From NCBI GenBank assembly GCA_046726415.1, contig JBKPAK010000085.1, positions 1 to 51,352 of the forward strand: DNA of 51,352 nt. Reading direction: 5' to 3'. Origin of the DNA: Candidatus Methylomirabilota bacterium. Lineage in GTDB: Bacteria; Methylomirabilota; Methylomirabilia; Rokubacteriales; CSP1-6. Made by a program: the position numbers and the translations under genes. Positions 1 through 51,352 of this stretch are shown piece after piece; position 1 is the stretch's first letter, and the number at the start of each line of letters is the position of its first letter. The notes below the pieces were generated by a model. The model made no database searches and was not told where the DNA came from. It was given only the letters and a program-made list of their open reading frames with translations.

Positions 1-297
1 CTTGGAGGGCGACCTATGTCGGGCCTCCCCAAGCTCACGCGGAATCGAGGGGCGCCCCGGCTGCGCCGGGGGTCCCGAACGTTGGGGGGTTGGTGGGCGA
101 CCTATGTCGGGCCTCCCCAAGCTCACGTGGAATCGAGGGGCGCCCCGGCTGCGCTGGGGCGTCCCGAACGTTGGGGGGCTTGGGGGGCGACCCATGTCGG
201 GCCTCCCCAAGCTCACGCGGAATCGATGGGCGCCCCGGCTGCGCTGGGGCGTCCTGAGCGTTGGGGGGCTTGGGGGGCCTCGGTCGAGGCCCCCCAT
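1..297. repeat. Tandem array of three ~88-90 bp units ending in a GC-rich hairpin (repeat family A)
   Basis: ATGTCGGGCCTCCCCAAGCTCAC recurs at 16, 104 and 194. Terminal inverted repeat TGGGGGGCCTCG-gt-CGAGGCCCCCCA at 271-296. May continue beyond the window start. Confidence 0.92.
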
Positions 298-315
298 CTC
301 GATAGTCGGCCGAGG

Positions 316-1707
316 TTACACCTTCACGGTGAGGTACGAGGCCGTGCCCTCGCGCTGGATGAGGAGGAGCAGCGAGCTGCCCGCCTGCGTGGCGTCGAGC
401 GCCCGACGGAAATCGTCCACGCCCTTCACCGGCTGGCGATTGACTTCCACGATGATGTCGCCAGGGCGTAGCCCGGCCTCGTCGGCGGGGCTTCCGTCCC
501 TGACTTGCCGGACGATCAGACCGGAGGCGGCGATGCCGAGCTGACTCGCGATGTCAGGCGTGACGGGCTCGACAGAAACGCCGAGTCGCGCGCGCTGGCC
601 GGCTTCGTGCGGAGCCGCGGAGGCGAGGTTGACCGGCTGCTCGCGGCGGGCCACCTTGGCGGTGAGGGTCACGGGCTTCCCTTCCCGCAGGACCGAGACC
701 TTCACGTCTTTGCCAATCGGCGTGGCCGCCACCTGCAACGAGAGGTCGGTGGCGCGGCCGATCTTCCGACCGTCTAGCTCGACAATGACGTCGCCCTGTT
801 TCACGCCGGCGGCCGCCGCCGGGGAGCCATCCCAGACTTGAGAGACGACCACGCCGTCCGTCCGCGTGAGACCCAGGGCGGCAGCGAGGTCAGTCGTCAG
901 TGGCTGCGCGGTGACGCCGAGCCAGCCTCGCTCGACCTGTCCCTTCTCGGCGAGCTGGGGCACCACGAACTTGGCCAGGTGCACCGGCACCGCGAAGCCG
1001 ATGCCGATCGAGCCCCCGGTTCGGCTGAAGATGGCGCTGTTGATCCCGATCGCTTCGCCCTGGGCGTTGACCAGCGGTCCGCCGCTGTTGCCGGGATTGA
1101 TAGACGCGTCCGTCTGGATGAAATCGTCGTACGGTCCCTCGCTGATCACCCTACCGGTGGCGCTGACAATGCCCGTGGTGACGGTCAGCTCGAGGCCGAA
1201 GGGATTGCCGACGGCCATGACTGGCTCGCCGACCTTCAGGGTGCTGGAATCGCCGAGGGGGATGACGGGCAGATTCGTCGCGTCGATCTTCAGCAGGGCG
1301 AGGTCTGTCTGCTGATCGCGACCGACGACCTTCGCATCCAGTTCCCGCCCGTCGCTGAGACGGATTCGCGCGACCGCGACACCTTCGACCACGTGGTTGT
1401 TGGTCAGGATGTAGCCGTCGGCGCTGATGATGAAGCCGGACGCGCGGGGGCCCGGCACGCGGCCCATCGGGGGCAAGGGCCGGCCCGGGGCGGGGCGCCG
1501 CTCGGCCGCTACGTTGACGACAGCAGGCTTGACCGCTTCCGCAACGGCGACCCAGTCGGGCGTGGCGGGCGTGGCCGACGTGCGGGGACGCTCGGTCCAG
1601 TACTGACGCGTGGCGGCTTCCGCGAACGTCTGGAGGGAGAACAGGCCCAGCAGCACGCTGGCGACGAGGGGGATCGCGGCGCGCCGGGGCGGAGCGGAAA
1701 GTGACAT
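316..1707 (-). CDS. degP: Do/DegQ (HtrA) family periplasmic serine endoprotease with two PDZ domains
   Basis: Triad motifs TNNHV, TDLALL and GNSGGP. Two PDZ regions (GWLGV, RLGVSV). N-terminal signal peptide. ATG at 1707 preceded by AGGAGG, preferred over the ORF-track start at 1797. Confidence 0.92.
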   Translation of the reverse strand: MSLSAPPRRAAIPLVASVLLGLFSLQTFAEAATRQYWTERPRTSATPATPDWVAVAEAVKPAVVNVAAERRPAPGRPLPPMGRVPGPRASGFIISADGYILTNNHVVEGVAVARIRLSDGRELDAKVVGRDQQTDLALLKIDATNLPVIPLGDSSTLKVGEPVMAVGNPFGLELTVTTGIVSATGRVISEGPYDDFIQTDASINPGNSGGPLVNAQGEAIGINSAIFSRTGGSIGIGFAVPVHLAKFVVPQLAEKGQVERGWLGVTAQPLTTDLAAALGLTRTDGVVVSQVWDGSPAAAAGVKQGDVIVELDGRKIGRATDLSLQVAATPIGKDVKVSVLREGKPVTLTAKVARREQPVNLASAAPHEAGQRARLGVSVEPVTPDIASQLGIAASGLIVRQVRDGSPADEAGLRPGDIIVEVNRQPVKGVDDFRRALDATQAGSSLLLLIQREGTASYLTVKV

Positions 1708-1825
1708 TATGCAGCCTCCTTGTGGTGAGCGCTTCGTTGGATGTCTCCGACCGAGGCGGTCGCCATCACACGAAGCCGCCGCCGGCCTTGTCATCAAGGA
1801 CGAACGGGGGAAGCCTTCTATTCGG

Positions 1826-2150
1826 TTGGGGGGCCTCGACAGGGCCCCCCAAGCCCCCCAGCGCTCGGGGCGCCCCGGCGAAGCCGTGGCGCCCCTCGAT
1901 AGTGCGCGGCGCTTGGGAGGGCCGACGAAGCTGGGGCGTCCCTCGATACTGCGCGGCGCTTCGGAGGGCCGGCGAAGCCGTGGCGCTCGTCGATACCGTG
2001 CGGCGCTTGGGCGGGCAGACGAAGCTGGCGCCCGCCTCGATACTGCCCGCGCGCTTGGGCGGGCCGGCTAAGCTCGCGCGTCCCCCGATATTGCGCGGTG
2101 CTCGGGCGGGCCGACGACGCCGGGCGGCGGTCCCCGGTATTCCGGCGCGC
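1826..2150. repeat. Hairpin followed by six degenerate ~47-48 bp tandem units (family A, inverted relative to 1-297)
   Basis: TTGGGGGGCC...GGCCCCCCAA at 1826-1852. (T/C)CGATA recurs at about 1896, 1943, 1990, 2037 and 2085, with a decayed copy near 2133. Confidence 0.88.
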
Positions 2151-2161
2151 TCCGAATCTTG

Positions 2162-4771
2162 CTACCGGGCGAGGTAGCTGCTCAACTTGGCGCCATTCCG
2201 CGCGCGCAGGGTCACGGCGATGCGGAGCTGTTCGAGATACTGTTCCAGGGTTTTGCCGCCGAGGTCGATCTTCCGCTGAGTGAAGAACTCGTGGACGCTT
2301 CCCTCCAGCTCCGGTGTGGCCAGCGCGGTGACGCCCTCGGCCATGCGCCGGAGCCCCTGCTTCGGGTACTGGCGGTCCATGGTGTCCCAGTTGGCGCGGA
2401 CGAAGTCCCACGCCACCTCGCGGCCGTGAACGGTCATCAACATGGCCCGGACCACGAACGGCGCGTCCTGGGTGCGGATCTCGCCGTTGATCGTCTTGGC
2501 CAGGGTCTGCTCCACCAGCGGGCGGGGCTGGAAGGCCACCAGCGCATAGAGGTAGCGCTGCTCCTCCTGCGGCGTGGTGGCCGCGCGGAAGGCCCTGAAG
2601 AATGCGTCGTAGCGCGCCGCAAGGCCGACGTGGGCGAGGATCGCGATGAGGGCCGGCAAGACGTTGGGGTCCACCAGGCCACTGCCGTCGAGGTGCGCCG
2701 CATAGACCTCCTCCGCTCGCGCCTGTGTGGCCGGATCGTTGCCCAAGGTGCCGAGGGCGCGGATGAGATCGCCGCGGAGCTGGCGCCTCAGCTCGTCCTC
2801 GCCGGCGCGGGGTGTCCATCCCAGCTCCTCGACGGCGCCGGACAGGCGATCGCGGACGAGTCGCTCGAGCCCAGGGCGATCAGCGGAGAGGATGATCCGA
2901 TTGAGGGTGTGGAGCGAGCCCATGAGGATGACCCAGACATTCTTGTCGCGCTCGCCGCGGAACTCGGCGGTGAGGTCCAGGTACTCTTCGATTGGCGTGA
3001 GCCCGGCCACGGTGGCCGCCCACGCGTCGCCGAGCAGGTTGAAGCGCTCGATGGGAGCGAGGCCGGATGCTAGCCGCCGCAGAAGGCGCCCCAGCAGATC
3101 GTGGCTGTAGCGCACGCGATAGAAGCCGTGACCTCCTTCGTTGACTACGACGGCCTCGGCGTCCGCCGGAAGGGCAATCTTCGCCTCTCCCTCGGCGAGC
3201 AGCACCCGCCGCACCTCGGAGGGGCCTCGGCGCTCGACGCGGATCTGAAGGGGGATCTGCCACCGCTGATTGCGATCCACCGGCGGTGCCGACACCCGCC
3301 CGGGCACGCGGTCCAGCGGGTCGCGCAGGTAGGTGAAGCGCTGCTGCTCCAGGACCAGCTGACCATTGTCGAGACGGGCGCTGACGATGGGAAAGCCGGG
3401 GCGGAAAATCCAGCCGTCCATCAAGGCGGGGATGGGTTGTCCGGAGGCCCGCCCCAGGGCCGCCCACAGATCGCCGGTCTCCGCGTTGCCGTAGGCGTGC
3501 CTCCGCAGATATTCGCGCACGCCCTCTCGGAACACCTCGGGACCGAGGTACTGCTCGAGCATGCGCAGCACCGAGGCGCCCTTCTCGTAGGTCAGGACGT
3601 CGAACATCGCGTCGGCTTCTTGCGGGGCATTCACCGGGAATTCGATGGACCTCGTGCTGTGCAGGCCGTCGACGGCGAACGCCGCCGAGCGCGAGACTCC
3701 GAAGGTGGTCCAGCGCTGCCACTCGGGCTTCCAGGCGTCCACCGCCAGCATCTCCATGAAGGTGGCGAAGGCCTCGTTCAGCCAAATGCCGTTCCACCAC
3801 TCCATGGTCACCAGGTCGCCGAACCACATGTGGGCATTCTCGTGGGCCACCACGTCGGCCACCCGCTCGAGCTCGCTATGGGTGGCCGCGCCCGCGTCGA
3901 CGAGCAGCGCCGTTTCGCGGAAGGTGATGGCGCCGAGGTTCTCCATGGCGCCGGCCGCGAAGTCGGGAATGGCCAGGAGGTCCAGCTTGTCGCCCGGATA
4001 GGGATGCCCGTAGTACGTCTCGAAGAACGCCAGCGATGCCGCGCCGATGTCGCGCCCGAACGACGCCAACCGCCGCTTGCTCGGCACGCACCAAACGCGC
4101 AGGGGAGTGCGGCCCACCATCACCGGCTCGGTGGCTTCCAGCTCGCCGACGACGAAGGCCACGAGGTACGTCGACATGACGATGGTGTCGGCAAAGGCCA
4201 CGACCTTTCGACCACCCTCGATCCGCTCGGAGACGACGGCCGTGTTGGACACCGCGGTCAGCGCGGGATCGATCACCAACGTAGCGGCAAAGACCGCTTT
4301 GAACGCGGGCTCGTCCCAGCAGGGAAAGGCGCGCCGCGCGTCGGTGGCCTCGAACTGGGTGGCGGCCAGGGTATGCGTGGCGCCGCTCTCGTCCTTGTAG
4401 GTGCTGCGATAGAAGCCGCGCAGCTTGTCGTTGAGAGTCCCCCGGAAGGCGAGGCGCAAGCGCCAGGTCCCCGGGGTGAGCGCCTCGCCGAAGCGAAGGC
4501 AGCAGCGCTCGCGATCGGGCTCGAAGGTGGCCGTGCCCCGGCGCACGTGGCCATCGTCGCGCGAGATGGCGACCTCTGAGATCGTCAGCTCGGCCGCGTT
4601 GAGCCAGATCTCGGAGACCGGCTCCTTCACCGTGACCGTGACCGTTTCCTCGCCTTCGAAGACGAAGGTGGAGAAGTCGGGGATCAGGCGGAGGTCGTAG
4701 CGGCTGGGGGCGACGGTTCGCGGCAATCTGTAGGGATCCAGGGTTCTCTCCTCCGGCGCCGAGCGTTCCAT
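2162..4771 (-). CDS. pepN: M1 family zinc aminopeptidase (aminopeptidase N / ERAP1_C-type)
   Basis: GAMEN exopeptidase motif, HENAH...WLNE zinc motif, TQFEATDARRAFPCWDEP and YEKG. Start placed at ATG 4771 (alternative 4801). Confidence 0.93.
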   Translation of the reverse strand: MERSAPEERTLDPYRLPRTVAPSRYDLRLIPDFSTFVFEGEETVTVTVKEPVSEIWLNAAELTISEVAISRDDGHVRRGTATFEPDRERCCLRFGEALTPGTWRLRLAFRGTLNDKLRGFYRSTYKDESGATHTLAATQFEATDARRAFPCWDEPAFKAVFAATLVIDPALTAVSNTAVVSERIEGGRKVVAFADTIVMSTYLVAFVVGELEATEPVMVGRTPLRVWCVPSKRRLASFGRDIGAASLAFFETYYGHPYPGDKLDLLAIPDFAAGAMENLGAITFRETALLVDAGAATHSELERVADVVAHENAHMWFGDLVTMEWWNGIWLNEAFATFMEMLAVDAWKPEWQRWTTFGVSRSAAFAVDGLHSTRSIEFPVNAPQEADAMFDVLTYEKGASVLRMLEQYLGPEVFREGVREYLRRHAYGNAETGDLWAALGRASGQPIPALMDGWIFRPGFPIVSARLDNGQLVLEQQRFTYLRDPLDRVPGRVSAPPVDRNQRWQIPLQIRVERRGPSEVRRVLLAEGEAKIALPADAEAVVVNEGGHGFYRVRYSHDLLGRLLRRLASGLAPIERFNLLGDAWAATVAGLTPIEEYLDLTAEFRGERDKNVWVILMGSLHTLNRIILSADRPGLERLVRDRLSGAVEELGWTPRAGEDELRRQLRGDLIRALGTLGNDPATQARAEEVYAAHLDGSGLVDPNVLPALIAILAHVGLAARYDAFFRAFRAATTPQEEQRYLYALVAFQPRPLVEQTLAKTINGEIRTQDAPFVVRAMLMTVHGREVAWDFVRANWDTMDRQYPKQGLRRMAEGVTALATPELEGSVHEFFTQRKIDLGGKTLEQYLEQLRIAVTLRARNGAKLSSYLAR

Positions 4772-4776
4772 CAACT

Positions 4777-5688
4777 CTACTTCACCTGGGAAAAACTGCA
4801 TCCGCCAAGCCCCTGGGCGGGATCGTCATCCCCAAAGGCCGCGAGGATGGCGCGCCCGCCGATGCCGACCAGAAGACCGGTCAACATGTCCCAGCCCGAG
4901 CTATGGCCAAGGGCGCCGAGCTGCTCGACCGCGGCGAGGGCGCGCCGCTCGTCGCGGCGAATGAGCGCGTCGACGACGTCGTGCAGCGGCTCGTGTCCCT
5001 CACCGGCGGCGAGGTCCTCGAGCAGCGCCACGCTGATGGGGTGGGTGCGCGTACGCGCCCGCTCGATCACGAGCGCGGCGGCCCGCGACCAATCATCGGC
5101 GCGTGTGCCCGCCCAGTTTCGCGCGCAGAGCACGCCACCCACGAAATCGTCGCCCGAAGGGGTCAATCCCGGCCCCAGGCCGAGCAGCGCATCCGCTGCC
5201 GCCACGACGGCGGTCGGGTCGTCAGCATCGCAGGCGGCGGCGAGGGCCATCACCGGATCCACCGCGCGGTCCAGGGGAAAGTCCGGGGCGTGTCCCAGGA
5301 GCAGCCGGCCGAGTCCGAGCGGAGCGGGCCGGACTGGCCGCCGGAGCACGGCCACGAGATCTCGCGCGGCTCGCCCGAGGCCCGCGGCGGCCGCGCGCGC
5401 GCCGCGCGGTGGCCGCCACGGATGCAGGCCGGCGATATCGAACCCGACCGTCTCCGCCTGTATGCGCGCCATGTAGGAGGGCCAGGGTTCGGCCGCCGCC
5501 GCCAGGACCGCGCGCGGGTGCCGCAGTCCGTCGCTGGGCCCGACCCAGATGATTTCCCCCCCGGCCTCGAGATAGATCGACGTGGTCAGCGGTGCCAACA
5601 CGCGCGCGGCGCCGGCAGTGCCGGAGAGCGCTGCGTGAGCCCTCCATCCGATGGCCGCGATGGGCACGGCGACCGTCGTCACGGCCAC
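4777..5688 (-). CDS. DUF2877 family protein (YlbF/AllH-like)
   Basis: GLGPGLTPSGDDFVGG and GHSSGWDMLTG motifs typical of DUF2877. Start may be GTG 5682. Confidence 0.8.
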   Translation of the reverse strand: MAVTTVAVPIAAIGWRAHAALSGTAGAARVLAPLTTSIYLEAGGEIIWVGPSDGLRHPRAVLAAAAEPWPSYMARIQAETVGFDIAGLHPWRPPRGARAAAAGLGRAARDLVAVLRRPVRPAPLGLGRLLLGHAPDFPLDRAVDPVMALAAACDADDPTAVVAAADALLGLGPGLTPSGDDFVGGVLCARNWAGTRADDWSRAAALVIERARTRTHPISVALLEDLAAGEGHEPLHDVVDALIRRDERRALAAVEQLGALGHSSGWDMLTGLLVGIGGRAILAAFGDDDPAQGLGGCSFSQVK

Positions 5689-5765
5689 ACTCTACCGCGG
5701 CCGCTCGGTGGCCGGCCGCGTCTGCACGGGGTCATGCCCGCCCATCGTCCTGGTAAGGTGAGGAC

Positions 5766-6974
5766 GTGACGCTCCGTCTCGCGATGCTGGCGGCGACCTG
5801 CGTGGTCGCGATGCTGGCTCCACCCCCTCTCTCCGGCGAAACGACCGCGGAGTTCGTGCGACGCCACTGGAAGCAGCCCATCGCTGCTCAGGGCGCGCCA
5901 TCGCCGCGCTTCTCGCCTCTCGAGGCCTCACTGGAACCGGCATCCTGTGGCACCTGCCATCCCGTGCAGTACGCGGACTGGCGGCGAAGCATCCACGCCG
6001 CGGCCAGCGGTCCCGGCGTTCTCGGCCAGCTCGTCGAGATGTGGAGGGCAGATCCGGCAGCCGCCTCGGGATGCTACGCCTGTCACGCTCCACTCGCCGA
6101 GCAACGGGCCTTCATCCGGACCGCCGCTGGTTTCGAGGAGAACCCGGCGTTCGTGTCGGTCCTCGCCGATCAGGGGGTGCCGTGCGCGTCGTGCCACGTG
6201 CGCAACCACGAACGCTTCGGACCCCCGCGCCGCGACGGTTCTCTCGCCAGCCGCGCTCCGCGCGAAAGCCTGCCGCATGGCGGCGTGACGCGGACGCCGG
6301 CATTCCTGGCCTCGGAGTTCTGCCGCTCGTGTCATCAGTTCGAACCGAACGGCCCCGCGCTCAACGGCAAGCTCCTTCAAGACACGTACAACGAGTGGAA
6401 GGCGAGCCGCTTCGCGCGGGCCGGCGTGCAGTGCCAGGACTGCCACATGCCGGATCGCCGGCACCAGTGGCGGGGTATTCACGACCCCGACATGGTCCGC
6501 GCGGGGCTGAGCATCAGCGCCGGCACCGACGCGGTCCGCTACCGACCGGGTGATTGGGCCTCGCTCGTCCTGACCGTGACCAGCGTGCGCGTGGGGCACG
6601 CCTTTCCGACCTACGTCACGCCCCGGGCAGTGATGCGCATCGAGCTCGTCGACGGCGAGGGCCGCGTGGTGCCGGGAAGCCGGACGGAGAAGATCATCGC
6701 GCGCGAGGTCGCCCTCGATCTGTCGAAGGAATATTTCGATCGGCGACTGCCGCCCGGGGGGCGCGCCAGTCTCGCCTATCGGCCGCGCCTCTCAGCGGCG
6801 GGGCTCAAGGCGCGGTTCAGCGTGGTGGTCGAGCCCGACGCATTCTATGTGCGCTTCTTCGAGGTGCTGCTGCGCCAGGGCGCCGGCAGCGGGGAGGCCC
6901 AGATCGGCGAGGCGCTGGAGGCCGCGCGCCGCTCGCTCTTCACCGTGTTCGCGCGCGAGGTGCCCCTGACGTAG
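5766..6974 (+). CDS. Exported multiheme (five CxxCH) c-type cytochrome
   Basis: Signal peptide; CGTCH, CYACH, CASCH, CRSCH and CQDCH; GHAFPT motif and a heme-free C-terminal region. Confidence 0.88.
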   Translation: MTLRLAMLAATCVVAMLAPPPLSGETTAEFVRRHWKQPIAAQGAPSPRFSPLEASLEPASCGTCHPVQYADWRRSIHAAASGPGVLGQLVEMWRADPAAASGCYACHAPLAEQRAFIRTAAGFEENPAFVSVLADQGVPCASCHVRNHERFGPPRRDGSLASRAPRESLPHGGVTRTPAFLASEFCRSCHQFEPNGPALNGKLLQDTYNEWKASRFARAGVQCQDCHMPDRRHQWRGIHDPDMVRAGLSISAGTDAVRYRPGDWASLVLTVTSVRVGHAFPTYVTPRAVMRIELVDGEGRVVPGSRTEKIIAREVALDLSKEYFDRRLPPGGRASLAYRPRLSAAGLKARFSVVVEPDAFYVRFFEVLLRQGAGSGEAQIGEALEAARRSLFTVFAREVPLT

Positions 6975-6986
6975 TGGGGGTGCTCG

Positions 6987-8612
6987 TCAAACCCCGAGGG
7001 CCGCGCCGTCGGCGCGCGGGTCCGAGCCGCCCCTGAGTCCGCTCGCATCGAGGCCGATCACCTGGACATGGCCCATCAGGTCGCTCCAGGCCTCGACGAC
7101 ACGCACGTCGTGGCCGCGGCGCTGGAGCGCTTCGACCACCGAAGGGGGAAAGCGCGATTCCAGACGAAGGGCGCGCGTCTGCTCACCCCATGTGCGCCCG
7201 AGGAGCCAGCGCGGGGCTTCGACGGCCGCCTGAGGGCCCAGCCCCCGGTCGACCATGCGGGTCACGATGGCCGCCTGCGTCTGCGGCTGTCCCTCGCCGC
7301 CCATAGTTCCATACACGAGACGCGGTCGGCCTCCCACCAGATACATCGACGGGATCAGCGTGTGGGCCGTGCGCGTGCGGGGTCTCAGCCGGTTCGGATG
7401 CGTCGGGTCCAGCGAGAAGAAGGCGCCGCGGTTCTGGAGCAGCACGCCGGTGTCCCCGGCCACGATGCCCGCTCCAAACTCGTGGTAGATGCTCTGGATG
7501 AGCGAGACGGCGTTGCCCTGGCGATCGGCGGCGACGATGGCGATCGTGTCGCCCGCGATGGGCGGGCCGGCGGCTGTCGCCACGGCGTGTGATGCGATGC
7601 GGCGCCGGCGGCGGGCCAGGCGAGCCGGGTCGAGGCAGCGCGCGACCGGAACCGGCACCACCGTGGGATCCGTCAGATATCGGTCGCGGTCTTCGAAGGC
7701 CAGCTTGGTCACCTCGACCACGAGATGCACGTACTCTTCCTCGGCCATCGACGGCAGGTCGAACCCCTCGAGGAGGGCCAGGATCGCGAGGGCGGCAAAG
7801 CCCTGGGTCGGCGGGGGAAAGCTGACCGCCTCCCCGCCGCGGTAGGGCACCCGCAGCGGCTCGACCCAGTCAGCGCGATGCGCCGCCAGGTCCTCCGCGG
7901 TCAGCGGGCTGCCGGCCTCGCGGGCCGCTCGGACGAGGCGGCGGCCGAGATCGCCCTGATAGAACTCGTCGGGGCCTCCATCGGCGATGCGCTCGAGGGT
8001 GCGGGCGAGGTCCGGCTGGATGAAGCGCTCGGCGGCCAGGCGATCGGGGTGAAAGATCGGCCAGAGCGTGCGCCGCACTTCGTCGGGTGCGCTGGCGCCG
8101 AACAGCGCCGGCGCCGAGGCGGTCACTCGCCGCTGACCGGCCGAGGGCGGGAAGCCCTGGGCCGCGTGCTGAATGGCCATGTCGAGGAGATGGCGCCACG
8201 TGATCGGCGAGCCCATGCGCCCGGCGCTGTGGCGATGCGCCTCCCACCAGCCGGATACCACACCGGGCACAGTCAGGGCCGCCGGTCCTCCGCGAGTGGG
8301 AATGGCCGTGCCATGGCGGGCGCGGTACGCGTCGAGATCGGCGGCCGCCGCCGAGCGCCCCGCCGCGTTGAGGGCGAGCAGACGACCGGCGCTCGCATCG
8401 TAGATAAGACAGAAGTTGTCGCCGCCGATCCCATTCATGTGCGGATAGACGACGGCCAGGGTGGTGGCTGCGGCCAGGGCCGCATCGACGGCGTTGCCGC
8501 CGCGCTCGAAGATGGCGCGCCCCGCTTCGGAGGCGAGATGGTGAGGTGAGGCCACGAGGCCGCGCGAGGCGCGCGCCTCGGGCCAGCGTGTAGGAGGGCT
8601 CACGCGCCTCAT
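6987..8612 (-). CDS. Gamma-glutamyltransferase family Ntn hydrolase (cytoplasmic, YwrD/HpxW-like)
   Basis: GGNAVDAA, GIGGDNF, GD-T nucleophile site (GDTIAIVAAD), LLQNRG, GTMGGEGQPQ and GSDPRADG. No signal peptide. Start ATG 8612 or GTG 8603. Confidence 0.9.
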   Translation of the reverse strand: MRRVSPPTRWPEARASRGLVASPHHLASEAGRAIFERGGNAVDAALAAATTLAVVYPHMNGIGGDNFCLIYDASAGRLLALNAAGRSAAAADLDAYRARHGTAIPTRGGPAALTVPGVVSGWWEAHRHSAGRMGSPITWRHLLDMAIQHAAQGFPPSAGQRRVTASAPALFGASAPDEVRRTLWPIFHPDRLAAERFIQPDLARTLERIADGGPDEFYQGDLGRRLVRAAREAGSPLTAEDLAAHRADWVEPLRVPYRGGEAVSFPPPTQGFAALAILALLEGFDLPSMAEEEYVHLVVEVTKLAFEDRDRYLTDPTVVPVPVARCLDPARLARRRRRIASHAVATAAGPPIAGDTIAIVAADRQGNAVSLIQSIYHEFGAGIVAGDTGVLLQNRGAFFSLDPTHPNRLRPRTRTAHTLIPSMYLVGGRPRLVYGTMGGEGQPQTQAAIVTRMVDRGLGPQAAVEAPRWLLGRTWGEQTRALRLESRFPPSVVEALQRRGHDVRVVEAWSDLMGHVQVIGLDASGLRGGSDPRADGAALGV

Positions 8613-8695
8613 GATAGCGTTCCTTCTCGGTCCGGACGCCGGGAACATCGCCCGCCGAGCGACGCGCTCGACATGGCGACCGACTCGGATAGCAT

Positions 8696-11536
8696 ATGAA
8701 CGGTCCCGAGGGCGTCATGAGCGGAGATTCGAGGGACATCGATACGGAGTGGTGGTACCCGGAGAAGAACACCCAGGAGCGCGGGCGCCTCCTCGCCCTG
8801 GGCGCGCCCTTCCGGCCCGGCCTGGACCTCCTGCCGCAGGTGCAAGAGGCGTGGGCGGTGGTGAAAGATCGCTGGGGACGTCCCGCCCACGGCGAGCCGC
8901 GCGAGGCGCTTCGCCGGGTCATTGCCCCGGTGCCGGCCATCGGTCCCAACGACGCGCTCGGATACGTCCTCTACGCAGGTCTGACCTACAACACGATGTT
9001 CGCCGCGCGCGGTGTGCCCATCTCCGTCTTCGATCTCCACGATTGGGATCTCCACATCCCCGGAAGCGGGGCCGTCGTCATGGTGGCCGCGCTCGGTGCC
9101 GAAGCCGCGCGCGAAGGCCGTCTGCGCGTCGGCGAGGTGCGGGTAGTCTACCCAGGCGTGTCCGATCTTCTGTCGCCGCGCGCCGGCGACGATCCCATGC
9201 ATGCGGACTTCAAGATCCAGGGCTACGAGACGCCGGACGGCACCTTCGCCCAGTTCGTCCGCTGCCAGGCGCCGGGACTGCTGAAGCACTCCGAGCGCCT
9301 CACGCTCCCCGCAGGTGCGTCGTTCATGCTCGATCTGGAGACGGTCTACAAGGCGCTCTACGACGTGGCCGGCGTTCAACCCGGCGAGCGCGTCTTCGTG
9401 GAAGGCGCGGCCGGCGGCACCGGACTCTACGCCGTCAGCTGTGCCGTCCTGCGCGGCGCGCTGGTCACCGGCCTCGTCTCCACCGAGGACAAGGGCGCGC
9501 TGATTCGCTCCCGCGGGGCGGCCGTCCATGTCAACCGCGCTCGTCCCGACCTGAAAGGTGTGTTTGCGATAGTGCCGTGCGACCTGCCGGGGCAGGCGGA
9601 ATGGCGCGCGGCCGGGGAGCGCTTCCTGGCCATGGTGCGCGAGGCGAACGAGGGATCGGCGATCGACGTGGTCGTCTCCTCGGTCGGGCGCGATCTCTTC
9701 GGCCGCATGATCGACCTGCTGGGTCCGGGCGGCCGGCTCGTGTTCTACGGCGCGACCAGTGGCTACAGCTTGGCGTTCCTGGGGAAGGAGGGAGCGATTT
9801 CCGCGCGTGAGATGCTCAGCCGCGCCGATCTCCGTCCCCACGAGGGTGTCGTCGTCTATTGCGGCACGTCGGACGCGGTGGGCGACGACGCGATCCAGGC
9901 GGCCCTGCGCGCGGGGGCCCGCGTGGTGGCCGTCGCGGGGAGCGATGGGGAAGCCGCGCGGCTTCAGGCGCGGTTCCCGCTCCTGCGCGGCGTGGTGAGC
10001 CTCGAGGCGCTGGCGCGCGGTCCGGGCTTTCGCTGGCCGGACACCATGCCGGACTACGACCTCGACGCCGCCGGCTACCGCGAGTACCAGGACCTCACCC
10101 TCAAGCCCTTCGGCCAGGCGATCGGTCGGCTCCTCGCGACGCCGGACAATCCACGGGGCAACCCCGACCTGATCGTCGAGCGCGCCGAGCAGGACACGCT
10201 CGGCGTGAGCGCCTTCATCGCGCGCCCGCACGGCGGCCGCGTGGTCTACCTGGACGGCGGCAAAGGGCGCCGCTTCTCGCTCTACGCGCCCAACATCTGG
10301 ATGCACCAGAAGCGCATCTTCTTCCCGACCTTCACCATTCTCGGCAGCCACCTCTCGAACGCGCACCAGGCGGCCGAGGTCGTGGAGCTCATCGATGCCG
10401 GCGCCCTCGGGGTGCACGCGCCCGTGGTCCATCCATGGGAGCAACTGGCCGAAGCCAACCAGGCCATCCACGAGAACCGCCACACCGGCACGCTTGCCGT
10501 TCGGGTCGGGGCCACCGACGCGCTCGACGGCGCGCGCTCCGCGCGGCAGGTGTACGAGGCGTGGGGTTCTCGCTTCATCGACACCGCCACGGTGCGAGTC
10601 CGGCTCGACCCGGTTCGGCGCGGGTTTCCAGATCTGGTTGCCCTCGTCACGATCGACTCGCCGCCCGCCAACGCCCTTGGACGAGGCACCCTGGAGGATC
10701 TCGAAACGGTTCTGGATCGGCTGGAGGCCGAGGGGGGCATGCGCGCGGCGGTGCTCACCGGAGCCGGATTGATGTTCGTGGCCGGCGCCGATATCCGCCA
10801 GCTTCGCGCCTTCGCCACGCCCGAGGATGTCGAGGCCTTCGCGGCGCGGGCCCAGCGGCTCTTCGCGCGGATCGCCGCGTCGCCGGCGCCGTTCGTCTCC
10901 GCCGTCGATGGCTATGCCCTCGGGGGCGGCAACGAGCTCCAGATGGCCTGCGCGTACCGCGTGGCGTCGGCGCGCGCGGAGATCGGCCAGCCAGAGATCA
11001 ATCTGCACGTGATTCCGGGATTCGGCGGGACGCAGATGCTCCCGCGCCTGGTCATCCGCCAGGCGCGGACCGGCGGCGCGCAAATGTACACGCTGCTCGC
11101 GCACGCGCTGACCATGCTGCTCGACGGACGCCGCCGTACTGCAGGCGAGGCCCGCGCGCTCGGGCTCGTCGACGAGGTGGCGGCGGCCGACGCGCTTTCC
11201 CGGGCGCTCGAGATCGCGGGAAGGATTGCCCGCGGCGAATTCACCGGGGCGCTGTGGTCGCCGCTGGCTCAGCGCGACACCATCGCCTTCCCCAACGCCG
11301 AGCGCGACGCCAACATCCAGCGGGTTCTCGCGCATCACGCGGCGATCCCTCGGGCGGCGGCGGCGCGCGCCATCGCGGACGTCGTGCGCCTGGGGCTGAC
11401 GAAGGGGTTGGCGATCGGACTGGCCCAAGAGGCGCGTCTCTTCGGCCAGCTCGTCGCATCCGAGGACGGGCGGGCGGGCATCGATCGCTTTCTCGGGCGA
11501 CGCTCGCTGCCGCTTCCCCTGCGTCCCCGGGGGTAA
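8696..11536 (+). CDS. Fusion of an N-terminal MDR-family enoyl-CoA reductase (propionyl-CoA-synthase/Ccr-like) and a C-terminal enoyl-CoA hydratase
   Basis: Reductase part: YAGLTYNT, HIPGSG, IQGYETPDGTFAQF, EGAAGGTG, WMHQKRI, GSHLSN. Crotonase part from about aa 630: PPANAL, FVAGADI, ALGGGNELQMAC, IGQPEINL, IPGFGGTQ. Start may be ATG 8717. Confidence 0.88.
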   Translation: MNGPEGVMSGDSRDIDTEWWYPEKNTQERGRLLALGAPFRPGLDLLPQVQEAWAVVKDRWGRPAHGEPREALRRVIAPVPAIGPNDALGYVLYAGLTYNTMFAARGVPISVFDLHDWDLHIPGSGAVVMVAALGAEAAREGRLRVGEVRVVYPGVSDLLSPRAGDDPMHADFKIQGYETPDGTFAQFVRCQAPGLLKHSERLTLPAGASFMLDLETVYKALYDVAGVQPGERVFVEGAAGGTGLYAVSCAVLRGALVTGLVSTEDKGALIRSRGAAVHVNRARPDLKGVFAIVPCDLPGQAEWRAAGERFLAMVREANEGSAIDVVVSSVGRDLFGRMIDLLGPGGRLVFYGATSGYSLAFLGKEGAISAREMLSRADLRPHEGVVVYCGTSDAVGDDAIQAALRAGARVVAVAGSDGEAARLQARFPLLRGVVSLEALARGPGFRWPDTMPDYDLDAAGYREYQDLTLKPFGQAIGRLLATPDNPRGNPDLIVERAEQDTLGVSAFIARPHGGRVVYLDGGKGRRFSLYAPNIWMHQKRIFFPTFTILGSHLSNAHQAAEVVELIDAGALGVHAPVVHPWEQLAEANQAIHENRHTGTLAVRVGATDALDGARSARQVYEAWGSRFIDTATVRVRLDPVRRGFPDLVALVTIDSPPANALGRGTLEDLETVLDRLEAEGGMRAAVLTGAGLMFVAGADIRQLRAFATPEDVEAFAARAQRLFARIAASPAPFVSAVDGYALGGGNELQMACAYRVASARAEIGQPEINLHVIPGFGGTQMLPRLVIRQARTGGAQMYTLLAHALTMLLDGRRRTAGEARALGLVDEVAAADALSRALEIAGRIARGEFTGALWSPLAQRDTIAFPNAERDANIQRVLAHHAAIPRAAAARAIADVVRLGLTKGLAIGLAQEARLFGQLVASEDGRAGIDRFLGRRSLPLPLRPRG

Positions 11537-11553
11537 CAGGCTAGACTGTTGAG

Positions 11554-11731
11554 TTGGAGGGGGCGCGACGCCCCCTCCAAACCTCCCCATTTGCGCGGGG
11601 TGAGACACCGTATTGGCGAGGGGCGCGACACCCCATTTGCGCGGGGTGAGACACGGTATTAGCGAGGGGCGCGACACCCCTGCTGGCGATTAGCGCGGGG
11701 CGAGACACCCTACTGACGTGGGGCGGCGACA
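11554..11731. repeat. 12-bp-stem hairpin followed by six ~23 bp units arranged as 46 bp dimers (repeat family B)
   Basis: TTGGAGGGGGCG-cga-CGCCCCCTCCAA at 11554-11580. CCCCATTTGCGCGGGGTGAGACA at 11585 and 11631 alternates with C(C/G)GTATT(G/A)GCGAGGGGCGCGACA. Confidence 0.88.
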
Positions 11732-11749
11732 CCTTCGAGGAAAGACGCG

Positions 11750-12241
11750 ATGAACGCGACGGGCACAGCCAAAGGACGGGCGGTGGTGATGCAGCCGGAC
11801 GACGGGCCCTCGTTCTGGCAGCCCATTCCCGCCAACGGTCACGCCGACCCCAAGCTCTATCCGGGAAACACCGACTTCGAAGGACTGGCCATGGGCTTCC
11901 AGACCATCGCCCCGGGTAGCCGTGTCCGCGAGCATTCGCACGGGGACCAGGTCGAGCTGCAGATCTGCTTTCGCGGCCAGGGCCGGGTGGTCGTCGATGG
12001 TGTCAGCCATGACCTCGTCCCCGGCACCTCGTGTTTCCTGGGTTATGACGTGCGGCACGAGATCATCAACGAAGGCCGCGAGGATCTCGTGATGCTGTGG
12101 GTCATCGCACCGGCCGGGCTCGAGCGCTTCTTCGAGGCCATCGGGCGGCCGCGGCGCCGCGGTGAGCCTGCGCCCAGCCCCTTTGCTCGCCCGGGCGACG
12201 TGGTGGCCATCGAGCGCGCCATGGGCATGAACGACACCTGA
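11750..12241 (+). CDS. Cupin domain protein
   Basis: REHSHGDQVE...G and RHEIIN cupin metal motifs; GAGGA upstream of ATG. Confidence 0.85.
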   Translation: MNATGTAKGRAVVMQPDDGPSFWQPIPANGHADPKLYPGNTDFEGLAMGFQTIAPGSRVREHSHGDQVELQICFRGQGRVVVDGVSHDLVPGTSCFLGYDVRHEIINEGREDLVMLWVIAPAGLERFFEAIGRPRRRGEPAPSPFARPGDVVAIERAMGMNDT

Positions 12242-13032
12242 TGCCTGCGGTCTCCCTCGACGACGCCGAGATCTACTACGAGGAGCAGGGCGCGGGCCCG
12301 CCGCTCCTGCTGGTGCCGGGGCTGTCCGGCCTCGGATCGTTCTGGGCGAAACAGGTCGCGGACCTCGCGCGCGACTTTCGGGTCGTGGTCCACGATCACC
12401 GTGGCGCCGGGCGGAGCAGTCACTCGCGCATCCGGTACTCCGTCGAACAGATGGCGGCCGACGTGCTCGGCCTGATGGACCGCCTCGACATCGACGCCGC
12501 CCACCTGGTGGGACATTCGACCGGCGGCGCCATCGGCCAGGTCATTGCGCAGGATCACCCCGAACGGCTGCGCCGGCTCGTCCTCAGCGCCACCTGGGCC
12601 GGCCCCGACCCGTTTTTCCGTCGGTGCTTCGCGGCGCGCAAGGACGTCCTGCTCCACCAGGGGATGGAAGCCTACGTGCGCGCGTCGGCCCTCACCCTCT
12701 ATCCGCCCTGGTGGATCAGCGCCCACGACGAGGCGGTGGAGGCCCACGTGCGCGGGGCGATGCTCAATCCCTCGCCGGTGGAGGTCGTGGCGAGCCGGAT
12801 CGACGCCATCGTGCGGTACGATCGCCGAGCCCGGCTGAGCGAGATCGCGGCCCCCGCGCTGGTGATCGTGGCCGCCGACGACATGATCACCCCCGTCTTC
12901 TACTCCGAGGAACTGGCGGGAAAGATCCCGGCGGCCACGCTTCGCGTGCTGGACACCGGGGGCCACTTCGCGCCCGTCATCGCGGCGGACGCGTACAACT
13001 CCGCCGTCGGCGCCTTCCTGCGCGCCGCCTGA
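12241..13032 (+). CDS. Alpha/beta hydrolase, RutD (aminoacrylate hydrolase)-like
   Basis: DHRGAGRS, GHSTGG nucleophile elbow, DDMITP and GGH; TGATG overlap with the cupin gene. Confidence 0.8.
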   Translation: MPAVSLDDAEIYYEEQGAGPPLLLVPGLSGLGSFWAKQVADLARDFRVVVHDHRGAGRSSHSRIRYSVEQMAADVLGLMDRLDIDAAHLVGHSTGGAIGQVIAQDHPERLRRLVLSATWAGPDPFFRRCFAARKDVLLHQGMEAYVRASALTLYPPWWISAHDEAVEAHVRGAMLNPSPVEVVASRIDAIVRYDRRARLSEIAAPALVIVAADDMITPVFYSEELAGKIPAATLRVLDTGGHFAPVIAADAYNSAVGAFLRAA

Positions 13033-13075
13033 TCGACGGCCAGCGATCGCGATGCCGAAGGGCTGGCTCAGGGGT

Positions 13076-13105
13076 TTGCGCCGCCCTTGGTAAGCCCGCT
13101 ATCAT
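13076..13105 (+). promoter_or_regulatory. Putative sigma70 promoter of the IOR gene
   Basis: TTGCGC-N18-TATCAT about 90 nt upstream of GAGGAG/ATG 13195. Confidence 0.4.
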
Positions 13106-13194
13106 GAAAGGGCGTGATCGGGCCGCGACACTGCCGCGCGGCGAGTTCGCTAATCGACCTCTGAAGCGACGGCCGTCCCACGGTCGAGGAGCCA

Positions 13195-16100
13195 ATGGAA
13201 ACTAAGCGCGATTTCTCGCTCGACGCCAAGTACCGCCAGCTCGACGGGCAGATCCTCCTCTCGGGGATCCAGGCGCTCGTCCGCCTGCCGCTCGATCAGC
13301 ACCGCGCCGACAAGCGCCGCGGTCGCCACACGGCTACCATGATCTCCGGGTATCGCGGCTCACCGCTCGGCGGGCTGGACCAGACGCTCGAGCGCAATGG
13401 GCCGCTGTTGCGCGAGCATCACGTCCACTTCATCTCCGGCGTCAACGAGGATCTGGGCGCGACCATCGTGTTCGGCAGTCAGCTCGCGAACCTCTTCCCC
13501 CGGCCGAAGTACGACGGCGTCCTCGGGATGTGGTACGGCAAGGGACCCGGGGTGGATCGCAGCGGCGATGCCTTCAAGCACGCCAATTACGCGGGCGTCG
13601 GACGGGAGGGCGGCGTCCTCGCCGTCGGCGGGGACGATCCGCTGTCCAAGTCGTCGACGTTGCCCATCCACTCCGAGGTGGCGTTCTACGACGCGTCCTT
13701 CCCGGTAGTGTTTCCCGGCAACATCCAGGAGATCCTGGACTTGGGCCGCCTCGGCTTCGAGCTGTCGCGGTACTCGGGTCTCTGGGTGGGCTTCAAGATC
13801 GTCACCAACGTGGCGGACGAGATCGGCACCGCCCTCGTGTCGCCCGACCGCGTCGTCATCGAGGATCCTGGGTTCCTCTACGAGGGCCGGCCGTGGCGGC
13901 ACACGCAAAATCCCACCTTGCTCCCGCCCTTCGGCCTCGAGATGGAGCGAGAGATCAACTACGGGCGGCTGGAGGCGGCCAAGGCCTTCGCGGCGGCCAA
14001 CCGGCTCAATGCCATCACCGTGCCCGCGCGCAACGCCTGGCTGGGCATCGCGGCCCCAGGCAAGACGTACTACGACCTCCGCGAAGCGCTGCTGGAGCTG
14101 GGACTGGACGACGCCGCTCTCGAGCGCTACGGCATCCGCCTGCTGCGGATCGGCATGCTCTTCCCGATGGAACCGGGCATCGTGCGGGAATTCGCCCGAG
14201 GCTTGGAGGAGATCCTCGTCGTCGAGGAGAAGCGCTCCTTCGTCGAAGTCTTCATCCGCGATGTCCTCTATAACCTCGCTGAGCATCCGCGGGTCCTCGG
14301 CAAGCGCGATCTGGAGAATCGGCCACTGGTGCCGGCCCACGGGGAGCTGGACGCGGATCGCATCGCCCAGATCGTGGCATCGCGGATCGAGCGACGGATT
14401 CCCCTGGGCTCGATCACCGCGCGGGTGGCCCTGCTGGAGGCGCTGCGCGAGCGGCCGGCGCCCCTCACCATCGCCCGCCAGCCCTACTTCTGCTCGGGCT
14501 GCCCCCACAACCGGTCCACGGTGGTGCCCGACGGTTCGATGGCCGCCGCGGGGATCGGTTGCCACGGCATGGCGTTGGGGATGCCCGAGCGCCGAACCTT
14601 GGGCATCACCCACATGGGTGGCGAGGGCGCGCAGTGGGTGGGCATGGCCCCGTTCACCGAGATGCCGCACATGTTCCAGAACCTCGGCGACGGCACGCTG
14701 TTCCACTCGGGCTCGCTGGCCATCCGCCAGGCGGTCGCCGCGGGAACCCACATCACCTACAAGATCCTCTACAACTCCACGGTGGCCATGACCGGCGGCC
14801 AGGACGCCGCCGGGGCCATGCCGGTTCCCGAGCTGACGCGCGCCTTGCAGGCCGAGGGCGTGGCGAAGATCTTCGTGGTCACGGACGAACCTGGGAAGTA
14901 CGGCAAGGGCGTGGCGTGGGCCGATGGCGTCGAGGTCTGGCATCGCGATCGACTCGACGAGGCGCAGCAGATCCTGCGCGACACTCCGGGCGTCACCGCG
15001 CTCGTGTACGACCAGCGGTGCGCCGCCGAGAAGCGGCGGCTGCGCAAGCGCGGCAAGCTGCCCGATCCGGCCATGCGGGTGTACATCAACGAGGCGGTCT
15101 GCGAGGGGTGCGGCGACTGCGGAGTGAAGAGCAACTGCCTGTCCGTCCATCCGGTGGAGACCGAGTTCGGGCGCAAGACGCAGATCCATCAGTCGTCGTG
15201 CAACAAGGACTACTCCTGCCTGCGCGGCGATTGCCCGTCCTTCCTCACCGCGATCCCGCTGGGCCCGCCGAAGAAGCGGGAACGGAAGATCTTCACGGTC
15301 GAGCGCCCGCTTCCCGAACCCGTCCTCAAGGTTCCCCGCACGAGCAACGTCTACATGATGGGGATCGGCGGAACCGGTGTAGTGACCGTCAACCAGGTCC
15401 TGGGGACGGCGGCCCTTCTGGACGGCGCGCATGTGCGCGGTCTCGACCAGACGGGGCTCAGCCAGAAGGGCGGACCGGTCGTGTCCCACCTCAAGATCTC
15501 GGATGCTCCCCACGAGGTCTCCAACAAGATCGCGGCGGGCGAGGCGGACTGCTACCTCGGGTTCGACATCCTGGTGGCGACATCGCCGACCAATCTCGAC
15601 CACGCCCGGCCGGACAAGACCGTGGCGGTGATCTCGACCAGCCAGGTTCCCACTGGCGCCATGGTCACCCATACGGACGTGCAATTCCCGGAGACGAATG
15701 GCCTGCTCCAGTCGATCGATCGCGTGACCCGCAAGGACGAGAACGTCTACCTCGACGCGCTGGGGCTGGCCGAGCAGCTGTTCGGGGACCACATGGCGGC
15801 CAACCTCATCGCCCTCGGCGCCGCCTACCAAGCCGGGGCCATCGCGGTGAGCGACCAGGCCATCGAGGAAGCCATCGCCCTCAATGGCGTGTCGGTGGCC
15901 ATGAACACGCAGGCCTTCCGGGCCGGGCGCCTCGCCGTGATCGATCCGGCTGCGCTGGAGCGCGAGCGCAAGCCACGCCTCGGTGCGGTGAGCGCGGAGC
16001 CGGTGCTGAGTGCCGAGGCGCGCGCTCTGGTGGACGGCGTGGGCGCGACCGGGGAGCTGCGGCGACTGCTCAGCATCCGGGTGCCCGAGCTGATCGAGTA

Positions 16101-16653
16101 TCAGGACGCCGCCTACGCGCGGCAGTACGTGGAATTCGTGAAGCGCGCGCTGGCGGCGGAGCCGGACGGCCGGGCGAGCTTCAGCGAGGGCGTGGCCCGG
16201 TATCTGTTCAAGCTGATGGCCTACAAGGACGAGTACGAGGTGGCCCGACTCCATCTCAAGAGCGATCTCGCGGCCAGGCTCGCCGCCGAATACCCGGAGG
16301 GCGTCGCGGTTCAGTACCACCTGCACCCGCCGATGCTGCGGGCGCTCGGGTGGAAGAACAAGATCAAGCTCGGCTCCTGGTTCGACGGCGCCTTCCGCAT
16401 GCTGGCCCGCCTGAAGGGACTGCGGGGCACCGCCCTCGATCCCTTCGGGCGCGCCGAAGTCCGCCGGGTGGAGCGCGCCCTCATCGGGGAGTATCGCGCC
16501 CTCCTCGAGAAGGCCATGGCCGGCCTCTCGCCCGAGAGCTACGAGCGGGCGGTGAAGCTCGCCACCCTCCCGGACGTCATCCGCGGCTACGAGGAGGTCA
16601 AGCTTCGCAACGTCCAGCAGTTCCGCGACGAGGTCCGCGCCCTCGGCTTCTGA
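13195..16653 (+). CDS. Single-chain indolepyruvate:ferredoxin oxidoreductase family protein
   Basis: SGYRGSPLGG, FCSGCPH, GIGCH, GDGT (TPP), CEGCGDC...C ferredoxin motif, GIGGTGV and GLSQKGG beta domain, YKDEYEVAR; RBS GAGGAG. Confidence 0.95.
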   Translation: METKRDFSLDAKYRQLDGQILLSGIQALVRLPLDQHRADKRRGRHTATMISGYRGSPLGGLDQTLERNGPLLREHHVHFISGVNEDLGATIVFGSQLANLFPRPKYDGVLGMWYGKGPGVDRSGDAFKHANYAGVGREGGVLAVGGDDPLSKSSTLPIHSEVAFYDASFPVVFPGNIQEILDLGRLGFELSRYSGLWVGFKIVTNVADEIGTALVSPDRVVIEDPGFLYEGRPWRHTQNPTLLPPFGLEMEREINYGRLEAAKAFAAANRLNAITVPARNAWLGIAAPGKTYYDLREALLELGLDDAALERYGIRLLRIGMLFPMEPGIVREFARGLEEILVVEEKRSFVEVFIRDVLYNLAEHPRVLGKRDLENRPLVPAHGELDADRIAQIVASRIERRIPLGSITARVALLEALRERPAPLTIARQPYFCSGCPHNRSTVVPDGSMAAAGIGCHGMALGMPERRTLGITHMGGEGAQWVGMAPFTEMPHMFQNLGDGTLFHSGSLAIRQAVAAGTHITYKILYNSTVAMTGGQDAAGAMPVPELTRALQAEGVAKIFVVTDEPGKYGKGVAWADGVEVWHRDRLDEAQQILRDTPGVTALVYDQRCAAEKRRLRKRGKLPDPAMRVYINEAVCEGCGDCGVKSNCLSVHPVETEFGRKTQIHQSSCNKDYSCLRGDCPSFLTAIPLGPPKKRERKIFTVERPLPEPVLKVPRTSNVYMMGIGGTGVVTVNQVLGTAALLDGAHVRGLDQTGLSQKGGPVVSHLKISDAPHEVSNKIAAGEADCYLGFDILVATSPTNLDHARPDKTVAVISTSQVPTGAMVTHTDVQFPETNGLLQSIDRVTRKDENVYLDALGLAEQLFGDHMAANLIALGAAYQAGAIAVSDQAIEEAIALNGVSVAMNTQAFRAGRLAVIDPAALERERKPRLGAVSAEPVLSAEARALVDGVGATGELRRLLSIRVPELIEYQDAAYARQYVEFVKRALAAEPDGRASFSEGVARYLFKLMAYKDEYEVARLHLKSDLAARLAAEYPEGVAVQYHLHPPMLRALGWKNKIKLGSWFDGAFRMLARLKGLRGTALDPFGRAEVRRVERALIGEYRALLEKAMAGLSPESYERAVKLATLPDVIRGYEEVKLRNVQQFRDEVRALGF

Positions 16654-16717
16654 GCATGCATCTGAAGAGGGCCGGCATGCGCCAGGGGCGGCGGTGACCT
16701 CGCGTCCCGCGAAGGCG

Positions 16718-17026
16718 ATGGAGGATGTCGTCGACGCGTTCGCCCATCGCGGGCACTACTTCCGAGTGCTCCAGCAGACGGAGCGCAGTCAGACGGCGGT
16801 GATGACCATCGGGCCGGGGGAGGATGCCGGACCGGAGGAGCAGCATCCCGGCGATCAGATCATCTACGTCGTGGAGGGCGAGGCCATCGTGCGCATCGCC
16901 GACCGCGAGCATCGCGCGGGCCCGGGCGCGCTGGTGACCATTCCCGCCCGCACCCGCCACCACGTGACCAACCCCGGTCGCGTCCCCCTGTTCTTCGTCA
17001 CGGTCTACGCGCCCCCGGCTTATTGA
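16718..17026 (+). CDS. Cupin domain protein
   Basis: SQTAVMTI, HPGDQIIYVVEG, IPARTRHHVTN and VYAPPAY; start ATG 16718 or GTG 16694. Confidence 0.85.
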   Translation: MEDVVDAFAHRGHYFRVLQQTERSQTAVMTIGPGEDAGPEEQHPGDQIIYVVEGEAIVRIADREHRAGPGALVTIPARTRHHVTNPGRVPLFFVTVYAPPAY

Positions 17027-17108
17027 AGATCGGCCGTCCGACACCGCGATCACCCGCGGCCGAGAGCCGTAGGCTGCCGGAGCTATGCGCAGCAATCGAC
17101 ACCGCCCT

Positions 17109-17137
17109 TTGACGACATGTCTAATCTGACATATTCT
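17109..17137 (+). promoter_or_regulatory. Sigma70 promoter of the TA operon with a palindromic operator in the spacer
   Basis: TTGACG-N17-TATTCT; inverted repeat ATGTC-taatct-GACAT at 17117-17132. Confidence 0.75.
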
Positions 17138-17144
17138 CGTGGTC

Positions 17145-17477
17145 GTGAGCCCGAGCGACAAGCCGCTCGTCTGGCTTCACGGAGAAATCAAGACACCGCC
17201 CTTGTCCCGGGCGGCGAGAATCGAGGCCGGTTATCTGCTCCGTCTGCTGCAAAAGGGGCAGGCGGTTGGCATGCCTCAGCCGAGGCCGATGCCCGTGGTG
17301 GGGCCCCACGGTCACGAGCTGCGAATCCGCGATGCGGAGGTTGACTGGAGAATCGTGTACCGGCTGGACTCCGATGCCGTGGTGATCTTGGAAGTCTTCA
17401 CCAAGAAGACACGCACCACGCCCAAGATCGTCATTGACGCGTGCACTCGCAGACTCAGGGAGTACGACCGTGCGTGA
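17145..17477 (+). CDS. Type II TA toxin, RelE/ParE superfamily (HigB/Gp49-like)
   Basis: KPLVWL, RPMPVVG, HELRIRD, WRIVYR and VFTKKTRTTP; lies upstream of an HTH gene. Confidence 0.88.
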   Translation: MSPSDKPLVWLHGEIKTPPLSRAARIEAGYLLRLLQKGQAVGMPQPRPMPVVGPHGHELRIRDAEVDWRIVYRLDSDAVVILEVFTKKTRTTPKIVIDACTRRLREYDRA

Positions 17478-17778
17478 CGAAAAGCGACGTCGGCTGGAAG
17501 CAAAGGGCTGGAAGTTCGGGACCACTCAGGAGTTTCTGCGCCTGAACGCCGAGGAGGCCGCCTATATCGACCTCAAGGCGCGACTGGCCACAAGCCTACG
17601 CGAACGGCGCCGGCGCCGAAGTCTCACGCAGGCAGCCCTTGCGAAGCGCCTTCAATCGAGCCAGTCTCGCATCGCCAAGATGGAGGCCGGCGATGCCTCG
17701 GTGTCGTTGGATCTGCTGATCAGGTCGCTGTTGATCCTTGGCGCCTCGCGCCGGGAACTGTCGCGGATCATTGCGTGA
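17470..17778 (+). CDS. XRE-family HTH antitoxin (HigA-like)
   Basis: LTQAALAKRLQSSQSRIAKMEAG HTH; GTG 17470 overlaps the toxin end; GGGAG upstream. Confidence 0.88.
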   Translation: MRDEKRRRLEAKGWKFGTTQEFLRLNAEEAAYIDLKARLATSLRERRRRRSLTQAALAKRLQSSQSRIAKMEAGDASVSLDLLIRSLLILGASRRELSRIIA

Positions 17779-17792
17779 GGTTCGACCGTCCG

Positions 17793-18038
17793 TTACGACG
17801 GTAGGTCCTCGAGGCGCACCCCGCGTCCCTCGTTGAGAGCACTCCGCGCCTCGGCCACGCGGCGGAGGAACTCAGGGTGGTGCTCGAGGCGATAGTCGAA
17901 CCAGTCCTCCTCGCTTTCGAACCCGATGAGGACGCCGGCCGGCTTACCATGCCGCGTGATGAGGATGTCCTCGGACTCGGCCAAGCGAAGGAAGCGCGAG
18001 AGGTCGTCCTTGACTTCAGCCAGCGCCACCCGGCGCAT
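17793..18038 (-). CDS. Phd/YefM family antitoxin
   Basis: MRRVALAEVKDDLSRFL...ILITRHGKPAGVL Phd signature. Confidence 0.88.
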   Translation of the reverse strand: MRRVALAEVKDDLSRFLRLAESEDILITRHGKPAGVLIGFESEEDWFDYRLEHHPEFLRRVAEARSALNEGRGVRLEDLPS

Positions 18039-18170
18039 CGGGTGTCCCGTGCTCGGCGAGCCAGTGTGCCGCCTCGGCTTTGATGAGGATGGCGAGGATT
18101 TCGACGGCTTCCGGCGTGAGGTCATAGAACACTCGCACCTCCAAACTCGCAGTATCGGGTGAGCGACGGT
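18016..18170 (-). pseudogene. Remnant (C-terminal half) of a RelE/ParE toxin
   Basis: Minus frame 18144-18016 reads LEVRVFYDLTPEAVEILAILIKAEAAHWLAEHG. The expected preceding LRV lies in another frame, and the N-terminal half is absent. Confidence 0.65.
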
Positions 18171-18178
18171 CCCCGAGG

Positions 18179-18607
18179 TCACTCCTCGACAGCGCGGGTG
18201 CGCAGGCGCTTAATGGCGCCGTGGCGCTTCTTCTGGGCGAGGCGACGCTCCTCGGCGGCGCGCGAGGGCAGGGTCGGTCGGCGGCGCCGCGGGCGCTTCA
18301 GCGCGGCATGTACGAGGCCGCGCACCTTATCGCGGGCATCCTCCAGATTCCGCGCCTGGGTGCGGGTCGCCTGACTGCTCACCACGAGGCGGCCGCGCGC
18401 ATCAAGGCGGCGCCGGGCGAGGAGTCGCAGGCGGGCCTGCTGGTCGTCGGTCAGCCCCTCGATGCTCTCGAGGTCCACCTCGAGGATCACTTTGGTGGCC
18501 ACGCGGTTGACGTTCTGACCTCCGGGACCGGAGGCGCGCACCGCCCGCATGCTGAGCGCGTGACCGGGGATGCGGACGGCATCGGTGACCACGATCGGCT
18601 CGCTCAC
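18179..18607 (-). CDS. arfB: Alternative ribosome rescue peptidyl-tRNA hydrolase ArfB
   Basis: RASGPGGQNVNRVATKV (GGQ), RTQARN and basic C-terminal tail. Confidence 0.93.
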   Translation of the reverse strand: MSEPIVVTDAVRIPGHALSMRAVRASGPGGQNVNRVATKVILEVDLESIEGLTDDQQARLRLLARRRLDARGRLVVSSQATRTQARNLEDARDKVRGLVHAALKRPRRRRPTLPSRAAEERRLAQKKRHGAIKRLRTRAVEE

Positions 18608-18636
18608 CGCCCCATTGTGCCGCATAATTGACGCGT

Positions 18637-20349
18637 ATGGACGTTCTCGCGCGTCGCGCGCTGACCGCGGTGGCGCGCGGACAGGCGCACGCCGACCTCT
18701 ACCTCCGCGGGGCCACCCTCCTCAACGTCTACACGGGGGAGGTGTACCCGGCGAACGTCGCGGCGCGGGGCGAACGCATCGCCTACGTGGGGCTGCGCGA
18801 GGACGTGATCGGACCGCGCACGCGGATGGTCGACGTGGCGGGGCGCATCCTGGTGCCGGGGTATATCGATCCCCACGTCCATCCCGCGCACCTGGCGACG
18901 CCCTCGGCGTTCGCCCGCCACATCCTGGCGCTGGGGACCACCACCGTGTTTGCCGACACGCTCCAGATCTGGGAGCTGGGCGGGCTCAAGGCCTTCCGAG
19001 TCGTGGCCGATGCGCTGGCTCGCTCGCCGGTGAAGTTCTACTGGATGATCCGCGTCCATGCGCAGTCGCGGACCACCGACGAGGGGCGGCGCTTCGCCCC
19101 AGCCGATCTGCGGCGGGCCCTCGAGCACCCATGGGTTGTGGCTATTGGGGAGGTCACCCGCTGGCCCGACGCCCACCGCGGGGCCCGCTATCTCCTCGAG
19201 CGCCTGGCCCTTGCCCAGGGTCGCGGCCAGCGCGTCGAAGGGCACACCGCGGGCGCCTCCGCCGAGAAGATCCCGGCCATCGCGGCGGCCGGCCTCACCT
19301 CGGACCACGAACCGATCACCGCGCGCGAGGTCCTCGACCGGGCCCGTCACGGGATCGCGGTGATGCTGCGCGAGTCGTCGCTCCGCCCAGACCTGCGCGG
19401 CCTGCTCGACGCCCTCAAGGAGGCCCCCGGGCTGGCCTCGCGGGCGATGCTCACCGCCGACGGCTCGATGCCGGCGTTCATCCGCGATCATGGCTTCGTC
19501 GACCACCTGATTCGCGTGGCCCTGGAGCGGGGCGTGCCGCCTCTCGAGGCGTATCGCATGGCGACCCTCAACGCGGCCACCTACTTTGACCGCGAGGGCG
19601 ATGTGGGCGGCATCGCGCCGGGCCGCTACGCCGACATCTGTGTGCTCGGCGATCTGAGCCAGCCCCGTCCGGAACTGGTGGTGGCCCGGGGACGCGTGGC
19701 GGCCGTCGACGGCCGTCTCACCGCGCCGGTGCCGGAGCTTCCCTGGGCAAGGGTGTTGGCCTCGCCGACCGCGCGCCTCGCCGTGCGCTGGCGGGCCCGC
19801 GAAGCCGACTTCGCGCTCCCGCGCCGCGCGCGCTATCCGGTGATGCGGCTGGTCAGCGCGGTGATCTCGAAGCTCGAAGAGCGCGCGCTGGCCGCAGGCG
19901 ACCTGCACGCGGCCCTGCTCGACCGAGCCGGCCGCTGGTGCGCCCCGGGCGTGGTGGCGGGATTCGCCGATCGCCTCGACGGTCTGGCCTCCACGATCAC
20001 CACGGACTTCAACATCCTCGCGCTGGGACGCCGTCGAGACTCCATGGCCCGGGCGGTGAACCGCCTGCTCGATCTGCGGGGCGGCATCGTGGTGGTCGAT
20101 GGCGGCGAGGTGGCGTACGAGGTTCCCCTCCCGCTGGGCGGCCTCATGGCTCGCGGCTCGCTCGTGGAGGCGGCGGCCAGGGAGGACGGGTTGCGGTCGG
20201 CGCTGGAGGCGCGCGGCTACCCGTTTCACGATCCCGTCTTCACCCTCTTCTTCATGGCCGCTGACTTCCTGCCGTCGGTGCGGCTCACCCCGCGCGGCGT
20301 GTGGGACGTCAGGCGGGGGCGCGTGCTCCTGCCGGCGCGGCGCCGCTGA
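18637..20349 (+). CDS. Adenine deaminase family amidohydrolase (YerA-like subgroup)
   Basis: PGYIDPHVH, GTTT, GEVTRW, EGHTAG, SDHE, GGIAPGRYAD and PLPLGGLM C-terminal domain. Confidence 0.88.
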   Translation: MDVLARRALTAVARGQAHADLYLRGATLLNVYTGEVYPANVAARGERIAYVGLREDVIGPRTRMVDVAGRILVPGYIDPHVHPAHLATPSAFARHILALGTTTVFADTLQIWELGGLKAFRVVADALARSPVKFYWMIRVHAQSRTTDEGRRFAPADLRRALEHPWVVAIGEVTRWPDAHRGARYLLERLALAQGRGQRVEGHTAGASAEKIPAIAAAGLTSDHEPITAREVLDRARHGIAVMLRESSLRPDLRGLLDALKEAPGLASRAMLTADGSMPAFIRDHGFVDHLIRVALERGVPPLEAYRMATLNAATYFDREGDVGGIAPGRYADICVLGDLSQPRPELVVARGRVAAVDGRLTAPVPELPWARVLASPTARLAVRWRAREADFALPRRARYPVMRLVSAVISKLEERALAAGDLHAALLDRAGRWCAPGVVAGFADRLDGLASTITTDFNILALGRRRDSMARAVNRLLDLRGGIVVVDGGEVAYEVPLPLGGLMARGSLVEAAAREDGLRSALEARGYPFHDPVFTLFFMAADFLPSVRLTPRGVWDVRRGRVLLPARRR

Positions 20350-20361
20350 CGCGGGCGCTCG

Positions 20362-21633
20362 ATGTCGCGCCGGGTGGCCCCTCGGCGCCAGCGCCGGCTC
20401 GCGCTGGCCGTGCTCATCGGCGCCGCCGCCACCGCGGTCCTCGCCTTCCCCGTCCGCACCACGTGGTGGGGAGGCTGGATCCTGGCCATCGCCGAAGCGG
20501 GGTTGGTGGGCGGACTGGCGGACTGGTTTGCCGTCACCGCGATCTTCCGTCGCCCAATGGGACTGCCCATCCCCCACACGGCCCTCATTCCGGCCAACTG
20601 GGAGCTGATGGCCGCGCGGGTGGGCAGCATGGTGGGCGATCGCGTTCTCACCAAGCAATTCGTCACCGACGAGGTCGCGCGCCTCGACCTCGGTGAGGGA
20701 GTGGCCCGGGCCGCGGCGCGGCTCACCCGCGACGATCTGGAGGCGGCCACGCGGGTGGTGGCGCGGTGGCTGGTCGCCCAGGTGCCAGGGCACGCCATGC
20801 AGGATCTCCTCGAGCGCGTCCGCCAACTCCTTGCGGGGCGAGCCTGGGCGCCGACCGTGGCGACCGCCCTCGAGCTGGCCCGCGAGCGCCAGTGGGACGA
20901 TCGGATGATCGGCGGTACCTTTCGCGCGCTGGCCGAGGCGCTGGAGCGACCCGCGCTCAGCGCGGCCCTCGCCGATCTCGTGGACGATCTGCTCCGGCGC
21001 TATCGCGCGAACCTGAACGCCTACCCGCGATTCTGGCTGAGCATCGCCGATCTGCTCGGCGTCATCGATCGCCGACGCATCCTGACCTCACTGCGGGCCG
21101 GGATGCGCGAGGTGGCCGACGACCCCTACCATCCGCTTCGGCAGACCCTGTTGACGACCGTGGCGGAGTTCGCGGAGCGGCTTCGCACCGATCCCGAGCT
21201 GGCCGCGCGCGTGGAGGCCATCGCGGGTGAGGTCCTGGAGGGAGAGACCTTGCGCGGCGTGCTGCACGACCTGGCCGACGTGCTCCAGCGCACCGTGCTG
21301 GCCGACGTCGAGGACCAGCGCTCGCATCTGGTGGAGTGGGTGGCCGACCGGCTCGAGCGGGCGCGCCGCAGCCTGATCGACGACGCGAGCTTGCGCGGTG
21401 AGCTCGAGGCATGGGTGAAGCAGCGCGTGGTCGAGGGCATCGAGCGGCACCACGGGCGCATCGCCGGCTTCATCGAGAAAGGCGTGCTGGCCCTGGGCCC
21501 GGACGGCGCCGTGCGCCTCATCGAAGAGCACGCCGGCGACGATCTGCAGTATATCCGCGTCAACGGCACCGTGGTCGGCGGGCTGGCCGGCGGCGCGATC
21601 TACGGCATCCACATGTTCCTGCGCCTGCTCTGA
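20362..21633 (+). CDS. DUF445 (YjiN-like) membrane-anchored protein
   Basis: EAGLVGGLADWFAVTAIFRRP, IPHTALIP and DLQYIRVNGTVVGG. Confidence 0.9.
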   Translation: MSRRVAPRRQRRLALAVLIGAAATAVLAFPVRTTWWGGWILAIAEAGLVGGLADWFAVTAIFRRPMGLPIPHTALIPANWELMAARVGSMVGDRVLTKQFVTDEVARLDLGEGVARAAARLTRDDLEAATRVVARWLVAQVPGHAMQDLLERVRQLLAGRAWAPTVATALELARERQWDDRMIGGTFRALAEALERPALSAALADLVDDLLRRYRANLNAYPRFWLSIADLLGVIDRRRILTSLRAGMREVADDPYHPLRQTLLTTVAEFAERLRTDPELAARVEAIAGEVLEGETLRGVLHDLADVLQRTVLADVEDQRSHLVEWVADRLERARRSLIDDASLRGELEAWVKQRVVEGIERHHGRIAGFIEKGVLALGPDGAVRLIEEHAGDDLQYIRVNGTVVGGLAGGAIYGIHMFLRLL

Positions 21634-21651
21634 CGCCGTCTGGTCGGCGCA

Positions 21652-21680
21652 TTGTGAGGCCACATCTTTTCACGTACACT
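21652..21680 (+). promoter_or_regulatory. Putative sigma70 promoter of the ABC operon
   Basis: TTGTGA-N17-TACACT, then GGAGGA and ATG 21715. Confidence 0.5.
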
Positions 21681-21714
21681 CCAGCCATTCACGCACCTCA
21701 CCGGGGAGGATTCC

Positions 21715-23328
21715 ATGTTGCCCAGAAGCGCCGCGACGGCCGCAATGGCCGTCAGTCTCGTCCTGGTCACCGCATTCGCCACCACGCCGGCCACTAGCCA
21801 GACGCCGAAGGCGGGCGGGGTCATGAACGTGATGCAGCGCGAGGACCTGCCCCAGGGCTTCTCCATTCACGAATCGGCCACCATCTCGACGGTGTGGCCG
21901 AGCATGCCGTGCTTCAACAACCTGGTCCTGTTCGATCCCCTCAAGAAGATCGAGAGCGTGGAGACCATCATCGGCGAGCTGGCCGAGCGCTGGTCCTGGC
22001 AGGACAACTATCGCAACCTGGTCTTCTTCCTCCGCCGAAACGTGAAGTGGCATGACGGGCAGCCCTTCACCTCCAAGGACGTCAAGTACACGTTCGACAT
22101 GGTGCGGGAAGCCGCCGACGCCCCGGCCAAGCTGCGGATCAACCCCCGCAAGGACTGGTACGCGAACGTGGAAGCGGTGGAAGCGGCCGATCCGTACACC
22201 GTGGTGTTTCGCCTGAAGCGGCCGCAGCCGTCGATGCTGATGCTGCTGGCCTCGGGCTATTCGCCGGTGTACCCCGCCCACGTGCCGATCGCCGAGTTCC
22301 GCACCAAGTGCATCGGCACCGGTCCCTTCAAGCTCAAGGAGTGGAAGAAGGGTGAGTACGTCGAGCTGGTGAAGAACCCCGAATACTTCGTCAAGGGGCG
22401 CCCGTATCTCGACGGCCTCAAGTACGTGATCATCACCGAGCGGGGTACCAAGTTCGCCGCCCTGCAGGCGGGGCGCCTGGACGCGGCCTTCCCCAACGAC
22501 GGCACCAAGACCATCGTGGAGCAGGTGCTCAAGGCCGAGCCGCGCATCGCCATGCAGGTCAATGGGACGAACGTCAACGACAACTTGCTCCTCAACAACA
22601 CCAAGCCGCCCTTCAACAACGTCAAGCTCCGCCTGGCCGTGAGCGCCGCCGTCGACCGCAAGGCCTACGCCCAGGCCGTGCACCAGGGCGGCGCCGAGGT
22701 GGGCGCGTCGATGCAGCCCAAGCCGTACGGCGTGTGGGGCCTCCTGGCCAAGGACGTGACCGCGCTGCCTGGCTATGGCCAGCCGGCCGAGGACAAGGCG
22801 AAGGCGCGGGCTCTGCTGGCCGAGGCGGGATACACCGCGGCCAAGCCCCTCAGGATCGAGATGGCCACCCGGGCGATTCCGCAATATCTCGACTTCGCGT
22901 CCTTCGTGATCAGCGAGCTCAAGGCGGTGGGGATCGACGTGTCGCTCAAGCAGGTGGAGACGGCCCAGTGGCACCCGCTGGCCACCCGCAAGGAGTACCA
23001 GGCCGGACCCAATCTCACCGGCATTGGTGTCGACGATCCCGACGCCAACTTCTTCGAAAACTACGCCTGCAGCTCTCCGCGCAACTACACCGGCTACTGC
23101 AACGAGGGGCTCGAGAAGCTGATGGTGCAGCAGTCGCAGGAGCTCGACGCCAAGAAGCGGATGCAGCTGGTGGCCCAGATCCAGAAGACGCTCGAGCAGG
23201 AGGGGGCGCGCCCGGTGATCGGGTGGCGGCTCGAGTACTACGCGCACTGGAAGCACGTGAAGAACCTGATCGCGCACCAGTCGATCTACAACTGGGGCCG
23301 CATGCAGGAAGTCTGGATGGACAAGTAG
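21715..23328 (+). CDS. ABC transporter substrate-binding protein, family 5 (peptide/nickel)
   Basis: Signal peptide; ELAERW, VKWHDGQPFTSKDVKYTF and IGTGPFKL. Confidence 0.93.
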   Translation: MLPRSAATAAMAVSLVLVTAFATTPATSQTPKAGGVMNVMQREDLPQGFSIHESATISTVWPSMPCFNNLVLFDPLKKIESVETIIGELAERWSWQDNYRNLVFFLRRNVKWHDGQPFTSKDVKYTFDMVREAADAPAKLRINPRKDWYANVEAVEAADPYTVVFRLKRPQPSMLMLLASGYSPVYPAHVPIAEFRTKCIGTGPFKLKEWKKGEYVELVKNPEYFVKGRPYLDGLKYVIITERGTKFAALQAGRLDAAFPNDGTKTIVEQVLKAEPRIAMQVNGTNVNDNLLLNNTKPPFNNVKLRLAVSAAVDRKAYAQAVHQGGAEVGASMQPKPYGVWGLLAKDVTALPGYGQPAEDKAKARALLAEAGYTAAKPLRIEMATRAIPQYLDFASFVISELKAVGIDVSLKQVETAQWHPLATRKEYQAGPNLTGIGVDDPDANFFENYACSSPRNYTGYCNEGLEKLMVQQSQELDAKKRMQLVAQIQKTLEQEGARPVIGWRLEYYAHWKHVKNLIAHQSIYNWGRMQEVWMDK

Positions 23329-23392
23329 CGCCGAGTCTCCGGCTCGGGCGGGGGGAGACTCTTCCGGGCCGCCTTCGGCGGAGGAGCACACC

Positions 23393-24346
23393 ACGCGTAC
23401 CTACGTCACCAAGCGACTCGGCATCGCCCTGCTCACCCTGCTGGGCATGTCGGTCGTCATCTTCGTCCTCATGCGGCTGGCCCCCGGCGACATCGTCGAC
23501 ATCCTCTTCGCCACCGGTGGCTACGTGAACGACGCCGACAAAAAGCTGATCATGCAGGAGCTGGGCATCGACCGGCCCATCTGGGAGCAGTACCTCGACT
23601 GGCTCCGGCACATGCTCACCGGCGACCTCGGCAAGTCGTACCGGTACGACCTGCCGGCGTGGGAGGTGATCAAGCCCCTGATCCCGGTGACCGTCGAGCT
23701 GGCCGTGCTGTCGACCATCATCTCGGTGCTGATCGGCGTGCCCACCGGCGTCATCAGCGCCGTCCGCCAGGACACCGCCCTCGACTACGCGCTCCGGATC
23801 TTCTCGCTGGCCGGTCTCTCGATGCCCTCGTTCTGGCTGGGCATGGTCATCATCCTGGCGCTGGTGGCGTGGTTCGGCTGGATTCCTCCGGTCACCTACG
23901 TGTCGCCGACCCAGGACCTGAAGATCCATACCGTGCAGTTCCTACTCCCGGCGCTGGCCGTGGGATACCGCTCCTCGGCGCTCATCACGCGCATCACCCG
24001 GTCGGCGGTGCTCGAGGTGATGCGCGAGGATTACATCCGCACCGCCTGGGCCAAGGGCCAGAGCGGCCGCGTGGTGATCTGGCGCCATGCCCTCCAGAAC
24101 GCCATGCTGCCGGTCATCACGGTGATCGGGATCGAGTTCGCCTTCCTCATCGGCGGGCTCGTCGTCACCGAGACCGTGTTCAACCTGCCGGGCGTGGCCC
24201 GGTTCCTCGTCCAGGCCATCCTGTGGCGGGACTATCCCGTGGTGCAGAATCTCGTGATGTTCATCGCCATCGTGGTCATCCTGTCGAATCTCGTGGTCGA
24301 CATGCTCTACGGCTGGTTCGATCCGCGGGTGCGCTATGGCGATTGA
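23393..24346 (+). CDS. Peptide/nickel ABC transporter permease (DppB-like)
   Basis: RLAPGD, GDLGKS, EDYIRTAWAKG (EAA loop), RDYPVVQ and DPRVR. The family-typical N-terminus (x)RTYVTKRL begins at ACG 23393 after GGAGGAG; first ATG is at 23447. Confidence 0.9.
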   Translation, partial: TRTYVTKRLGIALLTLLGMSVVIFVLMRLAPGDIVDILFATGGYVNDADKKLIMQELGIDRPIWEQYLDWLRHMLTGDLGKSYRYDLPAWEVIKPLIPVTVELAVLSTIISVLIGVPTGVISAVRQDTALDYALRIFSLAGLSMPSFWLGMVIILALVAWFGWIPPVTYVSPTQDLKIHTVQFLLPALAVGYRSSALITRITRSAVLEVMREDYIRTAWAKGQSGRVVIWRHALQNAMLPVITVIGIEFAFLIGGLVVTETVFNLPGVARFLVQAILWRDYPVVQNLVMFIAIVVILSNLVVDMLYGWFDPRVRYGD

Positions 24347-25253
24347 GCCCGCGGTGGCTCCCGTCGACGTGGCCGCCGCCCGAGCCATCCGCCGGGCCGT
24401 GCAGCGGGACGGGATCGCGACCCTCCTCGTCCGCTTCTGTCGGAAGAAGCCCCTGGGCGCGGTGGGGGCCGGCCTCATGCTGCTGATGGTGCTGGTGGCC
24501 ATCTTCGCCGACCAGCTCGCCACCCACGACCCCATCACCACCTCGGCCGCGGCCACCCTGGCCCCGCCCGGGGCCGAGCACTGGCTGGGGACGGATCACC
24601 TCGGGCGCGACACCTATAGCAGGATCATCTTGGGGACCCGGGTGTCGCTGGTGGTGGGGGTGGCCTCCACCATCCTCGGCTCCTTCCTGGGAGGGGTGAT
24701 CGGCTTGCTCTCCGGCTACTTCGGCGGAAAGCTCGACCTGATCACCCAGCGCCTGCTGGACATTCTCCAGGGACTGCCGTTGCTGGTCCTCGCCCTGGTC
24801 ATGGCGGCGTCGCTGGGCCCCTCGATTCCCAACGTGGTGGTGGCCATCTCCATTCCCATCATGCCCCGGGCGGCGCGGGTGATCCGCTCCAGCGTGCTGT
24901 CCATTCGCGAGATGCAGTACGTCGAGGCGGCGCGCGCCCTGGGGCTGCAGCACTTGCGCATCGCCTTCCGCCATGTCATGCCCAATACCATCGGGCCCTT
25001 CATCGTGCTCATGACGGCCCAACTCGGCAGCGCCATTCTCACCGAGGCCGCGCTCTCCTTTCTCGGGCTGGGCGTGCCGGAGCCGTGGCCTTCCTGGGGA
25101 AGAATGCTCTCGGTCTCGGCGGCCGAGTACGCGCAAAAGGCCCCCTATCTCGTGCTCTTCCCGGGCATCGCCATCAGCCTCGCGGTATTCGGCTCGAATC
25201 TCCTGGGCGATGCCCTGCGCGACACCCTGGATCCCCGCCTGCGCGGCGCATGA
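24336..25253 (+). CDS. Peptide/nickel ABC transporter permease (DppC-like)
   Basis: HWLGTDHLGRD, YVEAARALG, EAALSFLGLG, PSWGRML and GDALRDTLDPR. Confidence 0.93.
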   Translation: MAIEPAVAPVDVAAARAIRRAVQRDGIATLLVRFCRKKPLGAVGAGLMLLMVLVAIFADQLATHDPITTSAAATLAPPGAEHWLGTDHLGRDTYSRIILGTRVSLVVGVASTILGSFLGGVIGLLSGYFGGKLDLITQRLLDILQGLPLLVLALVMAASLGPSIPNVVVAISIPIMPRAARVIRSSVLSIREMQYVEAARALGLQHLRIAFRHVMPNTIGPFIVLMTAQLGSAILTEAALSFLGLGVPEPWPSWGRMLSVSAAEYAQKAPYLVLFPGIAISLAVFGSNLLGDALRDTLDPRLRGA

Positions 25254-25362
25254 TCAGGAGGTGCCCGTAGGCCTGCGCATTCCAGCGATCGCTCCGGGCG
25301 GCTGGGTGATGTGACGAAGATCAGACATTGACCTCGCGGGGCCGGCTTTCGATACTTCGCGC

Positions 25363-25899
25363 ATGCCGCTGGCCGAGCTCCTGATCGCCGCGTCTCTTTT
25401 CGGCCTCATCGTGGCGGCTACCACCCCGGCGCTCCAGCAGGTCCTGGCGGCGTTCGGCGAGGGCCGAGCGCGGATCGAGACGCAGCAAGGCGCGCGCGCG
25501 GCCATCGACCGCCTCACCCAGGACATTCGCGGGGCCGGGTACGGCGGCCCCCCGGCGGACTTCTCGGCGGTCGCGGTGGCGGAGCCCTCGCGCGTCGTGC
25601 TGCAGTCCGACCTGAACGGCGACGGCCTGATTTCGGACAGCGGGGAAACCATCGCCTGGCGGTTGGCCGATGACGGCGTGCTGCGCCGCGACGCCGGCGC
25701 GGGCGGCCAGCCGATCGTCAACGGCGTCGCCACATTCACCCTGACCTATCTCGATGCCGATGGCGCGATCACGACAATACCGTCGGCGGTCGGTGCGGTG
25801 CGCATCCAGCTCGCCACCCACCCGTCGCGCCCACCGGCGGCGGCGACCGCCGGCATCATCAGCGCGCTCGCCACCACCGTGTACCTCCGCAACCGCTGA
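25363..25899 (+). CDS. Type IV minor pilin / pseudopilin-like protein (PilW/GspJ-like)
   Basis: MPLAELLIA plus hydrophobic helix (Glu at +5), DIRGAG, DLNGDG, FTLTYLD and VYLRN. Confidence 0.7.
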   Translation: MPLAELLIAASLFGLIVAATTPALQQVLAAFGEGRARIETQQGARAAIDRLTQDIRGAGYGGPPADFSAVAVAEPSRVVLQSDLNGDGLISDSGETIAWRLADDGVLRRDAGAGGQPIVNGVATFTLTYLDADGAITTIPSAVGAVRIQLATHPSRPPAAATAGIISALATTVYLRNR

Positions 25900-25993
25900 G
25901 CCACCCCGCACGCGGCGCCGCGGGGAGTCCGCGGTGCGGGCGTCGGCGCGTCCCGGCGCCCCGCGGGAGCCGCTCCGCTCGCTCGACGACCCC

Positions 25994-26389
25994 CTAGGCC
26001 AACACGGCGCGGACGTGGAGAGGGGACACCTGGGAGATCGCGTCGAAATCGCGATCGTGGTGGGCCACCGTCAATCCGTGTCTCAAGGCGCACGCGGCGA
26101 TCAGGCAGTCGACGCCGGACCGCACGGCGTAGCCGGCTCGGCGCGCTGCTCGGTAGAGGCGAATCGCCTCGTCGACGACCTCCCATCGAAGAGGCGATTC
26201 GACGATCGGGAAAGCCAGCATGGAGTCGTGGGCCACTCGGAATGCCGCCTCGTCGCGGAAGCCCTGGAGCACTTCCTGGACGACCGGGAGGCACGTCACG
26301 ACCTCGTCGATTTCGGCGACCGACGTGAGAGTCAGTCGGCTCGGCCGCCGGAACACTTCGATCCAGACGGAGGTGTCAACGAGGACCAC
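25994..26389 (-). CDS. vapC: PIN domain toxin (VapC family)
   Basis: VLVDTSVWI, VQEVLQG, VDCLIAACA and HHDRDF, giving all four acidic PIN positions. Confidence 0.9.
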   Translation of the reverse strand: MVLVDTSVWIEVFRRPSRLTLTSVAEIDEVVTCLPVVQEVLQGFRDEAAFRVAHDSMLAFPIVESPLRWEVVDEAIRLYRAARRAGYAVRSGVDCLIAACALRHGLTVAHHDRDFDAISQVSPLHVRAVLA

Positions 26390-26535
26390 GCGGACGTCGC
26401 CGGGTGGGCTTGACCGGGCGGTCGGCGCGCATCGCGGTGAGATTTCCCTCCCAGCGCCCGGACCCGGCGAGCTCGAGGATGCGATTGGCCCGCACCCGCC
26501 GGACGAAGTCCGCGAGCGCGCGCCCCACCGCCGCC
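26376..26535 (-). pseudogene. N-terminally truncated VapB-family antitoxin
   Basis: Frame reads AAVGRALADFVRRVRANRILELAGSGRWEGNLTAMRADR and overlaps the vapC start. An in-frame TGA lies just upstream, so the N-terminal DNA-binding part is missing. Confidence 0.7.
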
Positions 26536-26579
26536 GGCCCTCGCGCGCGAGGGCAGAATCACACGGTACAATCGATGGC

Positions 26580-27347
26580 ATGGCGCGCCATCTCACGCTG
26601 CTGCTCGCGGGGATCCTGCTGCTCGTCATCGCCTGCCAAACCGCGCCGCTGACCGGCCGCTCGCAAGTGATGTTGCTCTCCGAGGACCAGGAAGCCCAAA
26701 TGGGCCAGCAAGCCTACGGCGAGGTGGTGAAGAAGTCCAAGGTCTCCTCCGATCCCGCGCTCAACGCCCAGGTAGAGCGCGTGGGTCGTCGCATCGCGGA
26801 GGCCACCGGCAAGGACTACGCGTGGGAGTTCAAGGTCATCGAGGATCAGCAGGTGAATGCCTTCTGCCTGCCCGGCGGCAAGGTCGCGGTGTACACGGGC
26901 ATTCTGCCGATCACCCGGGACGACGCCGGGCTCGCCGCGGTGCTCGGCCACGAGGTGGCCCACGCCGTCGCCCGCCACGGCGGTGAGCGGGTCAGCCAGC
27001 AAGTCGGTCTGAACGTGGTGCTCACCGGGCTCCAGGTCGGACTGGGCGCGAATCCCGCGCTGGCCCAGCAGGTCACCGCCTTGCTCGGCGCGGGAGCCAC
27101 CGTCGGCGTGCTGCTGCCCTGGAGCCGGACGCAGGAGTCGGAAGCCGATCATCTCGGCCTCATCTACATGGCCAAGGCCGGCTACCATCCAGCTGCCGCA
27201 AAGGAACTTTGGGTTAGAATGGAAGCTGCCGGCCGGGGCGCCCAGAAGCCGCCGGAGTTCCTCTCCACCCATCCCTCCGAAGCCACCCGGATCAAGCAGA
27301 TCGAGGGCTGGCTCCCCGAGGCGCTGACCTACTACCGACCCCGCTGA
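26580..27347 (+). CDS. M48 family zinc metallopeptidase, lipoprotein (Oma1/LoiP-like)
   Basis: Lipobox LLVIAC, NAFCLPGGK, HEVAH, SRTQESEAD and FLSTHP; TACAAT 7 nt before ATG 26580. Confidence 0.92.
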   Translation: MARHLTLLLAGILLLVIACQTAPLTGRSQVMLLSEDQEAQMGQQAYGEVVKKSKVSSDPALNAQVERVGRRIAEATGKDYAWEFKVIEDQQVNAFCLPGGKVAVYTGILPITRDDAGLAAVLGHEVAHAVARHGGERVSQQVGLNVVLTGLQVGLGANPALAQQVTALLGAGATVGVLLPWSRTQESEADHLGLIYMAKAGYHPAAAKELWVRMEAAGRGAQKPPEFLSTHPSEATRIKQIEGWLPEALTYYRPR

Positions 27348-27537
27348 GGGGCCTTCGCACAGGTCGTTTCCCGCCCCGATTTCGGCCTTCGCCACGGTCG
27401 TTCCCACGTCGATTTCCGCCATCTGGCGTCCACAGGGCTCGAGGCCCCAGGCATGGGGGTAAGGCCCCAATCGGCCCCCACCCCTCGTTTGGGAAAAAAG
27501 TCAGTCTTAAATAGCCTGAGAAATCAGAACTTTTGCC

Positions 27538-27621
27538 TTGACACGTTGGTCGCTGGCGGCTATTGTCGCCGTCGGGTGGACCGAAGTGGGATGAAATCCC
27601 ACGGCGGTTGACGATGTGGGG
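27538..27621 (+). promoter_or_regulatory. dcw (Pmra) promoter with putative MraZ boxes
   Basis: TTGACA-N17-TATTGT at 27538-27566. GTGGA (27576) and GTGGG (27586) are 10 bp apart, with further TCCCAC and GTGGG sites. Confidence 0.75.
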
Positions 27622-27624
27622 GAC

Positions 27625-28074
27625 ATGTTCAGGGGGCGGTTCGAGCACTCAATCGATGGCAAGGGGCGCCTCAGCGTGCCAGCGAAATTCCGGGAGGTGC
27701 TCCAGCAGAAGTTCGACGGCGACAAGAATCTCGTCGTCGTGCCGAACGAGCGCTGCCTCGAGGTTCACCCCGTCGCGCGATGGGAGGAGATCGAGGCGCA
27801 GGTCCGCACCGGCTCGATGTTCGACGAAGGCCTCCGGGAATTGAGCCGGCTCTACATGTCGCGCGCCCGCGAGCTGGAGATCGACAGTGCGGGGCGCGTC
27901 CTGCTACCTCCCGACTCGCGGCAGCAGGCGGGCCTGGACCGCGACGTCACCTTGGTCGGCGGAGGGCTGATGCTCTTCGAGGTCTGGGACCGGCGTCGCT
28001 TCGAGGACTACGAGCGGACGGTGCTGCACAAGCTGCCCGATCTGTTCGACAAGATGGTGAGCCGCGGAGTTTAG
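27625..28074 (+). CDS. mraZ: Division/cell wall cluster transcriptional repressor MraZ
   Basis: MFRGRFEHSIDGKGRLSVPAKFR, IDSAGRVLLP and FEVWD. Confidence 0.96.
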   Translation: MFRGRFEHSIDGKGRLSVPAKFREVLQQKFDGDKNLVVVPNERCLEVHPVARWEEIEAQVRTGSMFDEGLRELSRLYMSRARELEIDSAGRVLLPPDSRQQAGLDRDVTLVGGGLMLFEVWDRRRFEDYERTVLHKLPDLFDKMVSRGV

Positions 28075-28104
28075 CAGTTCACGCGAGACGCTGAGCAGAG
28101 GAGT

Positions 28105-28983
28105 CTAGCAGTTCACGTCCCGGTTCTCGTAGACGAGGTCGCGTTTCTGCTGCGGCCGCGCCGGGAGGGCTGGGTGATCGATGGGACGGTAGGCATGGGC
28201 GGCCACGCGCAGACACTCCTCGAACGGCCAGGCCCGGCCGTGCGCCTCTTGGGTCTGGACGTCGACCCCGAGGCGCTGCGCCGGGCCGCCGAGCGGCTCG
28301 CGCCGTTTGCCGAGCGGGTCCGGCTCGAGCGGGCGAACTTCCGCGATCTCCGGGAGGCCGCCCGTCGCCGCGACGTCCTCACCGCGCAGTCGATTCTGCT
28401 CGACCTCGGCGTTTCCTCGTATCAGCTCCGGGAGTCGGGCCGGGGTTTCTCGTTCCAGGCCGACGAGCCGCTCGACATGCGGCTCGATCCCGAGGCGCCG
28501 ACGACCGCCGCCGAGCTCCTGAACACCGTGGCCGAGGCGAACCTCGCCCGCCTCCTCTTCGAATACGGCGAGGAGCCGCATGCCCGGCGCATCGCGCGCG
28601 CCATCGCGCGCCGCCGCCCACTCGCCACAACTGCCGATCTGGTGGCCGCCGTCCGCAGCGCGGTGCCGCGTCGGGCCTGGCCCCGGCGCCTTCACGTGGC
28701 CACGCGGACGTTCCTGGCCGTCCGCATGGCCGTCAACGACGAGCCGACCGCGCTTCGTCAAGTGTTGCCCGAGGCGGCCGAGATGCTGGAAGTCGGAGGC
28801 CGGCTCGGGGTGATCTCGTTTCACTCGGGGGAGGATCGCGTCGTGAAGCAGACGTTCCGCCTGCTCGCAGCGAGGGAATTCGAGGAGCTGCAGCCGTCGC
28901 CGCTCGCGCCGACCGACGAGGAGGTGCGCGCCAACCCGCGGGCGCGGAGCGCCAAGCTCCGCGTCGTGGAGCGCCGCGCATGA
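28105..28983 (+). CDS. rsmH: 16S rRNA m4C1402 methyltransferase RsmH (start codon uncertain, non-canonical)
   Basis: HVPVLVDEV (upstream of the ORF-track start), DGTVGMGGH, DLGVSSYQL, PLDMR, ISFHSGEDR and NPRARSAKLR. Confidence 0.93.
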   Translation, partial: LAVHVPVLVDEVAFLLRPRREGWVIDGTVGMGGHAQTLLERPGPAVRLLGLDVDPEALRRAAERLAPFAERVRLERANFRDLREAARRRDVLTAQSILLDLGVSSYQLRESGRGFSFQADEPLDMRLDPEAPTTAAELLNTVAEANLARLLFEYGEEPHARRIARAIARRRPLATTADLVAAVRSAVPRRAWPRRLHVATRTFLAVRMAVNDEPTALRQVLPEAAEMLEVGGRLGVISFHSGEDRVVKQTFRLLAAREFEELQPSPLAPTDEEVRANPRARSAKLRVVERRA

Positions 28984-29351
28984 GCCGCGAGCAGCGACTG
29001 CATCGCGAGACCGATCCCCGCGTCGGTCGCTCGCTCAGATTCACCGCGGCCTGCGCCATGTGTCTGGTCATCATGGCGCTGCTGGTGGTGGCCGTGCGCG
29101 TCCAGCACGTCCGCCTGGCCTACCAGCTCGACACCCTACGGGCGGAGCGGACCCGGGTGGAGACCTTGATCCAGCAGCTCGAGGTTCAGCTCGCCACGCT
29201 TCGCTCCCCACGCCGGCTGGAGTCTCAGGCCCGCCAGCTCGGCCTGATCGTCCCCGCGCCCCAGCAGGTCGTGAATGTCCGCGAGTTCGTGGCGGGCGCC
29301 GGCGCCGCGGCGGCCGCTCGTTCGGCGCGGATCGAGGCCCAAGTGCGTTGA
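28980..29351 (+). CDS. ftsL: Cell division protein FtsL
   Basis: Single TM helix plus coiled coil, LRSPRRLESQARQLGL; lies between rsmH and ftsI. Confidence 0.88.
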   Translation: MSREQRLHRETDPRVGRSLRFTAACAMCLVIMALLVVAVRVQHVRLAYQLDTLRAERTRVETLIQQLEVQLATLRSPRRLESQARQLGLIVPAPQQVVNVREFVAGAGAAAAARSARIEAQVR

Positions 29352-31306
29352 GGTTACCCGGCCTCCGGGCGCGGGTCCTCGTGCTCGCCGCGGTGCTCGC
29401 GGCGGCGTTCGTGGGCCTGACCGGACGCCTGGCGCATTTGCAGATCTACCGCCACGCGGAGCTGGCGCAGATGGCGGAGCGACAGTACTTGCGCACGGTG
29501 GTGTTGCCGGCCCGCCGCGGACCGATCGTCGACCGGCATGGCGCGGCGCTCGCGACGTCGACTCCCGCGGAATCGCTCTTCGCCCAGCCTCGCTTCGCCG
29601 GGGACCCCGTGCGCGCGGCCGAGCGCCTGGCCCCGCTCCTCGGTGTGGCTGCCCGCGAGCTTCACGCCACCCTGACCGGCACCCGGTCCTTCGTGTGGCT
29701 GCGGCGCAAGCTTCCTCCCGCCCAGGTCGCCGAGGTGCTGGCCCTTCGGGAGCCGGGGTTCGGCTTCATCCCCGAGCCGATGCGGCTCTATCCAAATCGG
29801 GAGCTGGCCGCGCACGTGATCGGCTTCGAGGGTGCCGACGGCGGCCTCGAGGGCGTGGAACGCACCTTCAATGCGGAACTGGCCGGCGCCGACGGCAAGG
29901 CGGTCGTCGGCCGCGATGCCCTCGGCCGCGATACCGTCGTCCAGCGGGTGGTCCAGGCGCCCGTGGCCGGCTCCGGCGTGAAGTTGACCCTGGACAAGAC
30001 GATCCAGTACATCGCCGAACGGGAGATCGAGGCCGTGTACTGGCGCACGCGGTCCAAGGTGGCCATGGCGGTGGTCATGGATCCCCGCACCGGCGACGTG
30101 CTCGCCATCGCCATCCGGCCCACGTTCAATCCGAATACCTTCTCCGAGCTGGCCTCGCGGGAGGTGGTTCGCAACCGCGCCATCACCGATCCCTTCGAGC
30201 CGGGATCGACGTTCAAGGCGATCATGGCCGCCGCCGCGCTCGAGGAAGGCGTGGTGCGCCCCGCCGATCGCATCTATGCCGAGAACGGCGCCATCACCAT
30301 CGCGCGAGCGACTATCCACGACTGGAAGCGGTACGGATGGCTCAGCTTCTCCGAGGTGCTCCAGAACTCCTCCAACGTCGGCTCCATCAAGGTGGGGCTG
30401 TCGCTCGGATCCGAGCGCTACCACCGCTACATGACGGCGTTCGGGTTCGGCGCCCTCACCGGGGTGGGATTGAGCGGGGAGAGCCGCGGGCAACTGCGCG
30501 ATCCCCGGCGCTGGTCGGCGTTGTCCCTGCCCACCATGTCCATCGGGCAGGAGGTGTCCGTCACCGCGCTGCAGCTGGTGACGGCGTTTGGGGCCATCGC
30601 CAACGGTGGCACCTTGATGCAGCCGCGGGTGGTCAAGGCGTTCCTCGACGAGAACGGCGGGGAAACGCGGCGCGTGGAGCCCCGGGCCGTGCGCCAGATC
30701 ATCTCGAAGGAGACGGCGCGCACGCTCACCGAGATCCTCACCCGCGTGGTGGACGGCGGGACGGGCCGCCACGCCGCCATTCCGGGCTATCCCGTGGCGG
30801 GCAAGACGGGCACGGCGCAGAAGCTCGATCCGGCCACCCGCCGCTACTCTCGGGCCCCCGGGGTCCTGTCCTTCGTCGGCTTCGCCCCGGCCGATGCACC
30901 GCGTTTTGCAATGCTCGTGATGCTCGACGAGCCCAAGAACGAGAAGTGGGGGAGCGAGGCGGCCGCGCCCGTGTTCGCGGCCATCGGCCGTGAGATCCTG
31001 AGGTACCTGGAGGTATTGCCGCGCGGGACACAGCCCGTGCAGATCGTCACCGCCTCCGCGGCCGAGTCGACGGCCTCGCGGATGCGTATGCCGGAGACGC
31101 CTCCCGTGGTGACCCTCGATGCCGAGGCGACCATGCCCGACTTGCGCGGTCGGAGTCTTCGCCACGCCCTGGCCATGCTGGCGCCGCTGCGCCTGGAGGT
31201 CGAGGTCAATGGCCACGGCCTGGTGGCGCGTCAGGACCCAGAGCCCGGCGCGGCGGTGGAACCGGGGACGCCCGCGATCCTCTCGTTGGTCACGCGGACG
31301 CGGTGA
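29348..31306 (+). CDS. ftsI: Peptidoglycan transpeptidase FtsI (PBP3) with C-terminal PASTA domain
   Basis: RGPIVDRHG, RLYPN, FEPGSTFK, SSN and KTGTAQK; MPDLRGRSLR PASTA; TTG start overlaps the ftsL TGA. Confidence 0.95.
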   Translation: MRLPGLRARVLVLAAVLAAAFVGLTGRLAHLQIYRHAELAQMAERQYLRTVVLPARRGPIVDRHGAALATSTPAESLFAQPRFAGDPVRAAERLAPLLGVAARELHATLTGTRSFVWLRRKLPPAQVAEVLALREPGFGFIPEPMRLYPNRELAAHVIGFEGADGGLEGVERTFNAELAGADGKAVVGRDALGRDTVVQRVVQAPVAGSGVKLTLDKTIQYIAEREIEAVYWRTRSKVAMAVVMDPRTGDVLAIAIRPTFNPNTFSELASREVVRNRAITDPFEPGSTFKAIMAAAALEEGVVRPADRIYAENGAITIARATIHDWKRYGWLSFSEVLQNSSNVGSIKVGLSLGSERYHRYMTAFGFGALTGVGLSGESRGQLRDPRRWSALSLPTMSIGQEVSVTALQLVTAFGAIANGGTLMQPRVVKAFLDENGGETRRVEPRAVRQIISKETARTLTEILTRVVDGGTGRHAAIPGYPVAGKTGTAQKLDPATRRYSRAPGVLSFVGFAPADAPRFAMLVMLDEPKNEKWGSEAAAPVFAAIGREILRYLEVLPRGTQPVQIVTASAAESTASRMRMPETPPVVTLDAEATMPDLRGRSLRHALAMLAPLRLEVEVNGHGLVARQDPEPGAAVEPGTPAILSLVTRTR

Positions 31307-31322
31307 GGGGCCGGAGAATGAC

Positions 31323-32813
31323 ATGGGGCGAGAGCAGTTCGGGATGAATGACCTGCTAGAGGCGCTGGCCGAGCGCACGGTGCACGGCGTCCTCCCCGCC
31401 GCGGTGGCTGGGATTGTCAGCGACTCCCGGCGGGTGGAGCCGGGGTATTGCTTCGTCGCCGTGCCGGGCTTCAAGCACGACGCGCGCCACTTCGCCACGG
31501 AGGCGGTTGCCCGGGGCGCCGCCCTCGTCGTCACCGAGGGAGCCCCCCTCGACGCGAGCGTGCCGCAGGTCCTCGTGCCCTCGGCCCGGCGCGCCTTGGC
31601 TCACCTGGCCGCGGCGTACCACGGTCACCCCTCGCGCACGCTGACCTTGATCGGGATCACGGGCACCAATGGCAAGACGACGACCTCATATCTGGTCGAG
31701 GCCCTCCTGCGCGCGCGGGGGTTGCGGACGGGTGTCATCGGGACCATCCAGTACGTGGTGGGCGACGAGCGCCGGGCGGCTGGTCAGACGACGCCGGAGG
31801 CGCCCGAGCTTCAGGCCATGCTGGGCGAGATGTCCAGACGCGGAGTGGGCGGAGTCGCCATGGAGGTTTCGTCTCACGCCCTCGCGCTCGATCGGGTTCA
31901 GGACTTGGCCTTCGACGTGGCGCTCTTCACGAACCTCACCCAGGATCACCTGGACTTTCACGGCACGTTCGAGGCGTACGCCGCCGCCAAGCGGCACCTG
32001 TTCGAGCTGCTCGCCGACTCGCCCAAGCCCAGGCGCGTGGCCGTGGTGAACGCGGACGATCCCGCCGGTGAGGGCATGGTGCGCGACCTGGGCCTCTCCG
32101 TGCTGCGGTTTGGGTTCAGTCCGGGCGCGGAGGTGCGGGCCCTCGAGCACACGTCGGCCCTGGACGGCATTCGGATGATGGTGGGCACCCCGGAGGGATC
32201 GCTGAGCCTCGGCTCCCCGCTGATCGGTGAGCACAACGTGCTCAACCTCTTGGGTGCGGTGGCTGTCGGCCTGGCGCTCGGCCTCGCGCCGGCAGCCATT
32301 GGCGCCGCCCTGGCCACAGTCGACGCGGTGCCGGGCCGGTTCGAGCAGGTGCGCGCAGGGCAACCGTTTCTGGTCATCGTCGACTACGCCCACACCCCCG
32401 ATGCGCTCGAGCGCGTGCTGGCGACGGCGCGGAAGCTGACTCGCGGCCGCCTGGGCGTCGTGTTCGGATGCGGTGGGGACCGCGACCGGGGGAAGCGACC
32501 GCTCATGGGCGCGATCGCCGCGCGGCTGTGCGACCAGGTGTGGGTCACCTCCGACAATCCGCGCTCGGAGCCTCCCGAGGCCATCATCGCCGAGATCGCG
32601 CGCGGGATCGGCGGCGCCGCCGATTCGCGCGGCTACGCGACCTTGGCCGACCGCCGGGCCGCCATCCGAGCGGCCCTGGCGTGGGCGAAGGCGGGCGACA
32701 CCGTGGTGATCGCCGGCAAGGGACACGAGGCGTATCAGATCATCGGCCGCGACGTGCTGCCGTTCGACGACCGCGAGGTGGCGCGCCGGATCTTGCTCGG
32801 AGGCGAAGCATAG
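31323..32813 (+). CDS. murE: UDP-MurNAc-dipeptide:meso-DAP ligase MurE
   Basis: GITGTNGKTT, MEVSSH, DHLDFH, DYAHTPD, GGDRD, DNPR (DAP specificity) and AGKGHE. Confidence 0.96.
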   Translation: MGREQFGMNDLLEALAERTVHGVLPAAVAGIVSDSRRVEPGYCFVAVPGFKHDARHFATEAVARGAALVVTEGAPLDASVPQVLVPSARRALAHLAAAYHGHPSRTLTLIGITGTNGKTTTSYLVEALLRARGLRTGVIGTIQYVVGDERRAAGQTTPEAPELQAMLGEMSRRGVGGVAMEVSSHALALDRVQDLAFDVALFTNLTQDHLDFHGTFEAYAAAKRHLFELLADSPKPRRVAVVNADDPAGEGMVRDLGLSVLRFGFSPGAEVRALEHTSALDGIRMMVGTPEGSLSLGSPLIGEHNVLNLLGAVAVGLALGLAPAAIGAALATVDAVPGRFEQVRAGQPFLVIVDYAHTPDALERVLATARKLTRGRLGVVFGCGGDRDRGKRPLMGAIAARLCDQVWVTSDNPRSEPPEAIIAEIARGIGGAADSRGYATLADRRAAIRAALAWAKAGDTVVIAGKGHEAYQIIGRDVLPFDDREVARRILLGGEA

Positions 32814-34225
32814 CTAGCCGGGCTTCGCGCTTCACCGTGCAAGACATCGTGGCGGCCAGCCGAGGCGCCCTCGTGACGGGCGATCTCGGGATGCCCGTGG
32901 CCGGCGTGTCGATCGACTCGCGCACCTTGGAGGTCGGCGACGCGTTCTTCGCCATCCGCGGCCACCAGCACGACGGCCACGACCATGTGGCGGACGCCGC
33001 GGAGCGCGGGGCCTCGTGCCTGGTGGTGCACTCGTTGCCCGATGACCCGCCGGCCGGCGCGGCCCTCGTGCTCGTCGAAGACACGACCCACGCGCTCGGC
33101 CGTCTCGCCGCCCGCCACCGCGCTCGCTTCGACATTCCGCTGGTCGGGGTGACCGGTTCCAACGGCAAGACCACCACGAAGGAATTGCTGGCCTCGGTGA
33201 TGGCCACGCGCCTAGTGACGCTCAAATCGCCCGCCAGCTTCAACAACCAGTGGGGCGTCCCGATGACGCTCCTGGGGCTGGGTCCGGAGCACGAGGCCGC
33301 CGTCGTCGAGATCGGCACCAACCAGCCCGGCGAGATCGAAGCCCTGGCGGCGATCGCCGCCCCGACGGTGGGCGTGGTCACCATCGTGACGGCCCAGCAC
33401 ACGGAATTCCTGGGCTCCATCGACGGCGTGCGCGAGGAGAAGGCCGCTCTGGTCCGCGCCCTCCCGGCCTCCGGCACCGCCGTCCTCAATGCGGACGATC
33501 CACTGGTGCTGGGCATGGCGAGGGACACCCGCGCCAAGGTGGTGACCTTCGGACGGAGCCCGACGGCCACCGTCCGCCTGGCCTCCGATGTGCTCGAAGA
33601 CGCCGACTCTCTGCGCTTCACCATCGAGTATGCGGGCGCGCGCGCGGCAGTGTCCCTGGCCTTCGCGGGCCGGCACAACGCCACCAACGCTCTGGCCGCG
33701 GCGGCGGGCGGCGTCGCGCTGGGACTGACGCTGTCCGACATCGCGCACGGGCTCGCCGCGGCTCATCCCGCCAAGGGTCGGTGCGTGTGGCGCACCGCGG
33801 GCGGCGTGCGCATCCTCGACGACACGTACAACGCCAATCCGGTGTCGATGCGTGCGGCGCTGGACACGGTGTCCAGCCGACGGGGGAGCGGCCGGCTGGC
33901 GATCGTGCTGGGCGACATGCTCGAGCTCGGCGACATCGCCGACGAGGCCCATCGCGAGGTGGGGCGACAGATCGCCGCACTCGGGGTCGATGAGCTGGTG
34001 GGAGTCGGTCCGCGCGCTCGCCTGACCGTGGAGGCCGCGCGCGCCGCCGGCCTCGGTGAAGTCCGCCACGCGACGACGTTCGAGGACGCCGTCACCCACC
34101 TGCTCAAGCGCCTGGCCCCCGGCGACGTGGTCCTGGTGAAGGGGTCGCGCGGCATGCGGCTCGAGCGCGTGGTCGACGCCTTGGAGGCGCGGTTGCTCCC
34201 CGCAACCGGGCCAGAGGCGACATGA
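32810..34225 (+). CDS. murF: UDP-MurNAc-tripeptide:D-Ala-D-Ala ligase MurF
   Basis: IDSR, GVTGSNGKTTTKE, FNNQWGVP, DDTYNANP, GDMLELG and KGSRGM. Probable ATA start at 32810 (alternative GTG 32837). Confidence 0.95.
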   Translation: MASRASRFTVQDIVAASRGALVTGDLGMPVAGVSIDSRTLEVGDAFFAIRGHQHDGHDHVADAAERGASCLVVHSLPDDPPAGAALVLVEDTTHALGRLAARHRARFDIPLVGVTGSNGKTTTKELLASVMATRLVTLKSPASFNNQWGVPMTLLGLGPEHEAAVVEIGTNQPGEIEALAAIAAPTVGVVTIVTAQHTEFLGSIDGVREEKAALVRALPASGTAVLNADDPLVLGMARDTRAKVVTFGRSPTATVRLASDVLEDADSLRFTIEYAGARAAVSLAFAGRHNATNALAAAAGGVALGLTLSDIAHGLAAAHPAKGRCVWRTAGGVRILDDTYNANPVSMRAALDTVSSRRGSGRLAIVLGDMLELGDIADEAHREVGRQIAALGVDELVGVGPRARLTVEAARAAGLGEVRHATTFEDAVTHLLKRLAPGDVVLVKGSRGMRLERVVDALEARLLPATGPEAT

Positions 34226-34234
34226 GGAGCGCCG

Positions 34235-35317
34235 ATGCTCTACCACCTCCTGGTGCCGCTGGCGCGCGACTCCATCCTCTTCAACGTCTTCCGCTACCTG
34301 ACGTTTCGGTCTCTCATGGCCCTCATCACGGCGCTGATCATCTCCCTGGTGCTCGGCCCCTGGCTGGTGCGGCGGCTGCGCGCCGTGCAGAACGGCGGCG
34401 AGACCATCCGGGAAGACACGCCGGAGCGACACCGCGAGAAGAAGGGGACGCCCACCATGGGTGGCATCCTCATCGTGGGCTCCATCGTGGCGTCGACCCT
34501 GCTCTGGGCGAATCTCCACAACCGCTTCGTCTGGGTCGTCGTGCTCGCCGCGCTCGGCTTCAGCCTGATCGGCGTCTGGGACGACTGGCGCAAGCTGAAG
34601 CGCCGCAAGGGCATGTCGGCCCGACTCAAGTTCGGGCTGCAGCTCATGCTCGCGCTGGCGCTGGTGGGGATCGTGTTCTGGCAGCCCGCGCGCGATGGCT
34701 GGCAGCCCGTCCTGGCCATTCCGTTCTTGAAGGGCTGGCTCATCGACCTCGGCTGGTGGTGGATTCCCTTCGCCATGCTGGTCGTGGTCGGCGCCTCGAA
34801 CGCCGTGAACCTGACCGATGGGCTGGACGGCCTGGCCATCGGTCCCGTCATCATGGCGGGGGGCGCGTTCGGGATCATCGCCTGGCTGACCGGCAACTTC
34901 AGGGCCGCCGACTACCTCAAGATCCTCAATGTCAAGGGCGCCGGCGAGTTGACGGTGTTCTGCGGGGCGCTCATCGGCGCGGCCATCGGGTTCCTCTGGT
35001 TCAACTGCTATCCCGCCCAGGTATTCATGGGCGACGCCGGATCTCTGGCCCTCGGCGCTTCCATCGGGATGCTGTCGGTGCTCACCAAGTCCGAGCTGCT
35101 GCTGCCGCTCATCGGTGGTCTCTATGTCGTCGAGGCCGCCTCGGTGATCATCCAGGTGGCCAGCTTCAAGCTCACCGGGCGCCGCGTCTTCCGCATGGCG
35201 CCCCTGCACCATCACTTCGAGCTGGAGGGGTGGTCGGAGCCCAAGATCGTGGTGCGCTTCTGGATCGTGTCCTTCGCCCTGGCCCTCCTGGCCCTGACCA
35301 CCTTGAAGCTGCGGTGA
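34235..35317 (+). CDS. mraY: Phospho-MurNAc-pentapeptide transferase MraY
   Basis: KKGTPTMGG, NAVNLTDGLDGLA, FMGDAGSL and MAPLHHHFE. Confidence 0.97.
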   Translation: MLYHLLVPLARDSILFNVFRYLTFRSLMALITALIISLVLGPWLVRRLRAVQNGGETIREDTPERHREKKGTPTMGGILIVGSIVASTLLWANLHNRFVWVVVLAALGFSLIGVWDDWRKLKRRKGMSARLKFGLQLMLALALVGIVFWQPARDGWQPVLAIPFLKGWLIDLGWWWIPFAMLVVVGASNAVNLTDGLDGLAIGPVIMAGGAFGIIAWLTGNFRAADYLKILNVKGAGELTVFCGALIGAAIGFLWFNCYPAQVFMGDAGSLALGASIGMLSVLTKSELLLPLIGGLYVVEAASVIIQVASFKLTGRRVFRMAPLHHHFELEGWSEPKIVVRFWIVSFALALLALTTLKLR

Positions 35318-36708
35318 GCGGGCAGCGCGGGCCTGATTACCTCGCCTCCCTCGCGGGTCGCCGGGTCGCCGTGGTCGGCCTCGCTCGGAGCGGGGTCGCG
35401 GCGGCGCGGCTCTTGTGCGAGTCCGGAGCGCGGGTCGTGGCCACAGACGCCAAGCCCCTCAGCGCGCTGTCCGCCGAGGCGCGGGGGCTCGAGGCCTTGG
35501 GTGTCAAACTGATGACCGCCGACGCCATGCCGCTGGACGACGCCGAGTTGGTGGTGGCCAGTCCAGGCGTGCCCCTCGACGGCGAGCAGCTCGCGCCGGC
35601 TCGACAGCGGGGCGTGCCAGTCATCGGCGAGCTGGAGCTGGGCTGGCGCGCCTGCGAGGCGGAAGCGGTGGCCATCACCGGCACCAATGGCAAGACCACC
35701 ACCACCGCGCTCGTCGGCGCCTTGCTCGCCCGCCCGCCCCGCGCCGTGCTGGTGGCGGGAAACATCGGAACGCCGCTGGCGGCCGAGGCGGCGCGGTTTG
35801 CCCGCGACGGCTGGCTGGTGCTGGAGGTGTCCAGCTTCCAGCTGGAGACGATCCAGCGTTTCCGGCCCCGAGTGGCTGCCGTGCTCAACATCACCCCCGA
35901 CCACCTCGATCGCCACGGCACCTTCACCGCCTACTTCGCCGCCAAGGCCCGGATCCTGGAAAACCAGGGCCCGGGCGATGGCGCCGTCCTCAACGAGGAC
36001 GACGCCGGGGCGCGTGCCCTGGCCGCCGCGGTGCGGGGCGACCTCGTGTGGTTCAGCCGGCGGCGCGAGCTGCCCCGCGGGGTGTTCGTGCGCGATGGCT
36101 GGATCGTCGCCCGCCTCGACGGGGCCGCGGAGCAGGTGTGCCCGGTGAGCGAGATCTCGCTCCGCGGCGCCCACAACATCGAGAACGCGCTCGCCGCCAC
36201 CGCATGCGCCCGCTGGCTGGGCGTCCCCGCGGCGACGATCCGCGAGGGGATCGCCGCCTTCCGCGCCGTGGCTCACCGGATCGAGTTCGTCCGCGAGCTG
36301 GACGGGGCAGCCTACTACAACGACTCGAAGGGCACCAACGTCGAGTCGACTATCAAGGCCCTCGAGAGCTTCACCGAGCCGGTCGTGCTGATCGCGGGCG
36401 GCAAGGGCAAGGGCCAGGACTTCGCGCCGCTGGCCCGGGTGGCCCGCGGCCGGGTCAGGCTGGCCGTCCTGATCGGGGAAGACGCGCCGCGGATGGCCGC
36501 CGCGCTCGAGGCCGAACGCGTGGCCAGCGCGCGAAGCTCATCGCTCGAGGCCGCGCTGGAGACCGCGCGAATGGCGGCGCAGGCGGGTGACGTCGTGCTG
36601 CTCTCTCCGGCGTGTGCCTCCTTCGACATGTTCGACAACTACGAACACCGCGGCGACGTCTTCAAGCACCTCGCGCGGCAAATGGATTCGAAAGCGGTGG
36701 GCAGGTAG
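35314..36708 (+). CDS. murD: UDP-MurNAc-L-Ala:D-Glu ligase MurD
   Basis: GLARSG, ITGTNGKTTT, EVSSFQL, DHLDRH, NDSKGTN and SPACASFD; GTGA overlap with mraY. Confidence 0.96.
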   Translation: MSGQRGPDYLASLAGRRVAVVGLARSGVAAARLLCESGARVVATDAKPLSALSAEARGLEALGVKLMTADAMPLDDAELVVASPGVPLDGEQLAPARQRGVPVIGELELGWRACEAEAVAITGTNGKTTTTALVGALLARPPRAVLVAGNIGTPLAAEAARFARDGWLVLEVSSFQLETIQRFRPRVAAVLNITPDHLDRHGTFTAYFAAKARILENQGPGDGAVLNEDDAGARALAAAVRGDLVWFSRRRELPRGVFVRDGWIVARLDGAAEQVCPVSEISLRGAHNIENALAATACARWLGVPAATIREGIAAFRAVAHRIEFVRELDGAAYYNDSKGTNVESTIKALESFTEPVVLIAGGKGKGQDFAPLARVARGRVRLAVLIGEDAPRMAAALEAERVASARSSSLEAALETARMAAQAGDVVLLSPACASFDMFDNYEHRGDVFKHLARQMDSKAVGR

Positions 36709-37798
36709 ATGCCCAGGCGCCTCAGACCCGACATGTGGCTCTTCGGCATCGCCGTCATCCTCTTGTCGGTGGGGGTGGTGATGGTCTATTCGGCCAGCGC
36801 CATCGTCGCCGCGGAGCGCTTCCACGACCCGTTCATGTTCCTCCGGAAGCAGCTCTTCTGGGCGGCGCTGGGCGGGATCGCCCTGTGGGTCGCCATGCGG
36901 ATCGACTATCGGCACCTCGAGAAACTCATGGTGCCGGCCCTCGCGGTCGCCGTCGTGCTGCTGGTGATCGTGCTGGTGCCGCCCTTCGGCCAGTCGATCA
37001 ACGGGACTCGCCGCTGGTTGCGGCTGGGCCCGGTGTCCTTTCAGCCAGTCGAGCTGGCCAAGCTCGCCTTGGTGATTTATCTGGCGGCGTTTCTCGCCCG
37101 GCGCCGCGAGCAGCTCCACGAGCTGTGGCGCGGGCTCGCGCCGCCCGTGCTGGTGGCCGGGACCTTGGCCGGCCTCGTGCTGCTTCAGCCGGATCTCGGC
37201 AACGGCCTCACCTTGCTCGCGGTCACCTTCGGTCTGCTGTTCGTCGCCGGGATGCGGGTTCGCCATCTGGCGATGATCCTGGTGGCGGCGCTGCCCCCCG
37301 TGGTGGTGCTGGTGGCCATCGCGCCGTATCGGGTGCGCCGGATCATCGCCTTTCTGGATCCCTGGCAGGATCCGCGCGGCAGTGGCTTCCAGATCATCCA
37401 GTCGTACCTGGCGATCGGCGGCGGTGGGCCGCTGGGCCGCGGCATCGGTGAATCGAGGCAGAAGCTCTTTTATTTGCCGGAGTCCCACACGGACTTCATC
37501 TTCGCCATCATCGGAGAAGAGCTTGGCTTCGTCGGGGCGGCGGCCGTCGTGGGCCTGTTCGCCCTCTTCATCTGGCGGGGCCTGCGCATCGGCCTGCGCA
37601 GCCCGGAGCCCTTCGGGGCCTACCTGGCCCTGGGGATCACCGTCCTCGTGGCCACCCAGACCATCGTCAACCTCGGCGTCGTGACCGGCCTCCTGCCCAC
37701 GAAGGGATTGCCGTTGCCGTTCATCTCGTTTGGCGGCTCGGCCCTCGTGGTCACGATGGCCTCGACAGGAGTGCTCTTGAACATCTCGCAACACGCGC

Positions 37799-37806
<8 letters not shown>
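36709..37806 (+). CDS. ftsW: Peptidoglycan glycosyltransferase FtsW
   Basis: [28 protein letters not shown] and PFISFGGS. Confidence 0.96.
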
Positions 37807-39192
<1,386 letters not shown>

Positions 39193-39199
<7 letters not shown>

Positions 39200-40071
39200 G
39201 AGAGATCCGGGGCGAAGTCCGCTTCAAGGAGCCGCTCGGGTTCCACACGTCGCTGCGCATCGGCGGCCCGGCGGACATCTTCGTGGTGCCCCAGAACATC
39301 GACGACATCCGCCATGCGCTCCAGTTCGCCGAGCGCGACCAACTCGCGGTCACCGTGATCGGCGGCGGGAACAACCTCCTCGTGGGGGATCGCGGCGTGC
39401 GCGGGGTGACCCTCAAGCTCGAGGGTTGCCTGGGCCGCGCCGAATACCGCGGAGAGGAGGCTCTGGCCGGGGCGGGCGTGAGTCTGTCCGGGCTCATCCG
39501 CGAAGCCGCCGCCCTTCACCTGGGCGGCATCGAATGCCTGATCGGGATCCCCGCGACCATCGGCGGCGCCCTGGCCATGAACGCGGGCACGGCCGACGGG
39601 GCGATCGGGGACTTCGTGAGCGCGGTGTACTTCCTCCATCCGGACGGGACCTTGGGAGAGTTCAAGCCCGGCCCCGGGCCGCTCGGCTACAGCGCCTTCC
39701 AGGCGCCCCTGGGCGCCGTGCTCATCGGTTGCCGGCTGCGCCTGCAGCGCCGTCCGATGGGGGAGATCCAGCGCGAGCTGAAGCAGCGCCTCAAACAGAA
39801 GAAGACGACGCAGCCGCTGGCCCTGGCCTCCGCCGGTTTCGTGTGGAGGAACCCCAGTGGGGGGTCGGCGGCCAAGCTCATCGAGAAATCCGGTCTCCGC
39901 GGCAAGCGGGTGGGCGGCGCGGAGATCTCGGCCAAGCATGCCAACTTCGTGGTGAACCGCGGCGGCGCTACCGCCGGAGACATCATCGCCCTGCTCGACC
40001 TCACTCGCGAGCGGGTGCGCCATCAGTTCGGTGTCGCGCTGGATCATGAAATCCGGATCATCGGCGAGTAG
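39193..40071 (+). CDS. murB: UDP-N-acetylenolpyruvoylglucosamine reductase MurB (atypical active-site motifs)
   Basis: [42 protein letters not shown] and EIRIIGE; GGAGGA upstream of ATG 39193. Confidence 0.9.
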
Positions 40072-40933
40072 GCGCGGCCGACTCGCCTCGCCGCACGGCA
40101 CGGCGGGGATCCTCGGCGACCTCGGCAGCCGCACGCCGCTGGTGACGGGACAGCGGATCCGCCGAACGCGCGCCCGCCGCCGAATGCGCGCGCGCCTGGC
40201 GCGAGGGATGAAGTGGTTGGGCGGCCTGACCCTCGGGGCGGCCGCGATGGCTGGCGTCACGGCCTGGCTCCTGACCACGCCAAGACTGGGCGTGCACTCG
40301 ATCCAGGTCGAGGGCGCCGCCCGCGTGCCGGTCGAGGAGATCCTGAGCGCGGCGGAGATCCCGCTCGGGGTCAACATCTTGCGCCTCGATCCGGCCGAGG
40401 TGCGCGCGCGCCTGGAAGCGCTGCCGCAGATCCGGCGTGCCGAGGTGATCCGCGAGTTTCCCAACCGAGTGACCCTCCTGGTGGAGGAACGTCGGCCCTT
40501 CACCCTCGTCCATGCCGGGCGCCTGCACTGGCTGGATGAGGAGGCGCGACTCATCGGCGAGGAGCGGGAGGCGGTGGCGCCGCCAGTGCCCATCGTGAGT
40601 GGTCTGTCCGAGGAGGAGCTGGCCAGCATGCGTTCGGCGCCCGGACCCAAGGCCCGGGCGGCCATGGCGCTGGTGCGGGCCCTGCTGCGGAGCGGTTCCA
40701 GCCTGGCCGCCGAGATCTCCGAGATCGACATGAGCCGACGCGAGGGTCCGGTGCTGTACACCCTCGACGGGATCGAGGTGCGGCTGGGCACCGAGCAGTG
40801 GGACGAGCGGCTGGCGCGCTTGGAGGGCGTGCTGGCCAAGGTGGCCACGCAGAATGGCCAAGGTGGCGCGGTGACGGCGGTGGACTTGCGCTTCCGCGAC
40901 CAGGTCGTGCTGCAGAACGGAGGACGGCGATAG
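40046..40933 (+). CDS. ftsQ: Cell division protein FtsQ/DivIB
   Basis: Basic N-terminus, one TM helix, POTRA region (REFPNRVTLLVEERRP) and VDLRFRDQV; start uncertain. Confidence 0.9.
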   Translation: MKSGSSASRRGRLASPHGTAGILGDLGSRTPLVTGQRIRRTRARRRMRARLARGMKWLGGLTLGAAAMAGVTAWLLTTPRLGVHSIQVEGAARVPVEEILSAAEIPLGVNILRLDPAEVRARLEALPQIRRAEVIREFPNRVTLLVEERRPFTLVHAGRLHWLDEEARLIGEEREAVAPPVPIVSGLSEEELASMRSAPGPKARAAMALVRALLRSGSSLAAEISEIDMSRREGPVLYTLDGIEVRLGTEQWDERLARLEGVLAKVATQNGQGGAVTAVDLRFRDQVVLQNGGRR

Positions 40934-42174
40934 CGCGCGTCAAGACCCAGGAGCCCATCGTCGGATTGGACGTGGGTACCACCAAGATTTGCTGCGTGAT
41001 CGCGGAGCCCGATTTCGACGGCGATCTCGAGGTGATCGGGCTCGGCGCGGCCCCCTCGCGCGGGCTGCGCAAGGGCGTCGTAGTCAACATCGACTCCACC
41101 GTCGAGGCCATCAAGACGGCCGTCACCCAGGCGGAGGAAAGGGCCGGGGTCGAGGTGGCGCGCGTCTACGTGGGCGTGGCGGGCGGCCACACCCGGGGCG
41201 TCAACAGCCGCGGCGTGGTGGCCATCTCCGGCAAGCATCACGAGGTGGATGAGACCGACGTGCAGCGGGCGGTGGACGCCGCGCGCGCCATCAACCTGCC
41301 CCAGGACCGCGAGATCATCCACGTCCTCCCCCAGACCTTCGTCGTGGACGACCAGGACTGCGTGCGGGAACCAATCGGCATGACCGGGGTGCGCCTGGAG
41401 GTCGAGGTGCACATCGTGTCGGGCGCCAGCACGTCCGTGCAGAACGTGATCCGCTCCGTGAACCGAGCGGGTCTGGCCGTGCACGACCTGGTGTTGCAGC
41501 CGCTCGCCTCCGCGGAGGCGGTGCTGTTCGAGGACGAGCGCGAGCTGGGAGTGGTGATCGTCGACATCGGCGGCGGCACGACGGACCTGGCCCTGGTGCG
41601 GGAGGGGGCGGTGTGGCACACGGCCATCCTGCCGCTGGGCGGTGATCACATCACCAACGACGTGGCCATCGGCCTGCGCACGCCCGTGGCCGACGCCGAG
41701 ATGCTGAAAAAGAACCACGGCGCCGCGCTCGCCGCCCAGGTGTCGGCGGACGAGACGGTGGACGTCCCGTCGGTCGGCGGCCGCAAGCCGCGACAGCTCT
41801 CGCGGCAGGTGCTGGCCGGGATCATCCAGCCGCGAGTCGAGGAGATCTTTGCCTTGGTGGCGAAGAGCCTCAGCCGGGCTGGCTTCGAGGGCGCGGCCAC
41901 CGCGGGCGTGGTGGTCACGGGAGGCACGTCGATCATGGAAGGCCTTCCCGAGCTGGCCGAGCGCGTGCTGGGCCAGCCGGTGCGCCGCGGGGCACCGTCG
42001 GTCGTCGACGGTCTCGTGGAGACGGTGACGAGCCCCATCTACGCCACCGGCGTAGGCCTCGCGCTCTACGGCGCCAAGCGGCGCCCGGTCAGCAGCATCG
42101 CCACCGACGGCGAGCGGGGACTTCTCGGCCGCCTGCGGCGCAGGTTCGCAACGGCCCTCGGCGAAATGCTGTGA
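40930..42174 (+). CDS. ftsA: Cell division protein FtsA
   Basis: VGLDVGTTKI, GLRKGVVVNI, DIGGGTTD, VVTGG and YATGVGL. Probable ATA start at 40930 after GGAGGA. Confidence 0.96.
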   Translation: MARVKTQEPIVGLDVGTTKICCVIAEPDFDGDLEVIGLGAAPSRGLRKGVVVNIDSTVEAIKTAVTQAEERAGVEVARVYVGVAGGHTRGVNSRGVVAISGKHHEVDETDVQRAVDAARAINLPQDREIIHVLPQTFVVDDQDCVREPIGMTGVRLEVEVHIVSGASTSVQNVIRSVNRAGLAVHDLVLQPLASAEAVLFEDERELGVVIVDIGGGTTDLALVREGAVWHTAILPLGGDHITNDVAIGLRTPVADAEMLKKNHGAALAAQVSADETVDVPSVGGRKPRQLSRQVLAGIIQPRVEEIFALVAKSLSRAGFEGAATAGVVVTGGTSIMEGLPELAERVLGQPVRRGAPSVVDGLVETVTSPIYATGVGLALYGAKRRPVSSIATDGERGLLGRLRRRFATALGEML

Positions 42175-42240
42175 TGGCATGACCGCCAGTTCCAGCGACC
42201 GTCGGCAGAGCCCTGGCGTAGGTCCGCAGGTCCGGGAAGC

Positions 42241-42665
42241 GCACGTCACACCCCGCGCAAACGGGGCGTCTGGGGCGGCAGGTACGTGTTGGGCCTGCGG
42301 CTAGATCGTAGTGCACGTCACACCGCGCGCAAGCAGGGAGGCGTGGGGCGGGGGGTTCGTGGGGGCCGCTGCGGCTAGGTGGTAGCGCATGTCGCACCCC
42401 GCGCAACCGGGGAGGCTTGGAGCGGGGGGTCCGTGGGGGACCCTGCCGCTATGTAGTAGCGGGTGTCACAGCCCGCGTGAGCGGGGCGGCTTGGAGCGGG
42501 GGGTCCGTGGGGGACCCTGCCGCTATGTAGTAGTGGGTGTCACAGCCCGCGTGAGCGGGGCGGCTTGGAGCGGGGGGTCCGTGGGGGACCCTGCCGCTAT
42601 GTAGTAGCGGGTGTCACACCCCGCGTGAGCGGGGAGGCTTGGAGGGGGCGTCTCGCCCCCTCCAA
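42241..42665. repeat. Six ~72-74 bp tandem units ending in a 12-bp-stem hairpin (family B, inverted relative to 11554-11731)
   Basis: GTC(A/G)CA recurs at 42245, 42317, 42391, 42465, 42539 and 42613. TTGGAGCGGGGGGTCCGTGGGGGACCCTGCCGCTATGTAGTAG is identical at 42417, 42491 and 42565. Hairpin TTGGAGGGGGCG-tct-CGCCCCCTCCAA at 42639-42665. Confidence 0.92.
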
Positions 42666-42680
42666 TTAGGAGGAGGGACG

Positions 42681-43844
42681 ATGGAGAAGGAGCGTGGGCG
42701 GCGGCCGCTCTTCGAGATCGAGGAGACTCCGCAAGCGGCGAAGATCAAAGTGGTCGGTCTCGGCGGCGGCGGCGGCAACGCCATCAGTCGCATGCTGGAG
42801 GCCCAGTTCACGGGTGTCGACTTCATCGTCGCCAATACCGACAGCCAGGCTCTGCGCGCGTCACCGGCCCCGGTGAAGATCCAGCTCGGGGCCAACCTCA
42901 CCAAAGGCCTCGGCGCCGGCGCCGATCCTGACATTGGCCGTCAGGCGGCCCAGGAAAACATGGAACAGATCGCCCGGCTTCTCGAGGGCGCGGACATGGT
43001 CTTCATCACCGCGGGCCTCGGGGGAGGGACGGGCACGGGCTCGGCTCCGGTGGTGGCATCCCTGACCAAGGAAATGGGGATCCTGACGGTGGCGGTCGTC
43101 ACCAAACCGTTCCATTTCGAGGGGCGCCGCCGCATGCTGCAGGCGGAGGCGGGTATGGAAGCGCTCCGCGGCGTCGTCGACACGCTGATCAGCATTCCCA
43201 ACCAGCGACTCCTGTCCGTGGTCGATCGGGGCACCCCGCTCATGGCCGCCTTCCGGGTGGCCGATGCCGTGCTGCAGCAGGCGGTGCAAGGCATCTCCGA
43301 TCTCATCCTGGTGCCGGGCCTCATCAACCTGGACTTTGCCGACGTGCGGACGATCATGTCGGGGATGGGCATGGCCATGATGGGCACCGGCGTCGGCCGC
43401 GGGGAAGATCGCGCGCTCGATGCGGCGCAGAAGGCCATCGCCAGTCCACTGCTGGACGACACGTCGATCGAGGGGGCCAAGGGGATTCTCATCAACTTCA
43501 CGGGCGGGCCGGACTTGTCCATCCACGAGGTGGAAGAGGCCGCCCGCATCGTCCAGGAAGCGGCGCACGACGAGGCCAACATCATCTTCGGTGCCGTCAT
43601 CGATCCAAACCTCGCGGACGAGGTGCGGATGACGGTCATCGCCACCGGCTTCAGCGAGAAGCGCGAGCTGCTCATGCCCGGCGGCAAGGTCGTCGATCTG
43701 CCTCCGCGCGCGGGGGGCCGCATGACGCCGCCCGCGCCGGGGGCATGGCGCCGGCGCGCGGCCGAGCCGCGCATGGATGGGGACGAGTCGATGGATGGCG
43801 ACGATCTCGACGTTCCCGCGTTTCTGCGGCGTCAGGCGGACTGA
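42681..43844 (+). CDS. ftsZ: Cell division protein FtsZ
   Basis: [24 protein letters not shown] and C-terminal [24 protein letters not shown]. Confidence 0.98.
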
Positions 43845-43901
43845 GCAACGGCTCGGGGGAGCTTTCCTGGCTCCCCCGACGTCTTCGCGGCGGGTCGTGA
43901 C

Positions 43902-44639
43902 GTGATCGCACATGGGGCGCCGGTGGTGTACTTCACGTTTCGCAGTCTCGCGGCCATCGGACTGCCGCATGCGACCACGACGCGGCATTTCCCGGGCGTG
44001 CGGCCGTTTGGAAACTCCACCTCCCCATTCACGCCCGAGGCGCTGGCGGTGTTGAAGCCCACGGGCCTGGATGTGGGGCGAGCGGGCTTTGCCCGGCAGG
44101 TGCACGGGGTCGAGCGCGCGCGGGTGACGACTGGCGGATTGGCCGGGACGGCCGACATCTTGGTCACGACGGAGCGAAGGGTGCCGCTCGCGATCTCGAC
44201 GGCCGATTGCTTGGCCCTCACCGCGTACGATCCGTCCGCTGATGCCCTCGCCGTGGCCCATGTCGGGTGGCGAGGGACGGCGAGTGGCGGTGCCGCCGCC
44301 ACGGTCGCGGCGCTCGTCGCGGCGGGCGGGCGACCGGCGCGGATGCGCGTCGCGATCGGGCCGGCGATTGGGCCCTGCTGTTACGAGGTCGACGAGCCCG
44401 TGCGGTCGCTCTTTCGCGAGGCGTATCCGCGCGAGTGGGAGGGGTGGATGCAGCCGGGCCGCCCGGGTCACTGGAGGCTCGACCTGTGGCGGGCCAACGA
44501 GGAACTTCTCGTTGACGCCGGGGTGCCGCGGGCGTCGATCGAGAACGCGCGTCTGTGCACCGCCTGCCATCCGGCCCTTTTCTTTTCGTACCGCCGCGGG
44601 GATCACGGGCGTCTGGTGACCATCGCCGGCCTGCCCTGA
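43902..44639 (+). CDS. pgeF: Peptidoglycan editing factor PgeF / polyphenol oxidase family (YfiH/YlmD)
   Basis: QVHG, TADC, HVGWRG, GPAIGPCCYEV and FFSYRR. Confidence 0.92.
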   Translation: MIAHGAPVVYFTFRSLAAIGLPHATTTRHFPGVRPFGNSTSPFTPEALAVLKPTGLDVGRAGFARQVHGVERARVTTGGLAGTADILVTTERRVPLAISTADCLALTAYDPSADALAVAHVGWRGTASGGAAATVAALVAAGGRPARMRVAIGPAIGPCCYEVDEPVRSLFREAYPREWEGWMQPGRPGHWRLDLWRANEELLVDAGVPRASIENARLCTACHPALFFSYRRGDHGRLVTIAGLP

Positions 44640-44654
44640 GCCAGCCATCTCGGG

Positions 44655-44683
44655 TTGGCCACTTCGCGGCCATGGTCTAAAAT
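44655..44683 (+). promoter_or_regulatory. Putative internal sigma70 promoter for yggS-proC-yggT-divIVA
   Basis: TTGGCC-N17-TAAAAT, 9 nt before GTG 44693. Confidence 0.6.
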
Positions 44684-44692
44684 TCACCAACT

Positions 44693-45391
44693 GTGAACGA
44701 CGATATTCGAGCCAATGTCGAGCGCGTGCGCGAGCGCATCGCGCGCGCGGCCGGGCGCGCGGGCCGGCGCCCCGAGGACGTGCTCCTCATCGCCGTGTCC
44801 AAAACCGTCGACGTCGACCGCATCAAAAGCGCGGTGTCGGCCGGTATCACTGCCCTCGGCGAGAATCGCGTCCAGGAGGCCAAGGAGAAGGTCGCCGCGG
44901 TGGGGCGGCCGGTCCCCTGGCACCTCATCGGACATCTGCAGACCAACAAGGTGAAAGATGCCCTCGCGCTCTTCGACGTCATCCACTCCATCGACCGGCT
45001 GGAGCTGGCGCGGGAATGCGAACGGCGAGCCCGGGCGAGCGGGCGCGTCATCGACGCGCTGCTCGAGGTCAACGTCGCTGGCGAGGCGAGCAAGAGTGGC
45101 CTGGCCCCGGGCGACGTGGCCGAGGCCCTATCGGCGATGGCCGCGCTCGACCACGTGAGGATCCATGGGTTGATGGCCATTCCGCCAGCGGTGGAACGCG
45201 CCGAGGACGCGCGCGGATGGTTCCGCCAGTTGCGGGCCTTGGCCGAGCGCCACGGACTCAAGGAGCTGTCCATGGGCATGAGCGCGGACTTCGAGGTGGC
45301 CATCGAGGAAGGGGCCACCATGGTGCGGGTGGGCACCGCCATCTTCGGGGCGCGCCCAGCCCGGACCTCGCCGCCAGGAGAAAGCGCGTGA
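44693..45391 (+). CDS. yggS: YggS family PLP homeostasis protein
   Basis: IAVSKT, GENRVQE, WHLIGHLQTNK, LSMGMS and RVGTAIFG. Confidence 0.96.
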   Translation: MNDDIRANVERVRERIARAAGRAGRRPEDVLLIAVSKTVDVDRIKSAVSAGITALGENRVQEAKEKVAAVGRPVPWHLIGHLQTNKVKDALALFDVIHSIDRLELARECERRARASGRVIDALLEVNVAGEASKSGLAPGDVAEALSAMAALDHVRIHGLMAIPPAVERAEDARGWFRQLRALAERHGLKELSMGMSADFEVAIEEGATMVRVGTAIFGARPARTSPPGESA

Positions 45392-46212
45392 GCGTCACCG
45401 GCAAGGCGCTCGGCTTCGTGGGCGCCGGCGCCATGGGCGAGGCGCTCATCAAGGGCATCGTCGAGGCGCGGCTGGTGACGCCGGAGGCCATCCACGTCTC
45501 GGATGTGCGCGCGGAGCGGATGGCCGAGCTGAGCCAGCGCTACGGCATCCACTGGGCCAAGGACAACGCCGAAGTCGTCCGCCTGGCCGATGTCGTGGTC
45601 CTCGCCGTGAAGCCGCAGATCATGGGGGCGGTGCTCAGCGACATCCGTCCCGAGCTGAGCCGGCGCCATCTGACCATTTCCATCGCGGCCGGCGTGTCGA
45701 CGGCTCGGCTGCGCGAGACGCTCGGCCCGGAGGCGCGCCTCATCCGCGTGATGCCGAATACGCCCGCCCTCGTCCTGGAGGGCGTGACCGCCATCGCTAA
45801 GAGTCCAGGCCTGGAAGATGGCGATCTCGAGACGGCGGAAGCGCTGTTCCAGGCAGTCGGCAAGGTGGTCGTGCTCGATGAGAGCCTGATGGATGCCGTG
45901 ACGGGTCTCTCCGGCTCGGGTCCGGCCTACGTGGCCATCGTCATCGAGTCGCTCGCCGACGGCGGCGTGAAGATGGGGCTCGATCGCGCGACGGCCATGA
46001 CCCTGGCCACCCAGACCGTGCTGGGGGCGGCGCGCCTGCTCTCGCAGACGGCCATCCATCCCGGCGCCCTCAAGGACATGGTCAGCTCGCCGGGCGGAAC
46101 CACCATCGCGGGCATCGCCGCCCTCGAGGAGGGGGGCATTCGCACGACCTTCATCAAGGCCGTGGAGCGCGCCACCCTCCGCTCGCGCGAGCTGGGACGG
46201 GGCCCCGCCTAG
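45388..46212 (+). CDS. proC: Pyrroline-5-carboxylate reductase
   Basis: GAGAMG, AVKPQ, RVMPNTP, SGSGPAY and VSSPGGTT; GTGA overlap. Confidence 0.96.
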   Translation: MSVTGKALGFVGAGAMGEALIKGIVEARLVTPEAIHVSDVRAERMAELSQRYGIHWAKDNAEVVRLADVVVLAVKPQIMGAVLSDIRPELSRRHLTISIAAGVSTARLRETLGPEARLIRVMPNTPALVLEGVTAIAKSPGLEDGDLETAEALFQAVGKVVVLDESLMDAVTGLSGSGPAYVAIVIESLADGGVKMGLDRATAMTLATQTVLGAARLLSQTAIHPGALKDMVSSPGGTTIAGIAALEEGGIRTTFIKAVERATLRSRELGRGPA

Positions 46213-46511
46213 TGTTCGTCCTCGGCAATCTCCTGGAGGCGCTGGCCGCGGTGCTTCATCTCGTGCTGAACATCTACATCTGGATCCTCGTGGCGCGCGC
46301 GATCATCTCGTGGGTGAACCCCGACCCCTACAATCCCATCGTGCGCTTCCTCTATCGCGTCACCGAGCCGGTGCTGCGCCCGGTGCGCAACATGCTGCCC
46401 CTTCAGGGGATCGGCCTCGATCTCTCGCCGATGATCGTGCTACTGGTCATCTACGTGCTCGACAGATTCCTGGTGAGTTCACTGATCGACCTCGCCTCGA
46501 GCCTCCGGTAG
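46212..46511 (+). CDS. yggT: YggT family membrane protein
   Basis: ISWVNPDPYNP, VTEPVLRP and LDLSPMI. Confidence 0.93.
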   Translation: MFVLGNLLEALAAVLHLVLNIYIWILVARAIISWVNPDPYNPIVRFLYRVTEPVLRPVRNMLPLQGIGLDLSPMIVLLVIYVLDRFLVSSLIDLASSLR

Positions 46512-46527
46512 GCGAGAAGGGCAGGCC

Positions 46528-47004
46528 ATGCGCGTCACTCCGACCGACATCAGGCAGCAGAGCTTCACCGTGCGGCTGTTCCGCGGGTTCGACCTCCAAG
46601 AGGTCGACGCCTTCCTGGAGGACGTGGCGGAGGATTTGGAGTTCGCCATCAAGGAGAACACGACCCTCCGGGAGCAGCTGGCGGCCATGGAGGAGCGGAT
46701 GCGGGCCGTCGGCGAGCGCGAGAAGATCCTCCAGGAGACCTTGGTCACCACCCAGCGTTTGACCGAAGAGATGAAGGAGGCGGCCAAGCGCGAAGCCGGT
46801 CTCCACGTGCGAGAGGCGGAGCTCCAGGGCGAGAAGATCATGGAGTCAGCGCGCAGCGAAGAGGCGCGCATCCTCAACGACGTGCAGATGCTCAAGCGGA
46901 CCCGGCGACAGCTCGTGGAGGAAATCCGCTCCACCCTGGAGACCTATCAGCGCTGGCTCTCCGAGTTCAGCGGAGAGTCGGGCGACGCCACCCCCAAGCC
47001 GTGA
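46528..47004 (+). CDS. divIVA: DivIVA domain protein
   Basis: MRVTPTDIRQQSF..FRGFDLQEVDAFLE followed by a coiled coil. Confidence 0.92.
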   Translation: MRVTPTDIRQQSFTVRLFRGFDLQEVDAFLEDVAEDLEFAIKENTTLREQLAAMEERMRAVGEREKILQETLVTTQRLTEEMKEAAKREAGLHVREAELQGEKIMESARSEEARILNDVQMLKRTRRQLVEEIRSTLETYQRWLSEFSGESGDATPKP

Positions 47005-47017
47005 CGCCGGCGGCACC

Positions 47018-47302
47018 GTGCGACTGCGCGTGCAACCCAGCGCCTCGCGCGATGCCATCGTGGGTTGGCAGGCCGGAGCCTTGCGGGTGCGCGTCTCGGC
47101 GCCGCCGGTGGAGGGCGAAGCCAACCGAGCGGTCATCGCGTTGCTAGCCCGGACCTTGGGGATCCGGCCCCGAGCCGTGCGCGTCGTCCACGGCGACCGC
47201 GCTCGCGACAAGCTGGTGCGGATCGACGGGCTGAGCCAGACGGTCATCGAGGCCCGGCTCGGGCGCGCGGACGACCGTGGCATCGAGAACGTTGAGCCGT
47301 GA
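47018..47302 (+). CDS. yggU: DUF167 (YggU) family protein
   Basis: RVQPSASR, VRVSAPPVEGEAN and GDRARDK; start uncertain. Confidence 0.88.
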   Translation: MRLRVQPSASRDAIVGWQAGALRVRVSAPPVEGEANRAVIALLARTLGIRPRAVRVVHGDRARDKLVRIDGLSQTVIEARLGRADDRGIENVEP

Positions 47303-48315
47303 TCACGCCCGTCCGCTGGGATGGCCATCGCCTGATCCTCCTCGACCAGACCAAGCTCCCCGAGGCCGAGGTCGAGCAGGGGTACACGCGGTGGGAGGAC
47401 GTGGCGGAGGCCATCCGCACCTTGGTCGTGCGAGGCGCGCCGGCCATCGGGGTGGTGGCGGCCTTCGGCGTGGCGCTGGCCGCGCGGCAGAGTGCGGCCC
47501 GGACCTTCGACCAGCTGCTGGCCGATCTCGAGGCGGCCATGACCGGGTTGGCCGCCACGCGGCCCACCGCGGTGAATCTGTTCTGGGCCCTCGACCGCAT
47601 GCGGGAAGTGACCCTCGCCTCCCGGCCGCTGCCCCTCGACACGATCCGCCAGCGGCTCTTGGCCGAGGCGGAGACCATCCGCGAGGAGGACATTCGCGCC
47701 AACCGAGCTCTGGGCGACCACGGGACGTCGCTGGTGCCCGCGGGCGCGCGCATTCTCACCCACTGCAACGCCGGCGCGCTGGCCACGGCCGGGTACGGCA
47801 CGGCGCTCGGCATCGTCCGCGCGGCCCATGCCCAGGGTAAGGTGAAGCTGGTCTGGGTGGACGAGACGCGCCCGGTGATGCAGGGCTCGCGGCTGACCGC
47901 CTGGGAGTGCGTGCGCGACGGGATCCCGCACCGACTGATCGCCGACGTGGCGGCGGCCTCGGTGATGGCGCGCGGCGAGGTCGATCTCGTGGTGACCGGC
48001 GCCGACCGCATCGCCGCCAACGGAGACACCGCGAACAAGATCGGCACCTATATGTTGGCCGTGCTGGCCGGCCACCATGGCGTGCCGTTCTACGTGGCGG
48101 CGCCCTTCTCGACCATCGATGCGGCACTGGCGTCGGGAGCGGCCATCCCCATCGAGGAGCGGGGGGCGGCGGAGGTGCGGTCGGTGGCCGGCCGGGCGAC
48201 GGCCCCGACCGACTCCCCCGTGTACAACCCGGCCTTCGACGTCACCCCGGCCACCCTCATCACCGCCATCGTCACCGAGCGCGGCGTGTTCCGCCCGCCC
48301 TACCACTTCCGCTGA
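47299..48315 (+). CDS. mtnA: S-methyl-5-thioribose-1-phosphate isomerase
   Basis: VRGAPAIG, RPTAVNL, THCNAGALAT, ETRP, GADRIAANGDTANKIGTY and NPAFDVTP. Confidence 0.96.
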   Translation: MITPVRWDGHRLILLDQTKLPEAEVEQGYTRWEDVAEAIRTLVVRGAPAIGVVAAFGVALAARQSAARTFDQLLADLEAAMTGLAATRPTAVNLFWALDRMREVTLASRPLPLDTIRQRLLAEAETIREEDIRANRALGDHGTSLVPAGARILTHCNAGALATAGYGTALGIVRAAHAQGKVKLVWVDETRPVMQGSRLTAWECVRDGIPHRLIADVAAASVMARGEVDLVVTGADRIAANGDTANKIGTYMLAVLAGHHGVPFYVAAPFSTIDAALASGAAIPIEERGAAEVRSVAGRATAPTDSPVYNPAFDVTPATLITAIVTERGVFRPPYHFR

Positions 48316-48385
48316 CGCTTCGAAGCGGGGCGATCATCTCTTCGGGTGACCGGCGCGCGACCTGCCCCCGGTACAATCAGTCCCC

Positions 48386-49894
48386 GTGGCCATGAACGAT
48401 CGGGTTCGCCTCGCCCGCGAGTTCCACGACCGCACCGCGCACTCGCGCGCCTCGGTCCATACCAGCGGCCACGCGCTCGACTGGGACATCAAGCCGTTCC
48501 CGTTCAAGGTCTACGCGGAGCTCCCCGCGATCCCGCTACCCCGCGCCCTGGATCCACTGTCCGCCGACACCCTGGAGGCGCTCGGCGGCGCCTCGCCGCC
48601 ACCCGGCGCCCCCCTCACCCTCGATGCCGTGGCCGCGATGCTCTACTTCGCCGCCGGGGTGACCAAGAAGAAGACGTATCCCGGTGGGGGAGAAGTGCTC
48701 TTCCGCGCCGCGGCCTCCACCGGCGCCCTCTTCCAGACCGAGGTGTACCTGGCGGCGGGGGACGTGGAGGGATTGGCCCCGGGTCTCTATCACTTCTGTC
48801 CGGGCGACTTCGCGCTGCGGCGACTCCGCGACGGAGACGTGCGCGCGGCGCTGGCCGCCGCCGGCGCCGACGAATCGCTGGCGCGGCGCGCCGCCACCCT
48901 GATCCTCTCCGCCATCTACTGGCGCAACACGTGGAAGTACCAGGCGCGCGGCTACCGCCATCTCTTCTGGGACTCGGGCACGATGCTCGCGAATCTTCTG
49001 GCCACCGCCGCCGCCCTCGGCGCCGCCCCACAACTGTTCACCGGGTTTGTGGACGATGACGTGAATCGCCTCCTGGGGCTCGACGTCGCCCGCGAGGCGG
49101 CCCTCGAGCTGGTGGCCCTCGGTCCCGAAGGCGGCCCGGCCGCGCCCTCGCCCACGCCCGCGGAACCCCTCGACCATCCGGTCATGCCGCTCTCGTCGAG
49201 CGAAGTCGACTATCCCGCCCTCCGCGAGATCCACCGCGCGTCCTTCCTCGAAACGCCCGCCGCGGTTCGAGACTGGCGCCGGGCGGCACCACCGCCACCC
49301 CGAGTTCCGCGCGGAGCGCTGGAGCTGCTGCCCCCGCCCCGCCGCGCGGTGGAGCGAACCCTCGGCGACACCATCCAGCATCGCGGCTCGACCCGGGAGT
49401 TCGGCCACGAGGCGATCAGCGCCCTCGAGCTGTCCACGGTGCTCTGGTCGGCGACGCGGCCGGTCGACGCCGATGTGCCCGCCGGGCTGGTCGATCTCTA
49501 CCTGATCGTCAATGCGGTGGACGGTGTCGGGTCCGGCGCATACCGGTACTGGCCCGAGGCGAACGCCCTCGAGCGCCTGTCGGCCGGTGAGTATCGCCGA
49601 CAGTCAGCGTATCTCACCCTCGAGCAGCCACTTGGCGGAGACGCCGCGGCGGTGATCTACTTCATGGCTCCGCTCGATGGCCTCCTCGAGGCGTTCGGGA
49701 ACCGCGGATACCGACTCGCCAACTTGGAGGCCGGCATCATCGGCGGCCGCGCTTATCTGGCCGCCTATGGGCAGCGCTTCGGCGCCAGCGGGCTGACCTT
49801 CTACGATGGCGACGTGGTGCGCTTCTTCTCCCCGCACGCCGCCGGGCTCGACGCCATCTTCGTCACCGCGCTCGGCCGCTCTGCGCGCCGATAG
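48386..49894 (+). CDS. SagB/ThcOx-family FMN oxidoreductase with two nitroreductase-like domains
   Basis: RAAASTGALF, WKYQARGYRHLFWDSG; second domain HRGSTREF...RGYRLANLEAG...GLTFYD. Confidence 0.88.
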   Translation: MAMNDRVRLAREFHDRTAHSRASVHTSGHALDWDIKPFPFKVYAELPAIPLPRALDPLSADTLEALGGASPPPGAPLTLDAVAAMLYFAAGVTKKKTYPGGGEVLFRAAASTGALFQTEVYLAAGDVEGLAPGLYHFCPGDFALRRLRDGDVRAALAAAGADESLARRAATLILSAIYWRNTWKYQARGYRHLFWDSGTMLANLLATAAALGAAPQLFTGFVDDDVNRLLGLDVAREAALELVALGPEGGPAAPSPTPAEPLDHPVMPLSSSEVDYPALREIHRASFLETPAAVRDWRRAAPPPPRVPRGALELLPPPRRAVERTLGDTIQHRGSTREFGHEAISALELSTVLWSATRPVDADVPAGLVDLYLIVNAVDGVGSGAYRYWPEANALERLSAGEYRRQSAYLTLEQPLGGDAAAVIYFMAPLDGLLEAFGNRGYRLANLEAGIIGGRAYLAAYGQRFGASGLTFYDGDVVRFFSPHAAGLDAIFVTALGRSARR

Positions 49895-49896
49895 AC

Positions 49897-50092
49897 GTTG
49901 GGGGGAGCGAGCGCCGCTCCCCCCAACACCCCCCATCGCCTATTTGGCGACGGCGAGGGGAGCGTTCGCTCCTGCCTCGCCTCATCAACTGCTCGTCGGC
50001 GGCCGGGGACGGCCCCCCATCGCCTATTTGGCGACGGCGAGGGGAGCGTTCGCTCCTGCCTCGCCTCATCAACTGCTCGTCGGCGGCCGGGG
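49897..50092. repeat. 13-bp-stem hairpin followed by two identical 80 bp direct repeats
   Basis: GTTGGGGGGAGCG-agcgc-CGCTCCCCCCAAC at 49897-49927; repeat copies at 49929-50008 and 50013-50092. Confidence 0.92.
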
Positions 50093-50190
50093 CGTCGGAC
50101 CGCGAGCGCGTGTGCTAGCGTGAAGGGCGACGCGCGCCCCTTCGGGCCGTGGCGCGCGAGTCGGATGCGGGAAACGAGGCGGAGGTGCGG

Positions 50191-51333
50191 ATGAAGAAGT
50201 ACCAGCTCATGGCGCCGGGTCCAACACCTGTGCCCAGCCAGGTTCTCCTGGCCATGGCGCAGCCGGTCATTCACCATCGCACTCCCGAATACGAGGCGCT
50301 CTTCGCGGAAGTGCGCGCCGGACTCAAGGCGCTGGTCCAGACCGAGCAGGATGTCATCACCCTCGCCTGCTCGGGGACCGGAGCGATGGAAGCGGCCGTG
50401 GCCAACACGCTCTCGGCCGGTGACGCGGTGCTCGTCGTGCAGGCGGGAAAGTTCGGCGAGCGCTGGACGGAGATCGCCCGCGCCTATGGGCTGCGCGCCA
50501 TCGAGCTGACCGCCCCCTTCGGACACACCGTCGCCCTGGAGCGGCTCGCCCAGGCGCTCACGGCACATCCCGAAGTCCGGGCCGTGCTGACCCAGCACAG
50601 TGAGACCTCGACCGGAGTCCTGCACGACGTGCGGGGCTACGCCGCGGTGACACGCGGCACCGATGCGCTCCTGATCGTCGACGCGGTCTCGAGTCTGGGC
50701 ATCGCGCCCCTCGACATGGATGCATGGGGCGTCGACGTCGTGGTGGCCGGCTCGCAAAAGGGCCTCATGCTCCCTCCGGGGCTCGGCTTCTGCGCGCTCT
50801 CCGAGCGGGCCTGGTCGAGGACCGCTACCGCGAGCCTGCCGAAGTACTACTTCGACCTCGCCGCAGAGCGAAAGTTCGCGCGGCGCAACGAGGCCCACTT
50901 CACGCCCGCGGTCAGCCTGGTCCTCGGTCTGCGCGAGGTGTTGCGCATGCTGGAGGGCGAGGGGCTCGCTCGCGTCTTCCTTCGCCACGATCGCCTGGCC
51001 CGGGCGACGCGCGCCGGGTGCGAGGCCTTGGGGCTGGAGCTGTTCGCCCGGGCCACGCCCAGCCCCGCCGTCACCGCGGTGGTGGCGCCGCGCGGGATCG
51101 ACGCGGAGGCCATCGTGACCGCCTACTCGCAGGCCCACAACATCACCATCGCCGGCGGTCAAGGCGAGATGAAGGGCGAGGTTTTTCGCCTCGGCCACAT
51201 GGGCTACGCGGCCGATTTCGATGTCATCATCGCCCTGGCGGCCCTCGAGCAGGTGCTCGCCGAGCTCGGCATCCCCGTCGACTTCGGGGCCGCCGTGCGG
51301 GCCGCCCAGAAGGTGTTCGCCGAGAAGGCGTGA
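50191..51333 (+). CDS. Class V PLP aminotransferase (alanine-glyoxylate / serine-pyruvate family)
   Basis: PGPTPVP, SGTGAMEA, HSETSTG, VDAVSS, GSQKGLM (PLP lysine) and RLGHMG; RBS GGAGGTG. Confidence 0.94.
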   Translation: MKKYQLMAPGPTPVPSQVLLAMAQPVIHHRTPEYEALFAEVRAGLKALVQTEQDVITLACSGTGAMEAAVANTLSAGDAVLVVQAGKFGERWTEIARAYGLRAIELTAPFGHTVALERLAQALTAHPEVRAVLTQHSETSTGVLHDVRGYAAVTRGTDALLIVDAVSSLGIAPLDMDAWGVDVVVAGSQKGLMLPPGLGFCALSERAWSRTATASLPKYYFDLAAERKFARRNEAHFTPAVSLVLGLREVLRMLEGEGLARVFLRHDRLARATRAGCEALGLELFARATPSPAVTAVVAPRGIDAEAIVTAYSQAHNITIAGGQGEMKGEVFRLGHMGYAADFDVIIALAALEQVLAELGIPVDFGAAVRAAQKVFAEKA

Positions 51334-51352
51334 GCCGCCCCTACGGCAGGAA

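Follow-up and report, generated by a model that had tools for sequence, protein, structure and literature searches.

MIRUs, described by Supply et al. (1997), are presented in the available part of a later review as GC-rich units of 40–100 bp that contain inverted repeats and occur in tens of copies (PMC3184786). The same part of that review places them in the spacers of co-transcribed genes, with ends that overlap the adjacent genes and with filled and empty sites between relatives. Furthermore, it describes tetranucleotide direct repeats flanking the filled sites and head-to-tail arrays of variable unit number (PMC3184786).

REP sequences, BIMEs and REPINs, with their RAYT transposases, form the second system for comparison, as covered in the available parts of PMC3337134, PMC3116915 and PMC3733652. 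The accessible portion of PMC3733652 describes REP palindromes that carry an unpaired tag, GTAG or CGTC, on one side and records CGTC-tagged REPs that lack a dedicated transposase. Section 6 of that source gives inverted dimers as the prevailing form of REP cluster and describes dimers in head-to-tail arrangement as negligible.

The DNA analysed here, the window, is a stretch of 51,352 nucleotides from a Rokubacteria/Methylomirabilota-type soil bacterium (genome G000; 98% complete, 352 contigs). Its five tandem arrays are local clusters of three related families of small, non-coding, hairpin-bearing dispersed repeats, F1, F2 and F3, which together add a new member to a well-known class of bacterial repeats. 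A search of the literature on repeats, palindromes and hairpins in Rokubacteria/Methylomirabilota found no report of them. They are probably MIRU/REP-like non-autonomous repeats of gene junctions that expand locally by slippage at their own hairpin arms.

As in the MIRU account cited in part above, F1–F3 are GC-rich, contain internal inverted repeats and number tens of copies; their units (46–110 bp) lie in gene spacers with filled and empty sites (12 compared sites) and form head-to-tail arrays of variable unit number. They differ from MIRUs in phylum, in sequence and in having a distinct conserved hairpin head. Like REPs, they consist of an unpaired tag followed by a GC-rich palindrome, are high-copy and extragenic, favour convergent and co-directional spacers and are sometimes clustered. 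However, the F1 and F2 tags are TGAG and TTGAG rather than GTAG, and no RAYT was found in G000 or its two congeners. Measured against the REP features given in the sources available in part, the stems are 11–13 bp G/C runs instead of 8–9 bp stems starting with A/T pairs, the units are longer and two-domain, and the clusters are strictly head-to-tail. Most F3 copies carry CGTC before the stem, but F3 stems are unlike the CGTC families described in the available part of PMC3733652.

Five hairpin-headed arrays in the window

The first-pass annotation of the window had reported five intergenic arrays with G-run/C-run hairpins. Tandem Repeats Finder (TRF) and sequence reading found all five where it had placed them, and called genes border every array, none of which lies inside a gene. 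It had also recognised two sequence families occurring twice each, correctly: arrays 1 and 2 belong to F1 and arrays 3 and 4 to F2, array 5 representing the third family, F3. The features are as follows.

1–269 (−): array 1, head-to-tail F1 units, cut by the contig start (TRF 1–278, 90 bp ×3.1, 93% matches)
270–305 (−): F1 head of array 1, hairpin 270–297 plus 5′ tag, minus-strand CTATCGAG
316–1707 (−): HtrA/DegP-like protease gene (Pfam Trypsin_2 and PDZ)
1826–1852 (+): F1 hairpin, head of array 2 (motif match and fold)
1853–2161 (+): array 2, remainder of the leading F1 unit followed by some five sub-units of 47 bp (TRF 1868–2126, 47 bp ×5.5, 75% matches)
11549–11580 (+): F2 head of array 3, tag TTGAG plus hairpin 11554–11580
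11581–11731 (+): array 3, F2 body repeated (46 bp ×2.1), then degenerate copies (TRF 11585–11680, alternatively 23 bp ×3.9)
40966–43844 (+): ftsA (40966–42174; Pfam FtsA) and ftsZ (42681–43844; Pfam Tubulin and FtsZ_C), flanking array 4
42238–42638 (−): array 4, between ftsA and ftsZ, 74-bp units of F2 body plus a private variant hairpin (TRF 42238–42652, 74 bp ×5.6, 86% matches)
42639–42665 (−): canonical F2 hairpin of array 4 (motif match and fold)
49890–49926 (+): F3 head of array 5, tag plus hairpin 49898–49926
49929–50092 (+): array 5, F3 second domain (C-run to G-run), exact duplicate (TRF over the same interval, 84 bp ×2.0, 100% matches)

The strict motif TTGGRGGG..CCCYCCAA occurs four times in the window against 0.01 expected, and none of 100 shuffles of the window reached four. 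TTGG..CCAA does bound four of the hairpins, while that of the first array ends in CCAT, as had been described; it does not serve as a family signature, since most F1 copies begin with ATGG and most F3 copies with GTCGG. All five hairpins are predicted to fold into stems of 11–13 bp, with energies between −24.7 and −29.3 kcal/mol and z-scores between −3.2 and −5.9; the array 1 hairpin has −26 kcal/mol (z −4.7).

Array 1 contains three minus-strand F1 units at 36–297 (nhmmer), the internal ones with hybrid first hairpins on sequence reading, and its head lies 18 nt past the stop codon of the HtrA-like gene (316–318). In array 2 the sub-unit consists of the second hairpin and a linker, and the array ends 12 nt from the stop codon of a minus-strand M1 peptidase gene. 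Arrays 1 and 2 bracket the HtrA-like gene, with the hairpin ends of both pointing inward. The head of array 3 lies 18 nt past the stop codon of the upstream gene, which ends at 11536, and the array ends 19 nt ahead of the next start codon (11750). The canonical hairpin of array 4 is 15 nt upstream of the ftsZ start codon, immediately ahead of the ftsZ ribosome-binding site; apart from their terminal part, the units of this array match nothing elsewhere in the genome. In array 5 the F3 tag contains the TAG stop codon (49892–49894) of the upstream nitroreductase-family gene. Contig ends coincide with several arrays, array 1 among them.

The description of three six-unit arrays stands for the two that reach about six units, and applies to the third only if degenerate 23-bp half-units are counted. 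Arrays 1, 3 and 4 clearly show the reported decay of unit identity with distance from the hairpin; array 2 does not.

Three dispersed families at gene ends

Genome-wide nhmmer searches located 175 loci in G000 (F1, 126; F2, 27; F3, 22), 143 of them single-copy and 32 multi-unit. This supports the earlier view of the hairpins as a dispersed REP/BIME-like element, as opposed to five independent terminators, and the repeats fill a visible share of gene junctions in a large uncultured soil phylum. Units measure about 80–105 bp in F1, 50–60 bp in F2 and 110 bp in F3. All three families share a head in which a short unpaired TGA (or TAG/TAA) tag leads into the G-run/C-run hairpin and then a second C-run, whatever the direction of the neighbouring gene. 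The tag reads TGAG in F1 and TTGAG(T) in F2, and in most F3 copies CGTC stands directly ahead of the stem; an ATG follows the tag. With the second C-run begins a further hairpin domain, which is specific to each family.

The head is sharply conserved, and conservation declines toward the tail. F1 was detected in 21, F2 in 9 and F3 in 17 of the 24 other genomes of the taxonomic family. Outside the genus, only a 44-nt F3 head is held in common, and the same head is joined to different bodies in other genera; core identity across genera is 85–95%. In the second F1 hairpin, compensatory changes occupy 102 cells in 12 of 15 pairs, a score as high being found in none of 500 shuffles (nhmmer match columns, hand-set structure). 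Judged from these changes, the structure of this hairpin is maintained. A MAFFT alignment of 80 F1 copies, in which the G/C runs are shifted out of register, consequently yielded no more than a slipped stem of 4 pairs with RNAalifold.

The elements lie tightly against gene ends. In 41 of 60 cases the upstream stop codon on the same strand is found at a distance of −1 to 5 nt, with reading-frame counts of 28:8:5 (P = 1e-5). F1 copies occupy 26 convergent but only 3 divergent spacers (P = 1.5e-5). MIRU-like repeats overlap the stop and start codons of their neighbours and contain a reading frame. On the stop side the placement here resembles the gene overlap of MIRUs as given in the part of the review available, and two genes are truncated and supplied with a stop; on the start side the likeness extends only to about 10 of 26 copies.

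The families could be kept mainly as RNA or DNA signals at operon junctions, where hairpins would end or stabilise transcripts, the stop and ATG would keep translation coupled, and arrays would tune the effect. Several features agree with this: the in-frame copies flush with stop codons, the ATG after the tag, the compensatory changes in the second hairpin and the cross-genus identity of the core. Furthermore, 11 of 35 antisense F1 copies end in a motif whose complement reads as a stop, GAG and ATG, the ATG frame closes less than about 15 nt from the next start in 10 of the 26 sense copies between co-directional genes, and the ATG of the element is apparently the start of one downstream gene. 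However, copies between co-directional genes show no orientation preference (26 sense, 37 antisense), and the coupling geometry occurs in a minority only. Close relatives also have empty sites without visible consequence, and Rfam at gathering thresholds gave zero matches across the whole window. A primarily signalling role is considered unlikely, and a translation-coupling frame was rejected as a general rule, its geometry being present in about 10 of 26 copies only. MIRUs are known in a single orientation, whereas F1–F3 occur in both; the coupling frame is confined to a minority of F1–F3, and no consistent flanking direct repeats were seen at the diverged sites compared.

Comparison of orthologous spacers with two congeners, G001 and G002, as the first-pass annotation had proposed, revealed insertion polymorphism at 12 sites and varied unit numbers. 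On this comparison of sequences the elements are insertions: the congener sites are empty, hold another family at the same place or contain nested copies, such as an F2 copy within an F1 copy in G001. Arrays 1, 2, 3 and 5 are absent from G001, where the whole array 2 insert is missing. The ftsA–ftsZ spacer measures 14–35 nt in two other genera, and contains F1 in G001, one F2 in G002 and 5.6 F2 units in G000; the single G002 copy occupies the same place as the canonical hairpin of array 4. Relative to G001 and G002 alike, two genes of G000 lack 12 and 4 codons, precisely at the insertion, the 12-codon case being the nitroreductase-family gene before array 5. In such cases the insertion takes the place of the final codons and provides the stop. 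This displacement of stop codons and gene ends by the repeats has consequences for gene calling and comparative analysis.

Across the 12 filled or empty sites, no consistent terminal inverted repeat or target-site duplication was seen; the spacers, at 75–88% identity, are too diverged for the flanking direct repeats to be read. The two ends of the element resemble each other weakly, in a subset only. With neither feature definable, and no mobilising gene found, the filled and empty sites are the only basis for the term mobile element.

Orthologous arrays differ in unit number and content, and the repeats are usable as strain markers. An origin of the arrays in assembly errors of a fragmented metagenome bin is extremely improbable. 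The genome is indeed in 352 contigs, several arrays, array 1 included, sit at contig ends, and short-read contigs do not span exact repeats; the arrays themselves break assemblies in this way. However, repeat collapse or duplication errors could not produce diverged units, and similar arrays, some of them at orthologous sites and some elsewhere, are present in a congener assembled in 20 contigs. Both ends of array 4 are present on independent soil metagenome contigs, and contigs from runs of at least three studies reproduce its distal units and the hairpin–ftsZ junction. Its near-identical middle units are collapsed in short-read contigs, and their number is provisional.

Candidate agents of dispersal

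The first-pass annotation had invoked a REP/BIME-like element whose hairpin would drive polar amplification, possibly through a trans-acting HUH nuclease (RAYT). On such a REP/REPIN model, a Y1 HUH transposase acting in trans would both cut the hairpin and drive the amplification. The tag and GC-rich palindrome, high copy number, extragenic location and rarity in divergent spacers do recall tagged REPs as described in the available part of PMC3733652, as does the CGTC ahead of most F3 stems. PF01797, the family of the Y1 enzyme, has zero matches in G000, G001 and G002, all of which carry dozens of repeat copies; across the taxonomic family, 1 of 14 repeat-rich genomes and 3 of 11 repeat-poor ones contain it. 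The organisation is not REPIN-like either: inverted REP dimers number 0 in 32 multi-unit loci. Among 16 locus pairs 0.2–4 kb apart, inverted pairs are separated by more than 1 kb, and the seven genes bracketed by six of the pairs, HtrA included, are all ordinary enzymes or regulators. Additionally, PF02486 has no match in G000 and PF07282 none in G000–G002. The RAYT account is very improbable here, and for Y1 enzymes close to refuted. A widespread tagged-palindrome family without RAYT bears on how CGTC REPs and MIRUs spread.

IS91 rolling-circle elements and their gene-less derivatives resemble F1–F3 in having one conserved and one variable end and in stacking head-to-tail. The head might accordingly be the fixed, origin-like end of a gene-less rolling-circle mini-element (IS91-type, Y2 HUH), whose one-ended copying would give variable tails and, with each copy recreating the next target, head-to-tail stacks. 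The sharp head and variable tail, the different bodies on the same head in other genera, the exclusively head-to-tail arrays and the F2 copy nested in F1 in G001 fit this, and PF04986 (Y2_Tnp, IS91-type) genes are present in G000, G001 and G002. Neither a physical nor a phyletic link between Y2 and the repeats was found: six regions read around Y2 genes contain no F1–F3 match bar one F3 head about 1 kb away, and Y2 genes occur in 9 of the 14 repeat-rich and 7 of the 11 repeat-poor genomes, unrelated to F1 abundance. Together with units that are private to a locus and near-identical to their neighbours, as local duplication would leave them, these results make the Y2 origin quite doubtful. A MITE was also rejected: besides the weak, partial resemblance of the ends and the undefined target-site duplication, 0 of 37 long-repeat regions, searched as parent elements, has a family copy within 250 bp.

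Under the preferred reading of a MIRU/REP-like repeat, the elements, which insert against gene ends with a stop codon at, or in frame with, the tag, would spread through a trans-acting agent other than a RAYT. More tentatively, the conserved head could be the recognition end of an undescribed, RAYT-free Rokubacteria mobilisation system that targets stop codons, brings along signals for stop and restart by which operons would survive the insertion, and copies in one direction alone, away from the head. Copying of this kind would account for the interchangeable bodies as well as for the one-sidedness of the arrays.

Probable one-sided growth of the arrays

The association of hairpins with arrays extends across the genome, as had been anticipated: 51 of the 175 loci have a tandem array directly beside them, whereas random intergenic points gave a mean of 5.3 (maximum 11), and 45 of 80 intergenic arrays with a period of at least 38 bp belong to F1–F3. 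The proposal that the hairpin alone drives amplification fared less well, for family hairpins abut arrays in 41 of 114 cases and non-family G-run/C-run hairpins in just 4 of 101. As 143 loci are single copies, amplification is an occasional after-effect and not the element's mode of existence.

Every array is head-to-tail, with mixed strands in 0 of 32 multi-unit loci. The polarity noted in the window recurs: the complete or best unit lies at the hairpin end in 28 of the 32 (P about 2e-7; 25 of 29 without ties), a score that is partly due to later units lacking the first hairpin. Unit-to-unit identity decays away from the hairpin in five of eight arrays tested. Unit boundaries fall within the hairpin arms or at the second C-run. 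Each array has units of its own, almost identical to the adjacent ones, as local duplication would leave them, and degenerate units at the edges.

This anatomy suggests that, after insertion, arrays of the MIRU/REP-like repeat would grow through ordinary slippage during replication, or through unequal exchange, involving direct repeats within the element itself: the two C-runs, and the G-rich left arm together with its second occurrence at the 3′ end. Duplication of the second domain, or of hybrid units, on the 3′ side would leave the sole canonical hairpin at the 5′ end. VNTR minisatellites, attributed to slipped-strand mispairing, have the same varying unit number, near-identical neighbours and degenerate edge units. 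However, the seed here is a dispersed element of 175 loci and growth is one-sided from the hairpin head, which makes these loci a natural case of one-sided minisatellite growth beside a defined hairpin. The genome as a whole abounds in unrelated short tandem duplications, 184 of 235 arrays lying outside the families, and some of the arraying may reflect a general tendency of the lineage.

Window arrays and their hairpin families

All five intergenic arrays reported in the first-pass annotation were recovered by Tandem Repeats Finder, and direct reading of the sequence showed that each terminates on one side in a G-run/C-run palindrome (5/5). The hairpin–array feature is real.

Arrays in the window, with repeat period and terminal hairpin
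Array 1: 1-297; period 90 bp; hairpin 270-297
Array 2: 1826-2150; period 47 bp; hairpin 1826-1852
Array 3: 11554-11731; period 46 (or 23) bp; hairpin 11554-11580
Array 4: 42241-42665; period 74 bp; hairpin 42639-42665
Array 5: 49897-50092; period 84 bp; hairpin 49898-49926

The hairpins fold into stems of 11–13 bp, with energies of -24.7 to -29.3 kcal/mol and z-scores of -3.2 to -5.9. Matches to the strict pattern TTGGRGGG..CCCYCCAA number 4 in the window, where shuffling predicts 0.01, and 28, in 27 places, across the 7.6 Mb genome. A search of the window against Rfam gave no family match. From codon-usage gene calls and Pfam identities, all five arrays lie between ordinary genes: an HtrA-like protease and an M1 peptidase, an enoyl-CoA hydratase/dehydrogenase fusion and a cupin, ftsA and ftsZ, and a nitroreductase-family gene and a class-V aminotransferase.

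Searching the five array regions against the whole genome by blastn returned hundreds of matches elsewhere, from which three families, F1–F3, were delimited by iterated nhmmer. Copies are single in 143 of 175 loci and form two to five units in the other 32, none of which mixes strands (0/32).

Families F1–F3 in the source genome and, by BLAST match, in 24 other genomes of its taxonomic family and 13 of a sister family
F1: arrays 1 and 2; 152 hits; 126 loci, 106 single-copy; same family 21/24 (20/23 without the unpublished genome G011); sister family 5/13
F2: arrays 3 and 4; 44 hits; 27 loci, 18 single-copy; same family 9/24 (8/23 without G011); sister family 2/13
F3: array 5; 25 hits; 22 loci, 19 single-copy; same family 17/24 (16/23 without G011); sister family 1/13

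Identity across genera is 85–95% in the F1 core. Beyond the genus, F3 copies have only a 44-nt head in common and their bodies differ. Tandem copies are also present in a congener assembled in 20 contigs.

The TTGG..CCAA bounds proposed as a signature were not borne out by alignment, as most F1 copies begin with ATGG and most F3 copies with GTCGG. The families instead have a common head, comprising a short unpaired tag, the G-run/C-run hairpin and, a few bases on, a second C-run. The last bases of the tag are TGA and one to three more (F1, TGAG; F2, TTGAG; F3, TGA-N-CGTC), and it is present whether the neighbouring gene points toward or away, so it is part of the element. Predicted folds pair the second C-run with G-rich sequence at the 3′ end, with a second hairpin enclosed between them, making the unit a two-domain structure. 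Conservation in F1 begins abruptly at the tag, remains high over ~80 bp and then fades. A further ~18 heads with all three features fall outside the F1–F3 models.

The second F1 hairpin contains 102 compensatory cells at 12 of its 15 pairs, compared with a mean of 36.7 and a maximum of 51 in shuffles, although related copies inflate these counts. The first hairpin is almost invariant. Together, these patterns argue that F1 structure is important, whether to spread or to the host.

Insertion at gene ends

Orthologous intergenic regions were compared with congeners G001 and G002 at 12 sites, and with three other genera at the ftsA–ftsZ site; both empty sites and differing arrays were seen. The F1–F3 elements are insertions. 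G001 lacks arrays 1, 2, 3 and 5; at the array 2 site its flanks can be recognised, without the 336-bp insert between them. In G015 and G024 the ftsA–ftsZ spacer is 14 and 35 nt long, respectively; in G001 it holds a sense F1 beginning on the ftsA stop codon, in G002 a single antisense F2 whose hairpin adjoins the ftsZ ribosome-binding site, and in the source genome 5.6 F2 units. At array 5 and at C263:9192, both congeners have a longer gene, by 12 and 4 codons respectively; the source-genome gene breaks off exactly at the element start, and the tag provides the stop codon. At C24:28736, the tag TGA lies at the codon where G001 has TAG. No target duplication or terminal inverted repeats could be defined at the sites compared.

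At three sites, the element is common to the genomes compared and the array differs. The first has one unit in one genome and one unit plus an extra second domain in another, and the second has 3.4 versus 2 units of lineage-specific content. At the third (L032, G001:C7:41430-41720), an F2 head and body on the reverse strand at ~105-245 are nested in an F1 copy, between its first and second hairpins; the source-genome orthologue lacks this F2, so the families insert into each other. The HtrA-like gene (316-1707) sits between two inverted F1 arrays (36-297 and 1826-1906) with their hairpin ends inward, and as G001 has neither insertion, the bracket reflects two separate events in the source lineage. 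In G002, the end of the M1 peptidase gene (L016, G002:C11:51300-51800, ~300-360) is followed by a ~32-bp tandem copy of the gene's last codons and stop-codon region, with no hairpin element present.

Hairpin-bearing F1 copies, sorted by both flanking genes
Between co-directional genes, element sense: 26 copies
Between co-directional genes, element antisense: 37 copies
Between convergent genes: 26 copies
Between divergent genes: 3 copies

Convergent placements exceed divergent ones (binomial P = 1.5e-5), while divergent spacers are about as numerous in the genome as convergent spacers, and longer. In 41 of 60 cases, the stop codon of the same-strand upstream gene lies -1 to 5 nt from the element's first base. 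These distances peak at 1 nt (n=11), where the stop is the tag's own TGA, and at 4 nt (n=17), where the native stop is followed by an in-frame tag TGA; the reading frames divide 28:8:5 (P = 1e-5). Antisense copies place the hairpin 3–30 nt ahead of the next start codon, adjoining the ribosome-binding site, and in 11 of 35 the far F1 end stops at the upstream gene's stop codon, in complement.

The head bears a stop codon and an ATG, and a subset of copies has a similar motif on the other strand. At one locus (L027, 12700-12900; G000:C24:39225-39392 in the source genome), the gene downstream of two F1 units lacks its own ATG, GTG or TTG ahead of the conserved N-terminus and is in frame with the second unit's ATG. 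The same frame is continuous through both units in the G001 counterpart. This gene seems to start at the element's ATG. These features hint at an element built to be harmless within operons; against this design, copies occur commonly in either orientation, and only ~10 of 26 show the coupling geometry.

Origin and growth of the arrays

The proposed association of hairpin elements with arrays holds genome-wide: 51 of 175 family loci abut an array, whereas random intergenic points average 5.3 and reach at most 11 (300 draws). Among the 235 arrays of the genome with a period of at least 20 bp and a TRF score of at least 100, 51 overlap F1–F3, as do 45 of the 80 intergenic arrays with a period of at least 38 bp. 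The hairpin itself had been cast as the driver of amplification. G-run/C-run hairpins number 312 in the genome versus 107 in reversed sequence, and family hairpins do adjoin arrays (41/114), but other G-run/C-run hairpins rarely do (4/101; P = 2e-9), so a hairpin alone is not enough.

The suggested polarity stands for the architecture and is less clear for decay. The unit nearest the family model is the 5′, hairpin-end unit in 28 of 32 multi-unit loci (14.1 expected, P = 2e-7), a score that partly reflects the usual lack of the first hairpin in later units. The proportion is 25/29 once three ties are dropped, and in three of the four exceptions a contig start truncates the array. Unit-to-unit identity declines away from the hairpin in five of eight arrays (arrays 1, 3, 4 and two others; not array 2 or two further), which is not significant.

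Neighbouring units are up to 96–100% identical, and array 4 units have a private hairpin variant without a match elsewhere in the genome. Local duplication therefore fits better than repeated insertion as the origin of the arrays, which are young and local. The distal diverged units of array 4 and its hairpin–ftsZ junction recur in soil metagenome contigs from runs of at least three studies, of which the run with the best coverage may be the source sample itself. The near-identical middle units collapse to short, deeper contigs, as expected with short reads.

Unit boundaries fall within hairpin arms or at the second C-run. In array 5, the repeated part is exactly the second domain, from C-run to terminal G-run. 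Array 1 repeats whole units with hybrid first hairpins, in which the 3′ G-rich end is combined with the normal right arm. Arrays 3 and 4 and the C263 array break inside a hairpin arm. The element thus has short direct repeats of its own around hairpins of great stability, an arrangement on which slipped-strand mispairing or unequal exchange classically acts. Either process, acting between these repeats, could generate new units, which would be gained on the 3′ side, with a single canonical hairpin remaining at the 5′ end. As this would yield the observed architecture, the trans-acting nuclease invoked as amplifier is not needed.

Unrelated short duplications are abundant in the source genome; a high overall rate of duplication is therefore a probable contributor to arraying. 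Its tandem-repeat periods show a broad peak at 29–37 bp (mode 33 bp), which includes 113 of the 235 arrays with periods of at least 20 bp (e.g. C119:644-708, C313:34348-34636 and C189:52085-52359). These units are unrelated in sequence and mostly located between genes or across gene ends, with overlap with the hairpin families in only 3 cases; the peak resembles a length ruler governing short duplications of this lineage. Fifteen intergenic arrays with periods of 60–69 bp (e.g. C103:7311-7692, C293:27785-28024 and C30:20804-20980) represent further dispersed families, none matching F1–F3.

Mobilisation and related repeats

The Y1/RAYT HUH nuclease (PF01797) put forward as mobiliser has no match in the source genome (98% complete), G001 or G002. 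Within the taxonomic family, PF01797 is found in 1 of 14 F1-rich versus 3 of 11 F1-poor genomes. PF07282 was absent from the source genome and both congeners, and PF02486 from the source genome. IS91-type Y2 transposases (PF04986) are found in all three, and as genes or fragments in 15 of 24 genomes of the taxonomic family.

Y2 (PF04986) genes or fragments in the source genome
C69:7818-8102
C298:267-937
C296:3562-3645

Y2 presence is independent of F1 abundance (9/14 F1-rich versus 7/11 F1-poor genomes), and six regions around Y2 genes contain no F1–F3 copies except one F3 head ~1 kb off. None of 37 long-repeat regions considered as parents has a family copy within 250 bp. Genes enclosed by two family copies are ordinary. 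One of them, C175:18759-19268, lies between inverted F1 copies and encodes an ANTAR-domain response regulator. ANTAR-domain regulators bind paired RNA hairpins; its position here is probably coincidence. The sharp head, variable tail and interchangeable bodies of the elements would suit spread by one-ended copying from the head, the boldest reading of these data.

Literature searches turned up no account of repeats of this type for the phylum. The REP/BIME-like label of the first-pass annotation applies in so far as F1–F3 are dispersed, tagged, extragenic palindromes, but the defining features of REPIN/RAYT systems were looked for and not found. The nearest described repeats are tagged REPs with BIME clusters, and MIRUs. 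For the tagged REPs (PMC3733652), the likeness lies in the tag plus palindrome and the extragenic bias, and the CGTC class is likewise described without a dedicated transposase. F1–F3 are compared with MIRUs, with no claim to membership in MIRU proper: against the MIRUs of the review PMC3184786, the two agree in size, in junction position and, on the stop-codon side, in gene-overlapping ends, and in variable head-to-tail arrays with filled and empty sites.

Follow-up and report, generated by a model that had tools for sequence, protein, structure and literature searches.

A two-domain, ligase-free relative of propionyl-CoA synthase in Rokubacteria and its possible role as a natural reductive carboxylase

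Few known enzymes fix CO2 as fast as the Ecr-type reductive carboxylases; propionyl-CoA synthase (PCS) acts as a reductase and carboxylates only in trace amounts. The gene at positions 8696..11536 (+) of a contig from a Candidatus Methylomirabilota bacterium (51,352 nucleotides, the whole of which is here called the window) encodes a protein with traits of both, and raises the question of which of the two activities it has. The gene product is an uncharacterised two-domain, ligase-free relative of PCS, predicted from its sequence to be bifunctional. It may fix CO2 naturally, and we give about an even chance to its being a natural 3-hydroxyacyl-CoA dehydratase / enoyl-CoA reductive carboxylase. 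Its C-terminal crotonase domain would dehydrate 3-hydroxypropionyl-CoA or 3-hydroxybutyryl-CoA to the enoyl-CoA; its N-terminal Ecr-type domain would then transfer hydride from NADPH to the enoyl-CoA and trap the enolate with CO2, giving (2S)-methylmalonyl-CoA or ethylmalonyl-CoA rather than a plain saturated acyl-CoA.

Reading frame and domain layout

The open reading frame is intact in the window and encodes 946 amino acids, arranged as a reductase domain, a short linker and a dehydratase domain, with no ligase. The enoyl-CoA reductase (Ecr/PCS-type MDR) domain covers residues 28-630 (8777..10585, +) and the crotonase-fold 3-hydroxyacyl-CoA dehydratase domain residues 647-944 (10634..11527, +). 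Pfam finds ADH_zinc_N at 241-356, ADH_zinc_N_2 at 491-600 and ECH_1 (PF00378) at 647-845, the last at 127.6 bits (cut-off 27), placing it in the crotonase superfamily; it finds no AMP-binding domain in the protein, so the PCS chain of ligase, then dehydratase, then reductase is absent. The best PDB match (phmmer, E 3.8e-196) is 6eqo_A, the 1850-aa PCS of Erythrobacter. Residues 28-630 match PCS 1229-1846 at 508.9 bits, in one continuous alignment that includes the large insertion, and residues 647-944 match PCS 905-1211 at 154.1 bits; since the two matches come in opposite order, reductase and dehydratase are swapped relative to PCS. The PCS-type insertion, at about residues 362-523 (9779..10264, +, boundaries approximate), breaks the alignment with the Ccr structure 4gi2 (residues 41-361, resuming at 472-623), whereas PCS runs straight through it. 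It also splits the match to the Ccr model TIGR01751, which scores 217 bits over two stretches, under the curated cut-off of 378.55.

These results bear out much of the sequence-only reading, which had described this 946-aa frame (the ORF list and the translation agree), a long MDR reductase region followed by a crotonase domain with both catalytic glutamates, and a domain order permuted relative to PCS. The segments that it called PCS-like (AREGRLRVG, SDLLSP..GDDPM and RFSLYAPNIW) do align with PCS counterparts in 6eqo. The glutamates, E747 in GGGNE (743-747) and E767 in GQPE (764-767), are invariant in a 63-row family alignment, as is the NADPH motif GAAGGTG at 237-243. An AlphaFold model of the whole protein, made with the 63 family rows as input (mean pLDDT 78), presents the insertion as a confident alpha/beta subdomain (pLDDT mostly 85-95); pLDDT is below 50 over residues 89-190, which contain N99, S124, Y177 and E178.

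Next upstream comes a gamma-glutamyltranspeptidase gene in divergent orientation (6987-8648, -), and therefore no ligase remnant stands in front of the gene. No PCS-type ligase was found elsewhere in the same genome, where NCBIfam assigns the best tblastn match, 40% identical, to acetate-CoA ligase (1031.7 bits).

That the best solved relative is PCS, with the two scores given above and the insertion in common, favours another account: the protein would be a plain 3-hydroxyacyl-CoA dehydratase / enoyl-CoA reductase, in effect PCS without the ligase, yielding propionyl-CoA or butyryl-CoA, which an ATP-dependent propionyl-CoA carboxylase would then carboxylate. We consider this a substantial possibility, though clearly short of even. 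The names carried by relatives in the source annotation (acrylyl-CoA reductase/3-hydroxypropionyl-CoA dehydratase) agree with it, these being the product of automatic naming.

Residues of the CO2 pocket

The Asn loop, T97-Y98-N99-T100-M101-F102 (8984..9001, +), aligns with Y-N81-T82 of the Kitasatospora enzyme KsCcr and with F-N1301-D1302 of PCS, the YNT of the query falling on the YNT of KsCcr (6na4/6owe). S124 (9065..9067, +) is the equivalent of KsCcr S119, GS being aligned to GS, and Y177-E178 (9224..9229, +) are the equivalents of F170-E171, with QGYET facing WGFET in KsCcr and WGYET in MeCcr. W535-M536 (10298..10303, +) align with W1752-T1753 of 6eqo, putting Met at the T1753 position, and G550-S551-H552 (10343..10351, +) reads GSH as in Ccr where 6eqo has G-T-H1769, H552 being the equivalent of KsCcr H365. 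The first-shell residues N99, Y177, E178 and H552 thus align to N81, F170, E171 and H365, and the second-shell residues T100 and S124 to T82 and S119. It had been proposed from the sequence that Y98-N99-T100, G176-Y177-E178, W535-M536 and G550-S551-H552 represent a carboxylase-type state, without Asp after the Asn and with Met after the Trp. The residues stand as proposed (codon n begins at nucleotide 8696 + 3(n-1)) and fall on the Ccr pocket when aligned with PCS and Ccr; the Asn is followed by Thr, as at KsCcr T82, and the Met has its counterpart in Ccr.

PMC6628652 describes the roles of KsCcr N81, F170, E171, H365, T82 and S119 in the CO2 pocket. By equivalence, N99 would anchor the CO2 with T100 as its partner in the second shell, and S124 would presumably provide a second-shell hydrogen bond to the Asn. 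According to the same paper, KsCcr F170Y is fully carboxylating, and T82D is more than 50-fold slower with carboxylation still almost complete.

These residue states are more than chance, since they are invariant among relatives: N-T, Y-E, W-M and H occur in all 122 of the aligned reductase-dehydratase proteins, and T97, Y98, N99, T100 and F102, like S124 and GSH, in 63/63 rows of the family alignment. The N-D pair is present in 118/118 sampled canonical PCS and 0/122 family members, while the 12 Ccr proteins that pass the TIGR01751 cut-off have G, N, S or T after the Asn and in no case D (0/12). Within the sampled set, then, the residue at this position separates the reductase-dehydratase family from canonical PCS at the family level. 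W-M is found in 122/122 of the family, 35/118 canonical PCS and 8/12 Ccr. That the family wholly lacks the N-D of canonical PCS, and that its Thr and Met are Ccr states, both speak against a plain reductase.

Other features of the pocket favour one. The four first-shell residues do not discriminate, because PCS keeps all four and yet reduces. G125 (in GSG) and Q175 are as in PCS, not Ccr, and T97 (for Asn) and F102 (for Trp) are private to the family at positions that Ccr and PCS both conserve. Because KsCcr T82D still carboxylates almost fully in the account cited above, Asp is no simple on/off switch, and the Asp/Thr difference alone proves no functional switch. An apparent clustering of family-Ccr agreement sites at the pocket, seen with four Ccr rows, was lost with 12 (3/5 vs. 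3/9, p = 0.58) and is not used as evidence here.

Relatives, genome context and distribution

On a Ccr-rooted tree the reductase-dehydratase proteins group as a clade of their own (SH-aLRT 100), which lies next to the clade of canonical PCS (99) and is not nested in it; this makes the Asp a derived mark of canonical PCS. In the sampled set the family is nearly restricted to Methylomirabilota/Rokubacteria. Literature searches turned up no family of this architecture that has been characterised. The term "ligase-less" used at that stage fits the gene and most relatives and fails for seven, of about 1580-1670 aa, in which an N-terminal AMP-binding ligase precedes the same reductase-dehydratase pair (called by Pfam scan for P0021, P0024 and P0109, and from precomputed Pfam columns for the rest). 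This ligase is 38% identical to that of PCS and is without the PCS ligase insertions.

Forms with and without the ligase are intermixed in the tree, and some relatives have broken copies (an in-frame TGA in G132 and G136, a frameshift in L048), as might be expected if the gene were left over from a ligase-bearing enzyme and had lost, or were losing, its function. The frame in the window is intact, however, and more than 100 different ligase-free proteins were found intact. Moreover, 63 relatives at 70-85% identity show no variation in the catalytic residues, the NADPH motif and more than 300 columns. We therefore regard this as very unlikely, the least probable of the explanations considered.

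For the gene neighbourhood, the ORFs of 41 related loci and the window were clustered and cluster representatives scanned against Pfam. The recurrent neighbours (GGT, a MetE-like protein, a metallo-beta-lactamase, an NYN domain protein, SNase, a luciferase-like oxidoreductase, an indolepyruvate-oxidoreductase-like protein, an RF-1 domain protein and adenine deaminase) are ordinary synteny, and no acyl-CoA pathway partner is conserved beside the gene in the 41 loci and the window. Many relatives have upstream a peptide-modification-like set of asparagine synthase, NTP_transf_5 and radical SAM/SPASM genes. Such a set, together with the presence of the Ecr homologues AntE and CinF among the PDB matches and the fact that many Ecr homologues have such a role, could suggest that the enzyme feeds a polyketide pathway, or another branch of secondary metabolism, with unusual alkylmalonyl-CoA extender units and does not serve central metabolism. 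This is very unlikely: the upstream set is absent in the window, the gene is single-copy with neighbours conserved as general synteny only, and the conserved neighbourhood of the 41 loci holds no PKS or acyl-carrier genes.

Elsewhere in its own genome, a methylmalonyl-CoA epimerase scores above cut-off and three acyl-CoA mutases are encoded; these could take an alkylmalonyl-CoA product onward. A propionyl-CoA product could be handled too, because a PCC-beta-like carboxyltransferase gene adjoins a mutase gene; that gene and the epimerase thus also suit the plain reductase. As a test for the ethylmalonyl-CoA pathway, several of its possible components were looked for. Orthologues of two of the three mutases occur in 80/93 genomes (near-universal) and in 60/93, the latter uncorrelated with Ccr or with the enzyme. 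Contig C103 of this genome carries a CitE-like lyase, a single MaoC protein and a CoA-transferase with a crotonase, in no clear cluster, and isocitrate-lyase-family matches are weak and partial only (best 66 bits). Around Ccr itself, no ethylmalonyl-CoA pathway genes were found in two Ccr-bearing relatives.

Co-occurrence with canonical Ccr was sampled in 94 genomes of one Rokubacteria family, the one to which the window's genome belongs. The enzyme is present in 28/94 and Ccr in 42/94, with 27 genomes having the enzyme without Ccr, 41 Ccr without the enzyme and one both, so that the two are close to mutually exclusive in this family, a pattern that is suggestive only because related genomes are non-independent. 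At the genus level the exclusivity is not significant (p = 0.12), and two genera contain species with either the enzyme or Ccr. In the genome that carries the window (98% complete), nothing scores above the Ccr cut-off. Nor is its syntenic Ccr slot (C144) a Ccr remnant, since the gene there encodes an intact generic MDR with 24% identity to Ccr and without the Ccr motifs. Near-exclusivity would be unexpected of two enzymes with unrelated jobs, which tells against a plain reductase, although clade history could still yield it; it points the same way as the carboxylase reading.

For a reductive carboxylase, then, there are the Ccr-type pocket with T100 and M536, the separate clade, the near-exclusive distribution against Ccr, and the lack of Ccr in the own genome together with its epimerase and mutases. 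Weakening it are the kinship with PCS, the behaviour of KsCcr T82D, the private T97 and F102, the GSG and QGYE states, the p values for pocket enrichment and genus-level exclusivity, the PCC-beta-like gene and the lack of conserved acyl-CoA pathway genes beside the gene. What the sequences show is the two domains and their order, the pair of catalytic Glu, the NADPH motif, the full Ccr-type set of first- and second-shell residues with its invariance across the family, and the separate clade; that CO2 is fixed, whether the substrate is C3 or C4, and that the enzyme would substitute for Ccr in Ccr-less genomes are inferences. The fuller proposal, of a natural "awake" PCS relative that would dehydrate 3-hydroxyacyl-CoA and then reductively carboxylate it to alkylmalonyl-CoA within one chain and without ATP, and would have taken over the job of Ccr in part of the Rokubacteria, we place slightly below even.

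Significance and comparison with known systems

A natural PCS scaffold with a Ccr-type pocket would, if the carboxylase reading is true, be a ready template for synthetic CO2-fixation cycles and would show which changes switched carboxylation off in canonical PCS. It would also mean an unrecognised CO2-incorporating step in Rokubacteria, which are widespread in soil and groundwater. The ligase-bearing sisters would then take a free 3-hydroxy acid to a carboxylated CoA ester in one protein, the activity engineered into PCS for such synthetic cycles. PMC10266731 indicates that PCS needed engineering, with a rate cost, to carboxylate acrylyl-CoA for synthetic cycles (HOPAC), and gives 97% carboxylation at saturating CO2 for the engineered Pcs. 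If the enzyme is instead a plain reductase, the Thr and Met states would be insufficient for carboxylation, which is also informative.

Ccr/Ecr (KsCcr 6owe, MeCcr 4gi2) share with this enzyme the NADPH-type MDR fold and, at aligned positions, the N-T, S, Y/F-E, W-M and GSH states, with an identity of only about 32-33%. Unlike them, it has an extra insertion of about 160 aa and a fused dehydratase, GSG and QGYE (as in PCS) in place of GSD and WGYE, and T97 and F102 at the positions of an Asn and a Trp in Ccr. PCS (Erythrobacter sp. NAP1, 6eqo, and homologues in Chloroflexota, Proteobacteria and Gemmatimonadota) has the same two catalytic modules: an Ecr-type reductase 42-48% identical and with the same large insertion, and a crotonase dehydratase with both Glu, the four first-shell pocket residues being common to both. 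PCS confines acrylyl-CoA within a closed multicatalytic chamber. The order is dehydratase then reductase in PCS and reductase then dehydratase here, without the ligase; PCS has N-D (an empirical mark, 118/118 sampled) against N-T here, and 6eqo has W-T and GTH against W-M and GSH.

A third system close to the enzyme described here is the engineered, carboxylating PCS. D1302 and T1753 of 6eqo are reportedly the positions that were engineered to make PCS carboxylate; at these the present enzyme has a hydroxyl residue and Met, presumably the direction of the engineered changes. Bernhardsgrütter et al., in JACS in 2019, reportedly obtained a carboxylating PCS with the mutations D1302S and T1753M. 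The enzyme from the window differs from that construct in being natural, and in belonging to a different clade with a different architecture.

Gene architecture and relatives

The gene at 8696-11536 (+) is an intact ORF by ORF list and translation, encoding 946 aa; its upstream neighbour is a divergent gamma-glutamyltranspeptidase (GGT) gene (6987-8648, -), so nothing has been cut off. Pfam places MDR dehydrogenase pieces at residues 241-356 and 491-600 and, after them, a crotonase domain at 647-845 (127.6 bits), whose glutamate pair is E747 (GGGNE, 743-747) and E767 (GQPE, 764-767). TIGR01751, the NCBIfam model of crotonyl-CoA carboxylase/reductase (Ccr), gives 217 bits, under its cut-off of 378.55. 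The top match among all PDB sequences is Erythrobacter propionyl-CoA synthase (PCS; 6eqo_A, E 3.8e-196), in two stretches: residues 28-630 align with the PCS reductase (1229-1846; 508.9 bits) in one unbroken run, large PCS insertion included, and residues 647-944 with the PCS dehydratase (905-1211; 154.1 bits). The PCS modules therefore lie in reversed order, and neither the PDB sequence comparison nor Pfam finds a ligase in the protein. ORF, Pfam and PDB alignment thus bear out the sequence-only reading of a ligase-less reductase followed by a crotonase with both glutamates.

A word-indexed search returned 310 proteins close to it in length; among these, the 120 matches listed are 69-99% identical to the protein, and most are 920-960 aa long and share its Pfam domains. 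A few relatives of ~1580-1670 aa carry ACAS_N, AMP-binding and AMP-binding_C domains ahead of the reductase-dehydratase pair (Pfam-confirmed in P0021, P0024 and P0109); their ligase is 38% identical to that of PCS over residues 245-658, without the PCS insertions, and scores better against acetyl-CoA synthetases (8rpk, 424.4 bits) than against the PCS ligase. With canonical PCS (1750-1890 aa) the protein's reductase part shares 42-48% identity. Domain order among 241 fetched proteins is ligase-dehydratase-reductase in 118 and reductase-dehydratase without a long N-terminal part in 113; 9 have a longer N-terminal part and 1 is unclassified.

In a reductase tree (IQ-TREE quick, LG+G4; 82 rows by 625 columns, with Ccr-length rows as the root; omitted rows reflect thinning of the two large groups, by every 9th and every 5th row), a single clade (SH-aLRT 100) takes in every sequence that bears the insertion. 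It holds four lineages, with mutual branching unresolved: the protein's family (24 rows, 100), canonical PCS (37 rows, 99) and two small giant-multidomain groups. Ligase-bearing and ligase-free forms interleave inside the protein's family, so within it a ligase was gained or lost, or the gene split, more than once.

Other orders around a PCS-like reductase were seen in P0248, P0324, P0203 and P0245: crotonase-ligase-reductase (2388 aa), a form with a crotonase domain at each end (2497 aa), a fusion in the order glutamate dehydrogenase, crotonase, ligase, reductase (2557 aa) and one protein of 6910 aa, none with Asp after the pocket Asn. In the giant fusions P0389, P0286 and P0383, an HpcH/CitE-type lyase, 3-hydroxyacyl-CoA dehydrogenase, glyoxalase-fold (epimerase-like) domain and MaoC hydratase domain are joined to an Ecr/PCS-like reductase; each chain seems to gather several steps of a route of the ethylmalonyl-CoA type.

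Distribution, genomic setting and relation to Ccr

Of 59 loci returned, 41 (L009-L049) match across both domains, almost all in Methylomirabilota/Rokubacteria MAGs. L049 (Gammaproteobacteria) is dehydratase-then-reductase with NFND and GTH, and so of canonical type; L048:10001-12648 is a frameshifted remnant with several frame changes and GHPR for GQPE. Broken copies with in-frame TGA codons occur in the genomes G132 (of the window's genus) and G136.

Among 151 genomes drawn evenly from the phylum (presence call E <= 1e-50), 29 encode the query-type protein, 28 of them within f1, the window's Rokubacteria family (94 genomes including the window's own). TIGR01751 scores above cut-off in 59 of the 151, with 42 f1 matches at E <= 1e-90. 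Within f1, one genome has both enzymes (G021, whose Ccr ORF is partial and lies at the end of a contig), 27 only the query-type enzyme, 41 only Ccr (G029 and G101 flagged as unpublished) and 25 neither. By genome Fisher's p is 4e-8, related genomes not being independent; across the 30 genera listed the counts are both 2, query-type only 7, Ccr only 12 and neither 9 (p = 0.12), the two mixed genera being g10 (G150 with the query-type enzyme, G023 with Ccr) and g8 (G021 with both, G093 with Ccr). This near-exclusive pattern is as expected if the query-type enzyme stands in for Ccr; clade history could also yield it.

The window's own genome (7.6 Mb, 352 contigs, 98% complete) has no Ccr above the TIGR01751 cut-off. 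The position taken by Ccr in related genomes, flanked by luciferase-like and DUF6152 genes, holds an intact generic MDR of ~347 aa (C144:14552-15592, -), which we rejected as a Ccr remnant: it is an unrelated MDR, 24% identical, without Ccr motifs. The open frame that contains Ccr spans 690-810 aa, rather than ~430, in eight Ccr-bearing relatives (e.g. G117, G061, G068, G055); an N-terminal extension is one possible explanation, chance read-through of GC-rich DNA another.

The own genome also encodes a methylmalonyl-CoA epimerase (124.5 bits, above cut-off) and three acyl-CoA mutases, one adjoining a PCC-beta-like carboxyltransferase, and it could therefore use a propionyl-CoA or a methylmalonyl-CoA product. 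No PCS-type ligase was found elsewhere in it, the best tblastn match (40% identical) being an acetate-CoA ligase.

The conserved neighbours are ordinary synteny. An indolepyruvate-ferredoxin-oxidoreductase-like protein (13195-16653, +; 1152 aa; POR and DUF6537) is encoded ~1.7 kb downstream, as it is downstream in 24/42 clustered sources; its known relatives make acyl-CoA from 2-oxo acids. A multihaem cytochrome gene (MtrC/MtrF-like; 5766-6974, +; c554 and c7 Pfam matches) adjoins an AllH-like gene and an M1 aminopeptidase. At L019, L021, L025-L029, L032 and L046-L048, the stretch between GGT and the query-type gene holds asparagine synthase plus an HPr-kinase-like protein, NTP_transf_5 plus a radical SAM/SPASM protein, or both pairs; these sets look like peptide-modification clusters and are absent from the window.

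The CO2 pocket and the carboxylation question

In printed alignments, Y98-N99-T100 is the same triplet as Y-N81-T82 of Kitasatospora Ccr (KsCcr), against F-N1301-D1302 in 6eqo; G-S124 aligns with G-S119, Q-G-Y177-E178 with W-G-F170-E171, W535-M536 with W-M of Ccr (PCS W1752-T1753) and G-S-H552 with G-S-H (PCS G-T-H1769). The four residues first proposed from sequence as a Ccr-type pocket do match N81/F170/E171/H365, and their codon positions were correctly placed. PCS has reportedly been engineered to carboxylate via D1302S and T1753M; D1302 and T1753 are the 6eqo residues aligned to T100 and M536.

A 2019 PNAS paper (PMC6628652) gives N81, F170, E171 and H365 as the KsCcr pocket, T82 and S119 as second-shell partners orienting N81, and F170Y as fully carboxylating; the HOPAC paper puts engineered PCS carboxylation at 97% (PMC10266731).

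In a MAFFT alignment of 271 reductase parts, N-T, Y-E, W-M and H occur in 114/114 reductase-dehydratase and 8/8 long-N-terminus rows. Canonical PCS has N-D in 118/118 and W-T in 82, W-M in 35 and W-V in 1, while in 12 proteins above the TIGR01751 cut-off the pocket Asn is followed by G (2), N (4), S (2) or T (4), never D (0/12), and the Trp pair is W-M in 8, W-L in 1 and W-T in 1, two rows being unalignable there. Absent from the 122 family rows and the 12 Ccr, the Asp thus marks canonical PCS alone; the state after the pocket Asn in the protein's family is that of KsCcr. All 122 rows share 69% identity or more with the protein, and a 63-row family alignment has >300 invariant columns, so single-column invariance has limited weight alone. 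Ccr-like states at first seemed to cluster around the pocket, but this vanished with a larger Ccr set, and the AlphaFold model is unreliable exactly across the catalytic subdomain.

We give about an even chance that the protein is a natural dehydratase/reductive carboxylase, a reading supported as far as sequence reaches and strengthened by the family-wide split between N-T and N-D and by the near-exclusivity with Ccr. That it is a plain dehydratase/reductase is a real if lesser possibility. Several points tell against a carboxylase: T82D in KsCcr affects rate and not product (PMC6628652); the family carries T97 and F102 at positions that are Asn and Trp in Ccr and PCS alike; and it shares GSG and QGYE with PCS. 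A full-text literature search turned up no account of a PCS relative in reductase-dehydratase order, none of a natural acrylyl-CoA carboxylase of this kind and none of Rokubacteria with PCS-like enzymes; supplements to the two primary PCS papers could bear on this.

Also telling against a carboxylase, canonical PCS keeps all four first-shell residues and yet reduces, its carboxylation being 'almost no' or 'latent' according to two reviews (PMC7918591, PMC10176493); from that enzyme the present protein differs in both architecture and pocket state.
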